NCBI GenBank assembly: GCA_013115145.1
Contig: JAAPAO010000088.1
Span: 1 to 64,000, forward strand
Origin: Perkinsus chesapeaki ATCC PRA-425
Taxonomy: Eukaryota; Protista; Perkinsozoa
Reading direction: 5' to 3'
DNA: 64,000 nucleotides
The position numbers were made by a program, and so were the translations under genes. The notes below the pieces were generated by a model. It was not told the origin of the DNA. It worked only from the letters and a program-made list of their open reading frames with translations, and did not search any database. Below, piece by piece: positions 1-64,000 of this stretch. Positions within the stretch are counted from its first letter, which is position 1; every line of letters starts with the position of its first letter.

Positions 1-73
1 TAGTGGTGGTTTAGTATCGGCCACTTCAATATACCCTGGGAGGTGGTAGTGGTGGTTTAGTATCGGCCACTTC
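1..73. repeat. 27-bp direct repeat, 2 copies (TAGTGGTGGTTTAGTATCGGCCACTTC at 1-27 and 47-73)
   Basis: Identical 27-mers separated by 19 bp; may continue beyond the window start. Confidence 0.85.
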
Positions 74-324
74 TCAACTCGATAAGGATGGCGAGCAATC
101 CGAGTGGTATTGTTAGTAACATTTTTGGCAATAACAGAGAGTCATCTAGCCAATGAGACATTGACCATGTCACATGGCTAAGTCATGTAAAGTTGTAAGT
201 AAATATATGAAACAATCCATATCCCGTTTTTCGATGCCATACGAGATCATCTGAGTCACGCTTGGTGCTCCTCGGGCTGATCGTCGGTAACCTCACCCTG
301 CACTTAGTTTGTTTTCTTTCCTTC

Positions 325-1578
325 ATGGATACGGCACGTTCTGAGACGGCTTTGCAATACGGCAACCAAAGTCGCTTCATCGGCCGCAACTCAGAGGGCT
401 TTTGGGAATGTAGTTTGTGTGGCGTAAGGCATGTTTCAATGTCGGATAATTGTGTGGATCTCCACAGGTAAGTGTCTGCTATGAGGGAATGTTGGAAGAT
501 CATCTGGCTGGGAAGCTGCATTTGAGGAACCTCCGGAACTCTCAGTGGGAGAAATCAGTGGTCGACGTACCTCTTGGCTCAGGTGGGACGTGTCTCGGCG
601 CGATCGTCGTTGCATTTTGTCACCCTCCCTCAGCCCCAGTCAGTACTGCTAGTAATGTGTCAACCCCCACGGTTGCTACAACGCATCCATCCATTACGCT
701 CCCCACGGCACAAATGTTGTCATGGCGAAACGATCCACAATATAGTGGTTATCGTGAACTTACAGAGCAGTGCTGTCGGCAATTCTATCCTGGTAAGGAG
801 AGGGATCAGTTACGAGGTTGGCAGACGTGAAAACAGCCTGCGTAATCTTGACTAGACGCCAGCCTCGAATGTATGGACGTAGTCGCCTGTATGTATTTAT
901 CAAGGAGTGTGAATGCTACAGAAATTCCGAGGAAATTCCGACATATTTTGTCACTACCGGTGCAAGCGCCATAGAACCGTTTTCCAAACGGGTGACCAAT
1001 GGTGACACCTGTATGGGAAAGTTAATCGCCGCAGTGTTGAAAGTTTAAACAGTGCGGCGATCAACTCGAAACCGTACACCTATTCTTACGGTGCCAGATG
1101 GTGAGACATTATGCACCTTTGGCGTCATCCCGGTGATCGGAGAACGCCCCTCTACCGTGTGGGGGGAATCACCAGCCATGGATGATGCGTGGGACAGCGT
1201 AAGAGCGGTTTCGACAGTCTTAGTTACCATGTCTTCATATAGGCGTGTAAGTTGTGCGACGCGCAGCTTGGTGATTGGTTTCAATGGGCTCAGCATATGC
1301 AAGGTCGAAAGCACAGGGAGAACGTGAAGGCGGCAAGATGGTCGTGTGCCCAATTCTGGCAGAGGCTCGTTGCCGGCAAAGTAGGGGAAGCTGCAAGTTG
1401 ATCGTCCTCATAGTTTCAGTTTCCATATTACTACGAACATCTTACCGGCACATGGTGTCTCGAGCCTCCCACGGATCCGTTTCCCGATAACGACGTCTAT
1501 ATCGATGCTCTAAAGCAGAACTCCAAGTCCCACGGAACGAGCAAATGTAACGCTCGAGTCTTCGGACTCCTTCTGTGA
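325..1578 (+). CDS. Multi-exon protein with two U1/matrin-type C2H2 zinc fingers (paralog 1)
   Basis: Splicing out a 45-nt GT-AG intron (~423-467) joins WECSLCG to VSVCYEGMLEDHLAGKLH. Second finger CKLCDAQLGDWFQWAQHMQGRKH at ~1247-1320. Exons are colinear with the paralog at 2813-3899. Confidence 0.75.
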
Positions 1579-1866
1579 TCGATCCATGATATATCGACCT
1601 TTCGTTATTTGGCAGCGTGGAAATTGTTCTTCCAGGTTCGGAGGAGTCGACGGAGTCTCTGGGTCCTAGTCGTGCCGGTGCGTGGGAGTAACGTTTCCTT
1701 GTCGTTGAATTCAACTAACTTTTTACCAAAATCTGTACCGGGTGGTGGTGCACCAGTGGTTGGTGTGTGTGGCCTGTGATTTTCCTGCTTGAAGTCGTGT
1801 CGAGTTCTACACCGCAACCAGCTATTCCCATCTTCGATTTATCCTCTCAGGCAGAACTTTTCTCTT

Positions 1867-2679
1867 ATGGTGTATTCTTCCGATGTGAAGCCATTGCCTG
1901 GTAAGGATTCGCTTCAACTACGCTGGATTTTACCCGAGAGCTCGGTTGAACTTGAGTACGATTCTGATGGTGACCTCGTTCGCCGCCAACGGACGGTCGA
2001 CTACACTCTTCAATGCGGGTCTACTTGTACAGACTTGACCAGTGTTGGGGGTCAGCTGTGGAGTGGCGCTCTTTTCTTGGGCTGTTTCCTTGCCTCGATT
2101 CCCAGCATAATACGTGGGAAGACGGTACTGGAGCTGGCGAGTGGCGTTGGTGCACTCGGCGGCCTCTATCACGCTTTGAGCGCGAAGAAGGCAACTCTTA
2201 CTGACTGCTGTGATGCAGCGCTGTCTCTGTGTACAGCCAACAACTCGAAGTATTCAGAGATCACCGTCAAGCGGCTCGACTTCAAAGAGGCCAACACTTT
2301 CACAGAAACGTTTGGTGAAAAGGAAGAAGTTGATTTGATATTGGCATCGGATGTCTGGTATGACTTTGACATAAATGTCGCCCTAGGTGGTGCCCTCGAG
2401 GTTCTGATGGTGAGGTTTCCAAAAGCTAGAGTCATCCTGTGCTGTGAGGAAAGGCTTAATATCGTCCATCCAGCCGTTCCTCCGATAGATGTATTTGCAC
2501 AGCATTTCATGGATGAGTATACAACTGGTAAAGATGCTCGCTTCCGTATCCGGGAACTAGCGGCGCCAGCGGGCTCGTTGAAGAGATTAGCATTGGAGCA
2601 ACAGCATGCAAGAAGAGTCTTCGATCATTGCAAACTATATGAGCTATCTTTGTGTCGGAACGAATGCAAAGTTACGTGA
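1867..2679 (+). CDS. Class I SAM-dependent protein-lysine methyltransferase, family 16 (METTL22-like); single exon
   Basis: DSDGDL motif, VGGQLWSGALFL, KTVLELASGVG (motif I), LTD (post-I), DLILASDVWYD (motif II) in one uninterrupted ORF. Confidence 0.85.
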   Translation: MVYSSDVKPLPGKDSLQLRWILPESSVELEYDSDGDLVRRQRTVDYTLQCGSTCTDLTSVGGQLWSGALFLGCFLASIPSIIRGKTVLELASGVGALGGLYHALSAKKATLTDCCDAALSLCTANNSKYSEITVKRLDFKEANTFTETFGEKEEVDLILASDVWYDFDINVALGGALEVLMVRFPKARVILCCEERLNIVHPAVPPIDVFAQHFMDEYTTGKDARFRIRELAAPAGSLKRLALEQQHARRVFDHCKLYELSLCRNECKVT

Positions 2680-2812
2680 GAAAGGATAAGTTTGCGTTTT
2701 CGTGTTGGGCAACCAGTGCCCTTCTGCAGTATGAGACACGAGGACTTTTGAGTGGAACTAAGTCGGTTAAGGACGACTCGCGCATCCTTTACTTTTGTTA
2801 GTATCATTTGTG

Positions 2813-3899
2813 ATGGATTCTCCAGGGGATGACCGCGGCTTCTTCGCCGGGCGAGACGAGGACGGCTCCTGGCGCTGCACTCTCTGTGATGTGAGACCCC
2901 TATGCTCAGTAGTCGGTGACTCGGTGTCCGTGTGTAGGTCTCGGTGTGCCACGAGGGGATATTTCTATCGCACATGCAGGGCGAAAAACATGCTAAACGG
3001 CTCAGAAGTCTTCAATGGGAAGAACAAGAAAGGCGAAAAGGTGTGTTGGCCGTCAGCCTATCTGTCATGGTCAGGAGGAGGAGGGTGCAGCTAGTCGAAA
3101 GCCCGCAGTTACCATAATTAATGGAATAATGCGCGGAAAGAGGCAAATGATATTTGCGATTGACCGTCTGAGTGTTCAACCTTCAGTTTTTTCTCGGGAG
3201 TTGTTGTGAATCGCGTCCTTCAGTCGCCACATCCACATCCTGTGCTCCGGAGACCGAAGTTGAGGCTTGCGAGCCTCTATGGCGAAAAGACGCGCAGTAT
3301 ACAGGGTTCAGAGACATGTCCGAGCAGTGCGCTCGGCAGTTCTTTCCAGGTCAGAAGGGGGTAACAGCAGTGCTTCATGATGAGTATCAGAAACTTCTTA
3401 TCAGCTGATCGATTGCTTTCAGATGGACGATCGATGGCCTTCTGTGGGATTATTGCCCCGTTTGAAGAGAGGCCACCAAATACGTGGGGAGAAGTGCCAG
3501 CTGTCGACGATGGCTGGGATGTTGTAAGATCGTTTATCACTCTTCACCGTGTTAATATCATCTACGGTTGCAATTCCAGACTTGCCGCTTATGCGACGCT
3601 CAGCTGGGTGATTGGTACCAATGGTCACTGCACATGCAAGCCAAGAAGCACCGAGCGAATGTCAAGTCCTGCAGGTGGTCCTATGCTACCTTCTGGCAGA
3701 AGTTAACCGCTGGAGGGGTAGGAGGTCAGAGGTCTCTTCAACCAACCCTTGAGCTATTCTCATGCAGTTCCCTTACTACTACGAGCATCTCACCGGTATG
3801 TGGACGTTGGAGCCCCCATCCGCTGTCTTCAATGGTGACGTATTCATCGAACCATTTGTCAGGAATGCCTTCTGCAACCCGGATTCTGACTTTGGTTAG
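2813..3899 (+). CDS. Multi-exon protein with two U1/matrin-type C2H2 zinc fingers (paralog 2)
   Basis: WRCTLCD|VSVCHEGIFLSHMQGEKH and CRLCDAQLGDWYQWSLHMQAKKH. Shares WRxDxQYxGxR, WGExPAxDDxWD and FPYYYEHLTG blocks and the first intron position with paralog 1. Confidence 0.75.
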
Positions 3900-4346
3900 T
3901 CTTCGGCAAAGTGCTAGCTCAGAAAATCTTTTTAGAGAGATCCCACGAGATGACTCCTCTCGAACCTGGAAGAGATGGCACGTGGAAATGACGGAGTTCT
4001 CCATTTGCACGCTTCGCTGATGCACCTTGTTAACTCGACAACATTGGGAATTGATAGGAGAGTTTCGAAAGACCCCCTTGAGTGGTGTTGTATAGTCAAA
4101 CTGATAGCGCGATGAAGATGGCATGATGCTGATGGCCGGATGAAGAGTCTAAATGAACATGGGATCATCCCATTGGGATGTTCATATAGAGAACCCAATG
4201 CTTAATGGAAAGAAGAACAAGTCTTGAGCAAGTTTAACTGAATGATACTATGACTACACCGGTTGACTCGGTGTATCCACTATTGTACCGTACAATGGTT
4301 GGGTGTTATTCCTGTTCAAGTTGGATATGAAGATTCAGTATGATGG

Positions 4347-5207
4347 TTAAGTGGTATAACACATTAACTCAAAAAACACCATCAAGAGACAGATAATGTT
4401 TGAAATTGAGACAACAAAATTGCGGCTGGTATGACCGTGAATCGTGAAACTAGCTACCACACCAACTGAGAGAATGAAGGATTGACCACGTGGTAGGTGA
4501 CGAAGGCATGAGTAGGCCGCCTCGGAGATATGGACAAGAGGCACCCTTGAGGCCAAAGAGAACTCCGCATTACCCACGAAAGGCTCGGTACTCTGTTGTA
4601 AGTGAACGAGCATCGGACCGTTACCTATGGTTATATGAACTTGAGAAACCTCAACTCCCAACCACCAAGGGTTATTATCAACAGCGAGCGTCAGCGATAT
4701 GTTGGCATACTTGCTCGATCCTGACGGCAGGTGCAGAAAATCATCTGGAGGATCATCTAGCCATATTGGGGGAAGGCCGAGATCGAGGCTTCTCAATTCA
4801 ACCTTCCACCTACTAACAGATAGTTTTACGATACAAGGCATCATTATTATGAGCAATATATTGAGCACTATGTATATGCTCATGCCATAGAGAGTGATCG
4901 AGAAAAGCCAGGGAAGGGATTTGTATGAGACATCTGCCGTCACTCGGTTAGTCTCGTCCAGCACAGAAAAGCGCATCCTACGAGGCAGACGAGGAACTTG
5001 TCCAATGTCCATCGGCGGCATAGTCATTCTGAAAAAGAATACCTCCGCACAAGGCTGGACATGATATATGCGGAGACGTGAAACCTTCGCGGGGGAATCC
5101 CACGCGCGTTGTGACGCGCACGTGTTCCTCTTGGCGGATGGATGGTTGCGCGGTATTGTTCGTTTGGTGTCAGCATAATGAACTGAGTTCATTTGGCACC
5201 CATACAA
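4347..5207 (-). CDS. Intronless type-II membrane protein, family copy 1 (possible LEA_2/WHy-like luminal domain); 3' end altered by a deletion
   Basis: 286-aa ORF with one hydrophobic segment (LFSITLYGMSIYIVLNILLIIMM) followed by YANISLTLAVDNNPWW. Near-identical to 8332-9168 over ~500 nt. The domain call is inference. Confidence 0.7.
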   Translation of the reverse strand: MYGCQMNSVHYADTKRTIPRNHPSAKRNTCASQRAWDSPAKVSRLRIYHVQPCAEVFFFRMTMPPMDIGQVPRLPRRMRFSVLDETNRVTADVSYKSLPWLFSITLYGMSIYIVLNILLIIMMPCIVKLSVSRWKVELRSLDLGLPPIWLDDPPDDFLHLPSGSSKYANISLTLAVDNNPWWLGVEVSQVHITIGNGPMLVHLQQSTEPFVGNAEFSLASRVPLVHISEAAYSCLRHLPRGQSFILSVGVVASFTIHGHTSRNFVVSISNIICLLMVFFELMCYTT

Positions 5208-6710
5208 TAAATCATGGATAATACATCGGCATTGAAGACGTTGGGATTATTTGCGTAGTTAACTGTCTCATCTTATGGTAGTTTGAGGAGGGATTTTATG
5301 CACAGCGTTCACTTCAGGAACAGCCCCAATAGCATCTAACTTAGATGATCTAAGTAGCATCTAAGTGCATATAATATAGGCAAAAGTGCGAGCATATCTC
5401 AATTGTAAAGTCTGGAATCCAAAAGCCCGCCGATTACACGAATCCTTTCTCTGATTATGATAAACTTGACGTTGGTACACAGTTGTTCGACCACACGAAT
5501 TCTATAGCTTTCCAGTCCTCTTCGTGAGCCTCCGTCATGAGCAGCCTACTTTAGGGATTCCCGTGGCCCACACCCATTGTGCACCCCAGTACCGGTGCTC
5601 AATGAGCTGCTCGGCTCGGCTGGCTCGCGATACATTTCCCAGACAAAGGTTGCATGCGCCCAGGCGGCGACCATGCACATTTCCCCTTTTTCATGCGTAA
5701 TAGTCACAAGTGGGGTATCAGCTGGATTCAGCCCACTCGATGAACCGCGTGGGCCTCTTACCCTTAGCATCATTGGAGGTAACTTGTCGGGTTACATCTT
5801 GCTTGTCCGCTTTTTAACACAATATTCCAGAGATCCCCGAATGATAGTCGATTGGGAAGGTGCTCGGAACTGATCTGAGCTATAATAGATATCAGCACTC
5901 CGTTAGCTAGCACGGTCAATCCTCCAAGTTAATCCCGTGTTTTCCAAGAGGATGAGAACCTTGGCTACAGGTTGACCCTTCGCTGAGGGTGTGAAAATCG
6001 GCTGTGAACTACATCATAATCACCACGGAAATTCTCACCGACAATCTGGTTCTTCCGGGTTGGCAGAACTACCCAGCGCCTAGCGTACGCCGTACGCCCC
6101 AGCGCCCTTGGTGATAAATTCTTCACGACCTATCGAAAGTGGTACTATGATCCGCCTTTCCGTGCGGATTTTGAATCCAATGCCGCGACTCGGCAAAGTT
6201 AGGGGGAATTCGAAAAAGTCTCGTGCTATGTTCCCACTTCGCGCCCAGGGGATATATACCGATGTAGGTATATATGCTTATATAGTCTCCAGTGCGGTGA
6301 CAACACAAACCACGCCAATGCTAGAAAAGGGAACAAACCCGGAAGAGTCTTTTCGGCGAACTCAATGCGTGAAGGCCTACATGAAGCGGCTCCACTGAAG
6401 TCATCAGAGGAATACTTAATAATTGCTGATCGCCCAAGCTATTTCCAAATGGCTTCCTCTGGGGTATTAGTGCGCTAAGCGATTCGGTGTGGAATAGTTA
6501 ACAGGAAGTATTACATTCTTTAGCAAGACCAGCGGGGCAGCAGAACCGCACAATCTGGAAAGCTTGATAATAACAAAGAGCTCGGATAACAAACTCCATG
6601 GAGGCCAGAAGAATCTTAGGGGAAAGATCGTAAATTAACAAAGAAATTTGCAACAAAGCGTTCTGCCTCCAGGCTTGGCAAGTTGGTTAGTAGGCTAGCT
6701 CGGTAACTAC

Positions 6711-7547
6711 TCAAAGAGCGGGAAGTGGAAGCGCGGTCTCAAACAAGGGAAACTTGTTTACCGCTGCTATTTTGCCAAGGGCTTGTGGTACATGCTGCTT
6801 CATATGACGCAAACACCCTTTTCCGAATGTTTTGCCCAGGTTGGGAGCAATCACGTCACGCCCCTGTGAACGGTCACGTACCGATGTCAATAGTCTGTAA
6901 CGTCCACTATTATAGCCGAGGACATAGACATGGGCACCGAGCTGCAAGTTCAGAACGACACTGTGACTGAAGCTCCTTGCATAGGCTAGACACACACATG
7001 CAGCTTCGTTCAAACCGGCCCATGGAACAGACCAATGAAACTGATATGTCCCATTGTTGTACAGTGGCATGCTGTGTGGATACATGAAGAATTTTCCCAG
7101 TCGCCCAATACTTATTTCAGTCGTGAATACATTTACCATCAGCCACCAAGGGTTGTTGGCAATTGCCAATGAAAAGGAGATATTGGCATAGCGATCTGTT
7201 CCTGGTGGAAGATGCCGGAAATCGATTAGTGGGTTATTTTTCCATATCGGAGGGAAACTTATATCAAAGTTGATAACTTCGACTTCCCACCTCGAAGCAC
7301 AAGCTTCTATTATGTGTGGCATAGAACATATTAGCAAGATACTTAATAGAATGTATATTCCAATAATAACCATGATAATAGACATACAAAGGCGGAAGGC
7401 ATTAGGTTTCTCACAGGGTTGCGGTCGAGGTTCTCGATAAGGGAACGAACGCTTCGACAAGTTACCGTACCGTTGAGTTCTTAAAGTATGACCTAGGTAA
7501 AAGTGATTGGCAGAACTCCAGGAACAGCACTTGGTTGATGTTGGCAT
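6711..7547 (-). CDS. Intronless type-II membrane protein, family copy 2
   Basis: 278-aa ORF with a TM segment, then SRWEVEV..PPIW..YANISFSLAIANNPWW, homologous to copies 1, 3 and 4. Confidence 0.7.
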   Translation of the reverse strand: MPTSTKCCSWSSANHFYLGHTLRTQRYGNLSKRSFPYREPRPQPCEKPNAFRLCMSIIMVIIGIYILLSILLICSMPHIIEACASRWEVEVINFDISFPPIWKNNPLIDFRHLPPGTDRYANISFSLAIANNPWWLMVNVFTTEISIGRLGKFFMYPHSMPLYNNGTYQFHWSVPWAGLNEAACVCLAYARSFSHSVVLNLQLGAHVYVLGYNSGRYRLLTSVRDRSQGRDVIAPNLGKTFGKGCLRHMKQHVPQALGKIAAVNKFPLFETALPLPAL

Positions 7548-7619
7548 GCAGGAGACCCAACTAAATTGTTTCGATTCAGCCCTGAGAACTCCTATGTGGA
7601 CAAATCAACGACAGTCCAG

Positions 7620-7920
7620 GCGGTTTGTTCAGGTCACGTCGCGTTCCGTGACCGCCGTTTTGTCTACCTGGTTGAAACCCTATGGCGCTGCTAGGTTCGA
7701 CTCCGCGGGGTGAGAGGCGATGAATACGAGCCTCAGATAACCTCTAATGCGACTTCGGTTATTCTAGCTTGACGGAAGATCATAATATTGCTACTTCCCA
7801 TTGTAGTCTCTGAGTTTTCAATTCTTCACAGTATGTGGTGGCTGCATTTTGGTCTGCGGAATCGTGCACGTAGTGCACCATGCCGTGTACAGTGTTCAAT
7901 CGCTATTACTTTATAATATT
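7620..7920. repeat. ~300-bp non-coding duplicated segment, copy 1 (other copy ~9250-9565); contains B-box GGTTCGACTCC
   Basis: Long shared blocks, e.g. GCGGGGTGAGAGGCGATGAATACGAGCCTCAGATAACCTCTA. Substitutions in the best minus-strand frame are mostly nonsynonymous. Confidence 0.85.
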
Positions 7921-8063
7921 ACTAATTCTCATGCAAGTGAGAATCTAACTGAGATATGAAGATTCAGTATGATGGGTAAGTGGTATAACACATGAACTCA
8001 AAAAACACAATTATGAGATAGACAATGTTTGGAATTGAGGAATGATAGAATGACATAGTGAAT

Positions 8064-8303
8064 GGTCAAGCACTAGCAATCGACAACCAGCTTCCCCGTA
8101 GCGAAGGTCGCTCACGGTCAAGCACTAGCAATCGACAACCAGCTTCCCCGTAGCGAAGGTCGCTCACGGTCAAGCACTAGCAATCGACAACCAGCTTTCC
8201 CGTAGCGAAGGTCGCTCACGGTCAAGCACTAGCAATCGACATCCAGCTTTCCCGTAGCGAAGGTCGCTCACGGTCAAGCTCTAGCCGACGCAGCTTTCCC
8301 GTA
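8064..8303. repeat. 52-bp tandem repeat, 4 full copies plus 1 degenerate
   Basis: Unit GGTCAAGCACTAGCAATCGACAACCAGCTTCCCCGTAGCGAAGGTCGCTCAC starts at 8064, 8116, 8168, 8220 and 8272. Confidence 0.95.
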
Positions 8304-8314
8304 CGAATGTTACT

Positions 8315-8347
8315 GTCTACCTACGTATAACTTATACGTAGGTAGAC
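8315..8347. repeat. Perfect 16-bp inverted repeat with 1-nt spacer
   Basis: GTCTACCTACGTATAA-C-TTATACGTAGGTAGAC; overlaps the stop codon of ORF 8332-9168. Confidence 0.95.
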
Positions 8348-9168
8348 TTATACGGTATAAGGAGTCCGATAGGCTTCGGTCCCGCCTCCTTTATAGTTAT
8401 CTTTTGGAGACCACCGTCTGATGCTTCCACATCGAATTTGGCACTGATCTCTATGCAAAACCGAAGAAACCCTTCAATCTTAGAGTTCCCGCGCACACCA
8501 CCTTCCTTGGTACCATGGTAAAGAGTGTTTACCCAGACAACGAAATTGCGGCTGGTATGACCGTAGATTGTGAAACTAGCTTCCATGCCAACTGACAGAA
8601 TGAACGACTGATCATGCGGTAGGTGTCGAAGGCATGAGTAGGCCGCCTCGGAGATATGGACAAGAGGCACCCTTGAGGCCAAAGAGAACTCCGCATTACC
8701 CACGAAAGGCTCGCTATTCTGATGTAAGTAAACCAGCATCGGACCATTACCGATCATTATTTGAGCTTCGGAGACTTCAACTTTCAACCACGAAGGGTTA
8801 TTATCAACAGCAAGCGTCAGCGATATGTTGGCATACTTGCTCGATCCTGACGGCAGGTGCAGAAAATCACCTGGAGGATCATCTAGCCATATTGGGGGAG
8901 GGCCGAGATCGAGGCTTCTCAATTCAACCTTCCACCTACTAACAGATAGTTTTACGATACAAGGCATCATTATTATGAGCAATATATTGAACACTATGTA
9001 TATGCTCATGCCATAGAGAGTGATCGAGAAAAGCCAGGGGATGCATTTGAGAGATAGCTGTTTGGTCTTGTCGAGCGCAGAAAAGCGCACCCACCAGGGG
9101 AGACGAGAAACCTGTCCATAGTAGAGATTCGCAGAGCTATAGATATTGTACTCTGCTTTTATTGGCAT
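8332..9168 (-). CDS. Intronless type-II membrane protein, family copy 3
   Basis: 278-aa ORF; core near-identical to copy 1, with a different and longer C-terminus. Confidence 0.75.
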   Translation of the reverse strand: MPIKAEYNIYSSANLYYGQVSRLPWWVRFSALDKTKQLSLKCIPWLFSITLYGMSIYIVFNILLIIMMPCIVKLSVSRWKVELRSLDLGPPPIWLDDPPGDFLHLPSGSSKYANISLTLAVDNNPSWLKVEVSEAQIMIGNGPMLVYLHQNSEPFVGNAEFSLASRVPLVHISEAAYSCLRHLPHDQSFILSVGMEASFTIYGHTSRNFVVWVNTLYHGTKEGGVRGNSKIEGFLRFCIEISAKFDVEASDGGLQKITIKEAGPKPIGLLIPYKSTYV

Positions 9169-9249
9169 GTATAAAAATCTACTGATTTACAATAACTGAA
9201 TCATGAGTAAATAAACGAAACGTGTCATAGCAGACCTCTCCGAATTCAG

Positions 9250-9565
9250 GCTGTTAGTTCAAGTCACGTCACGCTCCATGACCGCCGGTTATGTCTATTT
9301 GGTTGTCACCCTGTGGCGCTACTAGTTCGGAGCCCGAACTTCAGACTGCGCGGGGTGAGAGGCGATGAATACGAGCCTCAGATAACCTCTACTCCGACTC
9401 CGGTTATCCTAGCTTGACGGAAGATCATTATATTGCTACTTCCCATTGTAGTCTCTGAGTTTCCAATTCTCCACAGTATGTGGTGGCTGCAATTTGGTCT
9501 GCGGGATTGTGCACGTACTGCAGCCTGCCGTGTACAGTATTCAATCGCCATTACTTTATAATATC
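9250..9565. repeat. ~300-bp non-coding duplicated segment, copy 2
   Basis: Homologous to 7620-7920; the B-box is replaced by a small hairpin AGTTCGG-AGC-CCGAACT. Confidence 0.85.
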
Positions 9566-9648
9566 ATAAATGTTACTCGGGTCTCGTTCTATTTACTATT
9601 GAACACAGCAATGCTATCCATGGGAGAATTAAGATGCAATAAGTGTGC

Positions 9649-10512
9649 TTATGAATGAGCGTAACGTGCCTTCTTTGATGCGTCGTCCCTATAGACCCCA
9701 AGCACCCAACTCTTGTATGACTTATCATCCTCTATCGTGACCTTCCCAATTTTATGAACTTCTGAGGGAGCCTCATCGCGATTACATGTTCGCAGTATTG
9801 CTTTATTACGTCGACTGAGGGAGTTAGGGAAATCATAGTGGCTCTTCACTGGAGTGAAGACGTGTGTTGTTAGGCTTAGAGGCTTGCTCGGGTGACCAAA
9901 TATTGATATGCTTGCCGTGAGATCGATACGGATAACCGTAGCATTACGACTATTCGGCATGGTGGCAAGACACACTGTCCAAAACTCTCCTAGCGCGCTC
10001 CAAGGGACACGTTCATTGACCGTTAGTGCACCATTATTGCCCAAGACTGCACCGTTCGTGTAGACAGTAGAAGTCCCCGTTGACCCGATTCCAACTGCGA
10101 TGGAGTCAGTTTTCATCTTCAACCACCAAGGATTTCCCTACACTGATAATGAAATTGAGAAGTTGGCATATTTACTCGCTCCTTCTGTAATATGTCGAAA
10201 GTCGTAGGCATCGCTATGCAGCCATTCTGGTGGGACTTTAAGACTTATGTGCGTCAGTTTAACCTCCCATCCGCTCACGGACACCTGAACGATATAAGGC
10301 TTCAATACCATGATCACCATGTTGAATAAGATGAATAGACCGATACTGTATATGGTGAGAAACATACAACCAGCGAAAAGCTGCCGTGTACGGTGCTCTT
10401 CTCTAGGGTCTTCAGCATTTGATAGTAACCCATGTCTTTGCACGCATGTTGGACACTCTTCGGCGGGAGTTACTCCAGAGCTGCGCGAGTAGGTAAGAGT
10501 CGACCGGCGCAT
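9649..10512 (-). pseudogene. Type-II membrane protein family copy 4 with a single in-frame TAG (10138-10140)
   Basis: ORFs 10138-10590 and 9649-10122 are in the same frame. YANFSISLSV*GNPWWLK aligns to YANISLTLAVDNNPWWL of the paralogs. Confidence 0.7.
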
Positions 10513-12246
10513 GGTAGTGTTGGGTGAGAATCCAATTCCTAGGACACAAGTAGCTTGACACCCTCTGGATTCGCTCGTATAATCGAACAAGAGAAACCCT
10601 TACAGTAAGCCCTTACAAAAAGCTACGTAAAGAGCGAAATGCGCATCAGTAGCGCGCTGATCCAGCAGTTCCATTCGACACGTGGGCGCCTTTCCGCACA
10701 GAAGCGCCGTGGGCCGTGGCGCGTGGCGCGACTCGCTCCACATGTGCGACAAGACGGCACTTTCAGGAGTTGCCGTCGATCTGCAAACCAAAACCTCCAA
10801 ACCAGCAGAGATGGCGAGCAGCACGGCTACGACCGCCATCAATGGCAACCAGGACCACGCCTGCCGTACTGATCGTGTCCTGGCTTACTAGGATTCTCAA
10901 GTATTGTTACGGGGAATCCCTATTAGAGAGTTCTGCAGGTTGGCTAGCTCTCGAACGGTTTCTCATACCGGCATTGTTGGATTCTTAAGTGTCAGTGGGT
11001 TAAGTGTGTCTGCACTCCCCATTTTTAACGCTTACAATTGTCACAATGTAGTTTGCGTGGCTTTCCTTGTGCGCATGCGTCGCGTAAGGTGAGTTTGGCA
11101 GATTTAAGTAAGTAGATTCAGCAGATCTTACAATTCACGTACAGTTCCAGGCTCTCGGCTTATAATTCGCCTTCCCCGATCAATCTCATCCCAGCAATTG
11201 GGTGGCAACCGACCTTTATAATATAAAGTTTTTATCTGCCACTAACAATCGTTTTGAGAGGTCACTTGTGCGGATTGTCTTATCGCGTTGTGCGGTTTGC
11301 CACGGGTTTGGGCGAAGTTGTGGTGGAAAAGCGATGACCGGCCCGAGTAGCACACTCTCAAGGGCTTCTCTACGGAGAAGTGCTTAGCGGGCGAGCAATA
11401 TAGCTTTGAGGCGCAACAGCTTGATACATCGAAGACAGGCAATAAAGCGTAGGAGAAGCTACTCCTTCACGAACAGTAACGATACACAGGGTTGAGTCCA
11501 CGACACCGGGTCTTCTCTCGTTCAATGTGGTATACTTACGTCACGCAGCCCTATGTTAAGGTTCTGGTAAGAGCCGTGCTGCAAGTCCTGAGCGACATAT
11601 TCTATTCTAGATAGACGATGGGAAGGGGCGGATGCCGATCGGTTGTACAATAGTCTGGGAAGTTGGTAATCTAGGCTAGCTGAAGTGTCAGTTCGCACTC
11701 CATGCGATTGGTGTCTGATATGTCACTCACGGAAAAGTCTGACATTCAGTAAACCGTCTTCAATAAAGAGTAATACATGATACAGGAAATGACGGTCTTT
11801 ACAGTAATCATCAGAGCGAAACTTTCCTAACCGAAGCAGTTTTCCAGTATTCATCATAAAAACTAATGAATTTTATCTTTGCGAAGATTAGAAATGTCGC
11901 TCGCCACAACCGTTTCATTGTACTGAAACCGCGCTTGGCCGTTTTCCCTAGTGTTCATTTACTAACTCAACAGAATGACGGTATAAGGCAGCCCTTAATG
12001 AACAGACACGTGGCGTGTTATCCTGCTCAGATAATGACATCCCTCCTTCAATTGGTAAAACCTTCGATGACATCGTCAATCCTAGCTGGCAAGATGCTGC
12101 TGCAGTTTATTATACTTAACGGTACAAGAGTTTGTTATTAATAGTACTTGTTATTATAACCACGGTCTTACCACGAACGTGCCGCGTTATGTTGTTAAGG
12201 ACATGTGAATAAACATGATACATTGTGAGATCTCCATAGGAGATGC

Positions 12247-12826
12247 TTAGACGAACTCGGCATACTGGCGTGATGGAAAAAGCTGCTGTTGAAACGACGC
12301 CATACTGCCGCTTGGTGACTTGTAAGGCTGTGAAGACCTCGGCGGTCGGGGCTGAATAGCAATTAGTGCTTCACGGGGAGCACTGCCTTACACTATGTCT
12401 GAAGGGGCCTCGCATAGACTGATAACCGGCGGCTCCTGCCGATCGTTGTTGTTGATGGCGAAGGAGATTGTATTCCTGAAATCGCACTAAGGACATTCTC
12501 CTAGCTAATAGAACTTACGGTTTGTTTTCTGATGTGTCTTATCTCATCAGCTATGGTGGCTAGTTCATGTAGTTCCTCATGGCTAAGGCCGGGCTCTAGA
12601 ATGACATCTCCGGGCATTGACAAAGTGTCGGAGGTATCAGTTGCAAGTCCGGATTGATCTGCGAGCTCGCACAAGCGTTGAACGAGATCTCTCTTGCCAC
12701 CTGAGATAGCTGCCTACTCGCCGCAGTTCCCTCCCTCTTACCATCTGAGGCTATGCCCTTCTGTTTACATAAAGTACGCAACTGCCCCACGCGCATTGCA
12801 CCATATTGTTGATGAAGGTCGGCCAT
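12247..12826 (-). CDS. Small SAP-domain protein (4 exons)
   Basis: Spliced MRVGQLRTLCKQKGIASDG|GKRDLVQRL matches the SAP helix-extended-helix pattern. Three ~40-nt GT-AG introns keep the frame open to TAA at 12247-12249. Confidence 0.75.
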
Positions 12827-13359
12827 TCTTGAAACACTATCGTACTAGGCTTGATGAGGCCGCTATTCAACGAGGTGTACGTATATTGGCGTTGAGGAAA
12901 TGCAAGATAGCAAGTGACGATTCATAGCGAAGACACTTTGAAACTATTATTTTTATTGCTTGTTAATTGACAACGAAACTCTTTGTTTAAAGTTTGTACG
13001 GTATCAGTGGTATTGAGAGCAATTGTATTCAGAATAATATATTAAATATGATGTGATTGAACCAGTTTCCAGTGGTGTAATCGATCATTTGTGGGCGAGC
13101 GAGATTATTGTTTGTTATTGTGTGAACTAGCCGACGATTAGTGGCGGCTTGTGTGATAGTACTGGGAACTAGTACTGGGAGTACTGGAATCTTTGTGATG
13201 AGGTTGTCCTTGACTTTGACATGTTGAAAAGATACTCTATATTTTGGTGGTATTATTTAGCTATGTATTCGCAACGATATCATTGAGGTTAACTTTTAAG
13301 ATGCTTATAGGGTCGGAGTGATGTGACTTTTGATGGCAGCTGCTTCTGCATTATTAAAT

Positions 13360-14198
13360 ATGGCAACATCTGAATTCGAGAAGACTGCTGAGGCGACCGC
13401 AACCGCTGAGAAGACCGACGTGATCGAGAAGGTTGATGAAGAGGAGGTAAGATACTCTTCTAGCCGAGCCATTCTGGTGTTAAGGAGTGTTTCAGGTTAC
13501 CGAGGTCGAGGGCTGGGCTCCATCCGTTTCACTTGAGGTCAACGATAGGATAGAGACTGGTGAAGAGGGAGAGGAAGAGCTCTACCGTCAGAGGAGCAAG
13601 CTTTACAGGTAGCTAAGGGAAAGCCAGTTGGTGTTTATAATACTGATGTAGATGGGTTGCCAAGGATGAAGGCAGCGGCGAATGGAAGGAACGCGGTACT
13701 GGTGAGATGCGACTTTTAAAGGAAAAGAAAAGCGGAAGAGTAAATTGTTTTATGTGGTTTATGGTGTTCTCACGCGTGTTTTAGGTACGTGCTTTGATGC
13801 GTCAGGAAAAGACATTGAAGATCATAGCCAACCATTACGTTGTCGAGAACGGTCCCTACTGCAGCCTCAAGCCTAACGCTGGGTATTAGTGGTGCAGCTA
13901 GAGGTGTCAGAAAGTGATTGTTGCTGTCAGATCTGAGAAGTGCTGGGTTTGGATGGCCAGCGACTATGCTGATGGTGCCGAGAACACCGAGCAGTTCGCC
14001 CTGAAGTTCGGCAACCCTGATCTGGCCAAGGCTTTCGAGAAGGCATTCAACGAGGTTGGTTAACTTTCGGTAATTATCGGTATGATGGTGGATCCATTTC
14101 AGGCTAAGCAGTCGAACGCTGAGATAATCTCGGGTGAGAAGGCCGCAAAGAAGGAAGAGAAAAAGGAGGAGGAAAAGGAAGAGAAAAAGGAGGAGTAA
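13360..14198 (+). CDS. RANBP1: Ran-binding protein 1 (RanBD)
   Basis: ETGEEGEEELYRQRSKLYR, EWKERGTG, RALMRQEKTLKIIANH, WVWMASDYADG..EQFALKF across GT-AG introns; the ATG at 13333 is an alternative start. Confidence 0.92.
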
Positions 14199-14383
14199 AG
14201 TGATGGGCAAGAACACTGTGTAGCAATGCCGGACTTGGCTACTGCTACGACTTGCCACTATTGCTGCTGCTGATGCATTGTACGACGTTTCTCCCGCTAT
14301 AACAAAGACCTATTAAAACCGATGAAGTGTGGTGTTGGTTAAGTGGGAGGGGTAGCAGCAGCAGCAGGTGTTGTTAGTAGGCA

Positions 14384-14810
14384 ATGACAGGCAATGATCA
14401 GCATTTCTGGGATGAGACCAGGAAGCCATGGAATGACTTGGAGAACGAGAGGAGGCCTGTGAAGCCACAGAAGAAGGCTAGTGGCAGTCGAGTCACCGAG
14501 GATACTGGTAAGAGGAGGAGATAGTTGCACTGCGTCATCACCGTGGCTCTCGAGGGTACGGTAATCGACGTAAGATGCAGATTAAGTCAAACAGTATCTT
14601 TGGTCAGAGTGAAGAAAGTTGGATTGCCTCCGAAATGGGGACTTGGAGGGCTCGGCTACTCGTGACTTTGTTGCTAGTATACTTAATGCTAGCTGTTACC
14701 GCTCAACGTGGGGCGAGTCGTACAAGTTCTACAATAACCACATTTCACCTTACTTTCATAAGGGGGCTTTGATCTGGCAACTTACAATATATTATTCATT
14801 ATTATGATTG
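14384..14810 (+). CDS. Hypothetical small spliced gene (uncertain)
   Basis: Exon-like MTGNDQHFWDETRKPWNDLE.. ends at a GTAAGA donor and is followed by a hydrophobic exon-like frame; not recognised. Confidence 0.25.
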
Positions 14811-14882
14811 GCTGCCATGATAGCGGAATGGTTATTTCGCTCACTTTGACTTAACATTTTTCAAGGTAAAGCCTCCCAAGCG

Positions 14883-16491
14883 ATGGCAGGGTACTTTGCC
14901 GATATGGTGATGCAGCAAGCCATCAGTGACAAGCTGAAGGGGTCTAGTGGGGGAGTTGGAGACCACGGGATGGCTAAGGTGATAAATGGTTCACGGGGAT
15001 ACATCTAGCATTGAGGGAATGTAGTCAGAGTTTTCGCTAGTGATACGAAGGAGGAGATATAATAGAAACTCTCCTAGGAAATATGTCACCGAAAGCACGA
15101 AGACATATCAAATGCATTTCTGCTGGGCTCAGCCTTCGGTGTATCGCGAAGACTGCCGGGTGGCGGAATTGAACCTGTGCGGGTTTGATAATGGCAGATT
15201 TCGTGTTAGTACTCGCTGCCTCCCCAAATGGCGCTGCCGAGTAGGAAGAAGAAAAGCGGTGGATCATCGGATGAAGATACGGATTCTGATAACGACGAAA
15301 AGGGCGCAAAGGGCGAGGATTTCGACCTCGAAGAGATTCGAGCACGACGTAATAGCTGAGCGGAATAACTGTTAGGCTTCCATGCTAGAGGTCGCTGGTT
15401 CGAATCTTCGGTCTGTTATTTAGAGGTATTTTCGACTAGGTCTCGCCCAGTTGAAGGCACAGCAGAAAAATGTGGCGGAAAACAAAGCCAAAGGCCACGG
15501 AGAGTTGAGCGAGATCACCGAGGGTGAATTCTTGGATGCTGTAACGAAGAGCGACAAAGCCATTGTAGCGCCGGAGGGCTGGGCGGCGGAGATAGTGGGA
15601 TGGCAGGTCCACTTCTATCACAGGAGTTTTCAAAAGTGCAAAATCATCGATAAGCATCTGGGCAGACTTGCGCGCCATTTATTGGGTGTTAAAATGGTCA
15701 AGGTAGATTCCGAGTGAGGAGGAAGGCAGAGCGTTGGATGATTCAGTTAAATGCTGAGAAGGCACCGTTCTTTGTGGATAAGCTGCGCGTGAGAGTGCTG
15801 CCTACTACGGTGCTGTTTGTCAAGGGAATAGCAGTAATAAAGGAATGGGGCGACAGATTGGAGTTGCTGTTTAATATGTGCTAGTTAGAGCTTTGTTCAT
15901 TCTCGAATGTGGGGTGATAAGTAACAAGGTTTAACGTGTGTATATCTCCGAGCTCCGTCAATGGCAGCGCAATCGAGCTGGATTCCACTAGGCTCCAAAC
16001 CGGCATACATTTGGGTCATTGAAAAACGTCGGATTCTAGGCCCAGAGGGAATGCATCTGATGTTTCGTTTTGGTCTAGGAAAATGTAAATTGTACCTCCT
16101 CTTCATTGGGAACGCTTTTTCGATCCCGAGGGAGGCATGTGGTGGTTCAGGTCCATCATATAGTAGGATTTGAAGGCCTTCGCTGTATTGACGGCGAAGA
16201 CATCACTTCTCTGAGCTTGGCAAAAGTAAAACCGCGCGCCACGAAATTGGTTATGATGCATTCCCATACCAGGTGTTGTATGAGAACGATATGATTTCCG
16301 ATGGAGAACTTGACCGTCTTGAACGTGAGGATTGGGGCTCCAGATTTATCATTAAACATTGCATTCGTCCAGCATTTCTGTTATCTTCGGGTGAGGTGTT
16401 CGTAGGTGTATACGGCGAAGAGCATAATAGTGCTGATCCGAACAGGGCGTTGATGGGAAATGCTGATGAGGATGATTATGAGTTTAATTAG
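14883..16491 (+). CDS. Phosducin-like / thioredoxin-domain protein (TXNDC9/PhLP3-like)
   Basis: KGHGELSEITEGEFLDAVTKS, VHFYHRSFQKCKIIDKHL, LNAEKAPFFVDKLRVRVLPT, IVGFEGL; start approximate. Confidence 0.85.
15349..15439 (+). pseudogene. Intron consisting largely of a degenerate tRNA gene (A-box and B-box)
   Basis: TAGCTGAGCGG (A-box) ... CTTCCAT loop ... GAGGTCGCTGGTTCGAATC (variable loop and T-arm) ... GAGGTATTTT..AG; its removal gives RAR-R-LAQLK. Confidence 0.65.
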
Positions 16492-17391
16492 GGTATCATG
16501 GTTGACTTAGTAGTAAATGCTTCAGTCATTGGGAAGGTGTTTTGTTTAGTGAGTTATTGCTATAGGCGATCATCTGATCAGTCAGCGCCATAATTATCGC
16601 CACCCCAGGCAGTCGTCGTTTAAAATGCACTTTGACGTGGAGAGCCTCGAAAGCTGATTGGAAATCTTTGTCATTGTCAACGTGTGCAAGCATTCTGTCA
16701 CAGATCAGATCAGGCTCTAGCAGGCATGGAGAACACCAGGGGGCTTTGCCAGCTCAAGTGCTCGGCTTGGGGTGGTAGTTGTCCACGTCATTATTTCACA
16801 TTCCTGTATCGTTCCGATGGGCGAGTGGTTGATTAGATGCACACCAACGCTGCATTCTGAGTCTTCCTGTCTTTATAAGATTGCTAAGGAAATGTAGGGA
16901 CTTCCCTACTACTTTTACGGAACACCGCCCGTGGTTCGAGTGAAGCTTTTGAAAGAATGAATCTATTCGATTGTAAGACTTTTTGAAAGTCTCCACAATA
17001 TGTCCATAAAATCACGGCGCCTATTCCTGGGGGGCCAGCTCGTGGCGGTTCGGACATTCGCGTCGAGGCCAACTGGAATACCCGAAGGAATGAGTAAGTG
17101 TAAGCTCTGAACCTGGAATTGGAGCCCTCGTTTGCTTACAGCTGCCTTCGACTGGCTTGTAATCAGTTTTATATATACATAAATATGGAGGGAGGGATAT
17201 AGGCTTCAGTCACTTCACAAGCTGCTTATTTCCGGTTCGACTTATGGTGTTTTTACAAAATGCAATTGAGCTCGAAAATTCTATCGATGGTCTGCGCTCC
17301 CGCAGTACGAAAGTGAGGTATGGACAATAATGACCTAATTACAATTATATGCAGTAATAATAAGCACTTGGCCAACTTTGCAAATTTCACT

Positions 17392-20309
17392 ATGAGTATT
17401 CACCTGACCCCCTTCGATGACTCGGACTTGAGGAGTGCCTTATCAGAACGCCGCTACGCTCTATGCTGGTAGAATTGTTGTACTTGCAGTTTAACACCGG
17501 GGGCCTAGGCGTGAAGTTTTCAATGATAGAAAAGGTATCTAGGATGTCACTTCAGAGGTTGAGTCGATCGTCTAGGTTGCCACGGCGAGAGCTCGGGCCT
17601 TGATGTCGTTGAAAAACAGCTTTTATGAATGCGCTAAAAGATGTGTTATATTGTCTAGTATTCACGTGAGCATTCATATAATTCATTTACTGTATAGATA
17701 GAAAGTGCCATTGGGGAGGCTGGCGCATTCCCGGCATGGCAGCTGTGCACCTCGAAAAGGCTTAGGCTTTAAGCCCATGGAGGTTCAGGGCTTTATGAAT
17801 GCATATTGCAGTGGTAGTGTTTATTCAGATAGACCCCATCATTTGGATTCATCCTCGACAATAGTACCAGGCCAAGATAGGCCACCGATGGCTTCGGGAA
17901 GGGTGGCGTTGAAGACTGTAGGGAATAGTTATATTGGACTCGGTAATATGGGAAAGAGAGCAGGCATCTTGTTCGTCTCGGATTTAGCAATTGCTTGAAT
18001 TTGTTCAAGAGAGTTCGGAGTTTTGGTTGTTGTATTCGCCTCGTAAATGTGTATCCGCTTGGTGTCCTAAGTTGCTTCGAGTTGGGGTAGATGCCCCGAT
18101 CTATTGCCCGAGTACTTCGGTAAAAATTAAATAACTCCGGACTCATAACATTACAGTCGGTCACCGATTAACTACCAAAATGAACTGCCAGGATACTCAC
18201 CAATCACACCCGAAAGAATCTGCGATATCCCACCGGAAGTGATACCGAGTAAACTTGGTCAACTCCGTCACTTGTCATACTGTTACCGCATTCCAAGTGG
18301 AATAATTGTCCTTACGAGGTCAGCTGTCACAGAGGATAGTATTCGGTTGTTTAGGCAAGTTCGATGGGATTGGGGACGACCCAGTTCGGCTGGCACAAGC
18401 AATAGCATATCTTCAGGGTGCTATAGAGGCAGCTGGGAAGAATCCAACTGAGGGAGTTGTCGGTTGAAGCGTGCATTTCGTGTAGTGGAAAGATACTTCA
18501 GGCTAAGCTGTACCGTGACTTGGGAATGCATTATCATCGAGCCGAAAAGCTCCACAAGGCAGTCGAGGCGTACCGAGAGGCATGTGCCGTGCTAGACAGG
18601 TGAGCTTTGATCGATGAGTCAGCCACACTGCTTCAGGCTCGCGGACTTTTGGACATCTCGGTGACCAAGTACAAAAATTCACACAGTTAGTTTGCCCTGA
18701 GAAATTGCTTCTCGTCTCCTACTTGTGCATCTCCAGTATTTTTTTAAATAAAACTTTTCCGGTAGTCTCGCCGTGGTGTCGTAATACGTTCTGCGCCTTT
18801 CGATAGGTTTGCCGCGGATTTCCGATTCAACAGCGCCGAATATATCTAAGTTGGTGAACGGCATCTCAAACAAATTCTGGTCGTACTCGACTGGCTTATT
18901 CAGGCTCATCAGCGAGACTCCTCCAGAAAACACCGATCGTTTGCGGACGTTACGGTATCAATTGGCGTCGGCTTACAGCTGTCTGAGTGTCGCTGTTAGA
19001 GAGCGAGACGGCGATGAAGGTGAGGAAATGTTGTTATCTCATACACGGAGGTGGTTAGGGAAAATAGGAGAACTCGTGAACTTGTTCCTAGTGGTCCTGG
19101 TGATTCGCCAATGTCCTCTTTCCACTGAGGGCCTCGCCTAGACTCTTCCGGGCTTTGGGGGGGGTTGTGTCACATAGCTTGTATCATTGAAAGGAAAATG
19201 TAGATAGCGCGGCACTGGTGAAGGTCCTGTAGGCCGGCGGAAAGTCTGCGAGAGGTATACTCTTTGTATATCTTATTGTAAATTACAGCATTACAAATTG
19301 TAATGCTGATATATCATTCTGAATCAGCGAAGCTCGTTCCGTAGTCTAGTGAGCTTCTCTGGACTCCAGAGATTATTTGGACACCCAATCGCTACTGCAG
19401 GCCGCTGGTGATTGAACTTCAAATATTTATATAGCTCGTATTTTTATATAACCTTCCTGTCGTTTAGGTATCCCCGAAGCCCTCGCTTTGTGCAACAGGG
19501 CACTGGAGCTGAGGAAGGCCTGCGTTGGTGCCAAGCATCTGTCGGTGGCTGAATGCCTTAATAACGCGGCTGGGATGCTGCATGTTCAAGGTGAGGCAAT
19601 GGAATCTTGTTGATAAGATTCGGGCAGGCAGCAGCTTCTACTATCGGGTGTCATCTCTTTATCTTCTTTGTATCACGACAAGCAATCTCAGGATCATACG
19701 CCCGAGCAGCGGAGCTGTACTCGGAGGCTCTTCAAATACTCCTTACTCATACAGGCGGAAAGGAGGAGAATCGATTTGTTGCGATGACCTATTTTAATAT
19801 TGGTTTGGCGTACGAGAAGTTGGGCAAGTTGGAAGGCGCTGCTGATGCGGTAGGCGAATCTCCGGGGTGATTATTGAGCAGGAAACTTCCGACGTTGCGG
19901 TTTGCTCCTCGCTCCACTTCGGAACGTCATTCTCACTGTCTGATCACGTTGGTCGATGATCTGCGGACATCCCCGATGCTCATGTCGCCTTTGGGCAGGA
20001 TACCGACATGTCATTACGTTATATTCCGCTGCCTAATCTCGCTCGCCCTATATTCCCCAGCTGTTCGATCGGCTTTGAATTTGCCTCTGCTGTTTTGTTA
20101 AGGAATAGTCTGTCTAATGTCAGATGGAGAAGGCTGTGAATTTGTCGGCCCATTTGTGGGGTCCTTCAAACGAGAATGTGAAGGAGATGTTGAAGCAGCT
20201 GACTAGAGTGGTGGCCGAGATCAGGAAGGCCCGTCCGAAGGAGCCGGAGAATCGGCCAATGCAGGGCCCGCAGGACAACCCTGAAAAAAACAAATCACGT
20301 CTGTGGTGA
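17392..20309 (+). CDS. Multi-exon tetratricopeptide-repeat protein (kinesin-light-chain-like TPRs); boundaries uncertain
   Basis: EALALCNRALELRKACVGAKHLSVAECLNNAAGML, GSYARAAELYSEALQI..VAMTYFNIGLAYEKLGK, AEKLHKAVEAYREA. Confidence 0.6.
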
Positions 20310-20392
20310 ATGTGAATGAGTTTCTGTTGGTGTATTGTTTGTCTGTTGAGTTGTGAGTGAAGTGCACGGGTGGAGTTAAGATTCCCGAACTG

Positions 20393-22196
20393 ATGGAAAA
20401 GCTGGCGGGACTGGATACGGTGGGGGATATCTGGAAGGAGGCTATGATCGGCAGCAACTACCCCAGTAATCATCCGGTCTATGAGGAGAGAGTGGTATGG
20501 CAACTACTTCAACACAAAGACCTCAGACGAGCTCAGTAAGGGAAACCCATTCTGCCAATTCCTCGACTTCTCGTCAGCAGGTCACTTATACGAGAGCTGC
20601 CGTACACGGCTAAGCGCGAGCGCTGGCAAGCGTTGTGTAGTCTTGCCGATGGGCATCCGGAGGAGGCCGCCGATGCCCTTGTGAATGCCATACTCCTTTC
20701 CCTCGAGGAACACGACATTGTAAAATGCTCCCAGTGGATCGGTCTCAGGGAATATTAGGAAGTCCGGGCGGAGTGTCTGGCGCATCTCGGCCGTTTGCCG
20801 GAGGATTTGGTTCGTCGAGCTGTGGCGGAGATTTCAAGGACAGCAGTATTGGACAAGTCGGATGCCGCGGAGAAGAACCAAGCGAGGCTGGTGATTCTGT
20901 CTGTCTGTTTGTTGCGAAGGGTTTCTGATGTAGGTTGGAGATGTGCCGGATATGGTTGCAGCGAAGAATCAGACTACAGTTGATCATTCTGAAGAGCTGC
21001 TGCGTTTTATGCTGAATCGAGTAGGAAAACGACAGCGGCAGGATTCGAACCTGCGCGGGCAGAGCCCAGTGGATTTCTAGTCCACCTCCTTAACCACTCG
21101 GACACGCTGTCGATGGAATCGATTCGCGTCATTGCTTCGTCCGTAAAACTTTCGGCTACTCATCTCGAGAACTCTCACGGTCCGAAATTGATGATCGGTT
21201 AAGGTGGCTGCTCTTGTTATGATGAAACTGATTCCCATTTCCAACACGGAAATCTGGTTGGGATGGTGTTCACTTTCGGGCCGTTGTCGCTGTCACCAGC
21301 TCTCCGGGCTACCACTGGAAAGATACGATAGTTCTAGGCGCTTCCTCGGTTATTCTCTGTCTTTCTCAGCCTACTGTGGGAGCATCCGAGACTATCGAGC
21401 GTGCCGCTCGTGCCACAGCGTTAACTAGCGGGCCGCGCTATCACAGGTGGCGCCTAGCCGAGCTGTTGAGGTCTATTGTTGCTCCTAGACACACAACGGC
21501 TGCGGCACTTGCTGCGCTGGAGAGGGCTGTGAAGGAGAAGTCTATACCAGGTATTCATACAAGCTTGGTCCGCATCAGAAATGCTATAAGGAGAGTGAGC
21601 CAGGATGGGGAAGGAAGCTGGCAGCAGCGCGCCACAGGTAGGAGCTCACCTTTCGCGCGCCACGAAACTGATGCGTGTGTATAGGTAACGAACTCAGTGA
21701 AGCTGTGAAGTCGGTGCTGATAGAAGGTGGGGTGAACTCCGACTGCGTTGGCAGGATTCTCCGTGCTCTTGGCTGCGATGTCGACGGGGTGAGTGCGGCC
21801 ACTTCCAGGAGTACCGAGTGTCCTCAGGGGAAGGCTGCTGATGATAATGATGATGACGATCCTTTCATTGGAGGGAACGGCAGAGAGTCCCTGTGTGACC
21901 GGCCGGGGAATCTCGACATGACCAACACCTACTTGGCAGGAGGCACGCCCGTCTGGGGCTTCCCCGAGCCCGTGGGGCCCTTTGAATCTTCTCTATGGTC
22001 TAAAGCTCTGGTCGTCAGGTTCGCATTGCCGGACTCGACGGTCGCATATCATCCAGCAGCGCATACTCCTGTGGTCCCGAGTTCGAGGTACGCCGGTCTA
22101 GCCAACCTGGACAGGATCTGTCTTCTCCAGGGCACCGGCCTTGACTTGGCTGCGGAGAGCATGTATCACATCCTCAGCGACTTGCAATTTCCTTGA
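20393..22196 (+). CDS. Hypothetical multi-exon protein whose model spans the tRNA-Ser
   Basis: Frame-consistent model: exon 20934-21020, intron 21021-21203, exon 21204-21256, 43-nt intron, then an exon from 21300 continuing into ORFs 21376-21684 and 21675-22196. Confidence 0.5.
21030..21111 (-). tRNA. tRNA-Ser (anticodon AGA), 82 nt, long variable arm
   Basis: GACAGCG acceptor stem pairs with CGCTGTC; anticodon stem GTGGA-CTAGAAA-TCCAC; T-loop GGTTCGAATCC; followed by TTTT. Confidence 0.97.
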
Positions 22197-22356
22197 TTCC
22201 TTGGCGTTGCGTGCACCCTTCATGGCTCTACTCGCCCCCCATCCACAGCCGTACAGGAAGGCTCAGCCTTCAAAGCTCTAACGGTCCCTGACTTGAGAGA
22301 AGGAATATTACATTCACATCTTGTTCGTCTCTGAGCCCTTCTTACGCCTCATCCTC

Positions 22357-24285
22357 ATGTCACCCGTTGCGTCGGCGATATTCCCTTCAAGGTCTGCACG
22401 CATGCGCACCATTGTTCCTCACCCGGAATGTCACCTGCTGCTAGTGTCGCATCCTCCCTTGTAGTTAGTACAGCTTCCCCGTGGCCTTCTATGCCGTTAT
22501 CTAACACTCCCCGCACTACCGAGGTTTCCGATGTGATTGAGGTAACCGGAGAGACATGCCCACAGCGTCGAGAGCCCACTGTACACATGATGCTCAACGC
22601 CATGGACTTCAAGCTTGTGGCTAAAGGTGGGCATCGCTCTCGCTTGCTCGGTCTAGGAATTATGGCATGGCCTAGTCGGCACGTAACTCCACCGTCGGCT
22701 TTATTAGACTATCGCTGGCAAGCCATTCTCTCAGGCAAGCTTCCCCAGGAGAGTTGGGACTACCTGTATTCGGGTGCCGGTGACGAATTCACCTTTCAAG
22801 AGAACGAGGCTATGTTTTCACGGTGAGTTCCTTGCCTTCTACTCCCATCCGAGCACGTTGCTTTCTCAGGATAGCCTTCGTTCCGAGAGTGTTACGTAAC
22901 GTGACCAATGTCACTTGCACAACAACTGTGTTGGGCAACGCCTTTGATGTGCCTTTTTATGTCACTGGTATGGCCATGGGGAAGCTCTTCCATGAAGATG
23001 GTGAGATTGCAACGAAGGGCTTCGAATGGATTACATTCAACTTGAATGATTCAAGTTCCGTTTCGAGAGCTCTTTCTGTGGACTTTCCTCTTCCTCGTAG
23101 CACGTGCCATGGTATCCTCCCACGTGCGTCGGTGGAGGGCATGGTTGATGTTTCCATCAGGCGAGAAATGTATGGCTAGCGGTGTCAGCAAATGTGGTGT
23201 TGCTATGGGCTATATGGTTCCAACCCTAGCAAGCTGCGGTGAGGAGCCTTCCCCCTTTCCCCGCCGCCGCCTCCGAGTCCCATTCAGGTTTGCGAAGCAT
23301 TGTTTCTTCAATGGGGCCAGCACTGCCCCGATGGTATCAGCTATGCGCTCATCCTGATGCAAGTGTGACTGATAAAATGATAACACGAATTATTAATTCT
23401 GATTTTACTGCTATGTTCATTACTGTTGACTGCCCTGGAGTCGGCCTTCGTGAACGGGACATGCGCCACAAAGTTGCACAGAATGGGGGCCCACAGGTGG
23501 CCGGATACTCGATAGCCGTGAGCAAGTACCTGGCTTTGGGTATGGACTGGGACACTGTGGCCGAGCTCGCGAAATCAACTAAGACGAAGGCGCAGGGTCG
23601 TGGAAAGGATATTGATATCTTTATTAAAGGGATATCTGCTCGTAAGTGTACTCCTTCTGACTTGGGCTTTTTCTCCCGGCTCGGCCCTTTCAAGCGCTTT
23701 TTCATTGGTTCTTCTATATTCACATTAAATCTCTGTCGTATGAGATAGTATAATATCGGCAGTAGTTATATTATTATACACTTTTCTTCAGCCGCTGATG
23801 CCGTTAAGGCCTACACAGAGCGGGACAGACTGTCCATTCGTGGTATCGTTATATCTAACCACGGCGCCAGGCAGATCGACACTATGAAGAGCGCCGTGCA
23901 ACTACTTTACGAATGTACTCGAGCTCTGAAAAAAGTGAGTGTATCTTTAACGAATAAACGTATGCTTGTATTTCAGGCCGGTTGGCGCGGCCGAGAGGAT
24001 CCACAATTTTCCGTGTTCATGGACGGTGGCGTTCGCCGTGGCACTGACGTGCTGAAGTGCGTCGCTTTGGGAGCCCGAGCTGTCGGCACGGGCAGACCAT
24101 TTATGACCGCCATGGCCGCTTTTGGCGAAGAGGGAATCGCCAGGTTTGTCCGTATTTTACACGAAGAGATTATTACTACTATGAGACTACTGGGTTGCCA
24201 TTCCCTCGAGGAACTTACTGAGGACTTCCTCGACACGAGGGCACTTGACTTCCCTCTTCGAGGATACATCCGTTCTTATCTTTGA
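22357..24285 (+). CDS. FMN-dependent alpha-hydroxy acid dehydrogenase (glycolate oxidase / flavocytochrome b2 family, no evident heme domain)
   Basis: WDYLYSGAGDEFTFQENEAMFSR, FVPRVLRNV, FITVDCP..GLRERD, VISNHGARQIDT, MDGGVRRGTDVLKCVALGARAVGTGRPF. Confidence 0.92.
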
Positions 24286-24872
24286 GGTAACCCTCATACA
24301 CGACGATCACCACCAATTCTGTCACTAATGGCTTCCGACGCCAATTTTATCTAGGAGGCTCCTATTCAAACATCTAATGATCGGCTTGCTCATATCATCA
24401 GCCTGCTTTGTCTATAAGTGTTATTGCGTTACCGAGTGAAATGGGCAGTACTATCGTTCGATAAGCTGATACCTCTATCAGTCACAAACCCTTTATGATG
24501 ATAAGTACCATCAAATGTGCTCCCTTCCTCAAAGACTCCTACGTGTAGCTATTTCATACAGTTACCTCCTCCTGTGCTTTGGACCATGATGTATATTGTA
24601 CCCTTGCCTGCTCGCAAGTTGTTTCGGAGGGAATGCTTTTCGATTTACCTGTTGCATTCACGAGTGCTGCCGACATTTTAATATCAAGTGCAACCCATTT
24701 AGACAGGATTGTATTCTGGCTCATCCAAAGGGAGTTACTGCAATAGTTATGTGAGGTTATGATTCCAGCTGTTGTGTTTTCCTGCGTTCGAGCTCTAGAT
24801 GCTTTACTGCAAGCAACTCAACAAGCATGTGAAATACACGTAACAATCAAATGCTTAGAAAATTGAGCCATC

Positions 24873-27135
24873 TTACTCCCGGCTGCGATCTTTGCGATCT
24901 CGAGATCGCGAACGGTGATGACGGCGGCTCTTCTCGCTGCTGCTATGACGGTGCTTAGACTTTTTCGACCCTGGAAAATCATCGTATTCTCAACCGTGAA
25001 GCGGCGGAATATCTTACGCATTTTTGAGAGGTGCGTTCTCCAGTCCTCAACCTCGCATTTATAATCTTCCGCCTTCCGCTGACCTTCAGTTCCATTCTTT
25101 GGCTGCGGACTCTCCTCAACTGGCGGAGCTGCCGGTTGTGGCTGAGCTGCTGGCGGGGACCTACAAACCATGTTTACATTGTTAAAGGAGCGCACGAGGC
25201 ACCTGGGCTCGACGGGGCGCCTTTCGTGAGGAGCCTCTCTTGTAGAGGAAGCGATGCCGCGATTCGAGGCGAACTTTTCTTTGAGTAGCTTACTGGTCTC
25301 TTTGATCTTGGCCCAACCTTGGTGCTGTTTACCTCTGCCATAGATGAGATAACAATAACAATATTAACAACAAGCGGAACGGATCCTCCACTCACTCCTG
25401 TGGACAACTGCGTGTATTAAAGATTCCCTGCTCACAGAACAGCAGCCCCATCAATACTGAGGAAGCAAATGCTTCTCTTCAAACCATCTTCACCGACGCC
25501 CCAACCGCCATCGAGACCTCGCCGCCCTTCCTCACCTTGCATGCTCGTGGGTCTCCAAGGTGATACGGGAATCATTCTCATTAAGCGTGACCAGGCAGCC
25601 GCAGACGTCACACACGAATTCAGTGCGAGTCATATTAAGATATTTCTCGCCGCTTAGCTCACGAATTTTATCATTTAACGGGTCGATCTGGCAAGGAAGA
25701 AAAGTCACGCGCCACGAAATTCAAAACGTTGTTGCCTGTCCCATCTTCTGCTCGGACTCAATTAGACGTCCTTGTTCAGCGAGGCCTTCCGCGTCCTTCA
25801 CCACCTTCCGAATTCTAGTCTAAAAACAGGTAACAGAATATCTATCTCATCTACTCGTGAAGGACAATAAAGAGAGAGGCAACTGCACTATGGCCGTTGT
25901 AGAGACCGGTAATGATGACCAACGCCTTAAAACAGGAACCTTGCATTGCCCGAATGCCTCCGAAAAAATAAGTTCGGAGAAGTCCATTCTATTTCTGTGC
26001 TTAATAATTCTCCTGCGAAGTAGCGCCTGTACTATATAATGTAGTATATAGGTACTCAATACATACCAACTTACCGACTAGAAATTCACCCTTCTGGGGT
26101 TTTGCGTTCTGAGTACCACCGGGGCCTCCTCGCTCTCTCTTAGCATGTCCTACGTGTTCCTCCTCCCCGAAAACATATATGCACTCATTTTCAGCTTCTA
26201 ATTGCCTCTCTTAGAGGTTAGAATCACAACCCTCTTTTCCAAATCATCGAAACAACCTCGAAAAGTTTCCAAAGCAGCGCTCGCTTTGGACCCTTGTTTA
26301 CTATTAGTTAACTTATTCACTCATAATTCATATAAGTATAACTACTCCCCCACCCACCTTAAGCTCCTCTATTTTTTCCACATTCTGAGCAGGGACCTCT
26401 ATATCAGGTATCTCAGTAGTAACCCTGGCCTTTGCTGAGCATCAATGACAGTAAGCCCTTCTTCATCTTCTGTGCCCTGTCCCTCTGCTCACCTCTTCGT
26501 ATTTTCTGTGCCAACTGTGTCTCCATGTATTCACAATAGCTCAACAATTTACGTTCATACCTACCATCACAATTTATCATTCCATAACAATTATTAGCCT
26601 CACGGAAGGCTCCACCGAGTCACCATAACAAATACGCTCTATAGTGCTGGAAAATGCAGAAGGTCTATAGTGCTGGAAAATGCAGAAGGTCTTTAATTTA
26701 GGAAAATGCAGAATTTGGGAAAATGCAGAAAATCCGTTCATGTGAGGTCAGTGTGAAAATCGACCACATGTCTTTTTTCGTTGAGACAGGTAGGTGACCG
26801 CATGCATTCCGACTCTGCCCGTCCCTTACCTGTCGATGATAGCTTGCTTTTCACGACCGTCTTCCATTTGATCGAATTGGAACTTGGTGTACTCACAATG
26901 CTCCTTGCCGCATGATCCCATATAAGCTCGAGTGTTCACAAACAGCTCGTTGGGGCTGAAAAATGCCATAGTGGGGGAAGGGCGGCAGATTACCGTACCA
27001 GAAATCCACGAGATAATACGGGCAGTATTGATCCTGAGTAAACCAATTAATCTTTTTTTCGGACCCTTTGGACTTCGCCGTAGCGTTCCGGTCTCTCCCC
27101 ATCAACTGGTCGAGAAGGGCTCGAGCTTCCTCCAT
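24873..27135 (-). CDS. LUC7: Luc7-like U1 snRNP splicing factor, paralog A
   Basis: MEEARALLDQLMGRDRN, CPYYLVDFC|PNELFVNTRAYMGSCGKEHC, second finger VCDVCGCLVTLNEND, RS-rich tail ending RSRSRDRKDRSRE*. Confidence 0.85.
26638..26730. repeat. 26-bp tandem duplication plus two further GGAAAATGCAGAA cores (intronic)
   Basis: TCTATAGTGCTGGAAAATGCAGAAGG x2, then cores near 26701 and 26718. Confidence 0.8.
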
Positions 27136-27374
27136 TGTACGGTAGAAATAAAATCGCTCTCGAAAAGTGAGGTCATGTGCATGCGTGCAGAATCATACCG
27201 TAATTCTCACAAGTAAAGAGCATATGGCATGCAGGTATTCCTAGGCGCGCGAGAATTCTGCTTGCTCATGCGTGCAGAAATTAGCCTCGTGAATAAGCGT
27301 GGTTCGTAATGCTGACACCATCGGTGATCCACTGAACTGATATAAAGCCGACTGGGAGATAGTTAACAACAGAC

Positions 27375-27398
27375 AGTAGTAGTAGTAGTAGTAGTAGC

Positions 27399-27448
<50 letters not shown>
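27375..27448. repeat. (AGT)n microsatellite, ~24 units, between the Luc7 paralogs
   Basis: Directly visible, with one AGC interruption. Confidence 0.97.
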
Positions 27449-27539
27449 AGGTTATTGTTGTTATTAGGTACTGAGCGCAAGAAGGTGAGTGGTAGAAGGA
27501 AACGCGTAAAGGCTATTTGACAGAATAAGGTAAAAGCAA

Positions 27540-30500
27540 CTAAGCTGAAGGAGGTGGCGGCAATTCCTGAGATTCCTTAGTGGTAGAATGTACGCTATCT
27601 CGACTTCTACTTCGAGTTCTGCTCTCCGCTCGAGAGGAGGAGGAAGCATTCTTGCTCGCATCGTGGTCATCATGGTGATGGTGGTGACGATGATGTCTCT
27701 TTTGCCGAGTACCTGCCATCGAATTCAAGGTTGAATGATTGACCTCCGCCGGCAGTAGACCAAACCCGCTCATAATAAGGTCGGATGATAAACAGTTAAT
27801 CGATCACATAAGCAACGAACATATGGTGCTCAAAAAAAGATGTCTATCGATCGGAGACTTTGCAAAGCCGTTCTCCATACCCAGTCGGACGACGAGCATG
27901 GCATCCAAGAATTGTAGGCGATTTTAGAAAAATACGGTATGAAACCTACGCATTTTAGCTAGGTAGTCCCTCCAGTCCTCGACCTTCTCCTTGTACTCCT
28001 CAGACGTCCGCGATATGCTAGCGCTGGCCGTCGACCCATTCCGACGTGATGAAGTTGATGCCTCCGAAGCCGGCGGGGGTGATGATGGCCTGATCAGAAC
28101 AGGTCCGCGGTAAAATGCGCATGCGTGCAAAGATTCTTCCAACTTTTTAAGTGGGCGGATGCTGCACGAGACGCGTTAGGATATATGCCAAATGGTCGTC
28201 TGTAAATCCGAGTCAACTCCAAAAAATCGCGATCGATTTCGCAAACTGCTTCGGAAAGGAATTCCTGCCGAGGAAGACAAACAGACAAGCCAGCGCTCGG
28301 TGTGAGAGGGAAAAATTCGCTGCGTCGGAAAAGCTACTGTAAAGATCCTTTACTGAAAAGTGCAGCGAGTTCTTACGGCTGCTCCTCGTTGGCTGCTGGG
28401 GCCTCGCGGGTGGGGACTGGAGTGGCTGGGGTTGAAGAGAGAGGTGGGCGGTTGTTCAAGAATTTCTCCCGAAGAATGGAGATTGTCTCACGAATCTTAG
28501 CCCACCCTTGATGCTGTTTACCCCTGAACGAGAAAAGAATCCAAGGTCGAGCGTGCAACATACAAAGAACGTCAACCTTGCACGAGATGAAAAAGCCAAG
28601 CACGCGATATAAGTTGAGCAAGCAAAGAGGCCAACCGAGAAAGAAAGAGGTAGACAATGCAAGATACAAAAAAGGTTAATCATGCAAGATACAGAAGAGG
28701 TTGATCATGCAAGATACAAAAGAGGTTGCCCATGCAAGATACAAGAGAGCTTGATCATGCAAGATACAAAAGAAGTAAGCCGCCGTTCTTACCGTGCATG
28801 CTCATGATTCTCTACGTTAGCTTTCGGATCATTCTCATTAAGTGTGACCAGAACTCCACAGACGTCACAGACAAACTCCGTACGCGTCATCATCATATAC
28901 TTCTCGCCACTCAACTCACGAATCTTCGCATTTAACGGCTCTGCCTGAAACACATGCACAAGACTAAACTTCCCGCGCGCCACAAAATTCAGCTCTCCAC
29001 CTGTCCCATTTTCTTTTCCGATTGAGCAATGTGCCCTTTCTCGGCGAGCTCCTCCGCATCTTTGACGATTTTATGAATGCGGACCTGAGGAAAGATGAAA
29101 CCGTCACAACCAGCCAAACGGAAGAATCCAAAAAAAGTTGGACGGGAAGCAAATAAAAAATAAAATCGATCAACCGTTTCAAATACTAATCAACTGCTCA
29201 CATCACCCGACTCATCAAATTGCCATCGAGCAGATTGCTCCACGTTATTTTTGGGAGAGCGGGACAAAGCCTCCCGGTACAGCATCGAGTATGATACAGA
29301 TATTAAGATATACTTTTCCCTATGAAGGTCGTCATAGGGAAATGATTTTCATCTTTGTGGGGGATGTTAGCTCACCTTGAGTCCTTCAATCTGTTCCTTG
29401 TTCTGCGGAGGAATCTCTATATCCGGTATTTCAGCAGTCACTCTAGCTTTACCTGAGAGACAATAACAACAACAGTCCATCTCAACTGGGAAGAATTTAA
29501 ACGACTTAATAATAACTATTGTACAAGGAATCATCCAATATAGCGTTGTTCATCCGTATGTGGCATTCATCAAGTAATGTCAAATTTGGAGCAGCCCAGG
29601 CGCAGTGTGTTCGCGGATCGTTATTCTTCCACTAGTAACATATTTCCTATCAAACTCCTCTCTATTATATCTCCTCCTCTGTATCACTAGTAACATATTT
29701 CCTATCAAACTCCTCTCTATTATATCTCCTCCTCTGTATCACTAGTAACATATTCCCCATCAAACTCCTTTCTATTATATCTCCTCCTCCTTCTCTGTAT
29801 CACTAGTACTACTTCCTCTCTTTACCTCCCCCTTTTACCTCTCCTTATCTTGTGTGCCAACTGTGTCTCCAAGTACTCCAGGAAGCTTAGTAGTTCTCGA
29901 GAATATCTGATACCAAAAACATCAAATCTAATAATGCAAAAAATTCATGTGAAGTAGGAAAATTTTTTCTTAAGAAATATATAACGCAGTTTTCACTATC
30001 ATTTACGTTTAATAATATAATATACGAAACTAAATATATTCGTTGATAAATCAATAATTAGACATGATAATATACTATTATTCCGTCACGCGCCACTTAA
30101 TTCCTCCAGTGCTACTACTACTACTTGTCCACAACAGCTCTCTTCTCTGGACAATCCTCCCATTCATCGAAGCGTGATTTGGTGTACTCGCAATGCTCCT
30201 TCCTGCAAGGGCCCATGTCAGCTTTGGTGTTAACGAAGAGATCGTGGGGGCTGAACAAAGTCGAAGAATTATCATTTCCCGTCCTAGTGCCAATCAGACT
30301 TGTCGCTAGAAGGACCTGGTCATGAAAGCGCGATTTTGCTGATGTCAAATGCGGGGAGCGATACCATCTTCATTTTGGTAGACTGATTATCCCTCTCTCC
30401 AAGACCTACCAAAAGTCGACTAAGTAAAATGGGCAGTATCTGGTCTGTGTCATCCAATCTATCTTCCTCTCAACAGTCTTCTTTTTCTCAGCTGCTGAGG

Positions 30501-30552
30501 CATTCCTATCCCTGCCCATGAGTTGGTCCAATAATGCTCTGGCCTCCTCCAT
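27540..30552 (-). CDS. LUC7: Luc7-like U1 snRNP splicing factor, paralog B
   Basis: MEEARALLDQLMGRDRN, PHDLFVNTKADMGPCRKEHC, VCDVCGVLVTLNENDPK, EYKEKVEDWRDYLAKMR (cf. paralog A), His/RS-rich tail; 3' end approximate. Confidence 0.85.
28657..28775. repeat. 25-bp minisatellite, ~5 units, in a Luc7-B intron
   Basis: ATGCAAGATACAAAAGAGGTTGATC-type units start at 28657, 28682, 28707, 28732 and 28757. Confidence 0.9.
29631..29808. repeat. 55-bp minisatellite, ~3 units, in a Luc7-B intron
   Basis: ACTAGTAACATATTTCCTATCAAACTCC.. starts at 29631, 29686 and 29741, with a remnant at 29802. Confidence 0.9.
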
Positions 30553-30789
30553 AACAACAAGTAAAGGGAAATATACGTTAACTGTGTAAGAGGACAATAA
30601 TACACCAGCTACAGTATAATCGAAGGCTCCACAGGGCATCGATATACTCGAGGGAGTTGGTGTTAATGTGGCAAAACTTCAACGCGAGAGATCGATGAGG
30701 CGGTGAAAAAATCAAGTGATTCAACGAATTAAATAAGTAAACCTAAGAACGCTTCAGAATGGTTCCGTCAGACATCGTGCGGCTTAGGA

Positions 30790-33700
30790 CAGTGAGAAGA
30801 TGCGCCAGCGCACGCGTGCGCGAAATGGCACAAGAATTAACCTCGACCGTATCTTGTACGCTTAGCCCCAAGATACGTCAATACGTACATACAAGGATCC
30901 CACTTACTAAAACAAACTCTACCGAGACGACTGCCCGTGCGAGAAGCTTCTACAATACCGCGCGCCACGAAATTATGTTACGAAGTGTCATATACACATT
31001 GGTTGCTGCACGCGTGCGCTTTTGCCGTCTCTCTTCTTCGATTGGGGCTTCGATGCTGGCGCCTTGTTGTCGGTCGATAGAACTCGCAAAGATCTGATGG
31101 TCTCAGCAGCAGGAGAATGAGCTGAGAAATACCTCTCCTGGGATTCGAACCGGGGACCTTTTGCTTACCCCACTTCCCAACAAACGGGTTTCCTTTATCG
31201 AGCGAGCGAAGCCCTGCCGGCTCGAGAGCCCGCGAGCTTGCACTGATCGCCTGAAACTTGCATTCAAGCTCCACAGAAAGATTCCGTTTCTCACCTTGCG
31301 CGGTGCGCACTCTGTAGATTTTGCGCATGCGTGCGGTTGAGGATACTCATCCGGCACTTTGCGGCCTCCCACGGTACTCTACCAATAACATGCTCGAAAA
31401 TCTTCCTTTCCGTTTACCCACCGTCGAGGTGTGTCCGTTCGATCGCCGCCGAATCATCAGCGTTTGCAGGGAGACTGGAGATACGTGAGCAGACGCCACT
31501 CGGGACGCGCTCGGAGTTGACCTGCAGAATGCCTCATAGGAAATCGGCGGGTTAGTCGTATTTTGATCTCCGCAAATTCAATTGCTTAGAAAAATGCGAA
31601 TGTCTACTAGACACGGGGAGGCACAGAGGAACTTCAAACGGTTGATGCCATCAACCGTTACCGTAAGGAATGTGCTTGAGGCGAACAAGTCAAGCTTCTA
31701 CACATCCAGACTGGTCAAAAGAAACTCAGAGCGGCGCCATCTTTTCGACCAGTCTATAATAATTTCGCCAAGGAATGCGACTTCTCTTTTAAGTCCATAA
31801 ACTTATTTTCCAAGCGCGGCAGCTCATTCCACGGAGGCTCACCTCGTTCGGCCATCAAACACATGTCCAAGAGGCGTCAACAGTTCACTCGCACGAGGTG
31901 GAGCTCTGAAAGATACGCATACTGAGAATCTTGCGAGTGCGATCTTAGCCTCACCGGATGCTCCCAAACGTAAGTAGAGGGTCTCCACCCGACGGAAAGA
32001 GAATCGAGTCCTGAAAACTCGTGAGTAATTTCGTGGCGCAGTGACAAACTGACCATATCCGGTGTCGTAGATGTTCTCCTTGGCGCATTATTCGCCACAG
32101 TCCCCAACGGCGTAGTTATTGTATTTTGCTCCAAGCAAAAATGGAACGCGCAATACCTAAAATACACCTGCTGGGATTCGAACCCGGGACCGTCTCTACC
32201 CAACTCGTAAACGTACTATAATATAATACTCGCGGCTAGCCTACATCGAACGGAGTTTCATATCAGATATCTTCTTCTACTAGGAAACAGAAGCCCTCTC
32301 TGTATATATCAACGACTTAACGATACAAAAAATATGTACGGTACAAATTGTACCTTGCTCTACCATATGTCCCTACCATAATGCCTTCCGTATCTTGAGT
32401 CGTCGACGAAAAATGAAAAAAATGTATAGCAATCTGGCTCGCACTGTAGAACCGCTAGGCCTACTTCTGACACCGGATTGCACTGATAGCATTCCTCGTT
32501 TCTATTTCCCCAACAGGCACAAAATAATTAATTTGAGATATCGTACGCAAGTGACCCCCTGCTATCTTACTCATGAGACTTTATATTTACGTTCCACTGC
32601 AGCACGTCCGCCAATACAAATGCCTCCAACTTCTTAAGGCGATACAGCGGAGGGCCACCACCATAGGCACCAAGGTGAATCAATCCACATCTGATAGAAA
32701 AAGGGATAATAGCGTCACGCGCCACGAAACCTACTTGCTGAGATAAATAAAACAATCTTGCAAATTGGACAAAAACAAACAATAATCCTCCCACACCTGA
32801 AACGACAAAACGCCTCGACTAGGATTTGAACTCACGCCCTTTTGGTAAACAAATCAAGTTATTACCTTGCAGGCCAAAAAGACGCTAATTGCGACGATAA
32901 TACGCCAGTTCCAATCCCTCATGCATACGTTCTCAGCGAACCGACAGGCATAAACGGCTGCTACGACTATAAGCTCATTGCAGCAGGAGAAAAACCTAAT
33001 AACACAGAAATGACAAAAACCCGAAACCCACGAAATTCGGGTTTCCCGAGCGAATGAAAAATCCAATGTAAGGACCACTGTTACCAATCGTGCACCCCCC
33101 TTAGAGATACGGGCTAGTTACGACAATGAAGACCACCCAAGAGGGAGTTAGAAGTAATAGGAAATAAAAGGTAATAGAAAATAAAAGGCAATAGGAAATA
33201 AAAGGTAATAGGAAATAAAAGGTAATAGGAAATAAAAGGTAATAGGAAATAAAAGGTAATAGAAAATAAAAGGTAATAGGAAATAAAAGGTAATAGGAAA
33301 TAAAAGGTTTCACTTGTTGTTGATGTTGTTATTGCTATTCCTGTTCCTCCCATACCTAACACACTCCCTTAGATAGCCTTGTATCTCATATAGCGGCACT
33401 GGTACTGGTGGACCACTCAATAACTTCCTTTTATGTTCCAACTCAGAATGTGCTGCCAATGGATTCAAACATGCGCAACATTCTTTAATAGAGAATGCAG
33501 GCACCGAACGAAACCTGACCTCAAAAATGACCGGATTCATTGAGTCACTTCCGTACAGCAAGAAAGTCGGATCCTATATAAGCAGTACTCTACTTAAGAA
33601 TATCGCTGGAGGCCGCCAAAGATCCGTCTACCTCAGCGCTGCTAATTTCCGTATATAGCTGCGTCGAGAACGAGAAGAATGCTCAAGCCGTTTTGAAAAA

Positions 33701-35207
33701 TCTTGATGAAAGCGAAGATTCCACAAAGCCCATCTGCGGATAATCCCGACCAGATTTATACCAGCATCCAACTACTCACATTTTCCATCACTAAAATCCC
33801 ACAAATGGTTGACTTTGGCAAGCGAATTCTCTACAATGTGCAATTTCCTATAAATCCACAAAAATGCGCTTGTTTTCCTCAAAGATTGGCTCAATCGTAA
33901 AGTTGATGACTCAGTACATTTTCTGATCCAACATAAGACATTTCTGTCCACATCTAGGATGATCAATGCACCGTCGAGGGCACGATCTCATATGCCTATA
34001 AAACAGTACCTGATAATCACATAGACGTGTAGACATCCCATCCAATACGACTGATAGGAATATATAATTACGGTCGGCACGTTTCGCGCTAACTGTCAAA
34101 CGATAAAAACAGTAAATGTAGAAATCTCCGCCGATATCCCCGGGCGGGGTTCCACGACCCTTCGAAAATTCAGCAGGTCGATTCAAACATCGATTTTTTG
34201 GAACAGATATTTTATAATCACCTGGAAGAACCATAACGACCTACGCGAGTGGATTTAAAATTGTAATCACAAATCGCTTCGCTCCGCTGCTATTACTGCT
34301 GACTGGCGTAATATAGTAGACTTCCTGCACCTGCCAAGTTCTCTCAACTCCGTTGGAAGTGATCGAGGATCCATCGTCGCTCTGAAAAATTGGGATAACA
34401 TTTCCTTAATTTTTCAGAAGCCACCGAGTCCGCTCTAATATATCGAAGGTTCAATTGAACGGGAGTGACATTCGGGCCAATTGAATTTAAAACAAACAAT
34501 TTAAAACGTGTACAATTGCCGTCGATTCTTCCTGCCGCGTCGAACGAACACACCGGCAGCAGCAGAGTTGCAAGATTCACCGATGGGCAAATCGGTGTAG
34601 AACCGATTAAAGATTTTTTTCGGTTCCTGCGGTTCTGGAAGTTTTATATAATCCCAGACAAGAGTGCGCGATGAGCGTAATATTTCCAAGACTCCTGAAG
34701 TGCTGGCATATGTATTTGGTTGCCTTCGGTTAAGCCGTGAAATTCACCAACGAAATGTTAACAGAAATTTTTTTCCTGATGGCCGGTGCGGAAGTCGACC
34801 GTGCTTCTGGCATTACGAAAAGATATTCATAGATTCGCACCAATGCACTAGAAATCGTAAGACGTGGAGAGAACAGAAATTTCAATTTTGGTTGAGAAAG
34901 TACGACACAGAAGATTAAGTCTTCGATGGTGGAACTAATTTCAATCGAAAAAGATACTTTTGAGGTTGATTGGCGTACCACTGGCCGAAACTCGAGAGTT
35001 CCACAGGAGCAAGTTTCCCATTTAATAATCCAGAACTCCAGTCTTTGAAAATACTCCTTAACAAGCAGATGCATCCTTGTTAACCTCCGAAGAATCTTTT
35101 AACCTCTACCAGTAGTACCCCCTATGTAAATTCCCGCCGAGGTAGTCCGCCGCAGCCGCTCGGTCGTCATCATAATCGCGATTCAACACGGAGATGTCTC
35201 CTCCCAT
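30790..35207 (-). CDS. Large multi-exon cyclin-box protein, cyclin-Y-like; 3' end uncertain
   Basis: Spliced core (~32530-32980) AAVYACRFAENVCMRDWNWRIIVAISVFLACK|VWEDY..LKKLEAFVLADVLQWNVNIKSHE resembles the cyclin-Y NWxRIV..LAxKVWDD..LE.FL..LQFNINV pattern. Putative start MGGDIS. Confidence 0.55.
33154..33307. repeat. 17-bp minisatellite, ~9 units (GTAATAGGAAATAAAAG)
   Basis: Directly visible; intronic in the cyclin-like gene model. Confidence 0.95.
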
Positions 35208-35521
35208 TATGGACGAGGAAACACCGTCAAGGACGAGTCTGGTCACCAGACTTTTGCGGGGCGCGTGACAGGATAGACGTTGAAGAAATGCAAGATCTTG
35301 CAAGACTATCAAGTGGCGTTTGTCGCGTGTCAATGGAGCGGCAAGGCAGGAGTATCTAGAGATGCAGAGTGTGCTTGCTCACGCACAGACTTGTACGCCA
35401 ACGAGTGTAGGTATAGCTATTTCAGGCAGGAGTATCTAGAGGTTGACCGTGCAAGATACAATAGAGGTGAAGTTGAGTGCATGTCAGATTTTTCGTATAC
35501 TTTGGTGGGCACTTTTTGAAT

Positions 35522-38500
35522 ATGTCTGGTGTCGGCACTAACAGCTCAGTTGTCCCAGACCATCAGCCTGGTGGAGGCCCACAAGGATGCACTCTACTTA
35601 TCTATTACGATAAAGGGGTGCCACCAACACAACAGGAACTACAAAAGCGTATTGAGAATGTAATAATGTTATTTAGTCAACAATCCTGCCAAACACATTT
35701 AATATTTTCGGAACGTTTTTTTCTATTTAAAAATCCCCTTGGTCCTAGATGTGAGATAGACCTTGATTTCGAGGACATGTTGTTGTCGCTGACAAGGACG
35801 GCGGGCAGCCATTATGCTGGTTAACTTGGTAAATATTGGGCACCTCAATTGTTATATTTATGTACATTATTAGTAGAATTATTTATTCTAATGACATTAA
35901 AATATGCATTGTTAGTTTATATAGCAATACCCGGTATTGGTTATCCATAAATAGGCTAATATATCGCTCTGCGCTTGGCAAGGTTCGTATAGATGTCGAT
36001 TTATTAAAGATTCATATAAAGGTCGATTTGATAAAGATTCGTATTGAGGTCGATTTGATAAAGATTCATATTGAGGTCGATTTGATAAAGATTCATATAG
36101 AGGTCGATTTGATAAAGATTCATATAGAGGTCGATTTGATAAAGATTCACATAGATGTCGATTTATTAAAGATTCATATAGAGGTCGATTTGATAAAGAT
36201 TCATATAGATGTCGATTTATTAAAGATTCATATAGAGGTCGAATTAATAAAGATTCATATTGAGGTCGATTCCAGCTTTTCCGGTTTTTTCATAACTATT
36301 ATCTTTCTCAGGCGTGTGCGGCCAACCAGCGTAACTCAGACAAGTTGATTGCCGTTCTCGAGGAACTGTTGCTGCTTATGATCAATGGCGAGTCATATCC
36401 TAGGTTGCTCATGACAATGATAAGGTAATTTCATGGCGCGCGTGAAAGCATCTCTTAGATACTTTTCGGCTCAGGTTCGTAGTTCCCAAGCAGGATCATC
36501 GTGTAAAGAAGCTCTTAATGATGTAATACCGGCGGACCTTAACTCTGAGTTTCACTGGCGCTTTCGGGCGGTATCGCACTAGCAAGAATTTCAACTGAGG
36601 CGTCCCGTGCCTTAGCATCCCATGCATTATCGGAATAGACGTTGGCTTCCCTCGCTCGTCAAATTTCATCGTCGATTCGTCATAGTAAATACGTTGCTGG
36701 GAGATGACGAACTCTACCGGAATTGGGCGAAGCTTCGATCAAATTCTTGCTCCTTGGGAATGTTCATTGTAAACTGCGCGCGTGAGATGCTGGTTATATA
36801 GTGCTATATATTTCGTACCACACTTTGATGCGATTGGGGAGCTTACCTCGAATGTTAGCTACTGGGAGCTCTGTGAGAAGACTAATGAAGATGGCAGTCT
36901 TAAGGAGGAGATGATTCTGGTTGTCAATGCCCTCAGAAACGACCTTATGCATCCGAATGAATATGTTCGGGGAAGTAAGGCTCTAAGGCATTTTCGTGGC
37001 GCGTGAAGTTGGTTTATAGGTACTTTGCGATTGCTGTGTAAACTGAAGTATTATCGGATCCTCGAGCCGTTGACTGAGGCAATCCTCCGTAATTTAACCC
37101 ACCGTCACAGTTACGTCCGGAGGAACGCGGTGATGTGCGTGTAGGAATTCTGATAAGGTATTTCGCAACTGTTTGAGGGTCTGTTGGTAGGTACGCTATA
37201 GTGAGCACTTTCGGGGAGGAAATGATGCCAACAGCTTCCCAAGAGGTGGAGAATTTACTATTGGTAGTGGTGCATCGCTCCGCTAAGATTTGAGTTTTAT
37301 TTGGCGTTTTTAGGTTGAAGGGGACTTGTCTACGAAGCGTAATGCATTTTTGATGTTGATGTTGACGCCACATAATGAGGAGAAGGCTATGAACTATGTT
37401 TTCTCTATGCAGGTGAGTAGCAGGAGGAGATTAGTCACCTTCTGGGAAATATTAAATTCGCATGAGTTTTGCATAAGCGACGCTTTCCTGGGTTATATGC
37501 GGGACATTAAGTGTCGCTTGTGTAGAGTTAGGTTATAGGAGGGGAAGTAAATTCCCCTGATTCCAGATGCTTTCATAACCTCTACGGTCTCCCTTGTGAG
37601 CCGAGCTTGCTCGAATGCATGGAGGGGATGCATGAGACTTTCGAATCTATAAGATAGAGGCTTTTTAGTTTTACTATACATAACTTCCAGACAATGTATT
37701 GTGGGAACGCTTCTTTAACGGATACGTTCTCACTGTTCATATTTCAGGACCAAGTGGCTACATTGGGCGACATCTGCCAACTGGTTATTCTGGAGTTGAT
37801 CAGGAGAGTTAATAAACACCATCCTGAGATGAAGGGACAACTTTTAAAGGTGAAATAGTCTAGTTGGTTATACTGTTGGCATTTGAATCGTACAGTCGTT
37901 GGTTCTAATCCTAGGAGCGTCGTTTTAGGTTGTATATACTTTGAGGGAAGCTCCAAGCCCAGCAGTGCAATATGAAACCGCTAACACTTTGGTTATTTTA
38001 TCGAAGTCCCATGTTGCCATTGGAGCCGGTAAGCCTCTTGCTGTTTCCCGTACGTCAGTGGGTCGGTGCCGAGAGTGCCGTTGGGTAGCTGTGGAACGGA
38101 TGATTGATTTTTACGAGAAGGATAGATCGTAGTATCCATTGGCGAGGCCAATGATTAATGAGAATCATAGAGTGCGAGAAGGCATTTTAAAGGAACTTGG
38201 AGCATATTTTATATCTGGGTTAAATCTCCTTACATCCAGCATCTGCTCTAGCATCACTGGGTGCATATATATTAGATCTACCTTTGCAATGTAATCTCCG
38301 CGCTGCTGCGTGATTGAAGTACGGACGGTGAATTCCTACAGCCTTCCTTTTACGTGTGCAATCAACTGTTGTTTTGTTTCAGCGGCCGAGGCTTATGTGA
38401 ATCTTGTTATTACACAAGCTGATAATAACGTCAAGCTCATCGTCCTCGATAAGATAGATCTCCTGAGGAAGCGCTATAAACAAGTAATAGGCTTTATGCA

Positions 38501-41500
38501 TTGTGCCATCGCGAGCCATTTGTATTGTAGGCGTTGGAGCCATTGGTGATGGATTTGCTCAGGGGCCTGTCGTGCCCTGCTGTGGAGGTTAGGAGGAAGA
38601 TTCTAGATATCTGCACACCACTGGTAGTAATCTTGTTGGGTACATTCGGGGCTACTGTTTATGAGGAAATATATTTTTTGCGTGGAAGATGCATGGTTGA
38701 ATGCGTTGGTGGGCCGCATGGCGCTCGAAAGCTTGCGGTGATATAGTTATCGGTGGTGCTCAACTTTGACCGTGTCCGGTCTGAGTCATCATTGCATTTA
38801 CGATAATGTGAATCCAAACAGGTGCAAGATATATATTTATTATGAGATTCATATTATTAGCTAGGCCGTCGTGACGAGGAGGCTAGGCGCGCGAATTCAG
38901 TTACTTAATTTTTTCCAACCAGTAATAAATAGTTCGGATTTTTCAGGTCAACAGTCGTAACATTGGAGACGTTGTTGGCCTCCTTAAAAAGGAGCTTGTT
39001 AAGACTCAGGATACGAGTACCTCTGAGGGCAACACTGAGGTGCTGAAAAGATCCTTCCTAAGTGGAGCGGAGTGAATGTCATCATCATTGTCAGTATCGT
39101 CGTTTGCTTATTCGAGCACTTCACTTGTGCACTATACGCGTTGGTGATGCTAGCTATGCCAATCAAGTGGTGTCGGTGCTGTTGGATATACTTACTGAGC
39201 AGACGGACGCTAAAGCATCTGGTAGTAGATTTGAGAGGGTTGTGCAGTATTATAGCCGCATATAACAGTATCTTATTTTAATATAATCTTTATGGGTATT
39301 ATATGTATGCTATTAGTAGTGCCAATTGTATGTGATATAATGGTAAAGAGAATAAACTAAGTATGATAGTGGAGGCGGATGGAAGGCATCTTTGCGCACT
39401 GGGAATATTTCATCTTCAGATTCGGCGGCAGTTGCGGCTGATATTGTTATGTTTATAAGGGAGACGATTATCCGACATGCGCAGCTTCGTGAGAGTATCT
39501 TGACCAGATTGGTAATGCATGGGTTAACCTTGGATACTCCAAGAGAGTTGTTGCATTTCAGTCGGAGAGTTTACCCGAGATTCGACAGTCTCGTGTTATT
39601 AGAGGCTGCCTCTGGCTGCTGGGAGAGTTCTCGCCAGGTAAGTCGTCCTTTGCGCATGCGTGCAGAATTATTGTGTCGGTGATTGTAGACTGCGGTAAGG
39701 AGGTGTCCCAGAGTGTGCTGGAGGGCATCGTTGAATGTGTGTCACCGTTGCCGATCAAACCGAAGGCTGGTGAAGCCGAGAAGGAGGAGAAGCCTGAGGC
39801 GAGTGCGGACACCGGTAGGGCTCGGTTGATGGCGAGGGAGAGGATCTTGTTGTGAGATAAGTGTGGTCTGAATTCGAGAGGGGCAGTACGAGTTTTTGAT
39901 TGGATTACATCAATGTTGTCCCGCACGTGGGTGAATGGAATCGTTGAGGAAAAATCTGGATATATTACTTTTCTCGGGAAGATTGTTTTCGATTGTCGCA
40001 GCAGGAAGTGAATTTTTATTTTGTTAGGTACTAAGGTTACCACTAGAACGGTTGTTTTGGCCGATGGTACGTATGCGAACGAGACAGTGTAGGTTTGAGG
40101 GGATCTTAGCTTGAAGGTTGCACTTGTTAATTTTCAAGATACGATGGAGGTGCAGCAGCTGAGGAGGATAAGAATGATAAGGACTCGAAGACACCTATGC
40201 GTAAGGAAGGGTATCTTAGGTCCATGCGTGCAGGATACGAAATAGTTGAACTATATGTGATGTTTGCTCACACTTTGGTTATGTTAGGAATTTATTTTGG
40301 TATGCGTTTTAGGTAAACTCATCGCGGAAGGAGATTCTTTGTTATGTACCATGGTGGGAGTGACGGCCACTAAGTTGTTGGTTAAAGGAGGATTACGTAG
40401 GCTAGACGGAGCGAAGTTTTTTATTTATTTCTCAGTTGGAGACTGCCCTGTTTCTCTGAAGAATCAGGTCTGTTTTTTATTGGCCAACTTGGTTAAGCTT
40501 TGCGAGAATACATCAAAGCAGGAAGGTAAGCGTTAAACTTGACCTGTTTTGTATCTTACGTGCTTCAACCTGAGATACTCTTTGATGACTTAGGTGCTAC
40601 TTATGCGGACTCATCTGCCGGTGGTAATATCAACGGCACCGTCACAGACACTGATGCGGTGAGCCGCTTGACCCAGTGCGTTCGGGCCATTATCACTTCT
40701 AATAAGAGCGTAAGTCCCGGGTTCGATCCTCGCACTTGTCATTCTTCATGCATTTATATCTCAGATCGAACGCAGTTGCAAACGCGAGTGGGGCTCTGGT
40801 AACGATGCTCGGAACGCTCTCAAGCAGGTATGGAGGAGATCGCGGGTTCGAATCCTGGGAGGGGCATTTTATTAGGTGTTGGAAGTGGAGGCGGGCGAGG
40901 ACCCGGCTTATGCTGATGACGGCAGTTCGCGAGAAACCAGCAAGCAGCCCGATGATCTTATTTTCTTTAGACAACTCAAGCCAGGTAGTGTCCTGGTGGA
41001 TGAGCGGCTGGTTGCTGTGTCGAAGGTCGTGGGTTCGAGTCCCAGGTGAGGTGTTTTTCAGGCGCTACTGTCGATGATGATGGTGATGACTCGGGATGTG
41101 ATCTATTCCAGAGTGATGACAGTTCCATGATAACTGCATCAACCATGGATGGTTCATCTGCTAGCGAACTGGAGTCTGGCGCGCTCTTTGCTGAGAGACT
41201 TGACAAGTAAGGAACAGTGGCTACTGTATAGCTGCATTCTCTCTTCCGAACGTTCCTTGGATGTATTGGTTGGTCCTGCACATGGTCACCGCAGGAGTAA
41301 TTACAGGGGCTCCACTCGACCTATTCAGAAAACCCAGATTAGCTTATTTAACCGGGTTTTGGGTTCTGGGTTTTGGGTTTTCGGGTTTTCAAGTCTGTCC
41401 AGGGTTGGTGGGATTTGATGTCACTATCTCGTGTTTAGGGTATTGCCGATGACTGGTCTAGCGGACCCAGTGTATGTGGAGGGCTTCCTCAGAGTTCATA

Positions 41501-43250
41501 GTTTCGACCTGGTAAGGGCGGAGCGAAGCGATTACTCTTTCGCATTTTTCGTGCACAGGTTTTGGAACTGAACGTATTTAACCGCACAAATACGACTTTA
41601 CAGAACATCCAAGTCGAGCTCAGCACTCAAGGTAAGCAGTGGCGGTTGATGTTATCGCAGAGGGCGCACGCTCTGGTGATCGATTTTAGGTGACTTGAAG
41701 ATCGTTGAAAGGCCGCAATGCGTGACTTTGGCTCCGGGGGCTAATGCTGTGGTTTATGCCACCATTAAGGTGTCCTCTACAGAGACTGGTGTGATTTATG
41801 GTTATGTGGCTTATGATATGAAGTCTGCTGATGATAAGGTAAGGGAGGTTGAAGCGTGCATTTCGCGGAATGAAAGATACTTTTGTTCAGGAATCTTTGG
41901 TGCTTAATGAGCTCCATGTTGATATTTTGGACTACATTGAAAGGGCTTGGGTGAACGAGCTCAACTTCAGGACAATGTGGTAGGAATAATCTGTGCTTCG
42001 CTCCGCCTGCGAAATCGGCATTTTTCGTAGGTCTGAATTTGAGTGGGAGAACAAGATCAACATCACTAATACAAGTGTGGGGCCTCGCGAGTTTTTGGCG
42101 AACCTTATGGAGAACACTAATATGAGTATAGTCGGCAGAAGAGAGGTAAATGATCTCAGCGGAGCGAAGCGATTCATGTTTTACGGTTTTTAGGTTCGAG
42201 TTGGTGTGAAGGCTGGGGATGAGAATCATACGGCTAAGAAGGTAGTTTTTGGTAGGATGTCCAGTATCGCCAATTTCAGTAGAGATCAGTACTTTAATAA
42301 GGGAGAAAAATGGTTTTTTATCAAGTATTGAAATTCCTGTCACCAATTGTAAATATTGTCAACTAAGAATATATTACAGTTTAAAAGCTACGGGCATACT
42401 TGACGACGCAGCTGCGAGGGGTGCCGGTGGATGCTTTCGAGTTTCCGTGCGCGATATGTAAAACGTCGACGAGACACGTGATGTGCATTTGCCATCTCTG
42501 AATAGGCTCATATGCGTATGGCGAAAAGCATCAGATCGGCCTTGACGGTAGAACTCCAATAGATGTGTTAAAGTGGTCAATTATATATATTCCTTGTATA
42601 TGTAAAATAGATGGGATGGTATTACAGAGCAGTCCTGCGCTGAACCTGTAGAGCTTCACGGAGCTTCATTTATGAAAACTCCTATATAGTATTGCATATC
42701 TTAGAGTAATGGCTCTTATGATTAGTTTGCCGGTGGTGCAATAGTGTGGAGGATAATGTAGTGTATAGCGGTAACCGTTTAAACACTTTAATAGAATGCA
42801 TGTCAACATTGGACTTGGGAAGCTGGCTGGATTTCACAGAATTGTTTTTAGGCACAAGTGAAGGCGGAAGTTGACAGGGAATTGAACGAGTCGAGTAGTC
42901 TTTCTAAGCTTTTAGGACCACAGTCGAAGTTCGTGGCTGTTAACTTGTAATAATTGGGAATCTTGCGAGTGCGATGGAGTATCTTTGTGACGGAGCTTGA
43001 CCTTAGATACGCCCGTTCTATCTTCGGGGAGGATGCTTTGGCCAATGTTTCTCTCGAGAAGAATCCAGATGGATCGCTGAGCGGATCGGTGCGCATCCGA
43101 TCCAGAACACAGGGCATTGCGTTGAGCCTCGGTGACCGCATTACGCTCATTCAAAGGAAGCAGCAGCAAAAGCAAAATCAAAAGAAGCCGACGGCTAAGC
43201 GGAGCGAAGGAGTGAAGGCTGCTGCTGCTGAGGCACCACAGCTGTTGTAA
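35522..43250 (+). CDS. COPB1: Coatomer subunit beta (beta-COP), >25 exons
   Basis: [50 protein letters not shown]|[77 protein letters not shown]. Confidence 0.95.
35981..36270. repeat. 27-bp minisatellite, ~10 units, in the first COPB intron
   Basis: Unit (AT)AGAGGTCGATTTGATAAAGATTCAT; lies between COPB exon 1 (..KRIEN) and exon 2 (ACAANQRNS..). Confidence 0.95.
37850..37928 (+). pseudogene. 79-nt COPB intron resembling a whole degenerate tRNA gene plus terminator
   Basis: TAGTCTAGTTGGTTA (A-box) ... GTCGTTGGTTCTAATCC (B-box-like) ... GTTTTAG acceptor; its removal gives GQLLK|VVYTLR. Confidence 0.55.
40985..41061 (+). pseudogene. 77-nt COPB intron resembling a degenerate tRNA gene
   Basis: TGGATGAGCGG (A-box-like) ... 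AAGGTCGTGGGTTCGAGTCCCAGG ... TTTTTCAG. Confidence 0.6.
41354..41389 (+). repeat. GGGTTTT-type heptamer repeat (x5), G-quadruplex-compatible
   Basis: GGGTTTTGGGTTCTGGGTTTTGGGTTTTCGGGTTTT at the 5' end of a COPB intron. Confidence 0.8.
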
Positions 43251-44299
43251 ATGGCGGGAAATTTTGTGGCGCGTTTTTATCGGTGAATGAAGGCGGGCTA
43301 TTTTAGGTGAACAGTTTCAATGGAGAGTGTTTGGCTTTGTGTTGATGAGGTTTTCACAATGGGATAGCTAGAGGTGTCAGAATAATAGGCGGAGCGAAGT
43401 TTTTCTGGCAGTTTTTTGAAGGAAAGATTGTCAATATTGCACGGGATAATATGTCAGTGGCGATCAGCCCGCAGACCGCAATAGGCCCGGCGAGTTATGA
43501 TGCATTGGAAAAGGAATATAAAGAGCATGGAGGGAAGGTAATGAAGAGGGGTGGCGGATGGATAGTGGAGGGGTGATTGATGGTAGATGGTAAAGGAAGA
43601 GAGACGGTCTAGTGGCAGCAGCGGCAGCAGTCCTTCTAGCTCTTATTTGGACGATTTGCATCCCAGTCAGGTAGGATAGAGGTGGTGGTCAGATTTATCT
43701 GGGTTCCTTATGGTGAGTTGGACTTCGAGTCGAGGAAATTGGTCATTATAACTGTGATAGTCGATGAATTGTTTTACCCCGAATGGCCTCACTTGCATCT
43801 GTTTTTTATCTGTTGTATGGACACAGGCCAACTGTTCGGTTATCTTATAACTCTTGCTTTTATAAGAACGTGAAGTAATCTCATTATTCCGACGGCATCA
43901 TCCCAAAAAGTTGTTGAAGGCTGTTGGCTTATTCAACGGAGCTGGATGGGAAATATAATCACCAATAGAGTCAGTGATGACATGTGCGGGTGTTATCCAA
44001 TATTAAACTACTCTTTTTGTCTATAGCCCATGTAAGGATTTTACACACACGAAACGGCTGATCGATTTAGAGTCGTGTTTTCAGTTTTCATTTTAGTACT
44101 CGTGCTTGATATTTCGCTTGACAACGCTCAGTGTTGAGTGCGGAATTGGGAAAATACGAATTATTCTGTTTTATGTATATGGATATCGTAATTGTATATA
44201 ATACAATCTATCTGAAGTCAATAATCTGTTCGTCAATGTGACTAGTAGTCCGTGTCTAGTAGGTCCCTATATGTGTCTATGTACGTGTATGTGTCTAGT

Positions 44300-46114
44300 A
44301 GGTGCCGTTCCATAACGTCGATACTAAAACGAAGAAGTCAATGTTAAGAGGTTTGATGGTCCTTCAGAGGGTCAAGGCAGATAACCGTAATAGTTGGAAG
44401 CTGCTGGGAGCTGTGGTGTAGATGGTTGGTTGGTAGATGTCCACAAGGTGGCTGATCGATTGTATATCGGATCGATTGGTGGAGCATTGAATGTAGAGGA
44501 GCTACAAAAGAACGGTATTACACATATACTGTGTGTGGCGACTGGAATCAAGTAAGGGCGGAGCGAAGCGTTTTTGGTTCTGCATTTTTGGTGTTTTCAG
44601 GCCCATGCACACGGACAAGTTTACGTATTATTCAGTGCAAATTCTGGACTCGGAATCAGAGAGTCTTTTGGACGTAAGAATCGGGCCAATGTGGGGGAGA
44701 TGATTAGGCCATAGTCGAAATTGATAGGAGGCTCGGCTGGCACGGTGCGAACTAGGTCTCTATGTGTAGTAAAAGTGCTAGCCTTGGACCTGTTCATATT
44801 ACTGTGTGATAAATGTAAATAGTCATTCTATCTGGTTTTGGGACCTACAGATAGAACGTTGAATGTGGGAATAAAACAGTGTAGAGTTAGTGACCAGCTC
44901 CTGAGGTTGGCTGCGTGTTTGTGGCGATTGGGAGATAATTAATCGCCAACAAGTTAATTGGAGGTGTTCGCCAGAAGAGGTTGTGGGGGGATATTGCAGA
45001 TATTCAGATATTGCCTGAGTGCTTGGCGTGGATAGCATCGTCTCTTAATGGGAGTGATAAGAACTCTGTTTTTGTACATTGCTTTGCGGGAAGGTAAGAT
45101 CTGAGGAAGGAGCGGTATGGCTGGATATCGGCAGCCTGGCTTTTATAAAGTTTGAAGGTGTGTTGGAGAAGCCAATGAGAAAGGAGAAGTTACGATGAAT
45201 CTATATAAAATTTAGTTGTAAATTTGGTGTTAGAAATAATGTATCATTCTAGTACTAATGAGTGCAGTATCGGAGCTATTTAAGAGGGTGGTGAGTATAA
45301 AAAATGAAGACCACCGTTTAAAGGACCGTTTATTATTGATATATAAGATAGTTAAAGTGAATGTCTGATAGTAGTATACTGTAACGAGTATATCGGATAA
45401 GGGGTGTATGGTCCTCCTGTGTCTAGTATGCATGTTCAGGTCCCGGTCTGTTGCTGTAGTCCTGGCCTATTTGGTGTATGCTCGTCACATGCCTTTGAGG
45501 CTAGCTTTCACGCACGTAATAGGTGTCTCGGATGCGGCTGCTCTTTATACTTTGGACTTATACGAGTATATCGATTATAGATTATGTATGTAGTTTGAAT
45601 TAGAACATCTATCAACCCGAAGAAACAGTCGTGGCTCGAAATAACAATTGATTAGTGTCACCAAAGGGATCAAGCATTGTTGGGAAGTGCTTCCTACTAG
45701 TACACTTTTTATAGAAATTTTATTAGAGTATTTATTATCCCTTTTATGTCAATGTGTATTATCTGTAATATAGCTGGTGTTGTTTCAGATTCGTCGAGTG
45801 CGGCCAGAAAGCTCGCCGAACTCGGGATTCATGCGCCAGTTGTCGGCCTTCGAGCAGAGTATGTTGGCATGTAGTAGATATGAGGAAGATTCCCGGGTAC
45901 CCGTGGGGAGATAGTTCATCAGAGCGTGGCACGATGGCGCTGCAGGGCCGAACGCATTTTAAGAAGTCATTTAATGACAACCGAAGGAATGCGCTCGCAG
46001 TTTCCCTTCGGAGCTTGTTTAATGGATGATGAGTGTGTCTCCGCACTAAGAACACTCTATAGGCTTCGACAAATCTCAGCTATGCTTCATGGGAACCTTC
46101 CAAGCTGGCCTTGA
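44300..46114 (+). CDS. Dual-specificity protein phosphatase; start uncertain
   Basis: RLYIGSIGGALNVEELQKNGITHILCVA, catalytic VFVHCFAGR|SRSVAVVLAYLV, IRRVRPESSPNSGFMRQLSAFE. Confidence 0.88.
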
Positions 46115-46586
46115 GCTTTATGGTGACCGATGGGGTCAGAAGTGATTGTGTAGAGGAAGATTTGTCTAGGCTCTTTTAACTGTAGAGGTTTCCAGGGAGC
46201 CGTTTTATAGTTGCACCTGAGAAGACTCTGTGAAGTTCGTAATGCAAAGATATTGGGAGATAACTCTACAATGCTGCTAGAGGCAATCGAAGATACATCT
46301 AGAATTCTGGTTAGGAGCCTCGTGTGCTTCCTATGAGCTGGAGTATCTGCGTGTATCATCAGGGGGGGGGAATATCGGGTCCTATGGCAGACTAGGACCA
46401 TATAACGGATTCTTAATTCACTTAGTGTTATTATATCCACTATTTGGGAAGTGTGTGCTTTAGGTAGAAGGTTCGAGTAAGAGCCAGGAGGAGATAAGGG
46501 AGGATGTCGCTGAGCTTGTTCCGGAGGCCAAGGAAATCTTACGTAGCTCAACTTTGGGGAGCGTGGGGTATTGATTTGTTAGACTC

Positions 46587-47200
46587 TATGGACAGTGATG
46601 GTGGTGGTAAGAGTGATGCACAGGAAGCTCCAACTGAGGCTGAAATAGAGGAGCTGTGGGTTAGGGTTAGGAACGCGGCTGATGTAGGTGGGAGAGGATA
46701 TAGTAGGTAGTTCGCGGGTAGCTGTTCATCGGAGTTCCTTCCGCTATATATAAACCGCCGGTTTGAAGGTGAATTTACATTATTTCCAATTTCACGTATA
46801 CGTGCTGGCGAAATACAGCAAGTCATCGTTTATGTGAAGCTCGGTTTATAGGGCGGGTTTGCGATGGTATAAGATCAAGGACAGGAGGTTATGGTTACGA
46901 AATTTGTGGGGTATTGAAGATAATAAATCTGGTCGGTTTTTGTAACGTATGGCTCGAGGCAGCAGATCTGAGGGAAGTTCGGGGATAGAAACGTTTGAAT
47001 CCCGATATTACCAGACTAGCCGGACCTCTGATGGATTGATCCTAATTAGAAACGAATAATATCAGTTGCATTCCTTCGCCGTGAAATTGCTGACAATGTT
47101 AATAGTGTTTGTTTATCTGTCAGATGGTCGAAACTCGTAGACGTAGTTGCTCCACGTGTGATGATATCGGCTGTGGTGGGACATGTGGCAGGTCATTGAA
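46587..47200 (+). CDS. Hypothetical spliced gene (uncertain)
   Basis: Exon-like MDSDGGGKSDAQEAPTEAEIEELWVRVRNAAD ends at GTAGGT, followed by further exon-like frames; not recognised. Confidence 0.3.
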
Positions 47201-48752
47201 CAACTACTCAAAGGTAGTGAGAAGTATCCCGCTCATCGATTAGCTGAGCACGGATGGGCAGGATGTGTTTTATTATACTTGTATAGGCATTATATGCACT
47301 AAGTGTATGATACCTATTCAGTGTTATGTTTGTATAACCATTAACGAGCTGCAAGCCCCCATTCGTGGTCGCTGCTACAGGCCAGGGTTCGATTGAGCAG
47401 CTTGATTAAACCCTCATCGGCTAGTTCCTTTCCTTACGGCAGCGTGTTCGTCGATTGTTATTAATTCTTGAGAGATATAATAGAAACCTGAAAAAACGTA
47501 GGAAATTATGATATTGATTTATATTACTTCTCAGAATTATATTGTATTGGAAATTTCTGATAAGTTCGTCGCCTTCGTCTGGAAGTTTAGATCCTAAATA
47601 GAGGCTTGCATGTTCAACGTCCAACACTATTTTACTGTGCAAGCATATCGAACCAGTGAATATAACGTATCATTGAGGGCCTCCATCTTCCTTGTTGTTC
47701 AGGGAGGTCGCCATAAGGACTCTCGTAATCGCTCCTCATCGTCCCCATGTGCATTTGGTTTCCTTCGTCGACGCCATCAAGCCCCGCCAGTGAGACGATG
47801 TAGACCGGATAGTGCTGTAGATGATGGGGTGGAAGGCAAGGATGGAATAGAACCAAGAGGTGGCCACCGACGAGCCAGGGACTTTATTAAAATGTTGCTG
47901 TTGGCTGTTGCTGCTGTTATCGCTGTAAGTGGGAGGGGGGCAAGGCGATTGAATGGCCAGAGCGGGAGTAGGGAAAAGTTTGGTACTGGCTGGTTGCGTG
48001 CGATATATTTTATCATGTACTTTATATATTATAATAATTCATGAATTTAAAATACTGCATTTATACTACAAGTTCGGATATATTGTGTGTAAGATTGAAC
48101 CGTTTCAGATTCTGAAACGGTCGATCGATTTGTTGTGATTATCAGTATATCCGTTCATGGGTTTTTGGAAGGCGTAAAAATAGTATTTAGCAGGCGATAA
48201 TCCAATAATCATGTTATTGGTATATTTATTACTAAGCACATTGTGGAACTTATAATAGTGTTAGTAGTATATAGTTGTGATCAGTCTAAGTTAAATCGGG
48301 TTTACATTATACGAATGAATATTTCCCCCACCCATTTGTAGTAGGTGTCCTACCTATCATGTGAAATGCAACAACTGAAATGCCATATAGAATGCACCAA
48401 ATCGCGCTTGTCTGGTGATACTCAGTTTAGTTCTTTCCTCTATTATAATTTCTCAATCTTCCACTATGACAGGTTCTGATTATTCAACGGAACGTCGAGT
48501 CCCTTATGCCAATAACGCCTGGATGAGTCATATGTTATAATGGAACACTGTCTACTGTACGTATCACCAACGTATCTTAGGTTGAACTGCGCACCCGAAA
48601 GATTTCTGAAATCTAACATTGTATTATTGCATTGGCCATCTCATTTCGCTTGGGCTGCGGCCGGTATTTATTTTATTGCGCGCCTCGAGTTTGAGTGTCT
48701 CAATTTTTCACTGGTTGGTTGTAGTTGCACTAACGTTGACTGCACTTGACTA

Positions 48753-51700
48753 ATGACAACACGATCGAGGGTGGCTGCCAAGTCAAAGCCAAAACCAGAT
48801 ACTGTAGAGGGTCTGACGGAGGAGGATGAGATACTACAGGGACTGGCATTACATGAAGATGAGGAGGAGGAAGAGGAGGAAGAAGAAGTGGTAATAGAGG
48901 GATTTGGATGGGTGGCGGCAGCATTGTATAGTTCACGTTAACAGTTATTACGTTATCATTTACGTTATTAGTTGTATGCATTTTGTTCGGGTTTATATTT
49001 ATGCTGATATAGGCAGTACTATCATCGGCAAGGATACAATGTAGAGGTGGCGACTTGATAATAATAATCTTATATAAATTCACATCTATACGGTCTATGT
49101 ACAATTCCTTATACGTATGTATACATTATAGCACTTCACTGGTTGGAAGAAAATCGAAAGAGTCGCGTAGACGACCTCTAATGAATCTGCTCCATTGTTC
49201 CCGTCAGCCTCCTCAAACTCGAGCAACTGATCTAAGCACACCGGGTCACGTGAAGGAGTCTTTCTTCGGTATTTCGTATAGGGCGGGATATATTAACTAT
49301 AATATCCATTAATGTGTATAATTACTGGTAGCTAAGGAACGTATGACTAAGTTATATCAGTAGATATTATATATAGAAAGTAAGCTCTGATAACTTGCTC
49401 GATCTGTTTCATCGAGTCGAAACAATATTAATATTATTGTGGGATTTGATACTTCACTCGAAAGCCCTCCCCTGTTATCAGTTGGGTCCCCGTAGACTTT
49501 CTCAGAAATTGGTGTTAATTGGTATGTTTCACGTTTGGTTGTCATTCTTACTGTAGACAAGAATGCTGTATATAGAAGTAGCTAGGCTATAGAGTGCACG
49601 CTTGACAATGGATACGCTGAAGCGGACAGTTTGCGGTATTTAGGATGATACCGTTATGGGGGAGATTGTCGAGGAGGAGGAGCAGGAGCGGGAAGAGGTT
49701 GCTGCGCCAGAGGAGGTAGAGGGTGGAGGCAGCTTCCCTGTAGCGGTGGAGGAGGACCAACAACAGGAGGACGTAAGGGAAGCATGCGGGGGTTGTAGTT
49801 TCAACTTGAGCTTGACTTCTATGCTATGAGAAGCTTCGGAATGTTGGTCGCAGCTTGTTGGATAGAAAACTTTTGGAGGGAAAATGCGCGAAATTGTCGT
49901 GTCGTATGGGAAGTAAAATGTTTTGTTATGTGATTGGTGTTTTTAGAGTAATGGATCGGAAGTTGTTTTGGAGGAGAGTCCGGAGATCGACGCCTCGCGT
50001 ACTGGGGAGGCGGGGGACCCGGTAGAGGTGGATGGAGGAGAGACGAGGGAAGAAGAAACCGGAGCTGATGTTGAGTTGGATGAAGAGGAGCAGCAAGAGG
50101 AAGTAATCGAAAGGTCCCTGGTTCGAATCCCGGAGAGGGTATTTTAGGTTGACTATGGAACTGACGTGGTAATGGAGAGCACGGAGGTGTCTGTTAAAGA
50201 GACGCCTGAAAAGGAGGAGAACCCGGAGGTGGAGGCAGAATGTGAAAAACCGAAACCGAAAGTAGGCGGAGCGAAGCGCTATTTTCTCGGTGTTGAAGGA
50301 GTATAATAATTGAAAAATCAAATGATAATAAAATAATCAATTCTGGAATTAGTCGCTAAACATCTAAGATGGTATGGGATCATCGTCACGCGCCATGAAA
50401 TTATTTCAGGGTTTCGTGGAGGAGGAAGACTGCGAAGCTGTAGAGGATGATGACGCTATCGAAACGGTGTGCGAATTTGGGCCGGCCGATTCGACCTTGG
50501 ATACCACATTCGATAGAACAGGAGGGATCATCAGCAGTTATTCTACAGAGGGGTTTCAATATCTCTTAAGTGGTGTGAGAGCTAATGTTGGTGCTAAACC
50601 AGGCAGCAAGAATATATTTGTATTTGAGGTGAGATAGGATGATGATTAGAGGAAGGAGCGGTATGATAATGTTAGGTGAGGATTGTGGAGATGCTTACAC
50701 CGTTGGATGCGCCGAGCTCAAGCCATGCTCATTTGCCTGCTAAAAAGTAAGGATAGGGCGAGCTAACTCTGCAGTACCCGGAGTATCTTCAACGGTTATC
50801 TTCTCTGGACATTCCCCAGTTGAATCATAAGCTTTCCAGTCGAGCCTAAAATTATCAACGACTCTTTCGGTAAAGGATTCTGCTATACAAAGATGTGCAG
50901 GGCAGCTGCGGCTCATGCGTGGACTAAAAGTCCTTGAACAATACCTTGCAACCTGAGTTACGTTTGAGCTCGAGAAGCACACAACTTGACCGTCTTGGCT
51001 CGCGCGGGGTCATTATGGAGGTCAGGTGGTGAACCCCAGATAACCGCTGACGACAAAAGCTTGAAAATTGACCGGAATTTTATATCAAAAATGTTACCTC
51101 CTCGCCACTAGGGCGCACTGTCGTGTGCTGTTTTGAAACTGTGCAGGCACACGTTGAACAGCGGTAAGCTCGGCCGAGTCCCTCTCTCTGCGAAGTGGTA
51201 GAAAATACGCTCTTTAGTGTTGAGAAATTACCGGGATTCCGCGAAAAACATTTTTTCCTTGCGGACGTATGAGCTCATTCGCTTCTTATTCCGTGCACTA
51301 TGCAGGCACACTTTGAGGGTGGGGTTTGGTACTCTGGCTGCTGGGGTGTTGTTGGGGGCACATGAACAGACGATAAGTTTTGATTGTGATGGTGGAATTT
51401 GGGAAGGAAAACGTCGACAGAACCACGGTGGAACGAGATTTGGTAGGCGGAGCGAAGCGATTCAGGAATAGCGGATTTGGATTGGTGGATGATGATGATT
51501 GTTAGGTTTGAATGAAACTGTGGCTGTGGTATTGAACTTGGATGAGAATGCGGAGCATGGTAACACAATATCATTATTTAAAAATGGTGTAAGAGCATGT
51601 GAACCGGTGAAGTTAAATAATAATATAATTGGGAAAGAACTTTATCCGACAATAACATTTAAGAATATTAGAATTCAAGCTAATCTTGGATATAATAAAG

Positions 51701-54700
51701 ATGATAATAGAATAAATGACATCAGCCCATTTGGTGGATTATTACTTTCATTACCATTTAAGATAAGATCATTCCAACAAAGTAGTAAAAATGATATTTC
51801 TATGAATCCGCGGTATATAAATAATAATAATAAACCAGCTGAAGCTGTTATGGTTATTGGTTTACCGGATGAAGGGGTATTTGATTATGTTGATTATATT
51901 ATTAAACAGAATCCATATAAATATGTTGAACTATCAGAAAGGACTATGTTCGATTGGTAACATCACCACCACCACCATCGAACAATCTTCGGCGCCACTT
52001 CTTCAATAGGTTGAAAAAATCCGGATTAAAAACCCTTCGGAGGACCGGATTAGGCTCGAACGATCGTCCAGCCCACCAATATGGTGTAAAGCCTCTAGAT
52101 GTCCACACGGGAATGATCAGGCAGCTTCGAAGGTTCTTGGATAATGCTCAGCACGAGAGATCTGTGGTAGGTTGGGGAAGGAGGGAACGGTACTAGCGTA
52201 CTTGGCATACACCTACTGCGAGTGATGTATAAATTCAAGATATACTGGCCTATTTAGCGGTGGCTTTCACATGACTGTGATACATTTCAAAATTAGTGTT
52301 TCCATTCGTCGAAATGCAACAGTTATGGCAAAATACCTGATTTGTATAACAGTTTAGGTCGCACTGTATACCTAGTCTTTGGGGCATTAGTAATGGCGCG
52401 AAAATTTAATTTTTAATTTTTGATGTGACTCGTTACGAAAATTGCAGTTGAAGAATCTTGGATAGGTAACACGGTGCTTGGTAGAAAGTTACGTGGTGGG
52501 GGTTTTCGCATCAAAAGAAAATTGTCTCGAGAGAAATCTTCCTGGGGATAATTGAGGACGTAATTGAAATGTATTAAGATGAAGCGTGCGCTGAAGCCGA
52601 GGATTTTTTGTTATACTTTTCCCTGTGCCTTCCCGCTTTGGCCTGCTGTTACCCTTTTCGTTCAGTTGCATGTTGAAATTGAACGAGGGCTCTCGGCAAC
52701 CGAGAGGAAGAAGCTCATGTCGGATTACACCACAAAGAAACGTAAGAAAGGGTCAGTTGGTGGATTTGGAAAGTGCTGGTGTGTCAGGCGTGGCGGTGGT
52801 ATGCGTTGGGCGACCAGATGAGGGTTATCTGGACTACACTAGAGGGTTGGTGAGGGCTGATTTGGAGAGGAAGAAAGGAACGAAGGCTAGGGCGGAATAT
52901 AAGAAGAAGCTTACTGAGTTTAATAAGAAAAAGGCGGAGAGAGAGGCACAGAAGAAGCGTAAAAATATAGGCTACTTGCCGAGTGTGTTTTTCTCCTTTA
53001 ACTGCATCACTTGTTTTTCCTATCTTTTATGTGTGTTTGTACTCTTTGGCTTATTTATTTAATTTGCCTTGTTCATCATACTGTATATTCCTAAAGTGTC
53101 ATTGGTTCTGTGTAGGTGAGTCTCTAATGGAAGCAGCTGCTAAAGCTCGTAAGGATGCAGCTGAGGAAGCAAGGCAGAAGAGGCAGGAGGCAGCGGCGAG
53201 GGCAGCAGCTGCTAAGAAGGCAGCGGAGGCTCGGACTTCGGGAGCAGGAACTGGAGACACAGTGAGCCCGGTGAGATTATTGACGAGATCGATATTCCAT
53301 TATAGTATTGGTAAATAATGTGGGCCAAGACCTCTCCCACTGTTACACCCACCGCTATCCGGACGGCGTTTCGCTGGCTCGAAATAATGTCCAAGTCCGA
53401 TAGACATTTGTTAGTTAACATACTGTGATTATTGGAAAGGTTAATGGTAGTGTTTTTAGACTGCTGGAGGTAGCGGCCATAGCGTTGGTGGTGCGGAGAT
53501 GGGCGCTGATGGTGGGGAAGAAGCTAGTGGAGAGAAGAAAGAGGAGGAGGAGCGTCAGCCGCAGATGCCTGACGTAGAGGTTACTGTGGAGGAGATAACA
53601 GCTAAGATGTAATAGGAGGGGAACGTTGGGACTGGAACCAAACCCATCAAGTGCTGAGATATCTGTCGGCAGACTTAATTTAAGCTGACTTTAGCCTAAG
53701 AACAGTCTTCAACGGGTGAGAGATGTGAAGATCTCCAGCTCGACGGAACTATCCTCCTCCGCCGGCGACATACTAGCCAAACCCGTTCGAGTATCACTTA
53801 CTTCAGCGTCATTCACTGCTCATCATGATCATCGTGTACATGTAGCTCTTCAAGGATGCTACCAATCTTGGAATGCACAAGACAGAAAATTTTCATCGTT
53901 TTTTCGTACGACTCTCCGCTGGAGGGCAGTGTTGAGAAAAGCAGGTTTTTGCTTTTAGGTCGGGCAATGGTCGTTTCCGGCAGCTCTCTCTGCCTGACAT
54001 GACCCACGATGCGGTATCATCGTCGTATCTGCGATTTTCGCTGCCGTCACCAACGGATGAATTAAAGCCTGGAATACCGGTATTTAACGAAATTAGATTT
54101 GTGTGGGATGAGGAGGAGGAAGCTAGAAGGTGGGGGGGGTCTGAGGGGTCAAGAGTAGCGGGAGAAACGGTATGAGATTTCACACAGTGAGAGCGTAAAA
54201 TTTTCGACCTCTCTGTGGTGCGACCGACTGCGGTTTGAGCATGCAGTGGAAAATCTTACACAGTTTTCGTATCCGAATGAGTGTCGATTTGGGGGGATCA
54301 GAATGACGTAAAAGCGGCAGGTTTCTCTGTGGAAATTTTTCGGAGGTGAGAATGGCTGGAGCTAGATGATGACATTATTATTGAACTGCCAACACGCTCC
54401 AATTTGATCGAGAAGTACTATTTCTAAGTTTCTCGGTTATTTGGTAGTTACGCCATAACCATTGGTTTGTTGGAGTTGGGGAACTCAGTTTGAAACTGTC
54501 ATAGAAAAAATTAAACCAACGGGGGGTGCAGGAGTTCGCGGGGTATCCATTTCCGAAAAGTTGGTGGTGTGGGGGACATGGTGATTGTGTGTTAGGTATC
54601 TGTCGGATTGGATTCGCAAGCATAAGATAGTGGAAAAAGTGGCGTCGATAAAGGGGCCCAGTGAATGGTTCACCAAGCAGTTTGAGTCCTGGGCCCAGGC

Positions 54701-56553
54701 TAAGGTGGAATGGAGGAAGCTAGATAGGATGTATAGGGACAAGAAGGGGAGCGAGGATAAAAAGGGTAAGAAATGCCGCAGGGGGGAATCGAACCTGGGT
54801 TCGATAGGTGGGGAAGAGCAGAGCACAGAGGAGGAGGATGTCTGGGCTGCCGAGGACATTGATAATGTCGATGGCGAGCAGACGCCGCTGTACGGTCGAT
54901 TCGAGGCTGTTGACTGGAATCTGCTGGGCACGCGGTTTGAGCTGCACTTGCTGTGTCACTCGTTCAAGAAGGACTGCTCTGATGAGGATATTACCGGAAT
55001 TCATCGGAGCCTGTTGGAGTACTATTATCATCTTTACTTCAAGAAATCTTTAGTGCCGGGACTATGCGGAGCGAAGAGCATAAATGAGTTGCTGGATCGG
55101 CTGGTAACTGACACTATTATGGTTGGAGTTGATGGGGTACTGGCTGCTGTCCACGAAGTCGATACGCCATTCTCGACCTTTGTGAGGTTGACGGAGGCGG
55201 CCAGGAGAGAACGGCAGAAGTTGATAGAAGCAGGGGATAAGTCGGTTGTGTTGGTTGTGAAGGAGCCGGTTGAAAATCATCATCACCATCATCATGATGA
55301 GCGGAGCGAAGCTAAGAGCAATTCGGTGCGAAGGCGGCCGTCTGGTGGATCCAGGAGAGGACCATCGGATGGACGTTGGAGGAGCACAGTGCCGCGTGGA
55401 GGGAAGGGTATGGGAGGAGGAGGAGGACCAAGGCGAAGCGACAGCTCAGGTGGGAAAGGGAAATTGTGTCGGGGAAGTATTTTACCTTTATATATTTTGT
55501 GGCGCGCAGTTTTTATCTTGTCAGTTTCCCTGCGTCCCGCTCCTACAGCTCCTCCACCCCAGGCATCAGCTATGCCGTATCGACAAGCCCCTCCTATGCA
55601 GACAGTTCGCCGGCCACGTTCTCCCCCTCCCCCTCGAGGCCCACCACAACATGTCTCGCATGCCCCTACAAGAATAGACCATCGGCCAGCGGTGCCGCCA
55701 CAGTTTAGTGGTCCACCGGGCCAACCGAGAGTTATCGCTTATAATAGATTCTCGGCGAGTGCGAAGGCTATGCCGAGCCAGCAACAGCAGCAGATTATGA
55801 GACCACAATATGGGACTAATCAGTATAATAGCGGGTAGCACCGCACTGGGGAGATTCTTAAGGATTCACTGTATCTGCGCACTGTGAAGATTTTCAGGAT
55901 TCACTATATCTGCGCACTGTCAAGATTCTTGAGGATTTACTGTATCTGCGCACTGTGAAGATTCTTGAGGATTTACTATATCTGCGCACTGTGAAGATTT
56001 TCAGGATTTACTGTATCTGCGCACTGTGAAGATTCTTGAGGATTTACTATATCTGCGCACTGTGAAGATTTTTGTGTACAGGTACAAGCGTGCGTATCCA
56101 AGCGCATCTTCTTCCACTCTCCCTCCTCCAGCAGCAGCAGCTTCGGGCCAACAGCAATACTATGTTTCCAACGAGAGCCCGAATAAACGCTATAGAGGCT
56201 ATGGGGAAGGAGGAGGAGGAGGGAAAGGAGGGGCATCATGGGAGCAACCTAGAGGTAGACATGGGCTATCGTCACTGCGCCACGAAATTATTACCTCGGC
56301 AGGGTTTTATTTCGGAGTGCCGGTGGCTGTACAGTGTACATGCATTGTTTTGTGAGATCTTCCAAATTCGTAATTTCCTGTCAAATTTTTCCTAGTGTGA
56401 ATCTCGGCGGTTTGACGACCGTCACGCACTTTTCGAGCTTGTTTTCTCCCAACAGGTGGTCCGAGCAATACCGGCAACCCAGGTTACCATTATCGACGCT
56501 TCTCTGGAGGACCTCCTCCCCCGGCAGCAGCTGCCCAGCCTCGACGGTATTAG
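48753..56553 (+). CDS. hnRNP-U-like protein (acidic N-terminus, SPRY-like domain, C-terminal helical domain, Pro/Gly-rich tail), paralog C
   Basis: FQYLLSGVRANVG..FEV, VAVVLNLD..NTISLFKNGVR, VIGLPDEGVFDY..YVELSERT, GSNDRP, EDIDNVDGEQTPLYGRFEAVDWNLL.RFELHLL, FVRLTEAARRERQKLIEAGD. Family assignment is from memory of myzozoan hnRNP-U-like proteins. Confidence 0.75.
55847..56072. repeat. 34-36-bp minisatellite, ~7 units, intronic in paralog C
   Basis: (G/A)TATCTGCGCACTGTGAAGATT(CTTG/TTC)AGGATT(T/C)ACT. Confidence 0.93.
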
Positions 56554-56909
56554 TTGTGATAGAGTTAATAGTATAGACAGTGGTATGTAAGACGTTTTAT
56601 GCACACAAAGGAGGAGACAGTTTGTGTTAAGGACGGGCAGGGCGGCGGGGTCATGTGTGCAGTGGTGGCTCGGGAAATGGCGATGACTGTCGGTTGCCTC
56701 CCTCAGTGGAGGTCTACACTGGTCAGGTGGCGTGAGAATATATACTCTGGGGGAGGAGACGAAGAGGGAAATTTCACGGGGTTTCCTTTCCTGGGCAACA
56801 AGGGTGGATTCTAGTACGGTTCTTCGGGGAGTGGAGGGTCAGGGAAAGTTATTTACTGCTCAAGGCTCCCATCAGTCAATTGTCCACCTACACCTTTCAT
56901 CCCATTTCA

Positions 56910-59900
56910 ATGGAGACCGCCACGGACATAGGTGAAGTAAAGCTGCTGCCAACGCCGCCAGTGGAAGGTCAGACGACCGAGGTGGTGAGTTGGTGATGGG
57001 GAGAGGGGGGATAAGATGGTGGTCAGGCTGCTCAGGCAGCTGGTAGTAATAAGGACGTTGAGATGGCCGATGCTGCTGGAAGCGACAAGCCGACTGAGAA
57101 GGCGGTAGAGGAACCGGTAGGCTGGGTTGGCCAGGGGGCGCGGGTAAATGTGTTTAAGATGATAATATAAAAGGCGATGGGATTGATAAGAAGTGGATGT
57201 GCTGAGGACATTAAAGTACCGTTCTTTGGGCATCTTCTGCATTATCCACCCCATGAACACTGGATTAAGGACATTCCACGTAGTGCACTTGGTGAGGTAG
57301 AAATCCTCTTATGGCCAAAAAGGCTACACTCGTCGAGCGTCGAACAAAATGTAGTGTGTAGATTGCCAGTTGTTAATTGTGATATAAGTGCTTGAGCATC
57401 TGTCGACTCCACCGACCTGGTTCTGTCTGTAGGTGTTCCAGGAGGAGTCTGATTGCGCGGAGGACAAGAGTGCGAGAGTGAATGTGAAGTGCGAATTTGG
57501 CACTTTTGACTCGACCTTGGATACCTATTTCGATGAGACCAACGGCGTCATCAGCAGTTATTCTACAGAGGGGTTCCAATATCTGTTAAGTGGTGTGAGA
57601 GCTAATGTTGGTGCTAAACCAGGCAGTAAGAATATATTTGTATTTGAGGTGAGATAGGATGATGATTAGAGGAAGGAGCGGTATGATAATGTTAGGTGAG
57701 GATTGTGGAGATGTTGTCGGTATTGGATTCCCCTTGCAATGCTCAAGCTCAGCTGCCTCCGCATAGGTAAGACCACAGGGGCACTGAGGATTTAAGGGAT
57801 GGCGCTTCGTTGAAGGAGCGCCGACGAAGGGGATAGAAACGTGGAGAGGCTTGGGTTGTGCGAGAATGAACAAAGGTCCGCCAGGGGCATGGGTATCTTG
57901 GCAGCATCGGAAAACGGTCAAGAGGGGCGTAACGCACGTACCGACGAGACACCTGAGGAAGGTCGGACGCTTCGGCTTGGCGATACACGGTCGGTGGTTA
58001 AGCGGAGGAATTTTTTCATCTAGAGACCGAGAAGAGTCCTTGGCGCATTAAACTGTAGGCTGTGAGATTTGACTTATATCGTAACACATGACAAATATTA
58101 ATGTGTGGTTGTTGTGTTACTGTCTCTGCAGCTTCTTGGCTGTCTCCCCTGCTGCTTTATCTGGAGCCCATTGAGGTGGCTGAGATGGTAAGGAAAAGTA
58201 CGGGGAAGGAAAATGCATCATAATTTTCATTCGTGCGAGGGCACCCCCGGTTGAGCTTTCTGCCTGAGCCACACTAGCACCCACCACGGGCACGATACCA
58301 GGGGAACGCGCCACTATAGAAGCCGAACGGTCACGACACAAAACAAGGAGAGGAAGCAAACGCCATAGCAGGCAGAAACTCGGCTGGGGATGGAGGCCAC
58401 TGAAGATCGGAGCGCTAGACAGATTCGATGAAAATTAATATATAAAGTCTGTTAGTAGAGATGATTAATGTAGAGGAGGGAGATAGTTTATATATATTAT
58501 TTTGAATAGGAATGAACTGCTGGATGTGGCTCTATTCATCATTGCTCAGGCATGTGATGAGAGTTGGCTTCACTACCCTCGACGGTGGTCTGCTATTGGG
58601 GGACTCCGAATTGGGGGTTGGTTTTGATGCTGGTTTGGATAACAGGATGTATGCCCCAGGGACACCAGGTGGGAATCTTGCAATCTTGATAAATCTTGCA
58701 CTTTCTCAATGTGTTCAGCGGCCCCTAGTATAATAATGGGAACTAATGTTGCACCGAATGCTCCCACTGCAGCTTTTGGTGAGTCTTGAAGAAATGCGGG
58801 CGGTGGGGATCGAACCTGCGTGGTCCTGCAGGTCTCAATGACGTGGTGGCTGTGGTATTAAACTTGAATGAGAATGCGGAGCATGGTAACACAATATCAT
58901 TATTTAAAAATGGTATAAGAGCATGTGAACCGGTGAAGTTAAATAATAATATAATTGGGAAAGAACTTTATCCGACAATAACATTTAAGAATATTAGAAT
59001 ACAAGCTAATCTTGGATATAATAAAGATGATAATAGAATAAATGACATCAGCCCATTTGGTGGATTATTACTTTCATTACCATTTAAGATAAGATCATTC
59101 CAACAAAGTAGTAAAAATGATATTTCTATGAATCCGCGGTATATAAATAATAATAATAAACCAGCTGAAGCTGTTATGGTTATTGGTTTACCGGATGAAG
59201 GGGTATTTGATTATGTTGATTATATTATTAAACAGAATCCATATAAATATGTTGAACTATCAGAAAGGACTATGTTCGATTGGTAACATCACCACCACCA
59301 CCATCGAACAATCTTCGGCGCCACTAACTTCTGTTCAGGTTCAAAGCCTCGGCTCTCCGCCCTATCAGACGGGGCCCGGTGGCGTCCAACGACAGGCCGG
59401 ACTTTCTTTTTGGTATTCAACCGATGGACGAAGGCTTCGTTCGCCAGCAGCTGAGGGAGTTTGCGAAAATGCCTCACGGGAAGAAAAACTTGGTAGGCGG
59501 AGCGAAGCGGCTGGTTGCATAGGTTATGGTAGGTTATGGTGGAGATACGAGGAGGGTTGTTGGAGGAGGAAAGAGATAAGATAGTGGAACAGTTCCCAAA
59601 TAGAGAACGTAAGCTACCTGAGGGTGTTGGGTATGTTACGCTAATCGGGATAGAGGGGGGATAGAAAGTAGGAGCAATGGGAACTCGATGGATGGTCCCC
59701 GAGTGGGTTTGTTATCTTCAAGGGCAATTCCTATAGGATTACTATATAATAACCGTCAAAGCATCATACTGATTACCGCAATTCCTATATACATTCTTGG
59801 CGATGCACTACTGAAGTGAATGGAAGTGAGCCTTATAGTGAAGCTTCCTCTTTATAAAGGGAGATGGAGCGTCTGGTAAGGTTGTTATTGATTTTAGGCA

Positions 59901-62190
59901 CTGCTGTGGTGTGCGTTGGTAAGCCTAATGAAGAGTATCTTAAGTACGTGAAGGACATAGTGAAAGATGAGATATTCGCGGAGAAGGAGCTGGTGAGGGA
60001 AAGGAAGCTGAATGTCATGAAGCAGGAGTTCAATATAAGGCAGGCGGAAAGGGAAAGGCTTAAAAAAGGTAGGGTGTGGGAATCGAACCTGCGTGGAGAA
60101 ATTGACTGATTAGTGCGTGAGGCTGCGAAGGCGGCTGAGAAGGCCCGAGTAGAGGCTGCGGAGGAGGCTAGAAGGAAGAGGGAGGAAGCTGCGAAGGCAG
60201 AGGGGAAGGAGGAAGGGGAAGAGGCGTCGACTGAGGAGGATCAGAAAATGCCAGAGACTACTGAAGAAACGGAGGTACTGGGGGTTGAACCGGGGACCTA
60301 TCCAGAGGAGGCCAAGAACCGTTCCTGAGCGAAGTGGGGAGTTCAAACCGGTTATACGACGTGAATGGCTTTTGGATGGGTAGCTCCAGAGCTGTGGTTG
60401 ATGTGGTTATTTTCATGAAGGGTAGCCAACTGGAGGGCTACTAGGTGGCCGTCATTGCTGTCGTTGGCGCGGAGATAGTAGCAAGTGGTTTAAAGTATTC
60501 TTGGAGTAGCTCGTGAGGGAGTGAGGTCGTTAAGGTGCCTTTGTGTGCTCAGGAAGCCGCTCAGGGAGAGAAGAAGAAAGAGGCTGAAGAGAAAAAGGAG
60601 GAAGAGGTCGAAGAGGAGGAAGAGCCCGAGCCTACTTTGCCTCCTACGGAAGTTACGGATGAGGAGATCAATCAGAGAATGTAGTTGAAGAGATGAAGGC
60701 AAAGGATTCTAGCATAGTTGGGGCTTTCAGGTCGAATGGGATGTATAGGAAGATGCCCTTTAGTGACATAAGCCACAGGGCGCTCTCTGAATGCTATCTA
60801 AACTTCACGTTGCCGAAGGATGCGGAGAAAACTCCTAAGGGATTGAAGGCTTTCGATAAGGTTAAGTTCGTGTGGGAAAAAAGAGCTGCGGCTGAGAAGT
60901 AGGTAATTTCGTGGGGCAGTGAAAAAGTTTTCACTTCAGGAAGCTGCAAGGGTGGGTCAAGGGCCACAAAGTCGTTGAGAAGGTCGCTAGTATAACTGGA
61001 CCGACCGACTGGTTTAAGCAGCAAATGGAGGCTTGGATGAACACTAAGCTCGAGTGGCGGAAGGCGCAGAGGATCTATCAGGAGGAACAAGCCAAGGAGA
61101 AGGTTAAGAAGACAGAGGAGGAGAAGGAAACTAAGGAGGAGACCGAAGGTGATTTGGGGAAAAATCGGTATGAGAAATCACTGCTATTAGATGAGAAAAT
61201 GCCGGAGAAGACCGAGGAGGAAAGCTTTGCCGAAGTGGACGTTTGGGCACCTGAGAACGTATGCGATGTGGACGGCAAGAAGACGCCATTATTCTCGAAG
61301 TTCCAGCTGGTCGATTGGCAGCTGATGAATCTTCGCTATGAGCTCCATCTCCTCTGCCACGCATTTGAGCGCGACGCTACCTCCCAGGACGCGGACCTGA
61401 AGGGCATACATAAAACACTGTTGCAGCATTATTATCAGACGTATGTGATGAGGGGGGTGCTGGTACCGTCTCTATATGGAGCTCACAGCCTGGAGCAAAT
61501 CTTGGACAGTCTACTGGTGGATAGTATTATGGTTGACCAGAATGGGGTATTGAAGGCGGTTCACGATATTGACGCTCCTTTGTCTACTTTTGTGCGGTTG
61601 ACGGAAGCGGCGAGGAGGGAAAGGGAGGCAAAGGTCGCTGGTGGTGACGAGAGCGCGAAGCTGACGGTTATTCAGCCAGTAGCGTCACATTATGGGAAGG
61701 GAGGAGCTAGACGGTCGGACTACTCTAGAGGAGGAGGAAGCTACCAAAGCTATCAGCAGCATAGCGGGCCTTATCACCAAAGATGTAGTTAGGGTTGAAG
61801 GCTTTTGTTGTGGTGATGGTTTACGTCAGATAATCCGGCTTCGAGTAGAGGGTCTGGTGGAGGCCAATACCAGAGAGGGTGAGTTATGGAGGGATGTGAC
61901 TTTCTGACACCTCTAGCTGTTAAGGTATCAATCGAGCGGTAAGGGATATGCTAGTGGAGGGCCTCAGCAACAGCCACAATACCACACGTGAGGGGGGCGT
62001 GGGGTGAGGGATTGAGGGAAGGTGGTGTTTCAGGTACAAACGGCCATATGACAGCGCGCCCTATGATCAATCTAAGAGGCAAAAAGGAGGTAGTGCATGG
62101 GCAGGTTTCACGCGCCACGAAATTGGTGTTGCAGGCGGAGCACCTTACTATCCTGGTGGTGGCGGCAAGGGGTACAGTAGACAGTATTAA
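56910..62190 (+). CDS. hnRNP-U-like protein, paralog D; start uncertain
   Basis: Colinear exons with paralog C (CEFGTFDSTLDT, SNDRPDF, ENVCDVDGKKTPLFSKFQLVDWQLMNLRYELHLL, FVRLTEAARREREAKVAGGD); G/Y-rich tail ending GGGGKGYSRQY*. Confidence 0.75.
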
Positions 62191-62590
62191 AAGGTCGATA
62201 CTGATTTAAGGTGTAGGGCTACCTTAGATAAAGAATATTACGATTCTCATAGCATTTGGATTGCGTTGGTAGGGGCTAGACTGTGATGGAGGAGAGGGCC
62301 CCGTATCTTTTTTAGTGGGTCTTTGTGTACCATTTGCTACCTTGACAAGATAGGTCCTCTCAGGCGAATCTATTTCCTTGGGCAGCTCTCGACATTTTTC
62401 GTACAGTGTAGCGAATCTCAGGGGGATATTTGGGAGGTCATTGGCAGTAGTAGTTTGATAGACTGCGAAGTAAGCTCATTGCTTTAGTTATTTTATATTT
62501 AGCATAGTAATTGGATAGATAAAGCGGTCACTAAGCAAGGGCGCAGCTTGTTGGTCGGTGTATTGCTAAGGTTATAGTTATTTGTTAAAA

Positions 62591-63405
62591 ATGGTACAGC
62601 TATCACCAGCACCTCCGCCCCCTAGAGGGGAGATATCGCCAACTGAAAGTGAACGAGAGGAGACAGCATTACCGCATCACGAAGAGGAGCTCTTGGACTT
62701 GCGAAAGGAGGTTATGCTGTCTATTGAGAAGCTATGTAATAGGGATTGCTCAGAGAGGGAGAGGTTGGGGCGGTCGGTCTTCCTGAACTGAGAATTCTCT
62801 AGCGTGACGGTTGCAGGAAGTGCATTTTTCAATGCTGAGGGATGTAATAATGATTATTAAATAATCGGCCGTAATTTCGGGGAATTTTCTCCAAAGCTTG
62901 CGAACAGTCAGCCAGATGTATATATTTTAAAGCTTAGACGAGTCGAATGATGCGATGGCAGAGGAGATCCGATCCGCGCCGGAGAGCAATTTAACGGAGG
63001 CAAGAGAACTGTAATACTGGTGGTGGGGAAACGAATCTCGTGGAAATGTTATCGGGTAGACGAAGAAATGTTGAGGGTTCGGGTTGTGGAGGGTGCTCTA
63101 CAATGCAGGGTGTCAATCGGTGAGGGGAAATAGGTAGCTGGTGAATGGAGAGCGTTGAAGAGCACCAGTGGTGGCGACTCTCCAGCATTAGGTGTATTAT
63201 GAGTGGCATGAGTTGTGGTAGGTATTCCTATATCGAGGAGAATATGGACGTGCTCGAGAGGAAGTTCCGAAAGCTTCGAGCAATCAATAGGAAATTGGGC
63301 CTTCCAGAGGAGGACGGTTGTTGTGGACAACCGAGAATGAAGTTACCTATAGGACCTAAAGATCATAGAATAGACGAGGAGGGGGAAAAGGGCATTTATC
63401 TTTGA
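62591..63405 (+). CDS. Hypothetical multi-exon protein, partly coiled-coil
   Basis: Exon-like frames EEELLDLRKEVMLSIEKL and YSYIEENMDVLERKFRKLRAINRKLG bounded by GT/AG; not recognised. Confidence 0.45.
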
Positions 63406-63660
63406 AAACATAGTGTTGAGTTGGGGGAGAGGAGTTGGTCCAACCGCAGTGTTACTGTAGTAGGGGAATGAAATATTTCATATGGTGCTGAGATATAATA
63501 GGGATCCTCTATTAGAGTATATTACTGGTCGATTGTGTGCGTTGGTCTGGGAACATTTGGAGCATCGAACTTTCGCCAATTCGATCGCCGCTGTAGCTAC
63601 TAAAATGAAGAGCGCTTGACGCCTCGCTCATAATGTGCCTATTCCAGTTTTTAATCATTG

Positions 63661-64000
63661 ATGGTATTGGCGATAACTCCACTAGGAGGGCGGCGATGTC
63701 CGACTGTTGTGGCGGTGGTGCCATGCCGGTGTTGCTCGACGTTGGTGCAGCGAGTGCCCGACGGTCGGCTGCTGTTCACATGGGAGGGAAAAAGAGATGG
63801 AAGCAAGCTGCGGAAGGCGGAGATATTAGTGGCTCTATCGGAGGATAAGATCGGCGGGCTTTCTAATGAGGAGCTGAAGCAATATGTGTTGGCCGCGGTG
63901 AAGGGTCGAGGGGACTTCGATCGAGCCAGCCGCCTGTGGTCGACCGTTCGAGACGAGATTTTGCGGCGCGTGACGGATTTGCATCCGGCTGATTTAACGG
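63661..64000 (+). CDS. Partial ORF running off the window end; possible organelle-targeted helical-repeat (RAP/HPR-like) protein
   Basis: Open frame from ATG 63661: an Arg/Cys-rich N-terminus without acidic residues, then ..LWSTVRDEILRRVTDLHPADLT. The family call is inference. Confidence 0.45.
   Translation, partial: MVLAITPLGGRRCPTVVAVVPCRCCSTLVQRVPDGRLLFTWEGKRDGSKLRKAEILVALSEDKIGGLSNEELKQYVLAAVKGRGDFDRASRLWSTVRDEILRRVTDLHPADLT

Follow-up and report, generated by a model that had tools for sequence, protein, structure and literature searches.

In a block of neighbouring genes of Perkinsus chesapeaki ATCC PRA-425, one 11-mer, GCGGAGCGAAG, recurs at many sites and often touches the splice donor of very short introns. 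This raises the question of what kind of element it is, for which a sequence-only reading of the locus had offered the terminus of a tiny intron-generating element, an intronic splicing enhancer and a DNA-binding site. The window analysed is the whole stretch of 64,000 nt (contig JAAPAO010000088.1, positions 1-64,000).

Occurrence and consensus of Motif C

The 11-mer, referred to as Motif C, is a real motif, with 12 exact copies in the window against 0.01 copies (maximum 1) expected from dinucleotide shuffles. All of them lie between 34.3 and 59.5 kb and are spread over four or five neighbouring genes, and there are no exact copies in the first 34 kb of the window; the count, the positions and this empty region had been reported beforehand and were all reproduced. 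The hosts are mini-introns, one gene leader and three exons, which settles the earlier estimate of two or three coding copies at three. Two further copies carry one mismatch. The sites, by position in the window, are as follows.

34277 to 34287, minus strand: exact copy, sense in what is probably the first intron of a gene on the minus strand
37273 to 37283, minus strand: copy with one mismatch, GCGGAGCGATG, lying antisense in a COPB intron (about 37264-37313)
40406 to 40416, plus strand: copy with one mismatch, ACGGAGCGAAG, inside what is probably a COPB intron of 39 nt (about 40397-40435)
41518 to 41528, plus strand: exact copy, joined directly to the GTAAGG donor of the 47-nt COPB intron 41512-41558
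41996 to 42006, minus strand: exact copy, antisense in COPB intron 41980-42030
42159 to 42169, plus strand: exact copy in COPB intron 42146-42193 (48 nt)
43199 to 43209, plus strand: exact copy in the last COPB exon, reading AKRSE, 49 nt ahead of the stop codon
43389 to 43399, plus strand: exact copy inside the spacer between COPB and DUSP (205 nt), with the DUSP ATG 64 nt downstream
44558 to 44568, plus strand: exact copy, joined directly to the GTAAGG donor of the 49-nt DUSP intron 44552-44600
50266 to 50276, plus strand: exact copy just behind the donor GTAG (50263) of an intron in hnRNP-U-like paralog 1
51447 to 51457, plus strand: exact copy in intron 51443-51505 of hnRNP-U-like paralog 1
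55066 to 55076, plus strand: exact copy in a long exon of hnRNP-U-like paralog 1, reading CGAKS
55301 to 55311, plus strand: exact copy in the same long exon, reading ERSEA
59497 to 59507, plus strand: exact copy in an intron of 40 nt (59493-59532) in hnRNP-U-like paralog 2

The ATG of the gene at 34277 precedes the copy by about 97 nt, and the donor sequence ahead of the motif is GTAATAGCA; the gene model derives from the reading frame only, and the site is uncovered in the other lineages. Protein-level searches used exon ORFs, and the exon hosting the 43199 copy carries the Pfam domain Coatomer_b_Cpla.

The analysis covered the window and six further loci, and the consensus was determined from 117 kb of sequence of three lineages. 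The true consensus is RCGGAGCGAWG, often with a CGAT extension. Its core CGGAGCGA occurs 36 times in this sequence compared to 3.6 expected occurrences, and 35 of these are flanked by R...WG, with a single exception ending in ...AA. An interchange of A and T at position 10 accounts for five of the nine single-mismatch copies. With about 22 bits and almost no degenerate copies, the motif is sharp. Information content is at background outside positions 1-12, and the longest pairwise exact extension is 7 nt. A general enrichment of the hexamer GGAGCG was considered and rejected, since 26 occurrences were observed and 26 expected once the Motif C copies had been taken out. Literature searches for the 11-mer returned unrelated matches only.

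Conservation across Perkinsus lineages

Orthologs in P. olseni were found for all 11 exact copies from 41518 to 59497, eight of them exact and three with one mismatch, and in a third lineage (Logan SRR12548988) Motif C is kept at all seven covered sites. The host introns are present at the same positions in the three Perkinsus lineages. Conservation of the orthologous motif is well above the neutral level: identity amounts to 97% within the 11-mer versus about 39% in the flanks, and to only 0.37 at four-fold degenerate sites between the window and P. olseni. Orthologous introns without the module have no more than 5-9 nt in common between species. No third-codon position of the exonic copies (12 of 12 identical) differs between the window and P. 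olseni, against a background of 0.49 at identical amino acids. Because two other lineages with completely scrambled neutral DNA carry Motif C at matching positions, it is an old signal under purifying selection that arose before at least three Perkinsus lineages diverged. This amounts to strong selection on an 11-letter word within introns of 40-60 nt and at synonymous exon sites in an alveolate parasite of shellfish.

Among the intronic copies, 41518 (L004:3038, L006:7245), 42159 (L004:3678, L006:7889), 44558 (L004:5296, L006:9408), 50266 (L004:8887, L006:13038) and 51447 (L004:9750) have exact orthologs; the block common to the lineages is GCGGAGCGAAGCGAT at 41518 and 19-25 nt long at 42159. 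For the 59497 copy, P. olseni has GCGGAGCGATG, 10 nt from the donor. The exonic 43199 copy is exact in both other lineages with 4/4 identical third-codon positions, and the 43389 copy of the gene leader is exact in L006 and reads GCGGAGCGATG in P. olseni. In the long hnRNP-U-like exon, the 55301 copy is exact in P. olseni and at L005:1477, where the coding sequence upstream is not alignable. Two P. olseni assemblies carry the 55066 copy exactly (at L004:12660 and L002:2050), and the third lineage (L005) has lost it, using other codons for the same residues. Of the one-mismatch copies, 40406 corresponds to ACGGAGCGGAG in the same intron of P. olseni, and the 37273 variant, which is missing from the orthologous L006 intron, may be either lineage-specific or a chance occurrence.

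Reading on DNA or on RNA

A rival explanation is a signal on the pre-mRNA, which would be read by an RNA-binding protein or a guide RNA and would act as an intronic or exonic enhancer for very short introns or on transcript fate. Of the 12 exact copies, eight stand towards the 5' end of a mini-intron, and splicing was observed for one host intron, DUSP 44552-44600, which is skipped in transcript contigs with GT..AG ends; these contigs stem from two small same-species RNA runs whose coverage is confined to DUSP. Furthermore, the three-way alignment shows a conserved T-rich pyrimidine tract 12 nt downstream of the 43389 copy in the DUSP leader, followed by AG. The very sharp consensus would also suit base pairing, although the tolerated change from A to T at position 10 would disrupt it.

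The relation to the splice donor speaks against this reading. The motif directly follows GTAAGG at 41512 and 44552 and GTAG at 50263, 51443 and 59493, so that the fusion described earlier for four sites was found at each of them, with 51444 refined to 51443, and at 50263 in addition. However, this contact is not conserved: at 41518 the motif moves from +7 to +31 and +42, that is, 31 and 42 nt into the orthologous introns, and at another site from +5 to +14; the exact orthologs of 50266 lie 13 nt from the donor. The distance to the donor ranges freely from 4 to 41 nt, the exonic copies are 100-250 nt away from the nearest splice site, and most mini-introns of the same genes lack Motif C. Donor contact in the window may be a by-product of minimal intron length, as a minimal intron would consist of about 4-6 nt of donor, 11-16 nt of motif and 24-36 nt of 3' region.

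Orientation was a further argument for a role in RNA, as 12 of the 14 exact and one-mismatch copies are in sense. This was rejected as a sign of such a role because strand composition predicts a similar bias (6.2:1, compared to 10:1 observed). The antisense copy at 41996 is kept antisense in three lineages, reading ACGGAGCGAAG in P. olseni and GCGGAGCGATG in L006, and varies only at positions 1 and 10, the same two positions at which the sense copies vary. A strand-independent function would find support in the one antisense site conserved in three lineages, but not in the second (37273), which is not conserved. No shared RNA fold of the host introns was found; z-scores range from -2.4 to +1.2 and pairing partners differ. 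Like known splicing enhancers, Motif C is purine-rich, mostly in sense and near the 5' end of short introns, but it is far longer and sharper, conserved in an antisense copy, unconstrained in its distance to splice sites and also present in remote exonic positions. The proposed intronic splicing enhancer is therefore weakened by the conserved antisense copy, the remote exonic copies and a bias explained by composition, and an RNA-level signal is kept as a possible but rather unlikely explanation.

Two RNA partners were also considered. A putative complementarity between the extension GAAGCGAT and the 5' end of vertebrate U2 snRNA was dropped because the conserved core is not covered. A link to the spliced-leader RNA was rejected, as the paper on this RNA in Perkinsus (PMC3101222) contains neither GCGGAG nor GCGAAG.

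Docking on double-stranded DNA is the best reading because the antisense copy is conserved, the strand bias matches composition and there is no shared RNA structure. Motif C is an ancient selected cis-element whose most likely reader is a putative sequence-specific protein on double-stranded DNA, a proposal for which we see about an even chance. The DNA-binding site is thereby the best fit among the three interpretations offered earlier, and it is a candidate based on the conserved antisense copy and the composition-explained bias. The motif would occupy free sequence in a compact genome, namely the intron stretch between the donor and the branch or 3' region, the short leader of a gene and some coding sequence that tolerates it, where the protein would bind. 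Binding may act on transcription or organise chromatin across the COPB-DUSP-hnRNPU gene block. The motif gives a defined oligo for finding the putative factor.

Several points stand against docking on DNA. The orientation argument rests on the single antisense site at 41996, every copy lies in or beside transcribed sequence, which leaves room for an RNA reader, and 22 bits are more than most transcription-factor sites hold. In addition, the host genes have no obvious common function and one copy, 55066, was lost in one lineage. Motif C resembles transcription-factor sites and conserved non-coding elements known from phylogenetic footprinting in being a short word that persists at orthologous positions against a saturated neutral background, in possibly acting in either orientation, in tolerating change at a few degenerate positions and in clustering homotypically across a block of genes. 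Motif C differs from these in that it lies mostly in mini-introns and in some coding exons instead of upstream regions, in its sharpness and in that its factor is putative. To our knowledge, no cis-regulatory code has been described for P. chesapeaki, and a search of the Perkinsus literature turned up none.

Introner and hairpin readings

Introner elements are known from Micromonas, Aureococcus and dinoflagellates and, like Motif C, appear as a recurring sequence in introns of unrelated genes that sometimes touches a splice site. The Motif C copies are orthologous and their host introns shared, as reported above, and similarity among the copies ends after 11-16 nt, with no terminal repeat, second terminus or target duplication; Motif C is not part of a longer repeat. 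The terminus of an intron-generating element was rejected, because the copies are orthologous while neutral sites have diverged, the similarity is short, the donor fusion is not conserved, and copies also occur in exons and a gene leader. 'Introner-like' recurrence in Perkinsus introns is therefore not evidence for intron gain.

A weaker form of this idea is that an old burst of introner or SINE-like elements, perhaps derived from a tRNA, predated the split of the Perkinsus species and left Motif C as a remnant that was later kept for another use. The same short word in unrelated introns, often beside the donor, and tRNA-gene relics in neighbouring introns would fit such an origin, as would the invasive intronic elements known from Amoebophrya, a relative of Perkinsus (PMC7789003). 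We consider it improbable, since in addition to the short similarity none of the 11 exact copies tested is lineage-specific, copies also lie in exons and the spacer, the intron position of the motif varies, and no tRNA was detected at the copies themselves. ARAGORN and Rfam found no tRNA at any Motif C copy, their only match in the window being a tRNA-Ser at 21029-21112. Compared by eye to the B-box consensus GGTTCGANNCC, Motif C agrees at 7/11 positions, and both T54 and T55 are replaced. Identity with a tRNA or B box was rejected on these grounds, and an antisense tRNA 3' end suggested by eye misfits the T-loop pattern.

A DNA-structure element, in which the GCGAAGC core would form a mini-hairpin on single-stranded DNA during transcription or replication, is very improbable: d(GCGAAGC) is a well-known, very stable hairpin with a GNA loop and is present in 9/12 copies, but the closing C is missing in the other 3/12 and in several orthologs, the tolerated GATG variant (five sites) removes the loop A, and CGGAGCGA, the best conserved part, falls mostly outside the hairpin. 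As the heptamer is not kept, the mini-hairpin was rejected as a requirement.

Possibly interchangeable modules in mini-introns

B-box relics and a GC-rich motif occur near Motif C in both orientations and replace it at homologous intron positions. Between the hnRNP-U-like paralogs, one carries Motif C and the other a B-box relic at the same intron position, twice and reciprocally; for example, the intron of paralog 2 (58779-58831) homologous to the host of 51447 has an antisense B-box-like relic in place of Motif C. In one orthologous intron, P. olseni has Motif C and the P. chesapeaki window has the GC-rich word. Motif C occupies the same type of slot, the free part of the mini-intron, as extra-TFIIIC (ETC) sites or B-box relics, and it is conserved across the same lineages. 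It differs from the B box in matching GGTTCGAANCC at 7/11 with both T residues replaced and in showing no detected tRNA-like context.

Tentatively, the mini-introns may be reserved slots for interchangeable DNA docking sites, i.e. Motif C, tRNA B-box relics and a GC-rich E2F-like word. Carrying such chromatin- or transcription-organising sites in densely packed genes could partly explain why the introns persist. We rate this broader proposal as possible and on the doubtful side; if it holds, intron retention would be tied to DNA-level regulation in a compact genome.

A 17-mer, GAGGAAGGAGCGGTATG, had also been pointed out as shared by a DUSP and an hnRNP-U-like intron. The sharing was confirmed, and the number of copies rose from two to three (45103, 50649 and 57669). 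It is a matter separate from Motif C and probably recent, because it is absent from the P. olseni locus and two of its three copies, 50649 and 57669, lie in paralogous introns with identical flanks.

Count, consensus and extent

The exact 11-mer GCGGAGCGAAG (Motif C) occurs 12 times in the window, compared to 0.01 copies expected from dinucleotide-preserving shuffles. All coordinates and strands reported for these copies by the sequence-only reading were confirmed, as was their absence from the first 34 kb. A mismatch search of the window added just two copies with one mismatch, 37273 (-) and 40406 (+), and two-mismatch matches were found at about chance level. In 117 kb from three lineages, the 8-mer core CGGAGCGA occurs 36 times (3.6 expected). 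The true consensus is RCGGAGCGAWG, because 35 of these 36 cores carry the flanks R...WG and the single-mismatch copies mostly show either G>A (position 1) or A>T (position 10). The hexamer GGAGCG shows no enrichment after removal of the Motif C copies.

Beyond the 11-mer, the 12 window copies carry only background information content, apart from weak C/G (+12/+13) and TT (+15/+16), and the maximal pairwise exact extension between copies is 7 nt. Motif C as a piece of a longer repeat was therefore ruled out.

Genes and location of the copies

Exon/intron maps were derived by homology using tblastx against the two other lineages. The gene models are thus homology-inferred, except for four DUSP introns visible in transcript contigs. 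The exon ORFs match named P. olseni proteins with 70-84% identity.

Genes and their Motif C copies (sense and exact unless stated)
Around 34.3 kb, minus strand: unnamed gene; 34277, in the probable first intron
About 35.5-43.25 kb, plus strand: COPB (coatomer beta); 37273 (-, one mismatch), 40406 (one mismatch), 41518, 41996 (-), 42159, 43199
43.45 to about 45.9 kb, plus strand: DUSP (dual-specificity phosphatase); 43389 (leader/spacer), 44558
48.7-56.4 kb, plus strand: hnRNP-U-like paralog 1; 50266, 51447, 55066, 55301
57-62.2 kb, plus strand: hnRNP-U-like paralog 2; 59497

The last COPB exon matches Pfam Coatomer_b_Cpla, and the hnRNP-U-like name is based on homologs bearing SAP and SPRY domains. 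DUSP is named from its HCxxGxxRS signature. The long first COPB intron (35660-36311) holds a tandem repeat (35833-36345, period about 24-27 nt) with one open frame of IHIEVDLIK units.

Nine of the 12 exact copies are non-coding, eight of them intronic and one in the COPB-DUSP spacer. Where two or three copies in coding frames had been proposed, there are three: 43199 (AKRSE), 55066 (CGAKS) and 55301 (ERSEA). The interval 44552-44600, with GT..AG ends, is missing from transcript-derived contigs of two small runs of the same species; the Motif C-bearing DUSP intron is therefore truly spliced. Over the DUSP exons 44300-44552, one of two transcript contigs from a single run equals the window and the other has 10 differences, which suggests a second allele or haplotype.

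All 14 copies, exact and one-mismatch, lie within one 25-kb block comprising COPB, DUSP, both hnRNP-U-like genes and the divergent neighbour of COPB. The copy-free 34 kb preceding it also holds plus-strand genes, and the probability of such an empty stretch at a uniform rate, computed from copy counts, is about 6e-4. Motif C is thus specific to certain genes or to a domain, rather than common to introns in general. Copies are distributed in the same way over the syntenic P. olseni block, with no copy in the 10 kb downstream of it.

Conservation across Perkinsus lineages

The syntenic P. olseni contig JABAHT010000101.1 (loci L004 and L001) covers 38.9-64 kb of the window. For a third Perkinsus lineage, the Logan assembly of SRR12548988 covers 35.5-50.5 kb (locus L006), and locus L005 from the same run covers 53.5-57.6 kb. 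Synteny differs upstream of COPB: about 1 kb separates the LUC7-like gene from the first COPB-matching sequence in L006 (1-2400), compared to about 5 kb in the window (30.3-35.5 kb), where the gene on the minus strand that carries the 34277 copy lies in between.

Each of the 11 window copies at 41518-59497 has a P. olseni counterpart at the orthologous site, eight exact and three differing by one letter. L006 has one at all seven covered sites, six exact and the antisense site reading GCGGAGCGATG. L005 has an exact copy at the 55301 site and has lost the one at 55066, with the same amino acids encoded by other codons. Four-fold degenerate sites show 37% identity between the window and P. olseni; this neutral background is saturated. 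At the eight non-coding sites, motif-anchored identity is 97% within the 11-mer versus about 39% in flanking sequence, where CGAT at +1 to +4 forms a weaker shoulder. Orthologous mini-introns (introns of about 40-60 nt) share at most 5-9 nt when module-free, compared to 11-25 nt in Motif C introns. The three exonic copies have identical bases in the window and P. olseni at 12 of 12 third-codon positions, against a background of 0.49 in codons of identical amino acids. Conservation at orthologous sites and frozen third positions over a saturated neutral background show that purifying selection acts on the nucleotide word itself.

Possible mode of recognition

Of the 11 exact copies in the plus-strand gene block, 10 are sense, as a signal read in RNA would predict. 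However, the sense strand there is strongly G- and purine-rich, and under a zero- or first-order strand model the motif should outnumber its complement 6.2:1 (P of the observed ratio about 0.5), so the observed 10:1 bias is unremarkable. The exact antisense copy in intron 41980-42030 is antisense in all three lineages, and its only variable positions, 1 and 10, are those that vary in sense copies too. This is predicted by a reader of double-stranded DNA and not by an RNA reader, although it is a single site, and L006 lacks the other antisense variant (37273). Interchange of A and T at position 10 is easier to reconcile with recognition of DNA than with base pairing, and the exonic copies are separated from the closest splice site by 100-250 nt. 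An RNA-level signal is considered rather unlikely. Given the composition-explained bias, the conserved antisense copy, position 10 and the remote exonic copies, the best reading, which we give about an even chance, is that Motif C is a DNA docking site.

The Motif C host introns have no shared RNA fold. The GCGAAGC mini-hairpin suggested earlier is not required, since three window copies and several orthologs lack its closing C; a GATG variant is tolerated. A recent intron-generating element, whose terminus the motif had been proposed to be, was excluded for these copies, as the introns and motifs predate the three-lineage split, only 11-16 nt are common and copies also occur in exons and the spacer.

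Fusion of the motif to the intron donor is seen in the window and is not conserved in orthologs: the 41518 motif starts at intron position 7 in the window, 31 in P. olseni and 42 in L006, and the 50266 motif at 5 versus 14 in both. The distance to the 3' splice site is steadier (24-38 nt). This is just the space that branch site, pyrimidine tract and acceptor take up, and in an intron of 40-50 nt the sole free stretch lies directly after the donor.

Motif C lacks the tested defining features of the mini-hairpin, introner and B-box classes and behaves like a phylogenetically footprinted binding site. The word was not found in a relevant context in the literature, nor were cis-elements of this kind in the Perkinsus literature; the Perkinsus spliced-leader paper (PMC3101222) contains neither GCGGAG nor GCGAAG. 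New here are the family of this conserved intron motif, the composition test of strand bias, the conserved antisense copy, the frozen synonymous sites in exonic copies, and module swaps between paralogs and orthologs.

Other intron modules and repeats

Further modules in introns and spacers
40710-40764 and 40828-40875: COPB introns, sense B-box relics (tRNA-gene B-box-like sequences)
58779-58831 and 60069-60113: introns, antisense B-box relics
36425-36474, 60899-60939: GC-rich word (ATTTCGTGGCGCGC-like, E2F-like) at 36428-36442 and 60905-60918
62110-62125, 55480-55500: GC-rich word
43255-43275: GC-rich word, COPB-DUSP spacer

The B-box mini-introns centre on GGTTCGATCC or GGTTCGAATCC in either orientation. 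P. olseni and L006 share the conserved core, except at 58779-58831, where P. olseni holds a different antisense tRNA-like core. The GC-rich word occurs in both orientations in mini-introns; three lineages keep its spacer copy, which directly follows the stop codon of COPB.

Position and phase of the intron preceding the NETVAVVLNL exon are identical between the hnRNP-U-like paralogs; in both species, paralog 1 carries Motif C there and paralog 2 an antisense B-box relic. At the next shared position, paralog 2 has Motif C and P. olseni paralog 1 a B-box-like sequence. In intron 55408-55605, P. olseni has GCGGAGCGATG versus the GC-rich word in the window. These cases suggest that intron modules are exchangeable, which fits mini-introns as slots for a small set of putative docking sites; three cases are too few to establish this.

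The hnRNP-U-like paralogs are near-identical, introns included, at 51499-51960 versus 58813-59286 and 50625-50690 versus 57645-57710, and diverged elsewhere, which suggests recent gene conversion. The 17-mer GAGGAAGGAGCGGTATG, noted earlier in two introns, is indeed shared, but the near-identity accounts for two of its three copies.

Mini-intron 61879-61924 has diverged from its counterpart L004:20006-20059 except for a conserved 18-nt block, TTTCTGACACCTCTAGCT, a further module. Intron 52167-52665 is 499 nt long in the window and about 56 nt in P. olseni (L004:10449-10504), where it has the B-box-like GGTTCAATC. At 8096-8262, a tandem array unrelated to Motif C holds four copies of CCGTAGCGAAG at 52-nt spacing.
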